Assembly (NCBI GenBank): GCA_030390025.1
Contig: CM059432.1
Location: 33,668,001 to 33,732,000 of the forward strand
Origin: Squalus acanthias
Lineage: Eukaryota
Reading direction: 5' to 3'
DNA: 64,000 bases
Shown: positions 1-64,000 of the stretch, piece by piece
How the letters are laid out: every line of letters begins with the position of its first letter
How positions within the stretch are numbered: position 1 is the stretch's first letter
Translations under genes and position numbers: made by a program
Notes under the pieces: model-generated
Databases searched by the model: none
The model's input: the letters and a program-made list of their open reading frames with translations, nothing else
What the model was told of the DNA's origin: nothing

Positions 1-275
1 GGTTGTGTCCCTGGAATATGTGAGGCTGTGTCCCTGGACTGTATGAGGCTGTGTCCCTGGAATATATGAGATTGTGTCCCTGGACTGTATGAGGCTGTGT
101 CCCTGGAATATATGAGGCTGTGTCCCTGGACTGTATGAGGCTGTGTCTCTGGACTGTATGAGGCTGTGTCTCTGGACTTTATGAGGCTGTGTCGCTGGAT
201 TATATGAGGCTGTGACTCTGGACTGTATGAGGCTGTGACTCTGGACTTCTGTGCCCCTGGAAAATATGACACTGT

Positions 276-1168
276 GGGGTAAAAATTCACTTGGTTGCGC
301 CACCCGTTAGCGCCTTAAGAGGGCGCTAATGGGGCGCAAAGCCGCTAACGCCCGGGCGCAGCGATGTTTGCGCCGCTCGAGAACTTAACTTGAGATTGTG
401 CGGCGGCGCTAAAACTTACCGCTGCGACCACCTGCGCGCGCAGATTGTGACGTCATTCCATGGTGCAACGCCCTTGGGGCGCCCCGTAGCGGAAATTGAG
501 TGGCGCCCCCTGCCTTACCGCCTGGCGCTTCCAACGACCAGAAGACTGGAACGCTATCAATCGCTGTGGGGCTGGGGGGGGCGCTATTTAAAGGGGGCCT
601 CTTCCTGTCTTTTATTGTTGGTGGCATTTTTGAACTACTCATTCTGAGAGAGAGAGGGAGAGACTTCTGGAGAGATTCAACGTTGTGTGAAGGAGTTTTG
701 GGTACTGAGCAGCACTTTGCAGGTTCATTTTGATTTGCCATTCCTTGTATCGATTTAGCAGAGAACGTGGGAGCTGCACTCTGAGCTCTTTGCCTGGTGC
801 TCTCCGTTGTTCTTTCCAGCACATTTGATGTACAGGTCTCTCCAGGCCGAGATTCAAGGCAGCAATGAACAGGATGTGGATGGAAAGCAAGATTAACCAT
901 CCCCTTTAAGAACTGGCCCGTGCCATTGTGTGTGTGTTCCATTGCTGACTGACATTACATGAGCTTCGCCAGCGCTCCGAGTGAGCGCCTCACTGCTCGG
1001 CCTTTGCGCCTTAAGAGAGGTGTGCAGCGCCTGCTTTAGCGCTACACTCACCTCCCGGGGCGGTAAAAGTGAAGTTTCCCGTCAATGCCGATAATTAGCG
1101 CCAGGCGCTAATATTTGCGTCCGGACGATATTTGCGCCCCAAATGGGGCGCGACCTAATTTCTACCCC
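276..1168 (+). mobile_element. Non-autonomous PIF/Harbinger element (MITE-like, 893 bp), copy N1
   Basis: TIRs GGGGTAAAAATT / AATTTCTACCCC. TGT on both sides (273-275, 1169-1171). An empty paralogous site with a single TGT is at 7190-7192. Both ends match the ends of the 4.2-kb elements. Confidence 0.95.
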
Positions 1169-4100
1169 TGTGTCTCTGGAATGTATGAGGCTGTGTCTCT
1201 AGTCTGAATGAGACTGTGTCGCTCGACTGTATGATGCTGTTTCTCTGGACTGCATGAGGTTGTGTCTCTGGGCTGCATGAGGCTTTGTCTCTGGACTGTA
1301 TGAGGCTGTGTCCCTGGACTATATGATGCTGTGTCTCTGGACTGCATGTGGCTGTTTCCCTTGACTGTATGAGGCTGTGTCCCTGGACTGTATGAAGCTG
1401 TGTCTCTTGACTGTATGAGGCTGTGTCCCTGGAATATATGAGGCTGTGTCCCTGGACTGTATGAGGCTGTGTCCCTGGAATATATGAGGCTGTGTCCCTG
1501 GACTGTATGAGGCTGTGTCCCTGGAATATATGAGGCTGTGTCCCTGGACTGTATGAGGCTGTGTCTCTGGAATGTATGAGGCTGTGTCTCCAGACTGAAT
1601 GAGGTTGTGTCCTTGGACTGTATGAGGCTGTGTTTTTAGACTGTATGAGATTGTGTCTCTGGACTGTATGAGTCTGTGTCCTTGGACTGTATGAGGCTGT
1701 GTCTCTGGACTGTATGAGATTGTGTTTCTGGACTGCATGAGGCTGTGTCCTTGGGCAGTATGAGGCTGTGTCTCTGGACTGTATGAGGCTGTGCCCCTGG
1801 AAAATATGATACTGGGTCTCTGGAATGTATGAGGCTGTGTCTCTAGACTGAATGAGGCTGTGTCTCTGGACTGTATGAGGCCGTGTCTCTGGACTGCATG
1901 AGGCTGTGTCCCAAGACTGTACGAGGCTGTGTTTCTGGACTGCATGAGGTTGTGTCTCTGGACTGTACGAGGCTGTCTCTGGGCTGTATCAGGCTGTGTC
2001 TCTCGACTGTATGAGGCTGTGTCTCTGGACAGTATGAGGCTGTGTCTCTGGACTGTATGAGGTTGTGTCTCTGGACTATATGAGGCTGTGTCTCTGGACT
2101 GTATGAGGCTGTGTCTCTGGACTGTATGAGGTTGTGTCTCTGGACTATATCAGACCTTGTCTCTGGAATGTATGAGGCTGTGTCTCTGGACTGTATGAGG
2201 CTGTGTCTCTGGACTGTATGAGGTTGTGACTCTGGACTGTATGAGGCTGTGTCTCTGGACTGAATGAGGCTGTGCCTCTGGACTATATTAGGCTGTGACT
2301 CTGGACAGTATGAGACTGTGTCTCTGGACTGAATGAGGCTGTGTCTCTGGACTGTATGAGGCTGTGTCTCTGGACTGTATGAGGCTGTGTCTCTGGACTG
2401 TAAGAGGCTGTGTCTCTGGACTGTATGAGGTATGTGACTCTGGACTATATGAGGCTGTGTCTCTGGAGTGTATGAGGCTGTGACTCTGGACTGTATGAGG
2501 CTGTGTCTCTGGAATGCATGAGGTTGTGTATCTGGACTGGATGAGGCTGTGTCTCTGGACTGAATGAGGCTGTGTCTCTGGATTGTATGAGGCTGTGGCT
2601 TTGGACTGTATGAGGCTGTGTCTCTGGACTGTATGAGGTTGTGTCTCTGGATTGTATGAGGCTGTGGCTTTGGACTGTATGAGGCTGTGTCTCTGGACTG
2701 TATGAGGCTGTGTCTCTGGACTGTATGAGGCTGTGTCTCTGGACTATAGGAGGCTGTGACTCTGGACTATATGAGGCTGTGTTTCTGAACTGAATGTGTC
2801 TGTGTCTCTGGACTGTATGTGGCTGTGTCTCTGGACTGCATGAGGTTGTGTATCTGGACTGGATGAGGCTGTGTCTCTGGACTGAATGAGGCTGTGTCTC
2901 TGGATTGTATGAGGCTGTGGCTTTGGACTGTATGAGGCTGTGTCTCTGGACTGTATGAGGTTGTGTCTCTGGATTGTATGAGGCTGTGGCTTTGGACTGT
3001 ATGAGGCTGTGTCTCTGGACTGTATGAGGCTGTGTCTCTGGACTGTATGAGGCTGTGTCTCTGGACTGTATGAGGCTGTGTCTCTGGACAGTATGAGGCT
3101 GTGTCTCTGGACTGTATGAGGTTGTGTCTCTGGACTATATGAGGCTGTGTCTCTGGACTGTATGAGGCTGTGTCTCTGGACTGTATGAGGTTGTGTCTCT
3201 GGACTATATCAGACCTTGTCTCTGGAATGTATGAGGCTGTGTCTCTGGACTGTATGAGGCTGTGTCTCTGGACTGTATGAGGTTGTGACTCTGGACTGTA
3301 TGAGGCTGTGTCTCTGGACTGAATGAGGCTGTGCCTCTGGACTATATTAGGCTGTGACTCTGGACAGTATGAGACTGTGTCTCTGGACTGAATGAGGCTG
3401 TGTCTCTGGACTGTATGAGGCTGTGTCTCTGGACTGTATGAGGCTGTGTCTCTGGACTGTAAGAGGATGTGTCTCTGGACTGTATGAGGTATGTGACTCT
3501 GGACTATATGAGGCTGTGTCTCTGGAGTGTATGAGGCTGTGACTCTGGACTGTATGAGGCTGTGTCTCTGGAATGCATGAGGTTGTGTATCTGGACTGGA
3601 TGAGGCTGTGTCTCTGGACTGAATGAGGCTGTGTCTCTGGATTGTATGAGGCTGTGGCTTTGGACTGTATGAGGCTGTGTCTCTGGACTGTATGAGGTTG
3701 TGTCTCTGGATTGTATGAGGCTGTGGCTTTGGACTGTATGAGGCTGTGTCTCTGGACTGTATGAGGCTGTGTCTCTGGACTGTATGAGGCTGTGTCTCTG
3801 GACTATAGGAGGCTGTGACTCTGGACTATATGAGGCTGTGTTTCTGAACTGAATGTGTCTGTGTCTCTGGACTGTATGTGGCTGTGTCTCTGGACTGCAT
3901 GAGGTTGTGTATCTGGACTGGATGAGGCTGTGTCTCTGGACTGAATGAGGCTGTGTCTCTGGATTGTATGAGGCTGTGGCTTTGGACTGTATGAGGCTGT
4001 GTCTCTGGACTGTATGAGGTTGTGTCTCTGGATTGTATGAGGCTGTGGCTTTGGACTGTATGAGGCTGTGTCTCTGGACTGTATGAGGCTGTGTCTCTGG

Positions 4101-4920
4101 ACTGTATGAGGCTGTGTCTCTGGACTGTATGAGGCTGTGTCTCTGGACTGTATGAGGCTGTGACTCTGGACTGTATGAGGCTGTTTCCCTGGACTGTATG
4201 AGGCTGTTTCCCTGGACTGTATGAGGCTGTTTCCCTGGACTGTATGAGGCTGTTTCCCTGGACTGTATGAGGCTGTTTCCCTGGACTGTATGAGGCTGTT
4301 TCCCTGGACTGTATGAGGCTGTTTCCCTGTACTGTATGAGGCTGTTTCCCTGGAAAATATGACACTGTGTCTCTGGACTGTATGAGGCTGTGTCTCTGGA
4401 CTGGATGAGGCTGTGTCTCTGGACTGGATGAGGCTGTGTCTCTGGACTGCATGAGGTTGTGTCTCTGGACTGGATGAGGCTGTGTCTCTGGACTGAATGA
4501 GGTTGTGTCTCTGGACTGTATGAGGCTGTGTCTCTGGACTGTATGAGGCTGTTTCCCTGGAAAATATGACACTGTGTCCCTGGACTGTATGAGGCTGTGT
4601 CTTTGGACTGCATGAGGTTGTGTCTCTGGACTGGATGAGGCTGTGTCTCTGGACTGTATTAGACTGTTTCCCTGGACTGTATGAGGCTGTGTCACTGGAC
4701 TTTATGAGACTGTGTCCTTGGACTGTATGAGGCTGTGTCTCTGGACTGTTTGAGGCTGTGTCGCTGGATTATATGTGGCTGTGACTCTGGACTGTATGAG
4801 GCTGTTTCTCTGGACTGTATGAGGCTGTGTCTCTGGACTGTAAGAGGCTGTGTCTCTGGACTATATGAGGCTGTGTCTCTGGAGTGTATGAGGCTGTCTC
4901 TCTGGACTGTAAGAGGCTGT

Positions 4921-5812
4921 GGGGTAAAAATTCACTTGGTTGCGCCTCCCGTTAGCGCCTTAAGAGGGCGCTAATGGGGCGCAAAGCCGCTAACGCCCGG
5001 GCGTAGCGATGTTTGCGCCGCTCGAGAACTTAACTTGAGATTGTGTGGCGGCGCTAAAACTTACCGCTGCGACCACCTGCGCGCGCAGATTGTGACGTCA
5101 TTCCGTGGTGCAACGCCCTTGTGGCGCCCCGTAGCAGAAATTGAGTGGCGCCCCCTGCCTTACCGCCTGGCGCTTCCAACGACCAGAAGACTGGAACGCT
5201 ATCAATCGCTGTGGGGCTGGGGGGGGCGTTATTTAAAGGGGGCCTCTTCCTGTCTTTTATTGTTGGTGGCATTTTTGAACTACGCATTCTGAGAGAGAGA
5301 GGGAGAGACTTCTGGAGAGATTCAACGTTGTTTGAAGGAGTTTTGGGTACTGAGCAGCACTTTGCAGGTTCATTTTGATTTGCCATTCCTTGTATCGATT
5401 TAGCAGAGACTGTGGGAGCTGCACTCTGAGCTCTTTGCCTGGTACTCTCCATTGTACTTCCAGCACATTTGATGTGCAAGTCTCTCCAGGCCGAGATTCA
5501 AGGCTGCAATGAACAGGATGTGGATGGAAAGCAATATTAACCATCCCCTTTAAGAACTGGCCTGTGCCATTGTGTGTGTGTTCCATTGCTGACTGACATT
5601 ACATGAGCTTCGCCAGCGCTCCGAGTTAGCGCCTCACTGATCGCCCTTTGCGCCTTAAGAGAGGTGTGCAGCGCCTGCTTTAGCGCTCCACTCACCTCCC
5701 GGGGCGGTAAAAGTGAAGTTTCCTGTCAGTGCCGATAATTAGCGCCAGGCGCTAATATTTGCGTCCGGACGATATTTGCGCCCCAAATGGGGCGCGACCT
5801 AATTTCTACCCC
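4921..5812 (+). mobile_element. Non-autonomous PIF/Harbinger element (892 bp), copy N2
   Basis: Near-identical to 276-1168, same TIRs, TGT duplication at 4918-4920 and 5813-5815. Confidence 0.95.
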
Positions 5813-8800
5813 TGTGTCTCTGGACTATAGGAGGCTGTGACTCTGGACTATATGAGGCTGTGTTTCTGGACTGAATGTGTCTGTGTCTCTGGACTGTATG
5901 TGGCTGTGTCTCTGGACTGTATGAGGCTGTGTCCTTGGACTGTATGAGGCTGTGACTCTGGACTGTATGAGGCTGTGTTGCTGGACTGGATGAGCCTGTG
6001 TGTCTGGACTGTATGATGCTGTTTCTCTGGACTGCATGAGGCTGTGTCCCTGGCCTGTATGAGGCTGTATCTCTGGACTGCATGAGGCTGTGTCCCTGGA
6101 CTGTATGATGCTGTATCTCTGGACTGCATGAGGCTGTGTCTCTGGACTTTATGAGGCTGTGTCTCTGGACTTTATGAGGCTGTGACTCTGGACTGAATGA
6201 GGCTGTGTCGCTGGATTATATGAGGCTGTGACTCTGGACAGTATGAGGCTGTGTCTCTGGACTGTATGAGGCTGTGTCTCTGGACTTTATGAGCTGTGTC
6301 TCTGGACTGTATGAGGCTGTGCCCCTGGAAAATATGACACTGTGTCTCTGGAATGTATGAGGCTGTGTCTCTAGTCTGAATGAGGCTGTGTCACTCGACT
6401 GTATGATGCTGTTTCTCTGGACTGCATGAGGCTGTTTCTCTGGACTGCATGAGGCTGTGTCCCTGGACTGTACGAGGCTGTCTCTGGGCTGCATGAGGCT
6501 TTGTCTCTGGACTGTATGAGGCTGTGTCCCTGGACTATATGAGGCTGTGTCTCTGGACTGAATGAGGCTGTGTCCGTGGGCTGTATGAGGCTGTGTCTCT
6601 GGACTGTATGAGTCCTTGTCTCTAGATTGTATGAGGCTGTGTCCTTGGATTTTATGAGGCTGTGTCTCTGGACTGCATGTGGCTCTAACTCTGGACTGTA
6701 TGAGGCTGTGACTCTGGACTGTATGAGGCTGGGTCTCTGGACTGTAGGAGGCTCTGACTCTGGACTGTATGAGGCTGTGACACTGGACTGTATGAGGCTG
6801 GGTCTCTGGACTGCATGAGGCTGTGTCTCTGGACTGAATGAGGCAGTGACTCTGGACTGTGTGAGGCTGTGTCTCTGGACTGTATGAGGCGGTGTCCCTG
6901 GATTGTATGTGGTTGTGTCCCTGGAATATGTGAGGCTGTGTCCCTGGACTGTATGAGGCTGTGTCCCTGGAATATATGAGGCTGTGTCCCTGGAATATAT
7001 GAGGCTGTGTCCCTGGACTGTATGAGGCTGTGTCCCTGGACTCTATGAGGCTGTGTCTCTGGACTGAATGAGGCTGTGTCTCTGGACTTTATGAGGCTGT
7101 GTCCCTGGATTATATGAGGCTGTGACTCTGGACTGTATGAGGCTGTGACTCTGGACTGTATGAGGCTGTGCCCCTGGAAAATATGACACTGTGTCTCTGG
7201 AATGTATGAGGCTGTGTCTCTAGTCTGAATGAGGCTGTTTCGCTCGACTGTATGATGCTGTTTCTCTGGACTGCATGAGGTTGTGTCTCTGGGCTGCATG
7301 AGGCTTTGTCTCTGGACTGTATGAGGCTGTGTCCCTGGACTATATGAGGCTGTGTCTCTGGACTGCATGTGGCTGTTTCCCTTGACTGTATGAGGCTGTG
7401 TCCCTGGACTGTATGAAGCTGTGTCTCTTGACTGTATGAGGCTGTGTCCCTGGAATATATGAGGCTGTGTCCCTGGACTGTATGAGGCTGTGTCCCTGGA
7501 ATATATGAGGCTGTGTCCCTGGACTGTATGAGGCTGTGTCCCTGGAATATATGAGGCTGTGTCCCTGGACTGTATGAGGCTGTGTCTCTGGAATGTATGA
7601 GGCTGTGTCTTCAGACTGAATGAGGTTGTGTCCTTGGACTGTATGAGGCTGTGTTTTTAGACTGTATGAGATTGTGTCTCTGGACTGTATGAGTCTGTGT
7701 CCTTGGACTGTATGAGGCTGTGTCTCTGGACTGTATGAGATTGTGTCTCTGGACTGCATGAGGCTGTGTCCTTGGGCAGTATGAGGCTGTGTCTCTGGAC
7801 TGTATGAGGCTGTGCCCCTGGAAAATATGATACTGGGTCTCTGGAATGTATGAGGCTGTGTTTCTAGACTGAATGAGGCTGTGTCTCTGGACTGTATGAG
7901 GCAGTGTCTCTGGACTGCATGAGGCTGTGTCCCAAGACTGTACGAGGCTGTGTTTCTGGACTGCATGAGGTTGTGTCTCTGGACTGTACGAGGCTGTCTC
8001 TGGGCTGTATGAGGCTGTGTCTCTCGACTGTATGAGGCTGTGTCTCTGGACAGTATGAGGCTGTGTCTCTGGACTGTATGAGGTTGTGTCTCTGGACTAT
8101 ATCAGACCTTGTCTCTGGAATGTATGAGGCTGTGTCTCTGGACTGTATGAGGCTGTGTCTCTGGACTGTATGGGACTGTGTCTCTGGACTGTATGAGGCT
8201 GTGACTCTGGACAGTATGAGGCTGTGTCTCAGGACTGTATGAGGCTGTGTCTCTGGACTGTATGAGGCTGTGTTGTGGACTGTATGAAGCTGTGTCGCTG
8301 GACTGTATGAGGTTGTGACTCTGGACTGTATGAGGCTGTGTCTCTGGACTGAATGAGGCTGTGCCTCTGGACTATATTAGGCTGTGACTCTGGACATTAT
8401 GAGACTGTGTCTCTGGACTGAATGAGGCTGTGTCTCTGGACTGTATGAGGCTGTGTCTCTGGACTGTATGAGGCTGTGTCTCTGGACTGTAAGAGGCTGT
8501 GTCTCTGGACTGTATGAGGTATGTGACTCTGGACTATATGAGGCTGTGTCTCTGGAGTGTATGAGGCTGTCTCTCTGGACTGTAAGAGGCTGTGTGGTAG
8601 AAATTAGGTCGCGCCCCATTTGGGGCGCAAATATCGACCGGACGCAAATATTAGCGCCTGGCGCTAATTATCGGCACTGACAGGAAACTTCACTTTTACC
8701 GCCCCGGGAGGTGAGTGGAGCGCTAAAGCAGGCGCTGCACACCTCTCTTAAGGCGCAAATGCCAAGGAGTGAGGCGCTAACTCAGCGCACGAGCGCAGCG

Positions 8801-8950
8801 CAGCTGCTGCCAGTTAGCGAGGGAACACAGACACACTGGCGCCGGACACTTCTTAAAGTGGGGGGGGCCACTTGCTCCCCAGCCACACCCTGCTCATTGC
8901 AGCCTTGAATCTCAGCCTGGAGAGACCTGTAATCCATTTTGCTGCCAAGC

Positions 8951-10827
8951 ATGGAGAGGGTGAGAGAACGCGCTCATCGCTTCACCGAGCGGGCCTTGGA
9001 TGCTCTGGTTGACGCAGTGGAGCGCAGACGATGCATGCTGTTCCCGGAGAGTGGCAGGAGGCCTTTGCCACGCGAGTTCAGAAGAGTGTGGAAGGAGGTG
9101 GCTCAGAGCGTCTCCTCCAGGAGCATGGTGCCCAGGACCCATGTTCAATGCCGCAAAAAGTTCAACGACCTCACTCGGGTCGTCAGGGTGAGTGGCTTTT
9201 TCTCAATACCTCTCCATCCCTCCATCTCAACCTCACTCTATGGCCAGAGGGTCTTAAAACCCCAATGCACAACACTCATCCAACACCTATGGCCCTTTCA
9301 TCAAACACACACACACATTCCACACTTTGCATACAGTAAGAGCTATTCACCTATGGGAGGCACATCAGGCAAGACCATGGCTGTATATTGTAAGGGCTAT
9401 TCACCTATGGGAGGCACATCAGGCAAGACCATGGCTGTATATTGTAAGGGCTATTCACCTATGGGAGGCACATCAGGCAAGACCATGGCTGTATATTTAC
9501 TCAGATGCTGTCCTTTTTCTTGCAGGCTAAGCTGGCTCATAATCGGAGACAGCAGCAACGGACTGGTGGAGGGCGGCTTCAGCTGCAACCCCTCAGCGAT
9601 CTGGAGGAGCGCGTCCACAGGATTGTGGCAAGCCGGGTGATCGTTCCCGTCGCCACTGGAGACGCCGACCCCGTTGTGGACAGCAATGGTAAGGTCATCA
9701 CCTTTTTGTCCTCTGTCCTTCCACTTGTCCCTCACAATACCAGCCTTTGACACTTTCAATCCAACTTGCTAACTCGCTGCACTTATTCCTCCCTTACTGC
9801 CACCCTGTCCTCACGCTAAAGCCACTCTTGTACCTCCCTGCTTTCAGATGGTGATTCACCAGCTGAGGAGACGGGCCCTGAAGCTGCCACTGGGAGTGAT
9901 GCTGCAGCCGAGGAGGAAGAGGAAGCCGGAGCATCAGTGCCACCCTCTCCCGAGGAAGCCCATGCCCACACTGGGAACACGCCTTCCCCGGAGGGGAGCA
10001 GGGGGGAAGGGGCTGATGATGGTGAAGCTCCAGGACCCAGCGGGCTGCAGCAACGCCATGGGGGGAGTAGGGAAGAACGGGGGCCTTCTCCCCAGAGGGA
10101 GAGTATGCCAGACACTCCTACTGCAATGGACGCAGAGGAGGAGCGGCTGATTGCAGAAATGAACACCCAGGCGGTGGGCATGCACACTGAGCTCATGGGT
10201 GCAGTGGGAAGGGTGCCCGAATGCATTGAGTCACTGGCAAGGAGTGTGGAGCACTTCGCTGTAGCACAGGCGGATGCCACACTAACGCTTAGTGCTGCAA
10301 TTCAGTCACTGGCTGCCGTGATCCCACCTCTGACTGCTCTCATACAGACTCAGATGGAGGCCACGCGAGCACAGACTGCTGCCAACCTCGATGGTTCGTG
10401 CACATGTCCCCGGGGCTGTCACCGCGCCGCAGCAGGCCAGCAATCTGTTCTCCGGCAGATTGCTCCGGATGCTGAAGTGCTGCCCCGTGGGAGTGCCAGT
10501 GTGTCGGGCGAGCAGGGAGTTGCTGTCCTCTCGCACGATGACAGCATTCCTGCTGCCAACACTGTCACTTCTCCACTGCACTTGCCACCGCCTGTAGGAC
10601 AGACTGCTGCCGCCCATGCAGAGTTGGTGCAGTCTGCAGCCGGGCCCTCCAGGCCCAGAAGTGGTCGAGGCCGTCCTTCAGGGGCATCTGCAGTGTCAGG
10701 GTCTGACGAGCAGCAGCCTTCCACCAGCCTTGCTGCAGCCACTGAGGTCCCATTACGGAGGAGCAGTAGGGTTAGAAGGGGGGAAGTGCGCAAGGGAAGG
10801 AGATCACCCTCGAAGGGCAAAAAGTAG
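8951..10827 (+). CDS. Harbinger Myb/SANT-like DNA-binding protein, 3 exons (8951-9187, 9526-9688, 9848-10827), predicted 459 aa
   Basis: Exon 1 reads RFTERALDALVDAV...W.EVA..V......RT..QCRKKFNDL (Myb/SANT-like, NAIF1/MSANTD type). GT-AG introns (AGG|GTGAGT, TTGCAG|, ATG|GTAAGG, TTTCAG|) join in frame to the RTGGG motif and to ORF 9937-10827, which has a basic C-terminus. Confidence 0.88.
9341..9497 (+). repeat. 54-bp tandem repeat (3 copies) in intron 1 of the Myb-like gene
   Basis: GCTATTCACCTATGGGAGGCACATCAGGCAAGACCATGGCTGTATATTGTAAGG occurs 3 times here and twice in the other two full-length copies. Confidence 0.9.
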
Positions 10828-11121
10828 GAGGTGTGCCAAAATGCTGGTCATTTTTTTATTAAAGGCCGAGGTTCATGGTCCAACTTTTGTTTAGTGTTTT
10901 GGACATTATCTCCAGGTTGTGAGAACCAGTTATGTTATTGACTGTTTTTTTGTGTTTATTTCTATGAGTTTGTCATGAGGAATTGACACACACAGAGTTT
11001 GTAAAATAAATAAGTTTCTGTATTCAAAATATACATGGCTGGTGGTTGGAATTATTGGTGCCTTGGCCGGCTTAGGGGTTGCGTGCTGGGTTGATTAGTG
11101 TTTGTAGCAATGGCAGGGGCC

Positions 11122-12282
11122 CTAGAAGCGGCTTGCTATTAGTCGTTGACGGACGGCCCTTGCAGTTTGACCATTGTGGGCCGCCCTCCTGCCTTGGTGC
11201 TGCTGATGATCATCGTCCTCGTCCTCTTCCTCCTCTTCCTCCTCCTCCTCTGGTGGTGCTACAAGGCCTGGTGGCATTGGCTGGGTCCTGAGGATTGCCA
11301 TGTTGTGCAACATGCAGCACACGACTACGAAGTTCGAAACTTGCTCAGGCGAGTACTGCGGGGCTCCTCCGGAATGGTCCAGACAGCGGAACCGTTGTTT
11401 CAGCACGCCGATTGTGCGCTCAATAATGTTCCTGGTTGCTTGATGGCTTTCATTGTACCGCAGCTCAGCAGGGGTGTTTGGCGTATGGAGCGGTGTCATT
11501 AGCCAGGTGCTCAATGCGTACCCCTTGTCCCCCAGAAGCCAACCAACTGGCTGATGCGGTGCCTCAAAAACCTCTGCCACAGTAGTCTGGCGCAGGATGA
11601 AAGCATCGTGGCAGCTGCCCGGATAGTGGGCATTGACAGCGAGTATCACCTGTCTGTGGTCACAGACCAACTGGACATTCAAGGAATGGAACCCCTTTCT
11701 GTTCCTGAATTCCTCTGCATTCTCTCGCGGAGCACGCAAAGCCACATGCGTGCAGTCAATGGCGCCCTGCACCATGGGGAAGCCCGCTACCCTCGCAAAG
11801 CCCAGAGCACGGTCACGCTGCTTGTCTGGGGTCATAGGGAAAGAGATGAAGTCTCGTCTCCTTCTGAAGAGGGCATTGGTGACCTGCCGGATGCAGCGAT
11901 GCACCGCAAACTGGGAGATATTGGCGAGGTCCCCAACAGCAGCTTGGAATGAGCCAGTGGCGTAGAAGTTCAAAGCCACTGTGACCTTCACTGCCACCGA
12001 CAGAGACGTCCTGGACCTCAGCTGAGGCTGCAGATCTGGCTGCAGCAGGTGGCAGAGCTCAGTGACCACCTCCTTGCTGAATCGCAGCCTTCGCAAACAC
12101 AGCTCCTCGGACATATGGATGTAGGAGAGCTGTTCACGATATACCCTGGGAGGGTAAGCTCTCCTGTACATGCGCCTGATGGCCCTCCTCCGTCTGGCCA
12201 TCATTGCCACTCTCTGTCTGCGTCTTGGTATCCTCCGATTGAGCTGGAGCAGGACGACGCCCCCAATCATTGCAGCCCCCAT
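11122..12282 (-). CDS. Harbinger (HARBI1-like) DDE transposase, 386 aa, intact
   Basis: Motifs RLRFSKE, ALNFYATGSFQ (HTH region), GAIDCTH, NRKGFHSLNVQLVCD, PGSCHDA, LLGDKGY, YNESH..TRNIIERTIGVLKQRFRCL, CCMLHN. Start at MGAAM taken by analogy with 22252-23412. Confidence 0.96.
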   Translation of the reverse strand: MGAAMIGGVVLLQLNRRIPRRRQRVAMMARRRRAIRRMYRRAYPPRVYREQLSYIHMSEELCLRRLRFSKEVVTELCHLLQPDLQPQLRSRTSLSVAVKVTVALNFYATGSFQAAVGDLANISQFAVHRCIRQVTNALFRRRRDFISFPMTPDKQRDRALGFARVAGFPMVQGAIDCTHVALRAPRENAEEFRNRKGFHSLNVQLVCDHRQVILAVNAHYPGSCHDAFILRQTTVAEVFEAPHQPVGWLLGDKGYALSTWLMTPLHTPNTPAELRYNESHQATRNIIERTIGVLKQRFRCLDHSGGAPQYSPEQVSNFVVVCCMLHNMAILRTQPMPPGLVAPPEEEEEEEEEDEDDDHQQHQGRRAAHNGQTARAVRQRLIASRF

Positions 12283-12476
12283 ATTCTCTTTGCCAGAAAA
12301 GTAATGAGGTACAGCAACTAAAGTAGCAACAAAGTTAGGATGAATAGGCAAAACTACCTCACAAAGCGTTGAGTCAATGTAGAAGTCTCTCTCTCTCTCT
12401 CTCCGAATCTCTCTCTCTCTCTCAGAACGAGTGGTGCATAAATGTCGACCACAGAAAAAGACAGGAAGAGGCCCCC

Positions 12477-12621
12477 TTTAAATAGCGCCCCCCCCAGCCC
12501 CACACCGATTGATAACGTTCCAGTCTTCCGGTCGTTGGAAGCGCCAGGCGGTAAGGCAGGGGGCGCCACTCAATTTCCGCTCCGGGGCGCCCCAAGGGCG
12601 TTGCACCATGGAATGACGTCA
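12477..12621 (-). promoter_or_regulatory. Putative transposase promoter: TATTTAAA box and palindromic CRE (TGACGTCA)
   Basis: TTTAAATA at 12477-12484 lies ~200 bp upstream of the ATG, and TGACGTCA is at 12614-12621. The same pair is kept in N1, N2 and the 43409-44181 MITE. Confidence 0.5.
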
Positions 12622-15054
12622 CAATCTGCGCGCGCAGGTGGTCGCAGCGGTAAGTTTTAGCGCCGCCGCACAATCTCAAGTTAAGTTCTCGAGCGGCGCA
12701 AACAGCGCTGCGCCCGGGCGTTAGCGGCTTAACGCCCCATTAGCGCCCTCTTAAGGCGCTAATGGGAGGCGCAACCAAGTGAATTTTTACCCCTGTGTCT
12801 CTGGACTATAGGAGGCTGTGACTCTGGACTATATGAGGCTGTGTTTCTGGACTGAATGTGTCTGTGTCTCTGGACTGTATGTGGCTGTGTCTCTGGACTG
12901 CATGAGGTTGTGTATCTGGACTGGATGAGGCTGTGTCTCTGGACTGAATGAGGCTGTGTCTCTGGATTGTATGAGGCTGTGGCTTTGGACTGTATGAGGC
13001 TGTGTCTCTGGACTGTATGAGGTTGTGTCTCTGGATTGTATGAGGCTGTGGCTTTGGACTGTATGAGGCTGTGACTCTGGACTGTATGAGGCTGTGTCTC
13101 TGGACTGGATGACGCTGTGACTCTGGACTGTATGAGGCTGTTTCCCTGGACTGTATGAGGCTGTTTCCCTGGACTGTATGAGGCTGTTTCCCTGGACTGT
13201 ATGAGGCTGTTTCCCTGGACTGTATGAGGCTGTGTCTCTGGACTGTATGAGGCTGTGTCTCTGGACTGTATGAGGCTGTTTCCCTGGAAAATATGACACT
13301 GTGTCTCTGGACTGTATGAGGCTGTGTCTCTGGACTGGATGAGGCTGTGTCTCTGGACTGCATGAGGTTGTGTCTCTGGACTGGATGAGGCTGTGTCTCT
13401 GGAATGAATGAGGTTGTGTCTCTGGACTGTATGAGGCTGTGTCTCTGGACTGTATGAGGCTGTTTCCCTGGAAAATATGACACTGTGTCCCTGGACTGTA
13501 TGAGGCTGTGTCTTTGGACTGCATGAGGCTGTGTCTCTGGACTGTATGAGGCTGTGTCTCTGGACTGTATGCGGCTGTGTCTCTGGACTGGATGACGCTT
13601 TGACTCTGGACTGTATGAGGCTGTTTCCCTGGACTGTATGAGGCTGTTTCCCTGGACTGTATGAGGCTGTTTCCCTGGACTGTATGAGGCTGTTTCCCTG
13701 GAAAATATGACACTGTGTCTCTGGACTGGATGAGGCTGTTTCCCTGGACTGTATGAGGCTGTGCCCCTGGAAAATATGACACTGTGTCTCTGGAATGTAT
13801 GAGGCTGTGTCTCTCGACTTTAGGAGGCTGTGTCACTGGAGTATGTGAGGCTGTGTCTCTCGACTGAATGATGCTGTGTCTCTAGACTGTATGAGGCTGT
13901 TTCCCTGGACTGTATGAGGCTGTTTCCCTGGACTTTATGAGGCTGTGCCCCTGGAATGTATGAGGCTGTGTCTCTGGACTGTATGAGGCTGTGTCTCTGG
14001 ACTGTATGAGGCTGTTTCCCTGGACTGTATGAGGCTGTTTCCCTGGACTGTATGAGGCTGTTCCCTGGAATGTATGAGGCTGTGACTCTGGTCTGTATGA
14101 GGTTGTGTCCTTGGACTGTATGAGGCTGTGTTTCTGGACTGTATGAGACTGTGTCCCTGAACTGTACGAGGCTGTGTCTCTGGACTGTATTAGGCTGTGT
14201 CTCTGGACTGTATGAGGCTGTGACTCTGGACTGTATGAGGCTGTTTCCCTGGACTGTATGAGGCTGTGCCCATGGACTGTATGAGGCTGTTTCCCTGGAC
14301 TGTATGAGGCTGTATCCCTGGACTGTATGAGGCTGTTTCCCTGGACTGTATGAGGCTGTGCCCCTGGAAAATATGACACTGTGTATCTGGACTGTATGAG
14401 GCTGTGTATCTGGACTGTTTGAGGCTGTGTATCTGGACTGTATGAGTCTGTGTCTCTGGACTGTATGAGGCTCTGTCTCTGGACTATATGAGGCTGTGTC
14501 CCTGGATTGTATGAGGCTGTGTCCCTGGACTGTATGAGGCTGTGTCCCTGGACTGTATGAGGCTGTGTCCCTGGACTGTATGAGGCTGTGTCTCTTGACT
14601 GTATGAGGCTGGGTCTCTGGACTGTATGAGTCTGTGTCTCTGGACTGTATGAGGCTGTGTCTCTGGACTGTATGAGTCTGTGTCTCTGGACTCTATGGGG
14701 TAGAAATTAGGTCGCGCCCCATTTGGGGCGCAAATATCGTTCGAGCGCAAATATTAGCGCCTGGCACTAATTATCGGCACTGACAGGAAACTTCACTTTT
14801 ACCGCCCCGGGAGGTGAGTGGAGCGCTAAATTAGACGCTGCACACCTCTCTTAAGGCGCAAAGGCCAAGGAGTGAGGCGCTAACTCAGCGCACGAGCGCA
14901 GCGCAGCTGCTGCCAGTTAGCGAGGGAACACAGACACACTGGCGCCGGACACTTCTTAAAGCGGGGGGGGGCCACTTGCTCCCCAGCCACACCCTGCTCA
15001 TTGCAGCCTTGAATCTCAGCCTGGAGAGACCTGTAATCCATTTTGCTGCCAAGC

Positions 15055-16868
15055 ATGGAGAGGGTGAGAGAACGCGCTCATCGCTTCACCGAGCGGGCCT
15101 TGGATGCTCTGGTTGACGCAGTGGAGCGCAGACGATGCATGCTGTTCCCGGAGAGTGGCAGGAGGCCTTTGCCACGCGAGTTCAGAAGAGTGTGGAGGGA
15201 GGTGGCTCAGAGCGTCTCCTCCAGGAGCATGGTGCCCAGGACCCATGTTCAGTGCCGCAAAAAGTTCAACGACCTCACTCGGGTCGTCAGGGTGAGTGGC
15301 TTTTTCTCAATACCTCTCCATCCCTCCATCTCAACCTCACTCTATGGCCAGAGGGTCTTAAAACCCCAATGCACAACACTCATCCAACACCTATGGCCCT
15401 TTCATCAAACACACACACACATTCCACACTTTGCATACAGTAAGGGCTATTCACCTATGGGAGGCACATCAGGCAAGACCATGGCTGCATATTGTAAGGG
15501 CTATTCACCTATGGGAGGCACATCAGGCAAGACCATGGCTGTATATTTACTCAGATGCTGTCCTTTTTCTTGCAGGCTCATAATCGGAGACAGCAGCAAC
15601 GGACGGGTGGAGGGCGGCTTCAGCTGCAACCCCTCAGCGATCTGGAGGAGCGCGTCCACAGGATTGTGGCAAGCCGGGTGATCGGTCCCGTCGCCACTGG
15701 GGACGCCGACCCCGTTGTGGACAGCAATGGTAAGGTCATCACCTTTTTGTCCTCTGTCCTTCCACTTGTCCCTCACAATACCAGCCTTTGACACTTTCAA
15801 TCCAACTTGCTAACTCGCTGCACTTATTCCTCCCTTACTGCCACCCTGTCCTCACGCTAAAGCCACTCTTGTACCTCCCTGCTTTCAGATGGTGATTCAC
15901 CAGCTGAGGAGACGGGCCCTGAAGCTGCCACTGGGAGTGATGCTGCAGCTGAGGAGGAAGAGGAAGCCGGAGCATCAGTGCCACCCTCTCCCGAGGAAGC
16001 CCATGGCCACACTGGGAACACGCCTTCCCCGGAGGGGAGCAGGGGGGAAGGGGCTGATGATGGTGAAGCTCCAGGACCCAGCGGGCTGCAGCAACGCCAT
16101 GGGGGGGGGAGGGAAGAACGGGAGCCTTCTCCCCAGAGGGAGAGTATGCCAGACACTCCTACTGCAATGGACGCAGAGGAGGAGCGGCTGATTGCAGAAA
16201 TGAACAGCCAGGCGGTGGGCATGCACACTGAGCTCATGGGTGCAGTGGGAAGGGTGCCCGAATGCATTGAGGCACTGGCAAGGAGTGTGGAGCACTTCGC
16301 TGTAGCACAGGCGGATGCCACACTAAAGCTTAGTGCTGCAATTCAGTCACTGGCTGCCAGGAACCCATCTGAGACTGCTCTCATGCAGACTCAGATTGAG
16401 GCCACGCGAGCACTGACTGCTGCCATCCTCGATGGTTCGTGCACATGTCCCCGGGGCTGTCACCGCGCCGCAGCAGGCCAGCAATCTGTTCTCCGGCAAA
16501 TTGCTCCGGATGCTGAAGTGCTGCCCCGTGGGAGTGCCAGTGTGTCGGGCGAGCAGGGAGTTGCTGTCCTCTCTCACGATGACAGCATTCCTGCTGCCAA
16601 CACTGTCACTTCTCCACTGCACTTGCCACCGCCTGTAGGACAGACTGCTGCCGCCCATGCAGAGTTGGTGCAGTCTGCAGCCGGGCCCTCCAGGCCCAGA
16701 AGTGGTCGAGGCCGTCCTTCAGGGGCATCTGCAGTGTCAGGGTCTGACGAGCAGCAGCCTTCCACCAGCCTTGCTGCAGCCACTGAGGTCCCATTACGGA
16801 GGAGCAGTAGGGTTAGAAGGGGGGAAGTGCGCAAGGGAAGGAGATCACCCTCGAAGGGCAAAAAGTAG
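15055..16868 (+). CDS. Myb/SANT-like protein of copy A2, exons 15055-15291, 15576-15729, 15889-16868 (predicted 456 aa)
   Basis: Same splice sites as A1, with a 9-bp in-frame deletion at the start of exon 2. Confidence 0.82.
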
Positions 16869-17162
16869 GAGGTGTGCCAAAATGCTGGTCATTTTTTTAT
16901 TAAAGGCCGAGGTTCATGGTCCAACTTTTGTTTAGTGTTTTGGACATTATCTCCAGGTTGTGAGAACCAGTTATGTTATTGACTGTTTTTTTGTGTTTAT
17001 TTCTATGAGTTTGTCATGAGGAATTGACACACACAGAGTTTGTAAAATAAATAAGTTTCTGTATTCAAAATATACATGGCTGGTGGTTGGAATTATTGGT
17101 GCCTTGGCCGGCTTAGGGGTTGCGTGCTGGGTTGATTAGTGTTTGTAGCAATGGCAGGGGCC

Positions 17163-18325
17163 CTAGAAGCGGCTTGCTATTAGTCGTTGACGGACGGCCC
17201 TTGCAGTTTGACCATTGTGGGCCGCCCTCCTGCCTTGGTGCTGCTGATGATCATCGTCCTCGTCCTCTTCCTCCTCTTCCTCCTCCTCCTCTGGTGGTGC
17301 TACAAGGCCTGGTGGCATTGGCTGGGTCCTGAGGATTGCCATGTTGTGCAACATGCAGCACACGACTACGAAGTTCGAAACTTGCTCAGGCGAGTACTGC
17401 AGGGGCTCCTCCGGAATGGTCCAGACAGCGGAACCGTTGTTTCAGCACGCCGATTGTGCGCTCAATAATGTTCCTGGTTGCTTGATGGCTTTCATTGTAC
17501 CGCAGCTCAGCAGGGGTGTTTGGCGTACGGAGCGGTGTCATTAGCCAGGTGCTCAATGCGTACCCCTTGTCCCCCAGAAGCCAACCAACTGGCTGATGCG
17601 GTGCCTCGAAAACCTCTGCCACAGTAGTCTGGCGCAGGATGAAAGCATCGTGGCAGCTGCCCGGATAGTGGGCATTGACAGCGAGTATCACCTGTCTGTG
17701 GTCACAGACCAACTGCACATTCAAGGAATGGAACCCCTTTCTGTTCCTGAATTCCTCTGCATTCTCTCGCGGAGCACGCAAAGCCACATGCGTGCAGTCA
17801 ATGGCGCCCTGCACCATGGGGAAGCCCGCTACCCTCGCAAAGCCCAGAGCACGGTCACGCTGCTTGTCTGGGGTCATAGGGAAAGAGATGAAGTCTCGTC
17901 TCCTTCTGAAGAGGGCATTGGTGACCTGCCGGATGCAGCGATGCACCGCAAACTGGGAGATATTGGCGAGGTCCCCAACAGCAGCTTGGAATGAGCCAGT
18001 GGCGTAGAAGTTCAAAGCCACTGTGACCTTCACTGCCACCGACAGAGACGTCCTGGACCTCAGCTGAGGCTGCAGATCTGGCTGCAGCAGGTGGCAGAGC
18101 TCAGTGACCACCTCCTTGCTGAATCGCAGCCTTCGCAAACACAGCTCCTCGGACATATGGATGTAGGAGAGCTGTTCACGATATACCCTGGGAGGGTAAG
18201 CTCTCCTGTACATGCGCCTGATGGCCCTCCTCCGTCTGGCCATCATTGCCACTCTCTGTCTGCGTCTCAGCTATCCTCCGATTGAGCTGGAGCAGGACGA
18301 CGCCCCCAATCATTGCAGCCCCCAT
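17163..18325 (-). pseudogene. Harbinger transposase of copy A2 with two +1 frameshifts (~17401 and ~18270)
   Basis: Split into ORFs 17386-18252 and 17163-17363, otherwise nearly identical to A1/A3. The frameshifts may be consensus errors. Confidence 0.8.
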
Positions 18326-20133
18326 ATTCTCTTTGCCAGAAAAGTAATGAGGTACAGCAACTAAAGTAGCAACAAAGTTAGGATGAACTAGGCAAAACTA
18401 CCTCACAAAGCGTTGAGTCAATGTAGAAGTCTCTCTCTCTCTCTCTCCGAATCTCTCTCTCTCTCTCAGAACGAGTGGTGCATAAATGTCGACCACAGAA
18501 AAAGACAGGAAGAGGCCCCCTTTAAATAGCGCCCCCCCCAGCCCCACACCGATTGATAACGTTCCAGTCTTCCGGTCGTTGGAAGCGCCAGGCGGTAAGG
18601 CAGGGGGCGCCACTCAATTTCCGCTCCGGGGCGCCCCAAGGGCGTTGCACCATGGAATGACGTCACAATCTGCGCGCGCAGGTGGTCGCAGCGGTAAGTT
18701 TTAGCGCCGCCGCACAATCTCAAGTTAAGTTCTCGAGCGGCGCAAACAGCGCTGCGCCCGGGCGTTAGCGGCTTAACGCCCCATTAGCGCCCTCTTAAGG
18801 CGCTAATGGGAGGCGCAACCAAGTGAATTTTTACCCCTGTGTCTCTGGACTATAGGAGGCTGTGACTCTGGACTATATGAGGCTGTGTTTCTGGACTGAA
18901 TGTGTCTGTGTCTCTGGACTGTATGTGGCTGTGTCTCTGGACTGCATGAGGTTGTGTATCTGGACTGGATGAGGCTGTGTCTCTGGACTGAATGAGGCTG
19001 TGTCTCTGGATTGTATGAGGCTGTGGCTTTGGACTGTATGAGTCTGTGTCTCTGGACTGTATGAGGTTGTGTCTCTGGATTGTATGAGGCTGTGGCTTTG
19101 GACTGTATGAGGCTGTGTCTCTGGACTGTATGAGGCTGTGTCTCTGGACTGTATGAGGCTGTGTCTCTGGACTGTATGAGGCTGTGTCTCTGGACTGTAT
19201 GAGGCTGTGACTCTGGACTGTATGAGACTGTGTCCCTGAACTGTACGAGGCTGTGTCTCTGGACTGTATTAGGCTGTGTCTCTGGACTGTATGAGGCTGT
19301 GACTCTGGACTGTATGAGGCTGTTTCCCTGGACTGTATGAGGCTGTGCCCATGGACTGTATGAGGCTGTTTCCCTGGACTGTATGAGGCTGTATCCCTGG
19401 ACTGTATGAGGCTGTTTCCCTGGACTGTATGAGGCTGTGTCCCTGGAAAATATGACTCTGTGTATCTGGACTGTATGAGGCTGTGTATCTGGACTGTTTG
19501 AGGCTGTGTATCTGGACTGTATGAGTCTGTGTCTCTAGACTGTATGAGGCTCTGTCTCTGGACTATATGCGGCTGTGTCCCTGGATTGTATGAGGCTGTG
19601 TCCCTGGACTGTATGAGGCTGTGTCCCTGGACTGTATGAGGCTGTGTCCCTGGACTGTATGAGGCTGTGTCTCTTGACTGTATGAGGCTGGGTCTCTGGA
19701 CTGTATGAGTCTGTGTCTCTGGACTGTATGAGGCTGTGTCTCTGGACTGTATGAGTCTGTGTCTCTGGACTCTATGGGGTAGAAATTAGGTCGCGCCCCA
19801 TTTGGGGCGCAAATATCGTTCGAGCGCAAATATTAGCGCCTGGCACTAATTATCGGCACTGACAGGAAACTTCACTTTTACCGCCCCGGGAGGTGAGTGG
19901 AGCGCTAAATTAGACGCTGCACACCTCTCTTAAGGCGCAAAGGCCAAGGAGTGAGGCGCTAACTCAGCGCACGAGCGCAGCGCAGCTGCTGCCAGTTAGC
20001 GAGGGAACACAGACACACTGGCGCCGGACACTTCTTAAAGCGGGGGGGGGCCACTTGCTCCCCAGCCACACCCTGCTCATTGCAGCCTTGAATCTCAGCC
20101 TGGAGAGACCTGTAATCCATTTTGCTGCCAAGC

Positions 20134-21957
20134 ATGGAGAGGGTGAGAGAACGCGCTCATCGCTTCACCGAGCGGGCCTTGGATGCTCTGGTTGACGCAG
20201 TGGAGCGCAGACGATGCATGCTGTTCCCGGAGAGTGGCAGGAGGCCTTTGCCACGCGAGTTCAGAAGAGTGTGGAGGGAGGTGGCTCAGAGCGTCTCCTC
20301 CAGGAGCATGGTGCCCAGGACCCATGTTCAGTGCCGCAAAAAGTTCAACGACCTCACTCGGGTCGTCAGGGTGAGTGGCTTTTTCTCAATACCTCTCCAT
20401 CCCTCCATCTCAACCTCACTCTATGGCCAGAGGGTCTTAAAACCCCAATGCACAACACTCATCCAACACCTATGGCCCTTTCATCAAACACACACACACA
20501 TTCCACACGTTGCATACAGTAAGGGCTATTCACCTATGGGAGGCACATCAGGCAAGACCATGGCTGCATATTGTAAGGGCTATTCACCTATGGGAGGCAC
20601 ATCAGGCAAGACCATGGCTGTATATTTACTCAGATGCTGTCCTTTTTCTTGCAGGCTAAGCTGGCTCATAATCGGAGACAGCAGCAACGGACGGGTGGAG
20701 GGCGGCTTCAGCTGCAACCCCTCAGCGATCTGGAGGAGCGCGTCCACAGGATTGTGGCAAGCCGGGTGATCGGTCCCGTCGCCACTGGGGACGCCGACCC
20801 CGTTGTGGACAGCAATGGTAAGGTCATCACCTTTTTGTCCTCTGTCCTTCCACTTGTCCCTCACAATACCAGCCTTTGACACTTTCAATCCAACTTGCTA
20901 ACTCGCTGCACTTATTCCTCCCTTACTGCCACCCTGTCCTCACGCTAAAGCCACTCTTGTACCTCCCTGCTTTCAGATGGTGATTCACCAGCTGAGGAGA
21001 CGGGCCCTGAAGCTGCCACTGGGAGTGATGCTGCAGCTGAGGAGGAAGAGGAAGCCGGAGCATCAGTGCCACCCTCTCCCGAGGAAGCCCATGGCCACAC
21101 TGGGAACACGCCTTCCCCGGAGGGGAGCAGGGGGGAAGGGGCTGATGATGGTGAAGCTCCAGGACCCAGCGGGCTGCAGCAACGCCATGGGGGGGGGGAG
21201 GGAAGAACGGGAGCCTTCTCCCCAGAGGGAGAGTATGCCAGACACTCCTACTGCAATGGACGCAGAGGAGGAGCGGCTGATTGCAGAAATGAACAGCCAG
21301 GCGGTGGGCATGCACACTGAGCTCATGGGTGCAGTGGGAAGGGTGCCCGAATGCATTGAGGCACTGGCAAGGAGTGTGGAGCACTTCGCTGTAGCACAGG
21401 CGGATGCCACACTAAAGCTTAGTGCTGCAATTCAGTCACTGGCTGCCAGGAACCCATCTGAGACTGCTCTCATGCAGACTCAGATTGAGGCCACGCGAGC
21501 ACTGACTGCTGCCATCCTCGATGGTTCGTGCACATGTCCCCGGGGCTGTCACCGCGCCGCAGCAGGCCAGCAATCTGTTCTCCGGCAAATTGCTCCGGAT
21601 GCTGAAGTGCTGCCCCGTGGGAGTGCCAGTGTGTCGGGCGAGCAGGGAGTTGCTGTCCTCTCTCACGATGACAGCAGTCCTGCTGCCAACACTGTCACTT
21701 CTCCACTGCACTTGCCACCGCCTGTAGGACAGACTGCTGCCGCCCATGCAGAGTTGGTGCAGTCTGCAGCCGGGCCCTCCAGGCCCAGAAGTGGTCGAGG
21801 CCGTCCTTCAGGGGCATCTGCAGTGTCAGGGTCTGACGAGCAGCAGCCTTCCACCAGCCTTGCTGCAGCCACTGAGGTCCCATTACGGAGGAGCAGTAGG
21901 GTTAGAAGGGGGGAAGTGCGCAAGGGAAGGAGATCACCCTCGAAGGGCAAAAAGTAG
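20134..21957 (+). pseudogene. Myb/SANT-like gene of copy A3 (exons 20134-20370, 20655-20817, 20977-21957) with a +1 G in a homopolymer at 21189-21198
   Basis: G10 here versus G9 in A2 shifts the exon-3 frame. This could be a sequencing homopolymer error. Confidence 0.7.
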
Positions 21958-22251
21958 GAGGTGTGCCAAAATGCTGGTCATTTTTTTATTAAAGGCCGAG
22001 GTTCATGGTCCAACTTTTGTTTAGTGTTTTGGACATTATCTCCAGGTTGTGAGAACCAGTTATGTTATTGACTGTTTTTTTGTGTTTATTTCTATGAGTT
22101 TGTCATGAGGAATTGACACACACAGAGTTTGTAAAATAAATAAGTTTCTGTATTCAAAATATACATGGCTGGTGGTTGGAATTATTGGTGCCTTGGCCGG
22201 CTTAGGGGTTGCGTGCTGGGTTGATTAGTGTTTGTAGCAATGGCAGGGGCC

Positions 22252-23412
22252 CTAGAAGCGGCTTGCTATTAGTCGTTGACGGACGGCCCTTGCAGTTTGA
22301 CCATTGTGGGCCGCCCTCCTGCCTTGGTGCTGCTGATGATCATCGTCCTCGTCCTCTTCCTCCTCTTCCTCCTCCTCCTCTGGTGGTGCTACAAGGCCTG
22401 GTGGCATTGGCTGGGTCCTGAGGATTGCCATGTTGTGCAACATGCAGCACACGACTACGAAGTTCGAAACTTGCTCAGGCGAGTACTGCAGGGCTCCTCC
22501 GGAATGGTCCAGACAGCGGAACCGTTGTTTCAGCACGCCGATTGTGCGCTCAATAATGTTCCTGGTTGCTTGATGGCTTTCCTGGTACCGCAGCTCAGCA
22601 GGGGTGTTTGGCGTACGGAGCGGTGTCATCAGCCAGGTGCTCAATGCGTACCCCTTGTCCCCCAGAAGCCAACCAACTGGCTGATGCGGTGCCTCGAAAA
22701 GTTCTGCCACAGTAGTCTGGCGCAGGATGAAAGCATCGTGGCAGCTGCCCGGATAGTGGGCATTGACAGCGAGAATCACCTGTCTGTGGTCACAGACCAA
22801 CTGTACATTCAAGGAATGGAACCCCTTTCTGTTCCTGAATTCCTCTGCATTCTCTCGCGGAGCACGCAAAGCCACATGCGTGCAGTCAATGGCGCCCTGC
22901 ACCATGGGGAAGCCCGCTACCCTCGCAAAGCCCATAGCACGGTCATGCTGCTTGTCTGGGGTCATAGGGAAAGAGATGAAGTCTCGTCTCCTTCTGAAGA
23001 GGGCATTGGTGACCTGCCGGATGCAGCGATGCACCGCAAACTGGGAGATATTGGCGAGGTCCCCAACAGCAGCTTGGAATGAGCCAGTGGCGTAGAAGTT
23101 CAAAGCCACTGTGACCTTCACTGCCACCGACAGAGACGTCCTGGACCTCAGCTGAGGCTGCAGATCTGGCTGCAGCAGGTGGTAGAGCTCAGTGACCACC
23201 TCCTTGCTGAATCGCAGCCTTCGCAAACACAGCTCCTCGGACATATGGATGTAGGAGAGCTGTTCACGATATACCCTGGGAGGGTAAGCTCTCCTGTACA
23301 TGCGCCTGATGGCCCTCCTCCGTCTGGCCATCATTGCCACTCTCTGTCTGCGTCTCACTATCCTCCGATTCAGCTGGAGCAGGACGACGCCCCCAATCAT
23401 TGCAGCCCCCAT
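22252..23412 (-). CDS. Harbinger (HARBI1-like) DDE transposase, 386 aa, intact
   Basis: Full ORF with GAIDCTH / HDA / LLGDKGY / IERTIG catalytic motifs. Confidence 0.96.
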   Translation of the reverse strand: MGAAMIGGVVLLQLNRRIVRRRQRVAMMARRRRAIRRMYRRAYPPRVYREQLSYIHMSEELCLRRLRFSKEVVTELYHLLQPDLQPQLRSRTSLSVAVKVTVALNFYATGSFQAAVGDLANISQFAVHRCIRQVTNALFRRRRDFISFPMTPDKQHDRAMGFARVAGFPMVQGAIDCTHVALRAPRENAEEFRNRKGFHSLNVQLVCDHRQVILAVNAHYPGSCHDAFILRQTTVAELFEAPHQPVGWLLGDKGYALSTWLMTPLRTPNTPAELRYQESHQATRNIIERTIGVLKQRFRCLDHSGGALQYSPEQVSNFVVVCCMLHNMAILRTQPMPPGLVAPPEEEEEEEEEDEDDDHQQHQGRRAAHNGQTARAVRQRLIASRF

Positions 23413-25894
23413 ATTCTCTTTGCCAGAAAAGTAATGAGGTACAGCAACTAAAGTAGCAACAAAGTTAGGATGAACTAGGCCAAACTACCTCACAAAGCGT
23501 TGAGTCAATGTAGAAGTCTCTCTCTCTCTCTCTCCGAATCTCTCTCTCTCTCTCAGAACGAGTGGTGCATAAATGTCGACCACAGAAAAAGACATGAAGA
23601 GGCCCCCTTTAAATAGCGCCCCCCCCAGCCCCACACCGATTGATAACGTTCCAGTCTTCCGGTCGTTGGAAGCGCCAGGCGGTAAGGCAGGGGGCGCCAC
23701 TCAATTTCCGCTCCGGGGCGCCCCAAGGGCGTTGCACCATGGAATGACGTCACAATCTGCGCGCGCAGGTGGTCGCAGCGGTAAGTTTTAGCGCCGCCGC
23801 ACAATCTCAAGTTAAGTTCTCGAGCGGCGCAAACAGCGCTGTGCCCGGGCGTTAGCGGCTTAACGCCCCATTAGCGCCCTCTTAAGGCGCTAACGGGAGG
23901 CGAAACCAAGTGAATTTTTACCCCTATAAGTCTGTGTCACTGTACTGTATGAGGCTGTGTCTCTGGACTGTATGAGGCTGTGTCTCTGGACTTTATGAGA
24001 TTGTGTCTCTGGACTATATGAGTCTGTCTCTCTGGACTGTATGAGGCTGTGTCTCTTCTCTGTATGAGGCTCTGTATCTGGACTGTATGAGGCTGTGTAT
24101 CTGGACTGTTTGAGGCTGAGTGCTTGGGCTGTATGAGGCTGTGTCTCTGGACTGTATGAGCGTGTGTCTCTGGACTGTATGAATCTGTGTATCTGGACTA
24201 TATGAGGCTGTCTCTCTGGACTATATGAGGCTGTGTCCCTGGACTGAATGAGGCTGTGTCCCTGGACTATATGAGGCTGTCTCTCTGGACTATATGAGGC
24301 TGTCTCTCTGGACTGTATGAGGCTGTGTCTCTTCTCTGTATGAGGCTCTGTCTCTGGACTGTATGCGGCTGTGTCTCTGGACTGTATGAGGCTGTGTCTC
24401 TGGACTATATGAGGCTGTGTCTCTGGACTGTATGTGGCTGTGTCTCTGGACTGTATGAGGCTGTGTCGTTGGGCTGTATGAGGCTGTGTCTCTGGACTGT
24501 ATGAGGCTGTGTCTCTTGACTGTATGAGACTGTGTCTCTGGACTGTATGAGGTTGTGTCTCTGGACTGTATGAGGCTCTGTCTCTGGACTGTATGAGGCT
24601 GTGTCTCCCGGCTTTATGAGGCTGTGTCCTTGGGCTGTATTAGATTTTGTCTCTGGACTGTAATAGGCTGTGTCCCTGGACTGTGTTGTAAGGCTGTGTC
24701 TCTGGACTGTATGAGGCTGTCTCTGGACTGTATGAGGCTTTGTCTCTGGACTGTCTGTGGCTGTGTCTCTGGACTGTATGAATCTGTGTATCTGGACTGT
24801 CTGAGTCTGTGTCCCTGGATTGTATGAGGCTGTGTCCCTGGACTGTATGAGGCTGTGTCCCTGGACTGTATGAGGCTGTCTCTCTGGACTATCTGAGGCT
24901 GTGTCCCTGGACTGTATGAGGCTGTGTCCCTGGACTGTATGAGGCTGTGTCTCTGGACTGTATGAGGCTGTCTCTCTGGACTATCTGAGGCTGTGTCCCT
25001 GGACTGTATGAGGCTGTGTCCCTGGACTGTATGAGTCTGTCTCCCTGGATTGTATGAGGCTGTGTCCCTGGACTGTATGAGGCTGTGTCCCTGGACTGTA
25101 TGAGGCTGTCTCTCTGGACTATCTGAGGCTGTGTCCCTGGACTGTATGAGGCTGTCTCCCTGGATTGTATGAGGCTGTGTCCCTGGACTGTATGAGGCTG
25201 TCTCTCTGGACTATCTGAGGCTGTGTCCCTGGACTGTATGAGGCTGTGTCCCTGGACTGTATGAGGCTGTGTCTCTGGACTGTATGAGTCTGTGTCTCTG
25301 TACTGTATGAGTCTGTGTCTCTGGACTGTATGAGGCTGTGTCTCTGGACTGTATGAGTCTGTGTCTCTGGACTGTCTGAGATTGTGTCTCTGGACTGTAT
25401 GAGGCTGTGTCTCTGGACTTTATGAGATTGTGTCTCTGGACTGTATGAGGCTGTGTATCTGGACGGTATGAGGCTGTGTCACTGGACTGTGTTGTAATTC
25501 TGTCTCTGGACAGTATGAGACTGTGTCTCTGGACAGTATGAGATTGTGTCTCTGGACTGTATGTGGCTGTGTCTTTGGGCTGTATGAGGCTGTGTCTTTG
25601 GGCTGTATGAGGCTGTGTCTCTGGACTGTATGAGGCTGTGTCTTTGGGCTGTATGAGGCTCTATCTCTGTACTGTATGAGGCTCTGTCTCTGTACTGTAT
25701 GAGGCTGTGTCTCCCGACTTTATGAGGCTGTGTCCTTGGGCTGTATTAGATTTTGTCTCTGGACTGTAATAGGCTGTGTCCCTGGACTGTGTTGTAAGGC
25801 TGTGTCTCTGGACTGTATGAGGCTGTTTATCTGGACTGTATGATGCTGTCTCTGGACTGTATGAGGCTGTGTATCTGGACTGTATGAGGCTGTG

Positions 25895-26308
25895 TGCGCC
25901 TCCCGTTAGCGCCTTAAGAGGGCGCTAATGGGGCGTAAAGCAGCTAACGCTCGGGCGCAGCGCCGCCCACGCCTCCCGAAAAATTTAGTGGGAGGTTAGC
26001 GGCGGCGGCAGCCGGTAGCGCCCTGTGGCGCTGCGCCGCCGGCGATGACGTCATCTCCGTGCGCAGCACCCCGCTCGCGCCCCGGCCGTGATCTTCAGTC
26101 GCGCCCCCTGATTTACCGCCAGACGCTATGTCCGACGGGTTCAGGGAGGCGTACGTGCGGCCGGGGCGGCGATATTTAAAGGGGAGGTGGCAGGCGGCCA
26201 TTTTTGTTGCTGGCCGCCCGCCAGCACCTGCCCCCGGCCCCCGTGAAGCCCCCCCACCGTGAAGTGCCGGCTGCCGCTAATTATCGCCACTGACTGGAAA
26301 CTTCAGTG
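25895..26308 (+). mobile_element. Truncated, rearranged Harbinger MITE remnant at the satellite A/B junction
   Basis: 25895-26275 is the reverse complement of ~43770-44161 but lacks the terminal ~20 nt. It is followed by CTAATTATCGCCACTGACTGGAAACTTCA, which resembles the opposite subterminal (compare 8664-8692). Confidence 0.85.
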
Positions 26309-27882
26309 TCCCTGGGCTGCAGGGGTCAGTGTCCCTGGGCTGCAGGGGTCAGTTTCCCTGGGCTGCAGGGCTCAGTGTCCCTGGGCTACAGGGGTCATTT
26401 TCCCTGGGCTGCAGGGGTCAGTGTCCTTGGGCTGCAGGGGTCAGTGTTCCTGGGCTGCAGGGCTCAGTGTCCCTGGGCTGCAGGGGTCAGTTTCCCTGGG
26501 CTGCAGGGGTCAGTGTACCTGGGCTGCAGGTGTCAGTTTCCCTGGGCTGCAGGGCTCAGTGTCCCTGGGCTGCACAGGTCTGTGTCCCTGGGCTGCACAG
26601 GTCAGTGTCCCTGGGCTGCACAGGTTTGTGTCCCTGGGCTGCAGGGGTCAGTTTCCCTGGGCTGCAGTGCTCAGTGTCCCTGGGCTGCAGGGGTCAGTTT
26701 CCCTGGGCTGCAGGGGTCAGTGTCTCCAGGCTGCATAGGTCAGTGTCCCTGGGCTGCAGGGCTCAGTGTCCCTGGGCTGCAGTGCTCAGTGTCCCTGGGC
26801 TGCAGGGCTCAGTGTCTCCAGGCTGCACAGGTCAGTGTCCCTGGGCTGCAGGGGTCAGTGTCCCTGGGCTGCACAGGTCTGTGTCCCTGGGCTGCAGGGG
26901 TCAGTTTCCCTGGGCTGCAGGGGTCAGTGTCTCCAGGCTGCACAGGTCAGTGTCCCTGGGCTGCATAGGTCAGTGTCCCTGGGCTGCACAGGTCTGTGTC
27001 CCTGGGCTGCAGGGGTCAGTTTCCCTGGGCTGCAGGGGTCAGTGTCTCCAGGCTGCACAGGTCAGTGTCCCTGGGCTGCAGGGGTCAGTTTCCCTGGGCT
27101 GCAGGGGTCAGTGTCTCCAGGCTGCACAGGTCAGTGTCCCTGGGCTGCAGGGGTCAGTTTCCCTGGGCTGCAGGGGTCAGTGTCTCCAGGCTGCACAGGT
27201 CAGTGTCCCTGGGCTGCAGTGCTCAGTGTCCCTGGGCTGCAGGGCTCAGTGTCTCCAGGCTGCACAGGTCAGTGTCCCTAGGCTGCAGAGGTCAGTGTCT
27301 CTAGGCTGCAGGGGTCAGTGTCCCTGGGCTGCAGGTCTCAGTGTCCCTGGTCTGCAGGGGTCAGTTTCCCTGGGCTGCAGGGGTCAGTGTCTCTAGGCTG
27401 CAGGGGTCAGTGTCCCTCGGCTGCAGTGCTCAGTGTCCCTGGTCTGCAGGGGTCAGTGTCCCTGGGCTGCAGGGGTCAGTGTCCCTGGGCTGCAGGGGTC
27501 AGTGTCCCTGGTCTGCAGGGCTCAGTTTCCCTGGGCTGCAGGGGTCAGTGTCTCTAGGCTGCAGGGGTCAGTGTCCCTGGGCTGCAGTGCTCAGTGTCCC
27601 TGGGCTGCAGGGGTCAGTTTCCCTGGGCTGCAGGGGTCAGTGTCTCTAGGCTGCAGGGGTCAGTGTCCCTGGGCTGCAGTGCTCAGTGTCCCTGGGCTGC
27701 AGGGGTCAGTGTCTCTAGGCTGCAGGGGTCAGTGTCCCTGGGCTGCAGTGCTCAGTGTCCCTGGGCTGCAGGGGTCAGTGTCTCTAGGCTGCAGGGGTCA
27801 GTGTCCCTGGGCTGCAGTGCTCAGTGTCCCTGGGCTGCAGGGGTCAGTGTCTCTAGGCTGCAGAGGTCAGTGTCCCTGGGCT
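26303..27882. repeat. 23-bp tandem satellite B (GGGCTGCAGGGGTCAGTGTCCCT)
   Basis: Visible 23-nt period. Aligns without gaps to satellite A at 16/23 positions. Confidence 0.96.
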
Positions 27883-28194
27883 CAATGGTTCCTAGTTCTT
27901 TGGCTGCAGGATTTTCCATCCCAAGAGTGCAGGATGCTTGGTTCCTTGGCTGCCTCTGTCTGTGGGATTATTACAGCTTTGACCTCAGCTTGGCTAACAC
28001 TCGGTCTATGAGCGATACGAGTGTCCAAAATCCCTTCTATAAAAGCAAAAATCAGGCAGTCTGTTTTTCTCACCATAGCGGGTGAAATGGCGTCACCGTC
28101 ACACAAACGAAGTTTACAGGCTCAGCACCACCCTTTCCTTGGAGTCTTGTTTTGAGGTAAAACCTCTATCTGCCCCAAACCTGTGTCAATCTGG

Positions 28195-28419
28195 TCATGA
28201 TGCGGAGATGCCGGTGTTGGACTGGGGTGGACAAAAATGAGAAGTCGCACAACACCAAGTTATAGTCCAACAGTTTTATTTAAAATTACGAGCTTTCGGA
28301 GCTGCTGCCCCTTCATCGGGTACCTTTACCTGACGAAGGGGCAGCAGCTCCGAAAGCTCGTAATTTTAAATAAAACTGTTGGACTATAACCTGGTGTTGT
28401 GCGACTTCTCATTTGTGTC
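28195..28419. mobile_element. Penelope-like element termini in inverted (palindromic) arrangement
   Basis: ~93-bp inverted arms at 28230-28322 and 28327-28419. Contains the CTGACGA..GAAA core and AATAAA. Same family as 49726-49938. Confidence 0.75.
28330..28360 (+). ncRNA. Minimal hammerhead-ribozyme-like motif (Penelope type)
   Basis: CTGACGA-A-GGGGC-AGCA-GCTCC-GAAA-GCTC: conserved core boxes around stem II, with a palindromic AGCT stem-III remnant. Confidence 0.6.
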
Positions 28420-28488
28420 AAAGTGGGCATGGCTGGGAGGGGAAGGGACTCCCCAGCCAGGAGCTGCCCTTGAAGTATCAGCCATGGA

Positions 28489-29120
28489 TCAGTGGTAGCA
28501 CTCTTGCCTGAGTCAAAAAATTGTGGGTTCAAGTACCACGCCAGAGACTTGAGCGCATAATCCAGGCTGACGCTTCAGGGCAATACTGAAGGAGTGCTGC
28601 TGTGATTAGACAGTGAATATTGACAGACCTTTTGACCATGGAGGGAATGGGGGAGGGAGCCAATGCATTACATCACAATGTAGCATGACTCAGTCCTCAC
28701 CCAACGTCCACACACCTGCAGTTGCAGCAGAGCTCAGAGACTTGACTTTCTCTGATGCTGAACTAGGAGCTCTGAGGCCAAGCTCAATGACTCTAGCACC
28801 CCAGCTGAGATCGGATTACTCAACACAGACCAATGATTGATGCCAGTGCCTTCTCATTCTTTCTAGCTTCATTACTCAACTGACCTCTCCGGCTGAGCCA
28901 TTTTGGAGGCTGTATTTGCTGTGCTTGGCCTTGCCTCAGTGGTAGCACTCTCTCCACTGAGTCAGAAGATTGTGGGTTCAAGCTCTACTCCAGAGACTTG
29001 AAAATATAATCCAGGCTGACACTTCAGTACAGTACTGAGTGCCGTGCCTCAGATGAAATGTTAAACCGAAGCCCTGTCTGCAATCTCATGTGGTTGTAAA
29101 AGATCCCATGGCACTATTAA
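28489..29120 (+). mobile_element. Two partial tRNA-derived DeuSINE-like (SacSINE1/AmnSINE1-type) copies, ~28489-28600 and ~28935-29120
   Basis: TCAGTGGTAGCACTCT (A box) and GGGTTCAAG (B box), followed by CCAGAGACTTGA..CAGGCTGAC..AGATCCCATGGCACTA, which is shared with several other copies in the window. Confidence 0.7.
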
Positions 29121-29293
29121 AGAATCACAGAATCACAGAATCCCCACAGTGCAGATAGAGGCCATTTTGGCCCATCGAGCCTGCACCGACACATATCCCA
29201 CCCTATCCCCATAACCCCACGTATTTAATCCCCCTAACACTAAGGGTCAATTTATCATAGCCAAATCAACCTAACCCGCACATCTTTGGACTG
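29121..29293 (-). mobile_element. V-SINE/HE1-like SINE 3' portion
   Basis: (AGAATCAC)n tail, CR1-type GGCCATT..GGCCCATCGAG end, and CAACCTAACCCGCACATCTTTGGACT core. Confidence 0.6.
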
Positions 29294-29840
29294 AGAAAAA
29301 GAAAGACTTGCATTTATATAGCACAATTTGGATGTCTCAAAGTGCTTTGTGCACAGCAAGGTCCCACAAACAGCAATGTGATAATGACCAGATATTGGCC
29401 ACGAAATTCGGCTCCATAGCGCCTGGTTTTTCTGCACTACGGGAGCCGTTTTGTGCCCAAAATGGCGTCCACGCCGCTCGCGCACACTTCTGGTGCGGGC
29501 CGCACCGGATGCCTTTTTGGTGAGGTCACTAGCGCGGGCGCTGGGAGCATGCGCTGGAACTATGCAGAATACGCAGACCGTGACGTCAGTCAGCGTGTAA
29601 TGCTGATTTGATGCCAGCGGTGCCATTTTCGACCTCAACGCTGCAACCAATGCCCTCTCTTAAACACGCAGAGCTGAACATGCGTTCAGCAGCAGGAAGG
29701 TCCCCGCTATTTCTACAGATTCTTGGTGAGTCTGTAGAGGTGTTTCTTGGTTTGGTGTCTTATTTGAAGTTGCTGAAGTGTTCAGGGAGAGGTGTGGCAG
29801 GTTTCTTCAAGGCTTCTGCTCTGACCAGTTGCTCCCAGAC

Positions 29841-30706
29841 ATGGGTGCTGTAGTTTGTATCCTCCTTGGCCTGCAGCATGATAGGGAGAATGAGCAGAGG
29901 CGACACAGAGGAGAACAAGCTGCTGGAAGAGGGAGGAGAGGGAGAAGGGCTCTCAGCAGGAGGCCATATCCACCCAGGGTCTTCAGGGAGCAATTCTCCT
30001 ACCTCAACCTCAGCGAGGAACAGTACATGCGACATCTCCACTTCACTAAGGAGGTGCTCACCGAAATCTTCCACCTGCTGCAGGCAGACCTGCAGCCTCA
30101 GAGCAGGGCAAGGGCGGCATTGCCAGTGGCTGTGAAGGTGAGCGTGGCCATGAATTTTTATGCGTCGGGCTCCTTCCAGGCTGGAGCAGGCGATATTTGC
30201 AACATCTCACAGTTCGCCATTCACCGTTGCATAAGGGAGGTCACTGAGGCTCTGTATGCAAAGAGAGGTGAATACATTTCATTTTCTCTTGCCAGAGAGA
30301 AGGAGGTGGGGCAAACCAGAGGGTGGCTACTGGGCGTCAAGGTCTATCCGCTGACCACCTGGCTCATGACAACCCAACCACACGTGGGCAGCATGCATAT
30401 AACAAAGGCCATGGGGCCACACAGAATCTGATAGAGCAGACCATTGGCATCTTTAAACAATGCTTCCGCTGCCTGGACCACTTTGGTGTAGCCCTGCAGT
30501 ACTCGCCAGAGCACGTCTTAAGATTCGTCGTGGTCTGCTGCATGCTGCACAACCTCGCCATCATGAGGGCACAGCCCTTACCACCAGGTATACGGTGAAG
30601 AGCGGAGGAAGAGGAGAAGGAGGAGGAGGAAGGGAGGAGGCAACCAACACAGTCCTATTCTGGCCAGGCTCTCCGTGATCAACTGATCCGACTGCGGTAC
30701 CAGTGA
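29841..30706 (+). pseudogene. Harbinger transposase pseudogene with internal deletion of the catalytic core and frameshifts
   Basis: YPPRVFREQFSY..AMNFYASGSFQ..SLAREKE joins directly to GWLLG, so GAIDCTH/HDA are missing. Later FRCLDH..CCMLHNLAIMR and LRDQLIRLRYQ*. Confidence 0.9.
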
Positions 30707-30831
30707 ACGCAACCCCAATTCCCCATTCACCCACAGTCCCACGCCTTACCTTCCCTGTTACGGACCATCATAGCATCCTCCATTCCAAACCAACTTTATA
30801 CATCAATCCATCCAATATTACATAACAAAGT

Positions 30832-32457
30832 TGTAAGGGATACTCTCCTGACCCTGCGTGTCTCGTAACCTGTGAGGTTCACGCGGCTCTGTGCAGCCTG
30901 TATGTCAGTGCGGGTCTAGGCCTGGTCTCCAGCCAGTCTGGGAACACTAGACACCCCTGTGAGTGGTTCGAATCACTCTCCCTTACGGTTCTAGACACTG
31001 GACTTAGATGCGAGAGCAGTAATGGAGATAAAACTCATGTAGACTTGGTTTGAACGGTACGAAATGGAAAATCTTTATTGCATGATACTGAAAATTATGA
31101 AATACATGTCATATGCACAGATTAATGACAGTACAATCTTACAAACAGTTATAATCACTCTTAGGGAAACGAGGAACGACCAGCACAACGTAAATAGGGC
31201 ACACATTACAAATATCCTTAATCTTTAAAACCCTCCCCTATTAATGTCTATCCTAAAACTAGCTTCGTAGGATCCCGAGACTCATGCTCACCACTCGTAA
31301 TAACTCGGAGAAATCCCGAATAGCTGATCGGATGTTTTTCACCGCAGCACCCACGTGTTGGTCAGGAGATCTCCTGGTCCCACTTGTTTACTGCTTCTGC
31401 TGCTCGGTCAGTCGGCTGGACCGTCCGCTGTAGTGAAGACCTCTGTTGGTTGGATACAGGGTATGGTGGAGCACCGTTGTCAATATCGCTGACACGATGT
31501 GTTTGCACAGTCCAGTTATCGTCGATGCAATATGTCTTGTTAAAGAAGAAAACTTCCTGTCGAGAAGACTTGGCTGATCGACCTACAGGCGCGGTCGGGA
31601 TTTACTGACCGTGGCGATGGATAAGGTCTTCTTCTCTTCTCCTCTCATCTCATCTCATCTCATCTCATCTCATCCCGGGCCTTCGGTTCCGCTGCCAGCT
31701 ACCAACATAGGTCTTTGCAACAGTCTTTTACCCAGGAGCAGCCACGAGGTTACGAATCGACCGGATAAAACACAGGAGCAGCCACGATGATAACAGCAGC
31801 AAGCGGCAAGAGTCAAGAGCAAAAGAGCAAGAGAGCGAATGGACGGTTTGGGCCTGCAATTATAGTGCACAGTTCTTCCGTTTCCCGCCCAACTACAATG
31901 TCCATTCTTTTGTTTAAGGTTTGGCGCCCAAAAAATGTCCTGTATGGGTGATCTCTGTCCTTAATGGGTTTCGGGGCTACTCCTGAATGTTTGAGTACCT
32001 GTTAATATTTCTCCCATTGTTAAATCGGTCGGTGTTCCCCCTGGAGGGGTTTGGGGCTTCCAAGTGTCCTGTATAACTACCTGCTAACGGCTCTCTCATC
32101 GTAGAGCCGTTGGGAGTTTACATACTAATGTCCTTTGGATGGGCCCTTGATGGCTTTCCTTTGTACCTGGGAGACTGATTCCAGTATCGATGTTTATACT
32201 GTAAACCCATAATGTCCTGTGTATTGTCTTCACTGTGCTGAATCGTTATCGATCTTGCAAGAATGTTTATTGGAACGCCATCTTGTCTGCCTGCCGAAAA
32301 GTCTAGAATGTTCTGTCACGAGGTGCGGCGGCCATTTTACAGGCTGCTTGTGTCCAATTTAAACCTGACAGCATTCCGCTGAAATAAAAGCTGTTTTGAA
32401 CGAAACTTTGTGTTTTCTCCTTATTAAAATGAAATCGCGATAATTGCGAATTCTACA
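30832..32457 (-). mobile_element. Solo LTR (1626 bp) inserted between the two genes of the second Harbinger
   Basis: TGTA...TACA termini with a 4-bp TSD AAGT (30828-30831, 32458-32461). Minus-strand GGGCGG, CGGAAG and TATAA near 31860-31892, and AATAAA at 31074-31079. Confidence 0.82.
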
Positions 32458-32499
32458 AAGTCAACTAATCACCCTTGTGCATTCCTTTAGTGCCTGTCT

Positions 32500-34499
32500 T
32501 CTGTGTGCCTTTTCTTGTCCTAGTGCTCCTACGCAGTGCTACCCCAGTAGCTGCAGCATGGCTGGTGGAAGGCTGCTGACTTTCAGTGGGGGAGACTGCA
32601 GATGGCCTTGCAGGATGACCTCAAGTATCTCTGGGCCTAGAAGGCCCGGCTTCAGATTGCACCACCATGGACAGCAGCAGTTTGGGCTGGATGGCTGACA
32701 GGCAACAGCAAGGGCACTGGCGGAGTGGCAGTGGTGGGAGAATGAACTATGTCATCCTGAGAGAGGACAGCAGGTTCGTGTTCCACGGAGTCACTGCCAC
32801 TCCCCCGTGGTGGCGCCTCAGCAATCTTAGTAATCTGTTGGAGGACAAATTGTTGGACTGCTGTGACACCCTGCAAGCTCCTTTCAACACTGGTAACCAC
32901 AGCCATGATGGCAGCAGTCTGTGCTTGCATGGCAACAAGCTGAGCTTACATGACTTCAGTCTGAGCTTCCACTGCAGCACTCAGCCGTTGTGTGGCTTCT
33001 CCTTGTGTTGCAATGGAAGCTGAGACATCGGCCATCAGGCGCTGCATTGGTTGGGTCCACAAGTGCGCTAATGTAATTTTCCATCACTTCCACGCTGGAA
33101 AGGATGGGCTAGAAGCTCTGCGCAAAGCCCTGTGCAAGGTTGGTGCCGGACTCCTCCATGCTCCCTGACTCCATGCCGGGAGATCGGGCGGGAAAGTGGA
33201 GTTGAAGTCGATGATCAGCCATGATCTTATTGAATGGCGGAGCAGGCTCGAGGGGCCATAAGGCCTACTCCTGCTCTTATTTCTTATGTTCTTATGATCT
33301 TATGTTGACATTGCATTCAGGCTTTCTGGCAGGCCTGCCAATGCACCAAGCATTTCATTGTGCATAACCATCAGCCTTCTTCTGTAGGCCGCCCCATCGA
33401 AGTCCTCATCTGAGTCCTGTGCAGCAGAACTCGTGTGCGACCTCGTCCTCTGGGAAGCTGGCACCTGCGTTACCCTTTCCCCCTGCCGCGGCTGCAGGCC
33501 ACTCGTGCCTGGTGTCTCATCGTGTACCGATCCCGCGCCTAACCTATTCTCTAAAGTACCCGGAGTGTCAGTATCTGAGCTGGTGGATGCCAGTGTGAAA
33601 TCAAGTGACGGTGCATCTTCTGCATCACTTCCTGCTCCTCCACCACTGCCTGGCCAGGTTGCAGTTCTTGGCTATCTGAAAGGAGAAAGGCACAAGGGTA
33701 GGGTTGCAGTGAGGGGAGGGGGGAGGCGGGAAAGCAGGAGGTGCATGCTTACACCATCTGCAGCTTGTAAATCAGAAGAGATTGAGGGATGAGGGGGAAG
33801 TGGGATGTGAGAAGGATGATTAGGTATGAGGATCTTGGATTGTTTCAGCCCCGCCGGTGGCCATGGGCTCAGCTCCAATTATCTCCAGCACCGTCTCCTC
33901 CATGGGGGGTGTTAGGTCATGCAGGCGTTCCTGTCTCCCTGTGGGTAGCCCCTGCTGCTTCCGGTTATGAGCCACGTCGTCCTGCAAGAGAAAGGGAAGT
34001 GTGTCAGTGAGTGTGGTACAATGTGTTTGGGTAATGTGCCTGTCATGGTTGAATAGCTGGCAGTGCTTTCCAGCTGTGAGATGTGGGTGTGAGGCTTGCT
34101 GCATTGGTAAGTGTGTGAGGGTGAAGTGAAGCTATGAATGTTAGGTATGAGGCATGTTTGATAGAGAGATTGTTGGTAGGTGAGTGATGGGGGAGTGGTG
34201 CATTGAGCAGTGTGTGAGGCTAGTGGTGCAGATGTTGGGATATGGCATTTGATGATGAATTCACTGACCTTGACCACTCGTGTGAGGTCATTAAACTTCT
34301 TCTTGCACCGCATCCAGGTCCTTGGGGCTACACTGCTTGCATTGACAGCGACGGTTATCTGCTCCCATTCCCTTCTCAGTGTGTGTCTGGAGGGCCTCCT
34401 GGTGCCCTGTGGACACAGGACACCTCTCCTCTGATCCACCTCCTGCACCAGGGCATCGAGTGCTGCATCGAAAATCTGGGAGCCCTCTCTCTCTGCCAT
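32500..34499 (-). pseudogene. Myb/SANT-like gene remnant of the second Harbinger family (3 exons, frameshifted, with a CR1 3' tail inserted at ~33171-33305)
   Basis: DAALDALVQEVDQRR..WEQI..V..RTWMRCKKKFNDLTRVVK then GTCAGT donor. Exon-2 VAHNRKQQ and exon-3 QQFVLQQI..PRGSGS..AVLSQDD are homologous to A1. Confidence 0.85.
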
Positions 34500-36534
34500 G
34501 TGGCGCCATCTTCACTGATTCCTGTAGGTCACACACTCCTCTACAATGACTTCCAGTATCTGCTGCAGCCAGAATGTACCGCCCCTTTAAGCGGTGTAGG
34601 CTGGCTTTGCGAAATGCAGGCTAACTTTCATTGGTGCTAGCCTCGCACGAACTTGGGCCCCCTGCTGAGGTACGTAGCCACTCAATAGTACATTGAGCGC
34701 TGGGCTGCGCACTGCTGTCATTTAAATTAGCAGGCAACACTGAGTTTGTGTGTTGCCTGCATGGGAAGGAACAGGCACGGGGTAGATGCACATCGCGATG
34801 CCTGCGCACGTATTTGGGCCTTATCCAGTTTCTAGGCTAATCTGTTTCAGTGATGTTGGTTGAGAGGTAAATATTGGGCAGGACTCCCTTGCTCTTCTTT
34901 GAAATAGTGACATGGGATCTTTTACGCCTATCTGAGAGAGCAGACCGGGCCTCAGTTTAACGTCTCATCTGAAAGACGGCACCTCTAACAGTGAGGTGCT
35001 CCCTCAGTACTGCCCTGGAGTGCCAGCCTAGATTTTGTGCTCAAATCTCTGGAGTAGGACTTGAACCCACAACAATCAGCGGCGACAGTGCTGCTGAGCC
35101 ACTGCGGACACAGCCGTGGAAGTAGAGCTGGGGAGTTCTCCCTGGTGCTCTGGCCAATATTTATCCCACAACCAGCATCTGGTCATTTATTTCATTGCTG
35201 TTTGTTGGATCTTGCTGTGCGTAAATTAGTTTCCGCAGTTCCCTACGTTACAGCAGTGACTAAAGTACTTTATTGACTGCAAAGCGCTTTGGGACATCCT
35301 AAGGTCATGAAATGCGCTGTATAAATGCAAGCTCTTTCTTTCCTTTCAGAGTAAGATGTAGAAAAGGGTTAACAATTTCTTCCAGGTGTTCTGTTGGACT
35401 GGATTCAAAACTCAGAGACTACCCACGGGCCGATCTAATTAAATACCATTTAAATTAATGGGGAATATTCACAGTTGTCCATGCTTATTATATGGTGAAG
35501 ATATGTCATCAATTGGGATGAGGTATTAAAGTTCAGGTTAGTGAGAGACAGGGAACATAATATAAAAGGCCGCAACTGTATGTTCTTTCAGGAATGCAGG
35601 TTATCCAAAGGCACCCTTGTGGAAGATGACCTTTTGTGAACAATAGGAGGTGTAACTGAAGTATTTTGACTCCTCCACTGCTCTCCTGAGCTTCCCAGGT
35701 GTGCATCTGCGCGCTGGATAATGAACGGTTGGGCGGGAGTTACAAGACAGCAATTTAACTGAAGTACTCTAATGGCAACATAAACTTTGACAGATCAGTC
35801 GTCGTGGGGTCTGTCGACCTCAACCGAGCTGTGAGATTGAATTACCCTTTTCCTGCACATTTGTTAAATTAAGAAGGCCGATTTGTTAAGCATCTTATCA
35901 CATCTCACATACGATGAAGGACCTTCGCTGGCAACTTTCCCCCGCTTTCTCTCGTTCCGCCACTGTAACTTCGGCTGTAACCCTGGAGACGTGTGTAAAC
36001 TCCCACCCCCACCAAAATGATGATGGCAGGGCAGGAGGAGCCTCAAGAAGTTGTTGGCGCTCGACGTGCAGTCACTTTTGTTATGTAAGCAAACGCTGCA
36101 ACCATTTTGCACACAGCAAGATCCCACTGACTGCAGTTTGATGAATGACCAGTTAATCTGTCTTTAGTGCTGTTGATTGAAGGGAAAATGTTGGCCAGGA
36201 CATCGAGAGAACTCTGTTATCTAGAGGGTAGATTTTTCATGGAGTGAGAGGGCGGCAATTCAGGTGGGGACTCCCTTGCCCCTCTCAGTAGTGGCTCAGT
36301 GGTAACACTCTCACCTGTGAGTCAGACAGCGATGCCCACATCCCGAGAACATGGAATGTTCCTTGTGTTTCAAATTTCTCCTCTGAAAGATGACAACCAT
36401 CTCATAATCTTCCTCAGCTGGGAGGTCATCATGGTGCAGTCTGCAATCATCTCTAAAGATGTAAATCCATAGTTGACCTCGTGGAAACGGTCTGCCCTAG
36501 TAGGAAAGTCAACTGGAACACTGTCATTGTGCTA

Positions 36535-37581
36535 TGAGTGTGAAGGAGTATTCTAGTGAGGGAGTGTGAGAAAGTGTGTCAGTGAAGGAGTGTGCTAGTG
36601 AGGCAGTGTGAAAGAGTATTCTAGGGCGGGAGTGTGAGGAAATATGTTAGTGAGGGAGTGTGTCAGTGAGGGAGTGTGAAAGAGTATTCTAGTGAGGGAG
36701 TATAAAGTAAGTGTGAGGGAGTGTATTGGAATGTGAAGGAGTGTGAGATTCTAAGGGACTCTGAGGAAGTGTAACAAGAATGTGCGAAAGTGAGTAGTGT
36801 AAGTAGGTCTGTGGAAGTATGATAAAGTGATAGGAGTGTGAGACGTGCTGAGAGTGAGTGAGTATGAGAGAATGAGAGGAGTGAGAAGAGGTCTATGGTA
36901 GTGTGGAGTGTGAGGGATTGTGAGTGAGTATGAGGGAGTGTGACGAGAATGATGGAGTGTGAAGGTGTGTGAGGGAGTGTGACAGAGTGAGGAGAGTGAT
37001 GGAGTGTGAAGGTGTGTGAGGGAATGTGACTGAGAGTGATGGAGTGTGAAGGTGTGTGAGGGAGTGTGACTGAGAGTGAGGAGAGTGAGGAGAGTGAAGG
37101 TGTTTGAGGGAATGTGACTGAGAGTGAGGAGAGTGATGGAGTGTGAAGGTGTTTGAGGGAGTGTGACTGAGAGTGAGGAGAGTGATGGAGTGTGAAGGTG
37201 TTTGAGGGAGTGGGACTGAGAGTGAGGAGAGTGATGGAGTGTGAAGTGTTTGAGGGAGTGTGACTGAGAGTGAGGAGAGTGATGGAGTGTGAAGGTGTTT
37301 GAGGGAGTGTGACTGAGAGTGAGGAGAGTGATGGAGTGTGAAGGTGTTTGAGGGAGTGTGACTGAGAGTGAGGAGAGTGATGGAGTGTGAAGGTGTTTGA
37401 GGGAGTGGGACTGAGAGTGAGGAGAGTGATGGAGTGTGAAGGTGTGTGAGGGAGTGTGACTGAGAGTGAGGAGAGTGATGGAGTGTGAGGGAGTGTGACT
37501 GAGAGTGAGGAGAGTGATGGAGTGTGAAGGTGTGTGAGGGAATGTGACTGAGAGTGAGGAGAGTGATGGAGTGTGAAGGAA
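36535..37581. repeat. GA/GT-rich minisatellite with 49-bp unit (regular ~36945-37581, degenerate upstream)
   Basis: GTGTGAAGGTGTTTGAGGGAGTGTGACTGAGAGTGAGGAGAGTGATGGA recurs at a 49-nt period. Confidence 0.9.
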
Positions 37582-38104
37582 GCGTGACAGATATTCTTCT
37601 TGAAGATACACATACAAGTCCTTTCTGTCCATAATTGACCTTGTTTGAGTGCTGCGCCACTGGAGACATTCAGTATAATGCCAAATAAATATTTAAATAT
37701 TGTATTTTACACACTTTCCATTTTCCATCTCAAGTGACTTAAAGCTTTGGAGTCGGTCCATAATGTAAGCAGCATTTTGTAAATGATAGTTTAAACACTT
37801 GTTCTGGGTTTGTTTGTGGAGCTCACTGTTAGTGTTGATCCCCCACCTCCTGCCTGCCACCCGGCCGGTTAAATTAACAAGGCACCATTATTTTTAAGGC
37901 AAATATTTAGACACCTCATTTATCAGAGAGAGGCTCGAGGTGTGCGTTGGTCCTACTGGCATCTTGACTGATGACATCTTTAAATGTCATCAGGCAAAAC
38001 ATAAGCGTCAATGCAAAAAAATATGGTTTGCGTGACTTTTAAATGTTTTATTAATTAAGATGCTTCGTTGCTTGAAAATTAAAGCTAGGAGGATATTCTG
38101 TAAT

Positions 38105-38799
38105 ATAACCAGAAAATGCTGGAAATACTCAGCAGGTCAAGCAGCATCTGTGGAGAGAGAGAAGCAGAGTTAACTTTTCAGGTCGATGACCTTTCCTCAG
38201 AATTAGAAAACGTTAGAGAAGCAGCAGGTTTTAAGCAAGTACAGAGGTAGGGAAAGGAGGGGAGGCGAGGATAGAACAAAAGAGTAGGTCTGTGATAGGG
38301 TGGATGGCAGGAGTGATTAAATAGAAACATAGAAAAAAATAGGAGCAGGAGTAGGCCATTCGGCCCTTCAATATGATCATGGCTGATCCTCTATCTCAAT
38401 ACCATATTCCTGTTCTTTCTCATACCCCTTGATGCCTTTTGTGTCTAGAAATCTATCTCCTTCTTAAATATATTCAGTGACTTGGCCTCCACAGCCTTCT
38501 GTGGTAGAGAATTCCACAGGTTCACCACCCTCTGAGTGAAGAAATTTCTCCTCATCTCAGTCCTAAATGTCCTACCCCGTATCCTGAGTAGGACATTTAG
38601 GACAAATGGCAAAAGGGATGGTGGTGCAAGGTGAAAGAGGGTGTTAATGGGACAAGTAAAGAAACAAAAGATGCGTCTAGAGGAGCTGTAAATGGCAACA
38701 ACAGAATCATTACTAGCCTCTGCTGTCCGAAAAAATGGGAGCAGTGGTTATGATCTGAAATTGTTGAACTCAGTGTTGAGTCCGGAAGGTTGTAAAGTG
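38105..38799 (-). mobile_element. Penelope-like element 3' end with hammerhead-like motif, interrupted by a minus-strand CR1 3' fragment (~38321-38588)
   Basis: Minus strand encodes TLQPSGLNTEFNNFRS* (GIY-YIG ORF C-terminus style), and CTGAGGA-A-AGGTC-ATC-GACCT-GAAA is at 38176-38200. Confidence 0.75.
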
Positions 38800-39224
38800 T
38801 ATTCTGTATCTGTTTCTGGTTGATAGTTTTATGATTAAAAATATTTTGATTGGAGGTTGGGACAATCTCACCTTTTTTTTTGGTCAACGGGCCAAAATTC
38901 CAACCCCATTTTTAAGAGTCTCCATACCAAGCTACTGAGAAATCCGTACAGGTAGCGTACCTGTTTACCCGATTATGGAGTGCACATTACCTCCCTGTAC
39001 AGACAAAGGAGTTGAATATTTGTTATGGGCCTTTTTCTGGGCGCATACCCGTGGCACGTCACCAGCATGCGAACTGAGAACCCTGAGTCTGATCCAAAAT
39101 TAAGCCTTGGGGCTCACTTGGGCGAGCAGTCGGTGCCTGTCGGCCTGCGTAAGGTCGAAATTTGGAACTTAAAAATAACTCACCATTTGTTGCTGGCTGC
39201 TGCTTAGGAAATCGGGACAAAATC

Positions 39225-39430
39225 TGGAAATCTCTCCCCCCAAAAGGTTGTGGATGCTGAGGTAATTGAAATTTTCAGGACTGAGATCGATAGATTTTTG
39301 TTAGGTAAGGGTACCAAGGGATATGGAGCTAAGGCGGGTAAATGGGGTTGAGGTACAGATTAGCCATGATTTAATTGAAAGCAGAACAGACTCGATGGAC
39401 TGAATGGCCTACCACTGTTCTTATGTTCCA
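39225..39430 (+). mobile_element. CR1 LINE 3' fragment
   Basis: W.SLPQKVV..EIDRFLLGKG.KGYG coding remnant, then TTAGCCATGAT..GAATGGCCTAC..TTCTTATGTTC tail. Confidence 0.8.
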
Positions 39431-39626
39431 ATGCTCCACTCATCCAATTTCCCAGAAGGGGCTTAAAACAGGCATAAGAACATAAGCACAGTACTCTAGG
39501 TCTGGTCTCACCAAAGCACGGTACAAATGTAGCAAGACTAACCTGAACTTTATCTACTCTGCTAGTTACTTCCTCAAAACACGATATCCCTTTCATAAAA
39601 CCATGTTGACTCTGCCTAATCATATT

Positions 39627-40391
39627 GAGGCAGAAATTAGGCTCGCCACAGGTGAGTACGCGCTGTGTACTCACCCGTGGACGGAACAAAAGTGCCGGAT
39701 TCTTGCATTCACTGTGCATGCGTGGGAAACCGGCACTTCTGTTCCCCTGAAGGAAGTAGTTCAGAGGTCGAATGCGCACGCCGGAGGGCCAGCGCGTTCG
39801 CCTCGCACTTCGGGGTTTTTTACAGGTTCCTCCGTGAGGGTAAACACGGAGAAGATACACATTGAAAAAGGAGGCGTAAGGCTTTCTTTTAACAAGGTAA
39901 GTGTTGATTTATTAAAATTTTAACATTTTTTTCACAGATTTATCTTTTTTAATTACTTTAAAGAAAGGTAAGTTTAGTTTTAATCCTGTTAAAAAGTGTA
40001 ATTAATTTTTTCAAAAATTTAAATTTTTATTTAAAATAGTTAATTAATGTAATTTATAGTTATTTTAAAAATGTGATGTTTTAAAAAAAAATTATTTGTA
40101 GTTTTAGGGATGTTTTGGGGCCGATCTGTATTCATAGATTTGACAGGTCTTCCAGTCAAATCTATGAATGAAAGATGGTCTGCTGCCATTGGCTCTCCAT
40201 GGCCCACGTGATCCCAGGGGACGCATCGCACTAACTGCGCCCCTGGGATACGCAAGCACTGCGCACCGGCAGTTGGAGCAGGCCCAGGAGCCGAATTCCC
40301 CGCGGGCCCAGAGGTCAACGGCAGGCGCGGTAGGTAGGTGCGCGCACGATCCTTGCACCCGCAGGAAGCCAGGGAGCCGAATTTCTCGCCC
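39627..40391. mobile_element. Harbinger-type MITE with AT-rich core
   Basis: TIRs GAGGCAGAAATT / AATTTCTCGCCC with ATT TSD (39624-39626, 40392-40394). It splits a CR1 sequence cleanly. Confidence 0.85.
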
Positions 40392-40654
40392 ATTATGATT
40401 TTCTAAGTGACCTGTTACCACTTCATGGATTCCAGCATTTCCCCAATAACTGATGTCAGGCTAACTTTCATGAATAGCGGGGTTACATTTGCTACCTTCA
40501 AATCTGCTGGGACCATTCTAGAATCTAGGGAATTTTGAAAGATCACAACCAATGCATCCACTATCTCTGCAGCCACTTCTTTTAGAACCCTGGGATGTAG
40601 GCCATCAGGTCCAGGGAATTTGTCGGCTTTTAGTCCCATTAGTTTCTCAAGTAC

Positions 40655-43600
40655 GGAATAATGGAAACATAGCTTAAAAACGGTGAGGACTGGGCACTTA
40701 ATATTCAAGGGTACAAGGTGTTCAGAAAACATAGGGAAGGAAAAAAGGGAGGTGGGGTGGCAATGCTGATTAAGGAAGACATTGTAGTGTTGGAAAGGGA
40801 GGATGTTCTTGAGGGGACAAGGACAGAATCTATTTGGTTAGAGTTGAGGAGCAAAAAGGGTATGATCATGCTATTAGGGGTATTCTATAGGCCTCCAAAT
40901 AGTGAGAGGGAGGTAGAGGAGCAAATCTGCAGGGAAATCACAGAGATGTGCAAGAGCAATAGAGTGGTGATATTGGGGGACTTTAATTACCCAATTGGGA
41001 TAATGCTGGGGTAAAGGGAAAGGAGGGGGAGGAATTTCTGAAATGTGTTCAGGAGAATTTCCTTGACCAATATGTTCTTGGCCCAACTAGGAAGGAGGCA
41101 TTGCTGGATCTGGTGCTGGGGAATGAGGTGGGCCAGGTCGACCAAGTGTCTGTGGGAGAACACTTGGGTACGAGTGATCATCGTATCATAAGATTTAGAT
41201 TAGCAATGGAGAGGAGCAAGGAACAATCTAGAGTGGAACTTCTAAACTAGAATAGGACTAACTTCAATGGGATGCGAAAGGATCTGAAAAGGGTAAAATG
41301 GAACCAAAGACTGACAGGAAAAACTGTAACGGAACAATGGGTGATCTTTAAGGAGGAGATGTTCCATGTGCAGGCTAGGTACATTCCAACAAGAGGGAAG
41401 GGTAAGGGAACCAAAGCAAGGGCTCCTTGGATGACGAGGGAGTTAGAGAAGATGATGAAACAAAAAAAGAGGGTGTATGATGCATGTCAGGTGAATTCTT
41501 CGAGGGAGAACCAGACCAAATACAATAAGTTGAGAGGGGATGTGAAGATGAAAATAAGATTGGCAAAGAGAGAATATGAGAGTAGAATGGCAGTTAACAT
41601 AAAAGGGAACCCAAAAATCTTCTACCGGCATGTAAACAGTAAGCGGGTAGTAAGAGGTGGGGTGGGGCCTATTAGAGACAAAGAAGGTGATATATGCTTA
41701 GAGGCGAGGGCAAAGCTAGAATACTCAATGAGTACTTTGTATCGGAGTTTACTAAGAAGGCGGATGCTGACAAAATATCAGTAGAAGTGGAAAAAGTAGA
41801 AGCAATGGAAGGGGTGAAAATTGATAGACAGGATGTACTAGAAAGGCTGAGTATGCTTAGAGTGGACAAGTCGCCTGGTCCTGATGGCTTGCATCCCAGG
41901 TTGCTAAGGGAATTGGGGAAAGAGAAAGCGGAAGGGCTTGCCATAATTTTCCAATCTTCCCTAGATGCGGGGGAAGTGCCTGAGGATTGGAAAGTGGCAA
42001 ATGTGACACCATAGTTCAAGAAAGGGTGTAAGAACAATCCTAGTAACTACAGGCCGGTCAGTTTAACGTCAGTGGTGGGGAAAGTTTTAGAAACAATAAT
42101 GGAGGAAAAAATTAACGGGCATTTGGAAAGGTTTAAGCTAATTAAGGAGAGCCAACACGGGTTTGTAAAAGGAAGATCGTGTTTGACTAATCTAATAGAG
42201 GATTGATGAAGGGAGTGCAATGGATGTTGTCTACATGGATTTTCGGAAGGCATTTGACAAAGTACCACATAGAAGGCTGGTTAACAAAATTGAGGCTCAT
42301 GGAATAGGTGGGTCAGTGGCAGCTTGGATAAGGAATTGGCTTAAGGACAGAAAACAGCGATTTGTGGTAAATGCCTGTTTTTCAGTCTGGAGGATGGTAG
42401 ATAGTGGTGTTCCCCAAGGGTCAGTGCTGGGGCCACTGCTTTTTTTGATATATATAAATGACCTGGATATTGGAATACAGAGTAGAATTTCTAAATTTGC
42501 CAATGACACCAAACTTGGGGGTGTGGCAAACAGTGATGATGATATCAATCGACTGCAACAGGACATAGAAAGGCGAGCAGAATGGGCAGACAAGTGGCAG
42601 GTGGAATTTAATACAGAGAAGTGTGAGCTGATACATTTTGGCAGAAGGAACAGGGAGAGGCAATATACACTTAATGGCACAGTTTTAAAGAGTGTGCAGG
42701 GACAGAGAGACCTGGGAATTAATGTGCATATGTCCCTGAAGGTGGCAGGACATATTGAGAGAGTGGTTAACAAAGCATATGGGATCTTGGGCTTCATAAT
42801 TAGAGGTACTGAGTACAAAAGTAGAGAAGTTATGCTGAACCTTTTTAAAGCACTGGTTAGGCCACAACTGGAGTATTGCATCCAGTTCTGGTCACCACAC
42901 TTTAGGAAAGTTGTGAAGGCCCTTGAGAGGGTGCAAAGGAGATTTACCAGAATGGTTCTGGCGATTGGAGATCTTAGCTACAAAGAAAGGTTGGAGAAGC
43001 TGGATTTGTTTTCATCAGTGCAAAGGAGGTCGAGGGGTGATTTGATAGAGGTGTACAAGATTATAACAGGTTTGGATAGGCTAGATGGGGAAAGGCTGTT
43101 CCCACTAGTTGATAGTACAAGGACTAGGGGACACAGATTTAAGGTTTTGGGCATGAGATACAGGGGGGATGTGAGGAAATACTTTTTTACACAGCGAGTG
43201 GTGATGACCTGGAATTTGCTGCCGATGGAAGTGGTGGAAGCGGACACACTCAAATTTTTCAAGGGGAGACTGGATAGGCACTTGAGGGAAATAAACTTGC
43301 AGGGCTACGGGGATAGAGTAGGGGAATGGGACTGACTGGATTGCTCTACAGAGAGCCGCTTGGACTCGATAGGCCGAATGGCCTCCTTCTGTGCCGTTAT
43401 GACTCTATGGGGTAAAAATTGAGTCGCGCCCCATTTGGGGCGCTAACCTCGCCGGGGCGCGACTTTTAGCGCCCCGAAAAAATTAGCGGCCCCGCGCCGG
43501 AACTTCAGTGGTTGCGCCCCAAGAGGGAAGCGGGGCGCCACTGGAAGCACCCCGCATCCCTCTTGGGGCGCTGCGAGGGAATATCCTAGCGCTACATGCC

Positions 43601-44195
43601 GCAGCGCCACACGCTGCGGCACGTCGCGCCGCGGTATTGCAGGCCTTCCTCCCCTTCTTAAAGGGGAGGGACCCTGCGCAGCGCGAACCGGGGCCCAGCT
43701 GGGCCCCCCGGAATCGGGAGTGCTGGCAAAAGAGCCCGGCACTCAAGAGAAGTGCCGGGCTCTTGGAGCGCAGCCGGCACTTCACGGTGGGGGGGCTTCA
43801 CGGGGGCCGGGGACAGCAACGGGGGCAGGTGCTGGCAGGTGGCCAGCAACAAAAATGGCCACCTGCCACCTCCCCTTTAAATATCGCCGCCCCGGCCGCA
43901 CGTACGCCTCCCTGAACCCGTCGGACATAGCGTCTGGCGGTAAATCAGGGGGCGCGACTGAAGATCGCGGCTGGAGCGCGAGTGGGGTGCTGCACACGGC
44001 GATGACGTCATCGCCGGCGGCGCAGCGCCACAGGGCGCTACCGGCTGGCGCCGCCGCTAACCTCCCGCTGAATTTTTCGGGAGGCGTGGGCGGCGCTGCG
44101 CCCGGGCGTTAGCTGCTTTACGCCCCATTAGCGCCCTCTTAAGGTGCTAACGGGAGGCGCAAGCAGCTGAATTTTTCCCCCTATGATTCTATGAC
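40655..44195 (+). mobile_element. 5'-truncated CR1 LINE (endonuclease-RT ORF2 with stops and frameshifts, ending at 43335; tail split by a MITE)
   Basis: GGGVAMLIKE, GVFYRPP, GDFNYP, DKSPGPDG, DFRKAFDKVPH, GVPQGSVLGPLLF, FANDTKL, and (TATGAC/TTC)n tail. Confidence 0.93.
43409..44181. mobile_element. Harbinger non-autonomous element (773 bp), sister family of N1/N2, inserted in the CR1 octamer tail
   Basis: TIRs GGGGTAAAAATT / AATTTTTCCCCC with TAT TSD (43406-43408, 44182-44184). Subterminals GTCGCGCCCCATTTGGGGCGC and CCCCATTAGCGCCCTCTTAAGG are shared with A1-A3. Confidence 0.93.
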
Positions 44196-45558
44196 TTTAT
44201 TTTTACTCTACTGATCTTAATTACTTTAAGTTCCTCCCACTCACTAGGCCCTTGGTTCCCCACTAATTTTGGATATTTTTTGTGTCTTCTTCTGTGGAGA
44301 CAGATACAAAATATTTGTTTAAAGTCTCTGTCATTTCCTTATTCCCCATTATAATTTCTCCTGTCTCAGCCTCTAAGGGACCAACGCTTACTTTTGCTAC
44401 TCTCTTCCTTTTTACATACTTGTAGAAGCTCTTACAATCTGTTTTTATATTTCTTGCTAGTTTACTCTAATACAATGCTTAACTTATGCAGTCAGCTATA
44501 GATGGATCACTTTTCCCATGGAGTTTTTATTTCTCAATGGAATGTATATTCGTTGAGAATTTTGGAATATTTCTTTAAATATTTGCCACTGCTTATCTAC
44601 TGTTATACCTTTTAATCTAATTTGCCAATCTACCTTAGCCAATTCACCCCTCATACCTATGTAATTTGCTTTATTTAAGTTGAAGACTCTAGATTCAGAT
44701 TTAAGTATTTCACTCTCAAACTCAATGTGAAATTCTATCATATTATGATCACTCTTCCCCGTGTCTCATTGCACAATACAAGATCTAAAATAACCTGTTT
44801 CCTGGTTGGTTCCACGATGTATTGTTGTAGGAAACTGTGTTGAATGCATTCCATGAACTCGTCCTCCAGTCTATCTTTGCCAGTTTGATTTGCCCAGTTT
44901 ATATGAAGGTTAAAGTCACTCCACAATTATTTCATTACCTTTGTTACAAGCTCCTATTATTTGTTGATTAATACTCTGTTCAACGGTATAGCTACTGTTA
45001 GGGGGCCAATAAGCTACTCCCACCAGTGTTTTCTGCCCCTTGTTATTTCTTATCTCAACCCATACTGATTATACTTCCTGATCTTCCGAGCCAAGATCCT
45101 TTCTCACTACTGTCCTATGTCATCCTTTCTCATCAGGGCAACCCTCCCTCCTACTTTCCATTCTGCCTGTCTTTTCAAAACGTCCTCCAGACTACCTTTG
45201 CCAATTTGATTTGCCCAGTTTATATGAAGATTAAAGTCTCTCACAATTATTGGATCCTATTATTTGTTGATTAGTACTTTGTCCAACGGTATAAGCACCT
45301 TGTTTACATATGGCCGCCACAAACATCTGAAAAATGGCCAAACCCCAACATCATGTGTACTTTGGGCACAGTAAGTTGGTCCCCCTAATTGGCTGTCCTT
45401 GCACCCATTTTGTGCCCCTAAAATGCAACGAGGTCCAATTTCTACCCCATAATCTACTTAGCTAAGCCAAGAGAACTAAGGAGCAGCACAGCAAGTGGGA
45501 TGAGTGGGCTGCAGCAAGGCCGGGGGGAAGGGAAGCTCGGGGGCCAGCTCCCCGGAGG

Positions 45559-46377
45559 GTGAATACACATGTGAGTTCTGCTGCACAGGACTCAGATGAG
45601 GATCTCGATGGGGAGGCATTTAGAAGAAGGGTGATAGGCATGCACACGGAGATGACAGGTGCAATGGCAAGGGTGCCCGAGAGCCTCTTTGCAATGATAA
45701 GGAGCATGGAGGAGTCCGCCTCCAACATTGCACAAGGCTCTGCGCACACCATGGAGCCCATCATTTCCAGTCTGCAAAGGATGGTAGACTCCCAGAGAGA
45801 CCGTGGCAAACCAGATCTGATGCCGCGTGTGATGGGCGATCTGGCAGCTTCCATTGCAGCACAGGCGGAAGCAACGCAATGTCTTAGTGCTGTAATGCAG
45901 TCCTTGCTTGGTGGCATCCAATCTCAGACTGCTCTCATGCAGTCTCAGCTTGATGCAACGCAAGTTCTGACTGCTGCCATTGTGGTTGGGTCTCCCACCA
46001 TCGACTGGGGCTTTCACGGTGTCGCAGGAGGCCAGCAATCTGTGCTCCAACAGATTGCTAGGGATGCTGAGGTGCTGCCCCGGGGGAGTGGCAGTGGGTC
46101 AGTGGAGCAGGGACCTGCTGTCCTCTCTCAGGATGACAGCATTTCTGCTCCCACCACTGCCACTCCGCCATTGCCCTTGTCGCTGCCTGTCATCCAGCCA
46201 GTCCAGACTGCTGCCGCCCATGCTGAGATGGTGCAGTCTACAGCCAGGCCTTCCAGGCCCAGAGCTGGTCAAGGGCATCCTGCAAGGCCATCTGAAGTCT
46301 CACGCACGGACACTCAGCAGCTTCCACCAGCCGTGCTGCAGCCACTGGGCCAACACTTCGTAGGAGCACTAGAGTAG
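45559..46377 (+). pseudogene. Last exon of a Harbinger Myb-like gene (third family)
   Basis: GMHTEMTGAMARVPE..QQSVLQQIARDAEVLPRGS..AVLSQDDSI..QTAAAHAEMVQS aligns to A1 exon 3. Confidence 0.85.
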
Positions 46378-46731
46378 GCAAAGGCACAGTAACGACAGGC
46401 ACTAAGGGAGTGCACGAGGGTGAATAGTTAATATTTTTGTTGTAAATATGTGTTCACTGGTTTTTGATAAATTTATTAATTCAGTTTGGATTCTTTTGTG
46501 GTGTATCTCATTTCAGCTTTGTGCTGCGATATGGCCTGCGACAGAGATGGAATGATGGGGATGCGGTGAGCAACAGGGATCTGGGGTTTAATTCATTCGA
46601 ACCACAGTCTGATGAGGCGATCACGGACTGCCATAGAAACATAGAAACATAGAAGATAGGAGCAGGAGTAGGCCATTCGGCCCCTCGAGCCTGCTCCGCC
46701 ATTCGATGAGATCATGGCTGATCATCCAAAC

Positions 46732-49712
46732 TCAGTACCCTGTACCTGCCTTCTCCCCATATCCCTTGATACCTTGAGCTTTAAGAAATATATTTAACTC
46801 ATTCTTGAATATATTTAATGACTTGGCCTCAACTACCTTCTGTGGTAGAGAATTCCACAGGTTCACCACTCTCTGGGTGAAGAAATTCTTCCTCATTTCT
46901 GTCCTAAATGGCTTACCCCTTATCCTTAGATTATGACCCCTGTTTCTGGACTCTCTGACCATCGGGAACATTCTTCCTGCATCTAGTTTGTCCAGACCTG
47001 TCAGAATTTTATATGTTTCGATGAGATCCCCTCTCATTCTTCTATACTCCAGCGAGTATAAGCCCAATCGACCCAATCTCTCCTCATATGTCATTCCTGC
47101 CATCCCAGGTATCAGCCTTGTGAATCTTCGCTGAACTCCTTCCATGGCAAGAACATCCTTCCTCAGATAAGGCGACCAAAACTGCACACAGTACTCAAGG
47201 TGTGGTCTCACCAAGGCCCTGTACAACTGCAGCAGGACATCCCTGTTCCTATACTCAAACCCTTTCGCTATGAAGGCCAACATACCATTTGCCTTCTTCA
47301 CCACCTGCTGCCCCTGCATGCTTACCTTCAGCGACTGGTGCACAAGGACACCCAGGTCTCGTTGCACTTCCCCTTCTCCCAATCTATTGCCATTCAGATA
47401 ATAGTCTGCCTTTCTGGTTTTGACACCAAAGTGGATAACCTCGCATTTATCCACATTATATTGCATCTGCCATGCTTCTGCCCACTCACCCAACCTGTCC
47501 AAATCATCCTGGAGTTTCTCAGTATCCTCCTCGGAGCACACACGCCAACCCAGTTTTGTGTCATCTGCAAACTTGGAGATATTACATTTAGTTCCCTTAT
47601 CCAGATCATTAATGTATATTGTGAATAGCTGGGGTCCAAGGACCGAACCCTGCGGTACCCCACTAGTTACTGCCTGCCACTCGGAAAAAGACCCATTAAT
47701 TCCTACTCTCTGCTTTCTGTCCGCCAACCAGTTCTCTATCCAAGTCAATACCTTGCCCCCAATCCCATGTGCCTTAACTTTACACGCTAATCTCTTATGC
47801 GGGACCTTATCGAAAGCCTTTTGAAAGTCCAAATACACCACATCTACTGGTTCTCCCTTATCTATTTTCCCAGTTACATCCTCAAAAAATTCCAGTAGAT
47901 TAGTCAAACACGATTTACCTTTTGTAAATCCATGTTGACTTTGTCCGATCCTGTCACTGTTTTTCAAGTGCTCAGCTATTACATCCTTTCTAATGGACTC
48001 TAGCATTTTCCCCACTACCAATGTCAGGCTTACTGGTCTGTAATTCCCCGCTTTCTCTCTACCACCCTTTTTGAATAGTGGGGTAACATTAGCTACCCTC
48101 CAATCCATGGGTACAGTTCCAGATTCCATCGAATGTTGGAAGATGATTAGCAATGCATCTACTATTTCTAGGGCCACTTCCTTAAGTACCCTAGGATGTA
48201 GATTATCAGGCCCTGGGGATTTATCGGCCTTCAATCCCATCAATTTCCCTAACACCATTTCCCTGCAAATACTGATTTCTTTCAGTTCCTCCCTTTCATC
48301 AGACCCTATGTTCTCCAACATCTCTAGGAGGTTATTTGTGTCCTCCTTTGTGAAGACAGAACCAAAATATGCATTTAATTGGTCTGCCATTTCTTTGTTT
48401 CCCATTATAACTTCCCCCGCTTCTGACTGCAAGGGACCTACACTTGATTTCACTAATCTTTTTCTCTTCACATATCTATAAAAGCTCTTACAGTCAGTTT
48501 TTATGTTCCCTGCAAGCTTACTTTCATATTCTATTTTCCCCTTCTTAATTAATCCCTTTGTCCTCCTTTGTTGAATCCTAAACTGCTCCCAATCCTCAGG
48601 GTTACCACTTTTTCTGGCCAATTTCTATGCCCTCTCCTTGGATCTTATGCTATCCCTAATTTCCCTTGTTAACCATGGTTGAGTCACCCTTTTTGTTTTA
48701 TTCTTATGCCACACTGGGATGAACAAATTCTGTAGTTCATCCATGCAGACTTTGAATGTTTGCCATTGCCTATCCACCGTCAACCCTTTGAGTGACATTC
48801 CCCAATGAATCCTACCCAATTCGCGCCTCATACCATCGTAGTTTCCTTTATTTAAATTCAGGACCCTAGTCTCTGATTCAACTAATTCACTCTCCATCCT
48901 AATGAAGAATTCTATCATATTATGATCACTCTGACCCAAGGGGCCTCGTACAACAAGATTGCTAATTAATCCTTTCTCGTTACATAATACCCAGTCTAAG
49001 ATGGCCTGATCTCTGGTTGGTTCCTCGACATATTGTTCCAGAAAACCATCCCGTAAACATTCTAGGAATTCCTCCTCCACAGTATTTTTACTAATTTGGT
49101 TAGCCCAATCTATATGTAAATTAAAGCCACCCATGATGACTGCTGTGCCCTTACTGCATGCTTCTCTAATTTCCCTTTTAATGCCGTCCCCAACCTCTGT
49201 ATTACTGTTTGGAGGTCTATATACCACTCCCACTAACGTTTTCTGCCCCTTGTTATTTCTCAGTTCTACCCATACAGATTCCGCATCATCAGAGCTAATA
49301 TCCTTCCTTTCAATTGTGTTAATCCCCTCTTTAACCAGCAATGTTACCCCACCTCCCTTTCTTTTTTGCCTATCTTTCCTAAATATTGAATACCCCTGGA
49401 TGTTGAGTTCCCAGCCTTGGCCACCCTGGAGCCATGTTTCTGTAATCCCAATCAAATCGTATTCATTTACCTCTATTTGCGCAGCTAATTCATCCACCTT
49501 GTTCCGAATGCTCCTTGCATTAAGACACAAAGCCTTCAGGCTTGTTTTTTTAATGCTCTCAGACCTATATGAATTATTATTTACTGTGACCATGTTTGAT
49601 TTAAACTGTTGAGTTCTTTGCCTTCTACTTTTGTTTTTCTCCTTCCTGTCTTTTGCTTTTATCCTTGTTTCCCTTTCCTCTGTCTCCCTGCTCAGGTTCC
49701 CAACCCCCTGCC
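46732..49712 (-). pseudogene. CR1 ORF2 (APE endonuclease + reverse transcriptase) with one in-frame stop at 48625-48627
   Basis: LNARSIRNK, GITETW, GQSDHN in ORF 48625-49740; GVPQGSVLGPQLF, FADDTK in ORF 46732-48621; both are in the same frame. Confidence 0.92.
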
Positions 49713-49725
49713 ACTTTAGTTTAAA

Positions 49726-49938
49726 ATTGAGAGGTCGCACAACACCAGGTTATAGTCCAACAGTTTTATTTGAAATCACAAGCTTTCGGAGCTATCGATT
49801 GCCCCTTCCTCAGGTGAAGTAAATTAGATACAGAATCGCCAAAGCATATATAGATAGAGAACAAAGCATGTGTACCTTACAATTGCAGACCACTAAATTA
49901 AATCATCCTGACTATCTGCCGAGGTGTGATAAAGTTAA
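49726..49938 (-). mobile_element. Short Penelope-like insertion with hammerhead-like motif at the CR1 ORF1/ORF2 junction
   Basis: 13-bp TSD ACTTTAGTTTAAA (49713-49725, 49939-49951). Minus strand reads CTGAGGA-AGGGGC..GCTCC-GAAAGCTT. Matches 28236-28320. Confidence 0.85.
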
Positions 49939-49942
49939 ACTT

Positions 49943-50893
49943 TAGTTTAAACCCTCCCCAACAGCACTAGCAAACACTCCCCCCAGGACATCGGTCCCGG
50001 CCCTGCCCAGGTGCAGACCTTCCCATTTGTACTGGTCCCACCTCCCCCAGAACCGGTTCCAATGTCCAAGGAATTTGAATCCCTCCCCTTTGCACCTTTT
50101 CCTCTAGCCACGTATTCATTTGAAATATCCTCCTATTTCTACTCTGACTAGCACGTGGCACTGGTAGCAATCCTGAGATTACTACCTTTGAGGTCCTATT
50201 TTTTAATTTACCTCCTAACTCCCTATATTCTGCTTTTAGGACCTCATCCCGTTTTTTACCTATATCGTTGATGCCTATGTGCACCACGACAACTGGCTGT
50301 TCGCCCTCCCCCTCCAAAATGTTCTGTAGCCGCTCCGAGACGTCCTTGACCCTTGCACCAGGGAGGCAGCACACCATCCTGGAGTCTCGTTTGCGGCCAC
50401 AGAAATGCCTATCTATTCCCCTTACAATTGAGTCCCCTATCACTATAGCTCTTCCACACTTTTTCCTCCCAGCCTGTGCAGCAGAGCCACCCATGGTGCC
50501 AGGAAGTTGGCTGCTGCTGCCTTCCCCTGATAAGTCATCCCCCTCAACAGTATCCAAAGTGGTATATCTGTTTGAGTGGGGGATGGCCACAGGGGACCCT
50601 TGCACTACCTGCCTGCACCTCTTACTCTGCCTGATGGTCACCTATTCCCTTCCTGCCTGGACACCCTTTGCCTGCGGTGTGACCAACTCGCTAAACATGC
50701 TATCCACGACGTTCTCAGCGTCGCGAATGCTCCAATATGCATCCATCCACAGCTCCAGCGCTGCAATGCGGTCTATCAGTAGCTGCAACTGGATACACTT
50801 CCCACACACATGGTTGTCAGGGACACAGGAAGCGTCCCTGATTTCCCACATATAGCAGGAGGAGCATATCACGGGGCGGAGCTCTCCTGCCAT
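49943..50893 (-). pseudogene. CR1 ORF1 (Cys-rich/zipper N-terminus + SGNH/GDSL esterase-like domain) with an in-frame stop at 50642-50644 and a frameshift near 50100
   Basis: CSSC..CGKC, RIAALE; AIVIGDSIVRG, CLPGARVKDV, VVHIGINDI. Confidence 0.88.
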
Positions 50894-50980
50894 GACTTAC
50901 CCTTTAATTAATTAATTAAAATTAAATTAAATGAATCCCACCAATTTCACTTCAATTAAATGATATACTCAAGGGCCCTT

Positions 50981-51305
50981 TCCCGACACTGGCCTCTGTA
51001 AAAAGCCCACGAAAGTGAGTTTAACTACTCACTGTGCTGCTGCTCTCTCCGCTCCCGACACTGGCCTCTGCAAAAAAGCCCGCAAAAGTGAGTTTAACTA
51101 CTCACTGTGCTGCTGCTCTCTCCGCTCCCGACACTGGCCTCTGTAAAAAAAGCCTGTGAATGTGAGTTTAACTACTCACAATGCTGCTGCTCTCTCCACT
51201 CCCGACACTGGCCTCTGTAAAAAAAGCCCGCAAAAGTGAGTTTAACTACTCACAGTGCTGCTGCTCTCTCCGCTCCTGACACTGGCCCCTGTAAAAAAGC
51301 CCGCG
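50981..51305. repeat. ~74-bp tandem monomers (about 4.4 copies) in the CR1 5'UTR
   Basis: TCCCGACACTGGCCTCTGTAAAAA..AAGTGAGTTTAACTACTCACTGTGCTGCTGCTCTCTCCGC repeated. Confidence 0.9.
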
Positions 51306-54168
51306 AAATAAACTTAAAAACTTAACAAAAACACTCACCTGCAACTCACCAATGAGCGCTCTCCCTCTAGTAATGGGCTATGAACTACTCAGCAGAAATA
51401 CACTTAAAACTGAACAAAAAACTTAACAGAAAATACCCACCAGCTACTCACGAATCAGCTCCCCTCTGACTACCTCACTTCTGAATTCTGACGTCACTCC
51501 TGTGCTGAGTTCCTCTCGCTGACTCTGTGCCTCTCACAGGTCCGCCGCTCAGCTCTTCCGGAAGGCTGATTGAGTGGCTGTCTCTGCCCTCGTTCCTGTT
51601 CCTACTCCACCTCATCCTCCTCGTTGTCCTCCTCCTCTCCCTCTTCCTCCTCCTGAGGTGGTCCCACAATCCCTGGTGGCAAGGGCTGGGCCCTCATGAT
51701 GGCCAAGCTGTGGAGCATGCAGCAGACCACGACAAAATGGGAGACCTGCTCGGCCAAGTACTGGAGGGCTCCTCCCAAGTGGCCAAGGCAGCAGAACCGT
51801 TGATTGAGCACCCCCGATGAGCTGCTCGATGATGTTCCTGGTGGCAGCATGGCTCTCATTATACGAGTGTTGAGCAGGAGCGTTGGGGTTGCAGAGGAGA
51901 GTCATGAGCCAGGTGAAAAGGGGATAGCCCTCATCTCCGACCAGCCAGCGGTGAGCTTGACATGATGGCTGGAAGAGTGCTAGCACACCGGTCTGGCGCA
52001 GGATGAAGGCATCATGCCTGCTGCCAAGATAGCGGGCATTGACATTGATGATTCGCTGCCTGTGGTCGCACACCACTGCACACCAACTGCACATTAAGTG
52101 AGTGGTTATGGAAGACATCAGGATTGTTATGCGGTGCCTGAAAGCCATGTGGGTTCAGTTAATGGCGCCCTGCACCATGGGGAATCCCGCTATCCTGGCA
52201 AAGCCACATGCACACTCGTCCTGCTTCTCTCTGGTGGGGAAGGAAATGTAATCCCTTCTCCTACTGTAGAGAGCCTCTGTGACCTCTTAGATGCAGCAAT
52301 GGATGGCAAACTGCGAGATGTTAGCTATGTCTCCTGTTGCAGACTGGAAGTATCCGCTGGTGAAAAAATTGAGGGCGATGGTGACCTTGACTGCCACTGA
52401 GAGAGCTGTGGTTGCCCTGATCTGAGGCTCGAGGTCTGGTTGCAGGAGATGGCAGAGTTCTGTGACCACCTCCTTGGTGAAGCAGAGCCTTCTAATACAC
52501 TGCTCCTCGCTTAATTGGAGGTAGGAGAAGTGCTCTCGAAATACCCTCGGAGGGTAAGGCCTCCTGTTGAGAGCCCTGATGGCCCTCCTCCTCCCCCTGG
52601 CTACATGTTCCAGTTTTTCTTGCTGCCTCCACTCCCTCCGCCGTAGATCCTGGAGGGCGAGGTCGACTGCCAGTACAGCCCCCATTAACGTAACCAAGTG
52701 TAGCAATTTGATTTTTTTAAGAATAAATGTAGCTACTTTTTAATTGCCACAACACTCCTGATACAAAGTAACCTTGAAATTATGGAATGAGACTGTTGGA
52801 CTATGTGAAACTGACAAGAAAGCACTGAAACTCCACTAACCTACAGCTGTGACTCATTACTGACGATCCCTTTAAATAACGTCCCTGGAGCTGGCTTCCT
52901 TTTGCTTCACGCCAGCTCTCCCTGTCACTGTTTCCTCCAGTCACTAAAGTAGGTGGCAACAATCAATTTCACAGATCGGGTGGCTAGTGAGCATTGCACA
53001 CTCACTGACGATCGTGACGATCCACCTGGCGTTGAGGCTCCCGGTGATAATTGTTAGCGGCGGCGCTGCGGGGGGGGTGAGATTTGACGTGTGCCGTTGG
53101 ATTTGCCTCGCCCCGGTGATAATGCTCTAGCACTCCATTAGCGCCATTTGCTGGTGCTAACGGGAGGCACTAAGGTAACGAATTTTTCCCCCAAGCTCTT
53201 TCTTTCTCCCAAAGGCTGGCCAGCTGGGATTTGGAATCAAGTGCTGAGGATCCTTAATAGAAATTCTCATTCTGGCACAGTCTGTCCTATGTCACTGTGC
53301 CACTCTCCCATATATCACCTTACTGCAGTGATGGATATTCTGTTATGTTAGAAGAGGAACAGAGGGAAAATCCCTTGTAATTTGTACACCCACACATCAA
53401 CTGTGTTCGACAGGATGACCTGGGGCCTAACCTCTGGTAAATCTACTCTGAGCAGCCATGGGAGGGCTGAGAGTGTGAGAATGGTTCTGGTCTGACTGTC
53501 CCGTCTGCAATCAAAGAAGACGCCTAACAGAAACTCACCAAAAGGGCTGGGTTATATTTCTCACAGAATGAAGCTGCTCCAGGACAGTAGCACCCTTCCT
53601 GTGAGGTCACCCGGGGTTCAGTGTATTGTGAATCAGGATTGATTCAGGGGCCTTCTCCTCTCCATTGTTCTGATGCAAAAGAAGCCATCCTGTAGCTAGT
53701 TTCTTGCAGAGGCTGGCGTGAGTCACGAATGGATGTGAATACACCCAGATGGGTTGTTATCACCTGGAACTGGTGCGAAGAGAAGGGATGAAAGGCTTGA
53801 CTGATAACCATGTTTTCTCTGATTGACAATGGGCTGATAGCACCATGTCTGGTTGAAGCGAATGAGATTTGAAAGATTGCCACGGCCTGTCTGTCAGAGG
53901 GATGGCTTTGAGAAAAGGCTTATGCTTAAACCAGTGGCCAGATTTTAGCTCAATATCGTAGAATGAGGCAATCCAAGTTAATTCTCTCTGTTAATGCCTT
54001 GTTTAATTTGTATACCTTGAGTGAGGCAATTGCTGAATTTCCAGAACTCCCTAATGAAACAGGTGGCTCAAAATGGGCACACAACTGAATTATAGACAGA
54101 ATATGTTATCGAAACTGAGATTGAAGTTGTTTCTATTGATTTTAGACTAGAGTTTTTCAAGAGATATT

Positions 54169-54909
54169 GGGCCGTATTTTCCGATCGGAGGCTTCCTGTG
54201 TGCGGAGGCCTCCGATCTGGAAAAAATTTACGCACTTACCTGAGGGCTCCCGAGGTGCGTATAGTTCCGATGCTGGGCCTCTCCAACTCCAAGTGCGCAG
54301 GGCCCACGTATCCCAGGGGCGCAGGCGGTTCACAAGCGTCCCTGGGATCATGTGGGCCATGAGGAGCCAATCAAAGAAGGGAATCTCCCTTCATACACTT
54401 GACAGATAGACCTGTCAAATATATGAATGGAGATCAATGAAAAAACATAGTAAAACATTAAATAAAAAATTTTTTAAATCACCTTTTTAAAATTAGTCGA
54501 AATTACAATAAATTAAATATTGTAAACAAAAATTTAATTTTTTGAAAAAGTAATTAAAGTTTTTTACGGGGCTAAAAATAGACTTACCTTTTTTTAAAGT
54601 ATTTTTAAATGATAAATGACTGAAATTTTTATTTTTTTAATTTACTTTTTTCAACTCTTATCCTGGTAAAAGCAGGACTTACGCCTGCTTTTACCAGGCA
54701 TAAGAATTCTAAGGGTTTTCTGCGGGCAGAGGGTCTCCAGAAAGCGGAACTATCCGCCCACAGAGGCCCTTCTCTAGAGCATTCTTGACAGATCGGAAAT
54801 GCCAGTTTTCAGCGCACGCGCTGTGCATGCCTGAAACCAGCATTTCCAATGTCCCTATGGGTGGGTACACAGCACGTACTCACCCGTAGGGATCAGAATA
54901 TCCGGGCCC
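54169..54909. mobile_element. Harbinger-type MITE with AT-rich core, related to 39627-40391
   Basis: Imperfect TIRs GGGCCGTATTTTCCGATC / GATCAGAATATCCGGGCCC with possible TTG TSD. Shares GTACTCACCCGT, CCCACGT(G)ATCCCAGGGG and AGACCTGTCAAAT motifs. Confidence 0.7.
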
Positions 54910-54951
54910 TTGTCATCTAGTAATGCGTCCAACAAGGCAATTTACATGGCC

Positions 54952-55315
54952 AGGGTGCAGTAGTATAGTGGTTATCTTACTGAACTAGTGATCCAGAGAA
55001 CTAAAGTTCAGAATCCCACCATTGCAGTTTGAGAACTTAAATTCAGTTTAAAAAAAATCTGGAAATAAAAGCTGGTACCAGTAAAAGTGACCATGAAACT
55101 GTCAGATTGCTGGTAAAAATCCAACTGGTTCACTGACGTCCTTTAGGGAAGGAAACCTGCCGTCCTTACCCGGTCTGGCCTATATGTGACTCAAGAGTCA
55201 ACCATGTTGGTGCTGCCTTCTGAAGTGGGCAAGCCACCTTTTCAGGCCAAATAGAGATGGGCAATAAATGCCAGCTTTGCCAGAAATGCCTACATCCTGA
55301 GAATACATTTTAAAA
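54952..55315 (+). mobile_element. tRNA-derived SINE (second type)
   Basis: TAGTATAGTGGT A-box-like and GTTCAGAATCCC B-box-like motifs, then body ..CTTTAGGGAAGGAAACCTGCCGTCCTTACCCGGTCTGGCC..GGGCAATAAATGC. A minus-strand remnant is at ~56550-56880. Confidence 0.6.
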
Positions 55316-55589
55316 AGCACAGGAGTTACAACAGGGAAACAATTAATTTGGCCTCAGTGGTCTATGTCAGCGTTTACCCTCCATGTGAGCAACCATCTAA
55401 TCATTTACCCACCCTATTCTCATATTCCTACATCCAATCTAATCTTGAATGTTGACATCGTTTCTGCCTCCACCACTAACCTTGGAAGTGAATTCCACAT
55501 CTCTGTGTAAAGAAGTTTTTCTTGCCCTCTGTTCTAAATCTTACATTTAATCCTGTATCCATGTCCGCTTGTTCTAGACTTTACCATTT

Positions 55590-55805
55590 CATAGAATAGT
55601 ACAGCACAGAAGGAGGCTGCTCGGCCCATCGAGTCTGCACCGGCTCTTTCAAAGAGCAATCCAGTTAGTCCCACTCCCCGGCTCTTTCCCCATATATTTG
55701 CAATTTTTTCTCCTTCAAGTATTTATCCAATTCCCTTTCAAAAGCTACTATTGAATCTGTTTCCACCACCCTATCAGGCAGTACATTCCAGATCCGAACC
55801 ACTTG
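55590..55805 (-). mobile_element. CR1 3' fragment
   Basis: VVRIWNVLPDRVVETDSI..ELDKYLKEKKLQ.YGERAGEWD* matches the end of ORF 42220-43335. Confidence 0.8.
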
Positions 55806-57819
55806 TTTATGAGGAGAACTGTGCGTAATTATGTTGTCGGGTGACATGATAGCGGGCGGTTTGATGGTCGTAGCAATAACAAACCGAACCATGACGCCAA
55901 CTCCTACCCATGATTCTAGATCCCGATTTTAGCCTGCACTTCATGGAAGCAGGTCCCAGGCACATAACACAAACTTTCCCACAGTGGAATCAAAAGGGGA
56001 GAGGCATCCAAAGGAATAGAGGAGTGCTGACAGACAGCTTGGCAATAGCTCACGCTCTTTGCATGTGACACGGGATGACCTAGAAGATGAGAGGTCATCA
56101 TGAGAATGATCAAAGGATTAAAAGAATTTAGACATCAGTCAGGATGGTGATTCTTAAAGTGAACCGTGAGAGTCGTGTGCTTCAAGAAATCAACCAACCG
56201 CAAATCTCCACAACACAGCAACACTGCTCTATTCAAAGTTGCTTGCAAACCATTAAAAGTCTTTGGACTGAATGAAAAAAATGAATGAGTACAGTTCTAC
56301 TGGCTGGGCGCTTCGCCTGCTGGGATGGTACGTTGGAAATTCAGTCATACACTTGATCTTTCGATATTGCACTGTGGGCGAGGTAATGCACATTAATAAA
56401 ATTACTGCCGTCATTTATTTTCTTCAACTAAAATTGGAGATCGTCGAGGAGGGTCATATGGCTGAACCCTTGCGTCAGAGAACTGAGTTATAAGGAAAGA
56501 TTGGAGAAAGTTGGGCTACTGAGAGGGACCACCTACAGGTAAATAAGTTAGTTTTTTCCTTATTTATTATTGAGATGTGGGCATCGCTGGCAACACCAGT
56601 ACAGATTGCCCGTCCTTTGTTGTCCAGAGAAGGTGGTGGTGGGCCTTCTTCTTGAACCACTGCAGTTCATGTGGTATTCTTTATAGTGGCCTGCTAGTCA
56701 ACCACATTGATATGGGATTGGAGTCACATATAAGGAGAATGGAAATGGTGGCAAAGGTAATGCTTGGGCTTAATTGGTACTAATGTCACATCTCACCAGC
56801 CAGGTGGTAAGTGTTGCATTGTTTTGATGCAGAGTTGCAGCATCAGATTACTAGTCCAGTAACAAAACCACTACACTACCATTTAGTCAAAGAGTTGGCA
56901 CAGGCATGACATGCCGAATAATCTACTTCTGTGCTGTATGATTCTATGATTCTAAGACATTGAATTGGATGGGTGGCCATGGACAACTTTGCTTCACCCT
57001 TCTTTAGAGAGAGAAAGGTGAGTGAGTCTCTCGTCTACCACAACAACATCTTGGATCTGGAGCAATCATCCAGGATAAAATCCCAAGACTTGTCCTTGTA
57101 CTCCCATAGCTTCCAGCTTCTTCATGAGGACTGCACAAGACAACAGAACAAAAGCCATCCCTAATCTATGGAAGCAGTGAAGCTGGGGACAAAGTTTCTT
57201 TTTTTTAAATCAGTATTTTATTTCCCAGCATTGATATCGTGTTGAGTTTGTTTTAAAAAATCTGCATGAGGTTGTTCTCAGCTCTCAGAGAGTTAAAGAA
57301 GTGGGATGGAGTCAATGTCAGGATGATGAAATCGCTCTATGTTTCGAACACTCAAAAACAACCTTTTATCTGGGTTTCCTCGACCATTAATGATTGCTAA
57401 AGAGAGCTGTATTCTGATGAACCCATAAACTAGTGCTGCCAAAATAACTATCCTTGGAGCAGAATTATGCTTGGGTCAGGAGTTCTAGTCTGTACACTGA
57501 AAGAAAGAAGAAAAATAAACATTACTGGTGAACTGGGTGTGTAGCAATATTATATAACGGTCATACATCATCAATATCTCCTCTGTCCCTTTTTAACCAC
57601 TTTCTGTATCTCTTCATCTCTGCTATTTCTATCTCTGTCTCCCTATCACTCTATCTGTTGATCCTTCCACTTTCATCTCTTATTTACCTCTTGCTCTGTT
57701 TCTCCATCTGTGTCTCTCTGTTCATTGATCGCTCTATAGTCCTGTCTATCTGTCTTTATCGGTGTGCCTATTTCTATCTTTGTTCCTTCCCCTTCTTCAT
57801 TCTCTCTCCCTACTTCATC

Positions 57820-58100
57820 ATGGCTCAGTTGGTAGCACTTTTGCCTCTGAGTCAGAAGGTCGTGGGTTAAACATATAATCTAGGCTGACACTTAAGTGCA
57901 GTATTGTGGGAGAGCTGTCTTTTCAGATTTTCCATCTTTCAGATGAGATTTTAAATGAGGCCTATAAATGGGTATAAAAAAATCCTCTAGCGCTATTCAA
58001 AGAAGAGCAGCGAGTTTCCCCAGTGTCCTAGCCAATATTCACCCCTCAACCAATACCACCAACAGGTTATCTGGTCATTTATCTAATTTACTGTTTGTGA
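57820..58100 (+). mobile_element. DeuSINE-like SINE, partial
   Basis: TGGCTCAGTTGGTAGCAC head; AAGAAGAGCAG..GTCCTAGCCAATATTCACCCCTCAACCAA body. Confidence 0.7.
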
Positions 58101-58664
58101 ATGTAGGAGATGTGAGCCACCCTCCTGTACTTACCAATGTGACCATTCTTCAATGTGAGGCTAGACAGTAGCCCTCAGGAGGCTACTTGACCATGGAGAC
58201 ACAGTGTCCTTAGCCTACGTCCATACACGTGGTCATGCTAGTAGGGGCCATAGGAGATCAGGAGCAGGAACATTAGCTGAGTTTCTTTTTGCTAGCCCAG
58301 GGGGTGCTGAGGCTAATTGTAACACCCTACCACTGCCTTAGCTAACTCAGAACAAACCGGGTACCCTCTGCTCTTGTTGGCTTGATCCCACGTGGACTGG
58401 TGCATTCACTCACTAAGCCACTAGGGGAGCTCTGCTTCTCTACCGATAATTATCTTCCTGTATCCATCACTCTTTGTCACTCTATTACTATCCCTATCTT
58501 TTAGAAATTACTCTGGACACTAAAAATATAACTAAATCAAAATCAAGGCCCAACTTTAATCATTTGAATTGAGCCACACGTTACCTTAGAATAACTAGTG
58601 TAACATAGTGTAACAGAAAGAACCAGGTTTCCTCCATACCTCCTACAACTAAAAAAGAAAAAAA

Positions 58665-59100
58665 AGAGTTTACATTTATATAGAGCCTTTTACGACCTCA
58701 GGACATCCCAACACACTTTACAGCTAATGAAGTATTTTGCAGTGTAGTCACTGTTGTAATGTAGGAAACACGACAGCCAATTTGCGCTCAGCAAGATCCC
58801 ACAAACACCAATGTGATAACGACCAGATAATCTAGTTTTTTTTAGGTGTTGGTTGAGGGATAAATGTTGGCCAGGACACCGGGGAGAACGTCCCTGCTCT
58901 TCTTCAAAATAGTGCCATGGGATCTTTTACATCAACCTGAGAGGGAAGACGGGGCCTCGGTTTAACAACTTATCCGAATAACAGCACCTCTGATAGTGCA
59001 GCACTCCCTCAGTATTGCACTGGAGAGTCAGCCTAGATTTTATGCACAAGTCTCTGGAGTGGGACTTGAACCCACAACTTTCTGACTCTGAAGCGAGAGT
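58665..59100 (-). mobile_element. DeuSINE-like SINE, near full length
   Basis: Reverse complement of the 28935/57820 family, from the GACTTGAACCC B-box to the ATTTATATAG tail. Confidence 0.78.
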
Positions 59101-61544
59101 TGTTGGAACTGGTGCCTTAAAAACATTGAACTAATGGCAGATTTATCATTGTTGTTATTAATTATCATTTTTGGTTGCATATTCATTCTTGTTGGCCATT
59201 TTGTGTGTCCTCCGGTGAAGAGGGGTGGTTGGGAGGGTGAATCCAACCCCTACGGATCTGGCTCTGAGTGACTGAGAGTCTAAGAAAGGCTGTCTCCCTA
59301 ACCACAAACTGGCTTTAATATTCAGATGTTAGACTTATATTACTACAAGCCAAATTCCAAACCCAAACATCATCTAAAAAGTGATCTCAAAAAGTTACAC
59401 ACCATTTCCTAATCCAGGGCTAACATTACAACAGATTCAATCCCCATTTGGAACACTATGTAAAGTATAGGATAATTATTACTCTTAAGAGGTTACAACA
59501 TAGGACAATGAAGATGATAGCTGGGCATCAGGAATCTAATGGCATTTTTATGCTGCCTGACTTAAGCTGCTATCTACTGCTCAGGAAAGAGCTGTGTACT
59601 GTGCTCACACACACACCTTCTTTCCCAGGGCAGGGAGGAGTGTCTGCACTATCTAAACATTTAAACCAACTCCTAATAAGTTTAAAAAGTACTTAGCAGG
59701 TCCAAGGACCCACCTCAGCACTTTTTAAACCAAGTTGGCTCCTACTTTGGCTCGGTGTCAATTTATGTCTGATTACGCTCCTGTAAAGTGCCTTGGGACA
59801 TTTTACTATGTTAAAGGCAATATAAGTGCAAGTTGTTGTTGTTGCTATACACTGCATGCAATGTCAAACGCAAGTGGTAAGAGACAACCTCCTTTAAAGA
59901 TGTCACACCATCTCTCCACAGTCAGGTTGAGGCCCAGATCCAAGGTAATACTTTAACGGTGCTGATGTTGGAGAACTAAACAAATCTTAATTTACGGAGA
60001 AAGGTTGACGAGGTTGGACTTACGTCATTGGAAAAGAGGGGACTTTGATGTGACCGAATAAAAGCTTTCAGAATGGTGAATGGGATTGATGCAGCTTATA
60101 CATAATTTAACAATTAGGAGCAAATAAGAAATTCAGTCAAAAATATTTTGCATAAAGGGTGGTAGACATCTGCAATGAGTTACCATGGATGACATCTGTA
60201 GCAAATAGATGGCCTGAAGAGGCAATTAGATGTGTTTCTGGAGAAAGAGTCATTGAGGGGGAAGGTGAGAAGGTTGCACTGAAATCAACCAAAATACCAC
60301 AAGTTTCTTGGGATAAGTGGTCTCTTCCTATTAGTAAATGTCATGTGCATTGTTTCCTGCCAAATACTTACCATAAGGATGTAAGGGTTTTTTAATAAGA
60401 GGAAAAGCTCATTAGTCCAACAAGCTATCCCCTTTTTAGATAGATAAGCCCCATTTTCCCCATCAAAATGTTCTGCAATCCTTTTTTCTCTAGATTCAAT
60501 TTTTTACTGAAGGTCTAGCCTGAGACTGAGGCTTTCCATAGGTGCGATCATGATGAAGTGGAAAGGGAGGATGTCATTAGTGGCCTCTTTCTCCATCCAG
60601 GGACTTAGCGCCCTTCTTGCTGCTACCCCAAGGACTACCACAAGGCTTCACCTGTTAGTCTTGGGGACTGGTGGGAAGAGCGGTGGACGGGAGGGAAATG
60701 GGGCCAGGAACCCTAGCCCCGCCTCCCCACCAGCATTTGCATGGAAAAGGGCAGCCAGCGGCAGTACAGGTGCAGGCCGGAGGAGGGAAATTATATTTGG
60801 GTCCTGGGGGCGGTTGTCGGAATTACCACTCAGTTTCCCCTGTTCTTTCTGCTGCTATCTCACCTGATTTGGGGCAGGATAGTGGAGGAAAATCCAGGCC
60901 CCGAACTGGTTCGGACAAAGGGTTTCCACCTGAAATGTTGACCTATCTTTTCTCTGAGGGGCCTGCTGCACACTTCTGGCACTTTCGATTTTTATTTCAG
61001 ATCTTCAGCACTCGTAGCTTTCCTTTTTTTAACCTCAATAAATTAAATGAGTAGTGGACGTACCAAACGTTTATGTGCAGAGTGACAGAGAGATAACATA
61101 GTGGGCAGTGATTAGCATAGTACATTGGCAGTTTCAATTGGGCTTTCAGAATGTGCAGGGATTTTAGAAGATGTAGGCCTATAGCCTGGGGCTATAGTTC
61201 AGCTATTTCAGCTGCTCTGGTGCTGGCAGCCACTCTGGATTCAACTGTGAATGCAGAACTGGAGAGCATGAGTAATACTAACAAGCCCCAAGCAAAATCT
61301 GAGATCAGAAGAAATTTATTTTTCTGCACAGTGCAAGGAACAGGCTCCTGGAAAATGTAGTCAATGCTTCCGTGATTAACTCTTTCTGCGACAACTTGCA
61401 TTTATATAGCCCCTTTCATGTAAAAATAATCTCAGACCAATTTATACAATATTACCCACAGAGTAGGATTACAGTGGGTGAAGGGCCACTTCCAATGGTC
61501 AAGTAGGAAGAGCAGGCGGGCGAACAGTAATCCAGAGTTGGCAG

Positions 61545-62102
61545 AACCGAGTGTCTTGCTCAGACCCCATGTGGAGCACGGCATTCGGTTCTGGGCACCG
61601 CACCTCAGGAAAGATATACTGGCGCTGGAGGGGAGCAGTGTAGATTCACCAGAATGATACTGTGGCTTGAAGGGTTAAATTATGAGGCCAAGTTGCATAA
61701 ACTTGGCTTGTTATACCTTGAGTATAGAAGGTTGAGGGCAATCTAATTGAGGCATTTAAAATGTTAAAAGGATTTGGCCAAGCGAAACTACTTCCTCTGG
61801 TAGGTGAATCCAGAACAAAGAGCCATAATCTTAAAATTAGAGCTAGGTCATTTAGGAGTGGAATCAGGAAGCTATTCTTCACACAAAGGGTAATGGAAGT
61901 TTGGAGCTCTCTGCCCCAAAAGGCTGTGGATGCTGGGTCAAATAAAATTTTCAAGAATGAGATCACTAGATTTTTGTTAGGTAAGGTTATCAAGGGGTAT
62001 GGATCAAAGTTCGATAAATGGAGTTGAGGTACAGATTAGCCATGCTCTAATTGAATGGCGGAGCAGACTTGAGGAGCTGAATGGCCTACTCCTGTTTCTA
62101 TG
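61545..62102 (+). mobile_element. CR1 3' fragment
   Basis: SRTKSHNLKIR..FFTQRVMEVWSSLPQKAV..KGYG; GAATGGCCTACTCCTGTTTCTATG tail. Confidence 0.85.
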
Positions 62103-63357
62103 AGTGGGTGGCTGGTAGATCAAGCTAGAGAAGATTGCTGAGGTATGGTTGAGTGAGAATGTGGAAAGATTTAAAAACAAGAACAAGGATCTTGAAGTCG
62201 ATGCACTGGGAGACAGGGAGTTTAAGGACAGGGATAAAGGGTGTGGTGATTTAATTTGAGAGCAAAGTTCCTGATTTTTAAAGGGTGGAGGAGGAGGTGG
62301 CTGCTGAGGAGGGCAGAAGAAAATGAATATCTTGTGAGGAAGGACTGAAGATTAAAGACCTAACTACTTGGTCATACAGAAGACCATAGTTGTTTCCCAG
62401 TATTGAATTGCCTGTTGACAGTCAATGTCCAGGCTCACAGATGGAAAATGGTCACTGGGGTGAGCTTTTGTAGAATTATCAGTGTCATGAAACCGTACTC
62501 CAGCACTAGTCAGGCCTGCAGGAGAGAAGTGAGGTATAAAAGGAAAGATAACTTTGCTTGCAACACGTGTTACCATGGTCCTCTACAGAGGATGGTGCAA
62601 TGATGTGGGCAGTGAATTAGCAGCAACGTGCAATGCTACCAATGATTTTTTAATCATTTTAACAAAAGCCTAAATACAAACAGCTTTGGAATTTTATTTG
62701 CGGCAGCAGATTTATGGGGTGTAATTTCTCTCAGTGATACCAGTAATAAACGCGGTGTGAAATTCCTTTGTGGGCTGCTCATTAACCCATTTGAAGTCAG
62801 AAAATGTCTTACATTTTCAGCTCAGCATGTTGATTTGACTAGTTTGTTACAAATATTGCTGAGACCATGTTCGACTCTCAGTGCCTACAACACAGATGGT
62901 TTCCTGCAGCTTGGCATGTTGCTGCTGAAGGACAATCTTGGTGTTAAAGCTTCCCCTGACTACACTGAGCCCGTCTGTGAACTTCCTAACACCCCAGCCC
63001 TGCTCCTTTTCGTATGGGTTGGCAATGTTTATTTAGGAAACTACTGCCTGGAAGTAATGCCTTGGGATACTACCACACAAACTCTTAATAGGTCTAAAAT
63101 TTATTCCTGCACTATCTTAGTGGAGCGGATACCCTGTTTAAAGTAAATATGTTAACATCTTACAATGTAATTTTAAGATCTATATACTTATCAAATATAA
63201 CAACATAGAGAGCATAGAACGAGAAAAGTCCATTCAGTCCATCAGGCCCACTCTTTTTATAGGCCATGTATAATCTACCTTATCATGGCTTTTACCCCCA
63301 CCCATTTAATCTCCGTCCAGAAGACCATGTGCAATCTACCATGAACTCTACAAAGTC

Positions 63358-64000
63358 AGCTTGCATTTATATAGCACCTTTCACAAGGCCAGGACATCCC
63401 AATGTGGTGCAAAACCAATTAAGTATTTTTAAGGTGTAGTCAATGTTGTAATGCAGGGAAGCGCAGCAGTCAGTTTGCACATTGCAAGGTCTCACAAACA
63501 GCAATGAGACTAATGACCAAATAATCTATTTTAGTGATGTTGGTTGAAGGATGAACATTGGCCAGGACAACACCCCTGCTCTTCTTCAAATAGTCCACCT
63601 GAGACGGCAGATGGTGCATCCGTTTAATGTCCCATCTGAAAGGCAGCACCTTTGACACTCCTTTTGTATGACGCTGAAGTGTACACCTAGATTACATGCT
63701 CAAGTCTCTGGGTGGGTCTAGAACCCATGACTTTCTGACTCAGAGACAATAGTATTACCACTGAGCCATGGTTGAAATATGAAAGGCATTAATGCAGAAT
63801 CAATTGAGGTGGTTAGAAAGTAAGGGTATTAAGGGATATGGAAAAAAGAAAGACTTGCATTTATATAGCGCCTTTCACGAACACCGGATGTCTCAAAGCG
63901 CTTTACAGTCAATGAAGTACTTTTTGAAGTGTAGTCACTGTTGTAATGTGGGAAAGGCGGCAGCCAATTTATGCACAGCAAGCTCCCACAAACAGCAATG
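63358..64000 (-). mobile_element. Two DeuSINE-like SINE copies (~63358-63770 and 63845 to window end)
   Basis: CTTGCATTTATATAGC tails, CACAAACAGCAATG body, and CCACTGAGCCA head on the minus strand. Confidence 0.78.

Follow-up and report, generated by a model that had tools for sequence, protein, structure and literature searches.

A dispersed Harbinger family has probably entered one shark minisatellite four times, at rare unit variants that approach its palindromic target

Introduction

Five transposable elements of one family lie within a single 23-bp satellite (satellite A) in the DNA analysed here, and the question arises whether the family is specialized for that satellite or whether the satellite offers sites of the kind that the family uses elsewhere. 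An earlier note on this DNA had taken the former position, and proposed a new system in which a two-gene Harbinger uses the satellite as a landing array and safe harbour. We located and bounded all five elements, as the note had described them, and compared their sites with those of dispersed copies. It is quite probable that a dispersed Harbinger hit one minisatellite four times, rare variants of the 23-bp unit approaching its palindrome. The four hits probably occurred because these variants resemble the 15-base motif at which transposons of this kind are known to land.

Results

The array and its elements

The window (the whole stretch of 64,000 nucleotides) contains the distal part of the array and the five elements:

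1..25895, + strand: satellite A, with a unit of 23 bp; distal portion of the larger single-locus array
276..1168, + strand: N1, 893 bp, non-autonomous, duplication TGT/TGT
4921..5812, + strand: N2, 892 bp, non-autonomous, duplication TGT/TGT
8594..12793, - strand: A1, 4,200 bp, two genes, duplication TGT/TGT, both frames open
14697..18837, - strand: A2, 4,141 bp, duplications that do not match, TAT on the left and TGT on the right
19776..23924, - strand: A3, 4,149 bp, duplication TAT/TAT

The first 41.4 kb of the array lie upstream of the window; minus the elements, the whole array comprises 53,037 bp or ~2,306 monomers. A genome-wide search returned 453 exact consensus monomers, all 453 within the satellite A array, and the four genome matches to the right-junction pattern of the satellite all fell inside the window. 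The five elements are confined to the distal 11.6 kb of the array. No family element was found in the upstream 41.4 kb, though the motif score is higher there; this upstream part is also more homogeneous than the distal part, and may be younger.

All five elements end in the same 12 bp, GGGGTARAAATT, and this end motif gave 15 matches at up to one mismatch, against 0.49 expected. A1, A2, and A3 are all oriented opposite to N1 and N2. The genes were best preserved in A1:

11122..12282, - strand: A1 transposase, 386 aa, DDE_Tnp_4 (PF13359, E 2e-38)
8951..10827, + strand: A1 Myb/SANT-like gene, 459 aa, predicted exons 8951-9187, 9526-9688, and 9848-10827

The nearest relatives of the transposase are HARBI1-like proteins of cartilaginous fishes, the best at 65-66% identity. 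The product of the second gene, whose three-exon model was deduced from GT-AG sites and the open frame, matched Myb_DNA-bind_5 (PF13873, E 5e-10). The pairing of a transposase with a Myb-like gene, already proposed in the note, was thus borne out by both domains. The transposase frame of A2 stops after 49 aa; that of A3 is open (386 aa), and the Myb gene of A3, read with the A1 splice model, stops at 247 aa. A 54-bp tandem repeat occupies the first predicted Myb intron in 2 to 3 copies, depending on the element (9336-9497 in A1, 15432-15547, and 20511-20626).

Number of independent insertions

The left flank of A2 is that of A3 and its right flank is that of A1, each exact over 205 bp. Split at alignment column 2770, A2 matches A3 in 93 columns and A1 in 3 on the left side, and A1 in 15 and A3 in 6 on the right. 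On these comparisons, A2 is likely an A3/A1 recombinant that arose by unequal crossing-over; an assembly artefact is also possible. With A2 taken as a recombinant with mismatched duplications, the five copies would therefore represent four insertions.

The remaining elements, N1, N2, A1, and A3, are independent copies. N1 and N2 show 25 differences and share no non-majority base, while pairs of dispersed copies have a median of 13 differences and a 95th percentile of 24 (2,701 pairs, 74 copies). Between A1 and A3 there are 10 differences in 880 bases, which is the median among 23 dispersed copies; A2 aside, each of the two has its closer relatives among dispersed copies. The N and A types diverge by 6-15%. 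An origin of the whole cluster in only one or two insertions, multiplied along with the array or spread by local hopping or gene conversion, is accordingly very unlikely, although A2 is itself such a product and N2 and A1 have identical flanks over 67 bp on the left and 107 bp on the right. The note had named a single insertion amplified with the array as the case that would undo its proposal; this holds for A2 only, and the pairwise differences exclude it for the other four, as they exclude N2 being a gene-conversion copy of N1. Among dispersed copies, two A-type pairs have identical left flanks, L029/L030 at a distance of 32 kb and L054/L055 at 5 kb; both pairs probably arose by local duplication.

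Distribution of the family in the genome

Exact copies of the 21-base left end number 5,126 in 3.71 Gb, evenly divided between the strands, and a transposase 26-mer gave 3,495 genome matches at up to one mismatch. Of the 5,126 left ends, only five belong to the satellite A array, whereas a repeat-specific (safe-harbour) transposon would have most of its copies at a single position of one host repeat. Per bp, the density of insertions in the array is ~55 times the genome average. Satellite flanks were absent from the first 100 ends listed, all of them in the first 55 Mb of contig C1. The array being one locus, a role for the satellite as a genome-wide landing pad is ruled out. So is a regional hot zone, as ~457 kb of non-array DNA around the array held one exact left end against 0.6 expected. 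The family is a young, high-copy, dispersed, two-gene member of PIF/Harbinger, with a DDE_Tnp_4/HARBI1-type transposase, a Myb/SANT second gene, short terminal inverted repeats starting with G, and a 3-bp duplication.

Target motif of dispersed insertions

The same 100 ends were used to derive a target matrix. A right end was found within 1 kb for 74 of them, and 59 of these 74 had a perfect 3-bp duplication and were used. Of the 41 ends left out, 26 had no right end within 1 kb, and 23 of these 26 were of the A type in the 880-900 bp that were compared; the other 15 had an imperfect duplication. Adding the left flanks of these 41 altered the matrix little.

The symmetrised consensus of the 59 dispersed insertions was TWARASWC-WWW-GWSTYTWA, with the core ARASWC-WWW-GWSTYT. 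The 18 flank positions carried 8.3 bits, compared with a mean of 0.33 and a maximum of 0.67 for random sites (500 draws), and still 7.9 bits once eight sites of the retroelement-tail type (see below) were removed. Hence, the extended palindromic target that characterizes PIF/Harbinger is present here, and the note was right that the family reads a long site and not a mere 3-bp preference. C and G flanked the duplication in 78 of 118 symmetrised cases. The duplications were mostly W-rich (TAT 10, ATA 8, TAA 7, TTA 6, TTT 5, CAG 1), with a central W in 56 of 59.

The particular motif that the note had drawn up, GANNC-TRT-RNNTC, does not describe the family, as only 5 of the 59 sites agree with it, all five of the tail type. 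TGT is a duplication that the family disfavours: TGT/ACA was seen in none of the 59 dispersed insertions, and genome-wide the duplication centre is C or G at 392 of 5,126 ends. A site in another dispersed repeat, GAAGGC-TTT-GTGTCTT, was used by 4 of the 100 sampled ends (L007, L011, L021, and L098), in both orientations.

Insertions into retroelement tails

A MITE elsewhere in the window had been listed by the note with the satellite insertions:

43409..44181, + strand: sister MITE, 773 bp, duplication TAT/TAT, target GACTC-TAT-GATTC, in an octamer-repeat tail

Its position and site were as claimed. The surroundings are not satellite: the octamer-repeat tail lies directly behind a frame for reverse transcriptase (RVT_1, E 1e-19), and the MITE itself belongs to a distant sister family, ~73% identical to the N and A ends. 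A second GGGGTAGAAATT end at 45448 was considered as its partner and rejected, since the MITE already ends at 44181 and no duplication accompanies the second end. Judging from the tail type, the retroelements with octamer tails may be CR1.

Such tails also receive the main family. Genome-wide, TRAYTCTAT precedes 285 ends and GARTYATA 236, together 521 of 5,126 (10%), and 30,813 empty TRAYTCTATRAYTC tail sites were counted. Occupancy is 1.7% per tail site against 0.17% per satellite monomer, roughly tenfold. Tail insertions occur in both orientations (e.g., L008, L012, L018, L059, L078, and 43409 in the window). At L059 two elements sit 8 bp apart in one tail, and at L019 a sister-family end lies 8 bp away. 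Octamer retroelement tails are a much larger sink for the family than the satellite A array.

Sites used within the array

The targets of N1, N2, A1, and A3 were rebuilt, and were identical to those given in the note. The N1 target is GACAC-TGT-GTCTC, which lies in a rare variant, ATATGACAC-TGT-GTCTCTGGA, and is present as a 13-mer 21 times in the array. N2 and A1 share their flanking context and the target GAGGC-TGT-GTCTC. A3, with the target GACTC-TAT-AAGTC, used the opposite half of the monomer, and its variant site has a single copy in the array.

The matrix was then run over the array from which the elements had been removed (53,037 bp, 53,017 positions). The site of N1 scored 9.6 bits, that of N2 and A1 9.0, and that of A3 10.8; the consensus monomer context scored 6.9, and true sites had a median of 9.4 (leave-one-out). 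All four used sites fell among the 293 best of the 53,017 positions; together, these 293 account for 70% of the predicted share. The 21-base consensus context, with 605 copies in the array, was used by none of the four insertions. As for GAGGC-TGT-GTCTC, which the note had placed once in every 23 bp, it was found in 797 of the ~2,306 monomers; the N2 and A1 sites carry an A at -7, a variant seen in 8 of these 797. Because the used sites are variants that score above the consensus and the consensus context is unused, the elements followed the family-wide motif and not the monomer.

The N2/A1 context exists in only three copies, representing 0.3% of the predicted share, and two of the three are occupied, one by N2 and the other by A1, which are different elements and point in opposite directions. 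A local preference stronger than the matrix captures would explain this, as would two alleles joined by unequal exchange.

These results bear on the proposal that the family is specialized for satellite A and uses it as a safe harbour. Four independent insertions within 11.6 kb, three of them at the same monomer register, speak in its favour. The genome-wide counts contradict it, the few ends in the satellite all belonging to an array at one locus of which 41 kb is empty; the consensus context is passed over, TGT/ACA does not recur at dispersed sites, and per-site occupancy is ten times higher in retroelement tails. We consider specialization extremely improbable, and a new satellite-targeting system is not supported; landing in satellite A would be ordinary target choice, of an extended kind already described for the superfamily.

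Excess of insertions in the array

By length alone, 0.073 insertions would be expected in the array and four are seen, an excess of ~55-fold. According to the matrix, the attractiveness of the array exceeds that of 200 kb of evenly sampled genomic DNA by a factor of 3.8-10.9, which agrees with the note that the satellite is richer than average DNA in target-like sites. At the genome rate, this gives an expectation of 0.28-0.80 and a probability of four or more of 0.0002-0.009 (12 matrix variants), a range to be read with the window having been chosen for its cluster. When the genome-wide centre frequency was used, the expectation was 0.44-0.65 (bootstrap 5-95%, 0.10-1.65). Calibration on tail sites raised it to 1.7-5.5, so that no excess remains, but this calibration is weak, with six empty tail contexts only. 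There may thus be a residual excess of array insertions beyond the matrix prediction.

Several findings count against purely passive capture: the matrix, built on 59 sites from one chromosome stretch, covers only 4-11-fold of the ~55-fold density, the surrounding DNA is not richer in the family, two of the three copies of the N2/A1 context are filled, and three of the four array insertions have a TGT centre, against the 392 C/G-centred ends genome-wide. An alternative would be that tandem arrays of near-motifs capture elements above the per-site rate, for instance because many transposase-Myb complexes bind next to one another or because insertions are tolerated there, and are true sinks. The residual 5-14-fold excess at the genome-wide rate is in line with this, as is the surrounding DNA, which is not enriched for the family. 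There is also an additional piece of the sister family at the edge of satellite A:

25889..26305, strand not assigned: sister-MITE fragment, end-less, 93% to the MITE at 43409, at the satellite A/B boundary
26303-27882: satellite B, a related 23-bp satellite, unit TCAGTGTCCCTGGGCTGCAGGGG

On the other side, the excess is gone after tail-site calibration (weak as that is), 41.4 kb of array with a higher mean score is empty, and the locus was selected for its cluster. We regard such above-rate capture as unlikely. The wider idea that arrays approximating the Harbinger palindrome are cooperative traps, taking up insertions several-fold beyond the prediction from their summed site quality, and that the captured copies seed unequal crossing-over that remodels the array (as in A2), seems to us equally doubtful. 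If it were true, the effect would be directly measurable in shark-like genomes with many such arrays. The fragment at 25889-26305, which lacks both ends and lies exactly between the two satellites, may be what a deletion left of a fifth independent insertion, one that split satellites A and B.

Discussion

Passive capture by a dispersed family remains our preferred explanation. By analogy with Harbinger3_DR and mPing, the Myb-like protein would bind the element ends and bring in the DDE transposase, and the complex would cut at the centre of the palindrome with a 3-base stagger. Insertion sites share a loose 15-19-bp palindrome, and near-palindrome variants of the 23-bp unit would be taken when they offer it. 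Judging from the flanks and informative sites, a later unequal crossing-over between A1 and A3 would have duplicated the intervening segment and given rise to A2. The array would then be a passive and minor sink.

PMC2836001 counts an extended target preference among the hallmarks of the superfamily, with 9 bp in plants and 15 bp in vertebrates. The closest likeness, one of described structure and target, is to zebrafish Harbinger3_DR and Harbinger3N_DR, for which PMC3016246 and PMC2836001 describe DDE and Myb-like genes, non-autonomous partners, and a 3-bp duplication. The Harbinger3_DR target is given as AAACACCWGGTCTTT, a 15-bp palindrome, i.e., AAACAC-CWG-GTCTTT (PMC3016246). Its flanks AAACAC and GTCTTT fit ARASWC and GWSTYT at 12 of 12 core positions, so that the resemblance suspected in the note agrees with the site as published. 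Unlike its CWG centre, the centre here is loose and W-rich (CAG 1 of 59).

Han et al. 2015 (PMC4482050) distinguish PHIS groups by triplet: PIF/Harbinger with TWA, NuwaI with CWG and ends starting with GGG, and NuwaII with C|TNA|G. The shark family resembles these groups in its two frames, Myb/SANT partner, length of ~4.1-4.5 kb, ends beginning with GGG, and C/G usually flanking the duplication. No single one of these triplet classes fits it (TWA 13 of 59, TNA 14 of 59, CWG 1 of 59), and the CWG count sets it apart from NuwaI. The mPing/Ping/Pong and Tourist-like MITEs, as PMC2836001 describes them, likewise have a two-protein system, an extended target, and a 3-bp duplication, with a preference of 9 bp in the plant mPing type against ~15 bp here. 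McGurk and Barbash 2018 (PMC5932611) describe how site preference alone leads to repeated insertion at one place and so to tandem or clustered transposons, to which the two elements in one tail at L059 are comparable; their case concerns Drosophila transposon dimers, unlike insertions into a pre-existing minisatellite. Literature searches that covered title listings and the openings of abstracts showed no satellite-targeting Harbinger or minisatellite hotspot.

The family shows the flank code of Harbinger3_DR with a different, looser centre, and its thousands of natural insertions would allow a precise Harbinger target matrix. A loose palindromic preference of this kind makes octamer retroelement tails and some minisatellites look targeted. 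In addition, A1 is an apparently intact copy, with both frames open, of an abundant young vertebrate Harbinger.

Some further observations were made in and around the window. A second large tandem array (L168-L169 and neighbours), with a 44-bp unit, extends over at least 47 kb from ~217 kb past the window start onward; the part retrieved held no family ends. Older Harbinger-like pieces, with 69-76% identity to A1 or the MITE, lie in the window at ~29957-32965, 45503-46375, 51612-52591, and 53109-53192. Several sister families ending in GGGGKARAAATT are frequent in this region as well as in evenly sampled genomic DNA.

Follow-up and report, generated by a model that had tools for sequence, protein, structure and literature searches.

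The left part of the window, the 64,000-nt stretch of DNA analysed here, consists of a 23-bp satellite array on the forward strand (1..25894; consensus CTGTGTCTCTGGACTGTATGAGG), which continues past the window's left edge and is interrupted by five Harbinger elements, each with 12-bp terminal inverted repeats (TIRs). The 15-nt core of the satellite was counted 172 times forward and never in reverse within the window, so the array has one orientation throughout. The elements occur in both: the non-autonomous elements N1 (276..1168) and N2 (4921..5812; 892 bp, TIRs GGGGTARAAATT) lie on the reverse strand, and A1 (8594..12793; 4200 bp), A2 (14697..18837) and A3 (19776..23924) on the forward strand. 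N2 and A1 are each bounded by TGT on both sides, and their junction reads AGAGGC-TGT-GTCTCT; N1 lies elsewhere, at TGACAC-TGT-GTCTCT, with the target site duplication (TSD) TGT/TGT, and A3 has TAT/TAT. Matching TSDs were found in four of the five array elements, the exception being A2, a recombinant element with mismatched TSDs (TAT/TGT) and a broken transposase frame. The left TIR of A1 begins with GTGG instead of GGGG, a detail absent from the initial annotation, which had placed N2 and A1 at the correct coordinates.

A1 and A3 are of the autonomous type. The Myb/SANT gene of A1, which is of the ORF1 type (8951..10827, forward strand), has its first exon at about 8951-9187, a segment that matches Myb_DNA-bind_5 (PF13873; E 5e-10); open three-exon models were found for this gene, with candidate splice sites. 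The reverse strand carries a transposase ORF of 386 aa (11122..12282) that matches DDE_Tnp_4 (PF13359; E 2.3e-38) and has D176, D252 and E288 as its candidate catalytic triad. In A3 the 386-aa transposase frame is open as well. Most of the 120 listed homologues of the A1 transposase are named putative nuclease HARBI1, and as the closest proteins listed come from sharks and rays (45-66% identical), the elements represent a PIF/Harbinger family of a cartilaginous-fish-like genome.

The long-range layout of the array gives the size of the duplicated target. A long paralogous block occurs at 165-2478 and again at 7075-8567, with the copies diverged by 0.4-0.9%, and N1 lies in the first copy; the matching site in the second copy (7167..7235, forward strand) is element-free and has a single TGT, from which the Harbinger TSD is 3 bp long. 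The left flank of A1 (8456..8593, forward strand) ends in AGAGGC-TGT and runs into a 1.4-kb higher-order block. A higher-order paralogue of A1's site (2455..2745, forward strand), which recurs about 1.06 kb downstream via tandem duplication, contains neither the element nor the monomer variant '59' that adjoins A1's left end, and it has about 230 extra bp, which are copies of downstream monomers. This paralogue may be an excision scar or, equally, an ancestral junction that acquired a 230-bp duplication.

N2 and A1 share flanks that are exactly identical over 67 nt on the left and 107 nt on the right, TGT counted in each, in good agreement with the approximately 65 and 100 nt reported by the initial annotation. 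Allowing for one 24-nt deletion in the flank of N2 extends the left match to 114 nt with no substitution, and the left patch of N2 (4807..4920, forward strand, ending in the TSD TGT) then has its counterpart in the A1 flank at 8456-8593. On the right, the stretch formed by the TSD TGT and adjoining flank is common to N2 (5813..5919, forward strand) and A1 (12794..12900, forward strand). The same 107 nt also follow A2, an observation that is new here. Between these flanks N2 (892 bp) lies reverse and A1 (4200 bp) forward, and the claimed differences in size, interior and orientation all hold. The window has two copies of monomer variant '59', one before N2 and one before A1, and the joined empty junction 59|18 does not occur within it. 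Of 50,403 pairings of core-motif junctions in the element-free array, 48 have the exact context from -64 to +107 in common (0.1%; the motif is given below), and a context shared by chance among the six pairs of the four insertion sites would be expected with a frequency of about 0.6%. None of the 32 contig pieces listed (contigs only, with another 30,260 pieces beyond the listing) bridges a junction, and no empty-site joint was among the joints listed for contigs of four of the 21 listed runs, which does not prove its absence. As assembled, the double occupancy is confirmed to be real. It does not, as had been proposed, involve neighbouring higher-order units: the paralogy of N2 and A1 is confined to a patch of approximately 220 bp beyond which the monomers differ, and at about 2470-2745, where the higher-order unit has its actual counterpart of A1's site, there is no element and the sequence is rearranged. 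A match of this length with different monomers on either side suggests that the site was copied as a short tract, either empty or filled.

N1 and N2 are 97% identical, with 26 differences in 893 aligned columns (2.9%); N and A elements differ at 14-22 positions per 50 columns (left-end alignment, columns 201-300 and 351-400). The middle 160 bp of N2 have no match in A1 better than E 1.1, and contigs of organisms C and D likewise contain N-type interior. These alignments show the N elements to be, at the level of sequence, a lineage separate from A. The initial annotation had named one origin of N2 that would undo its reading, an in-place inverted deletion of A1; the divergent interior, the presence of N1 elsewhere and the N interior in organisms C and D exclude it. 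Duplication of one insertion together with a higher-order unit, which had already been considered a poor explanation, is excluded by the confinement of the N2/A1 likeness to the short patch. Copying of N2 from N1 during unit duplication is unlikely, because the two are 2.9% apart and the unit copies only 0.4-0.9%. Crossover of N2 with the oppositely oriented A1 is likewise rejected as the source of the flip, as it would invert satellite and no satellite is inverted; more generally, ordinary crossover cannot give the flip, since the array never inverts and the TIRs have just 12 bp. Taken together, the origin of N2 and the evidence on the flip would imply at least two transposase events at the target, unless both flanks were converted or the assembly is wrong.

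All four array insertion sites fit the motif A-N-N-Y-[3]-R-N-N-T, of which the element-free array contains 328 examples in 59 classes. Among the 59, only the class of the A1/N2 site (AGAGGC-TGT-GTCTCT, with 5 sites) combines A-6 with T+6, two letters shared by the 15-bp palindrome published for Harbinger3_DR (PMC3016246), and the class of N1 has the highest score among the core-motif classes. The consensus junction (TGAGGC-TGT-GTCTCT) accounts for 135 of the 328 core sites, none of them filled. When sites were ranked by the Harbinger3_DR motif score, three of the four insertion sites were among the 32 best of 327 (P 0.003, or 0.027 with N2 and A1 counted once), the core-motif filter being drawn partly from the very insertion sites that it ranks; the A3 site agrees with the motif at just 5 of 12 letters. 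A plain Harbinger3_DR identity score without the core filter was discarded, as it gave 290 high positions among 11,509, against 32 after filtering, and most of the 290 were taken to be off-phase.

The same preference is visible outside the satellite, where hand counts that include one duplicate found A-4/T+4 in 9 of 10 flank halves (P 1e-4) and Y-1/R+1 in 8 of 10. The contig flanks came from the loose ends and joints listed, with 225 more loose ends beyond these; six were used, and within-element ends, the mixed consensus X2 4914, X8 5821, for which the letters beside the TIR were missing, and a one-letter case were excluded. Thus an extended palindromic target preference was found, with A-4/T+4 at all four array sites, in what is a small sample. 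Within the array, the identical 15-mer of the A1/N2 site is empty in three other copies, and both 59|18 copies are filled, a pattern expected in about one case in 10 if nothing but the 15-mer mattered. Assuming that every motif match brings a 5-fold gain, any of the six pairs would share its context over 23 nt on each side with a probability of 0.19, or of 0.04 if only contexts with at most three copies are considered, so that the motif does not wholly absorb the N2/A1 coincidence. It renders the double hit plausible, yet not expected.

The family is mostly located outside the 23-bp satellite and is not a satellite-specific transposon. Summed contig depth in runs X1 and X2 (organism A) is about 1e6 on N2 versus 0-650 on the outermost flank bins, where summed depth is not copy number and flanks were counted only from 93% likeness; the readable flanks in contigs are not the 23-bp satellite. 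Of the words sampled from A1, 54-89% are present in runs of nine organism labels (20 of the 21 listed runs), and a degenerate TIR pattern had no matches in metagenome contigs or in prokaryote contigs. The window itself contains a related non-autonomous element outside the satellite (43409..44181, forward strand; TSD TAT/TAT in TGACTC-TAT-GATTCT), whose ends are 69-73% identical to those of A1. In a contig of run X9 (organism D), an N-type transposase-side end is joined to a 30-nt flank that is identical to the flank before the Myb-side end of this element. Judged by this identity, the pair is a second apparent case of one flank with occupants in opposite orientation, in another repeat. The view that the N2/A1 arrangement is the strongest internal evidence for site specificity can be upheld in the sense of the known extended palindromic preference only; as evidence for specificity to the satellite it is contradicted by the depth and by the contig flanks.

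The transposase of the DDE_Tnp_4/HARBI1 kind, the Myb/SANT second gene and the short TIRs with a 3-bp TSD place the family among PIF/Harbinger elements (PHIS superfamily). In the narrow sense, PIF/Harbinger elements have a TWA target duplication, to which the TSDs in the window (TGT in N1, N2 and A1; TAT in A3 and the element at 43409) do not conform, TAA being present in one of six contig flanks; mPing, for instance, usually has TAA (PMC2836001). The closest architecture compared is that of zebrafish Harbinger3_DR and Harbinger3N_DR, which likewise combine transposase and Myb-like genes, a non-autonomous partner, a 3-bp TSD and a palindromic extended target (PMC3016246, PMC2836001). The palindrome AAACACCWGGTCTTT is the integration target of Harbinger3_DR (PMC3016246), and the flank letters matching AAACAC-CWG-GTCTTT number 8 of 12 at the A1/N2 site and 9 of 12 at the N1 site. 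Unlike its CWG, the TSDs here are TGT and TAT (and TAA, AAA, ATA and ACA in contigs), and the host is a cartilaginous fish rather than zebrafish. NuwaI resembles the present family in its 12-bp TIRs starting with GGG, its length of about 4.2 kb and its two ORFs, and NuwaII in the C and G that flank the TSD at TGT sites, compared with C|TNA|G; their TSDs, CWG and TNA respectively, are matched by neither of those in the window (PMC4482050). A CWG duplication was found in none of the five window elements with matching TSDs, and, judged by TSD, the family seems to fit neither NuwaI nor NuwaII.

Repeated use of an extended palindromic target is an already known principle, of which the present locus is a fresh example and not a new targeting system. 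The target preference of PIF/Harbinger elements spans 9-15 bp (15 bp in vertebrates), and their excision is usually perfect (PMC2836001), which has been explained by cuts inside the TSD and modelled without a TIR remnant (PMC4561436). At one site in the maize r gene, two PIF elements account for six insertions (cited in PMC1925063), and a Stowaway case of repeat insertion at one site was described in intron 4 of a beta-amylase gene (PMC1925063). As here, different elements of one kind occupied the same base, with gains and losses at the site; in those plant examples, however, the occupants are alleles or species, whereas N2 and A1 are 2.8 kb apart in one assembled haplotype and in a satellite. 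Element orientation goes unmentioned in PMC1925063. In the literature searched, which included few subscription papers, no report of the present Harbinger family or of such a satellite arrangement was found.

The best reading of these data, to which we assign a probability of roughly 0.65, is that two transposase insertions took place in one preferred palindromic target, either independently or after precise excision, and in this respect the original proposal is retained. Independent hits on two empty copies or alleles are a real possibility, if somewhat short of an even chance; precise excision of a filled copy, an event that leaves no trace, followed by refilling appears doubtful. N2 and A1 are members of one cartilaginous-fish Harbinger family, whose transposase probably favours the palindrome A-N-N-Y, three bases, R-N-N-T, and does better with A-6 and T+6; as the target is palindromic, the enzyme would accept either orientation. 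Most satellite monomer junctions would then be passable targets, and the rare variant AGAGGC-TGT-GTCTCT would be among the best. At this variant an N element may have landed in reverse and an A element forward, as separate insertions, after which array recombination would have left a site copy of approximately 220 bp, containing N2, 2.8 kb from A1. What we infer here is how the events were ordered, how strong the preference is, and excision itself.

Plain insertion does not account for the N-type left end of A1 and its GT junction. The left 166 bp (8594..8759, forward strand) group with N1 and N2 and not with A3: seven informative sites (8638-8732) unite A1, N1 and N2 against A3 and none is N-fixed against both A copies, while the right 330 bp have seven N-fixed sites (P about 0.03 for the contrast), and the differences between A1 and A3 cluster in the same left segment (9 in 166 versus 52 in 3980; P 0.0006). 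This end and its odd junction would fit A1 as the product of homology-directed replacement, in which an N-bearing or broken site was gap-repaired from an A template in the array and N was flipped in one copy through excision and reinsertion. The junction TGT-GT-GGTAG may accordingly be read as satellite continued by two bases, yet a single G-to-T substitution in the TIR accounts for it too. The polarity of the left patch is also ambiguous, as A3 may be a converted copy or A1's subfamily a hybrid master, and the right end of A1 is A-type up to 61 bp from its terminus. Exchange of elements does occur here: A2 is a mosaic with an A3-like left flank and left part and an A1-like right end and right flank, and shows that elements in the array exchange flanks by recombination. 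Neither this swapping nor the homology-directed route figured in the initial annotation. Single-base indels in A2 could be errors. P element ends leave TIR remnants. Replacement of one P element by another through gap repair is precise (PMC3887531) and serves as the model for this rival, although it is a laboratory system; PIF/Harbinger elements differ in being modelled to cut in the TSD, and their modelled excision leaves no TIR remnant to guide a flipped swap (PMC4561436). The opposite orientation would still demand an earlier transposase event. Replacement is considered unlikely. With the same low probability, a Harbinger site may change its occupant without a new jump, a break being repaired from a neighbour and a short copy rebuilt full-length in place; filled sites would then spread through the array as short-flanked conversion tracts, and a point change in one monomer would have created the target. 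If true, P-element replacement would have a counterpart occurring naturally in a vertebrate.

Even less probable is conversion of the flanks only, whereby N2 would have landed at its own TGT-phase site and A1's flanks overwritten both sides, with pairing through satellite, TSD and the 12-bp TIR. It would explain a short patch that reaches about equally far to the left (78-114 nt) and to the right (89-107 nt) and whose surroundings differ from those of A1, but a single tract of flank, N and flank accounts for the symmetry equally well. N1, N2 and A1 share one monomer phase, A3 being at another, in line with this route; it would nevertheless need conversion that stayed in register to the left and to the right, although 0.9 kb and 4.2 kb of DNA without a match lie between, and neither N2 TIR has acquired A1's variants. 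The absence of substitutions in 221 nt, set against 26 differing positions between N2 and N1, also fits the background divergence of 0.4-0.9% (P 0.41-0.13). That an assembly error joined N2 to A1's flanks is very improbable. Satellite arrays are difficult for assemblers, none of the contig pieces listed bridges a junction and A2 has single-base indels; against this, both N2 junctions are base-exact with a TSD, a 24-nt deletion is peculiar to the left flank of N2, and the monomers beyond are unique to either side. A two-sided mis-join with a flip is not known as a usual assembler error.

Two insertions into one preferred target would make the locus a case of natural insertion homoplasy, in which identical flanks do not mean a single insertion event, and this bears on transposon presence/absence markers and on satellite assembly. 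The locus also suggests that single-base monomer variants may decide where Harbinger elements land. Given the open transposase frames of A1 and A3 and the near-identical DNA in runs of nine organism labels, the family may be young, and it could offer a natural vertebrate Harbinger for target-choice assays.

The element A2 (14697-18837), one of the forward Harbinger elements in the 23-bp satellite array, corresponds to A3 on its left and to A1 on its right, and its 3-bp target duplications are mismatched. It is the product of recombination between A3 (left) and A1 (right), and the stretch in which it changes from one to the other, roughly bases 1950-3750 of the element, is a mosaic; its transposase frame is broken by single-base indels. 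As the differences between A1 (8594-12793) and A3 (19776-23924) cluster in patches (A1 bases 44-167 and 1693-1792), exchange between subfamilies is suggested. In the non-autonomous N elements, the outer 166 and 330 bp are ~96-99% like the A family and divergence is far greater just inside (N2, 4921-5812), as if these ends had been renewed from the A family. A 54-bp tandem repeat in the predicted first Myb intron (9336-9497) is present in three copies in A1 and about two in A2 and A3.

Within the satellite, a 1.06-kb tandem duplication (2018-4135) is recent, its copies having one mismatch in 1042 aligned bases. The satellite is terminated at the right by a more distant Harbinger end (25895-26305; 73% to A1) that is without its outer ~19 bp, and the junction is found once more after GGCTGTGT. 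A second, GC-rich 23-bp satellite (26303-27882) begins within this Harbinger end. Other tandem repeats, with 49-bp and 74-bp units, lie outside the array at 36537-37580 and 50981-51308. Older remnants resembling the Harbinger transposase and Myb genes (29957-30640, 32519-32965, 45503-46375 and 51612-52591) are 69-76% identical to A1 and are accompanied by TIR-like ends at 45448 and 53192.

In a contig from sequencing run X8, at the loose end at 5821, a second Harbinger terminal inverted repeat lies ~11 bases beyond an N or A end, so that two elements may be spaced by one short repeat unit. Among the runs listed, those of nine organism labels contain more than half of the sampled 31-letter words of A1, which argues that the family is either young or common to close species.
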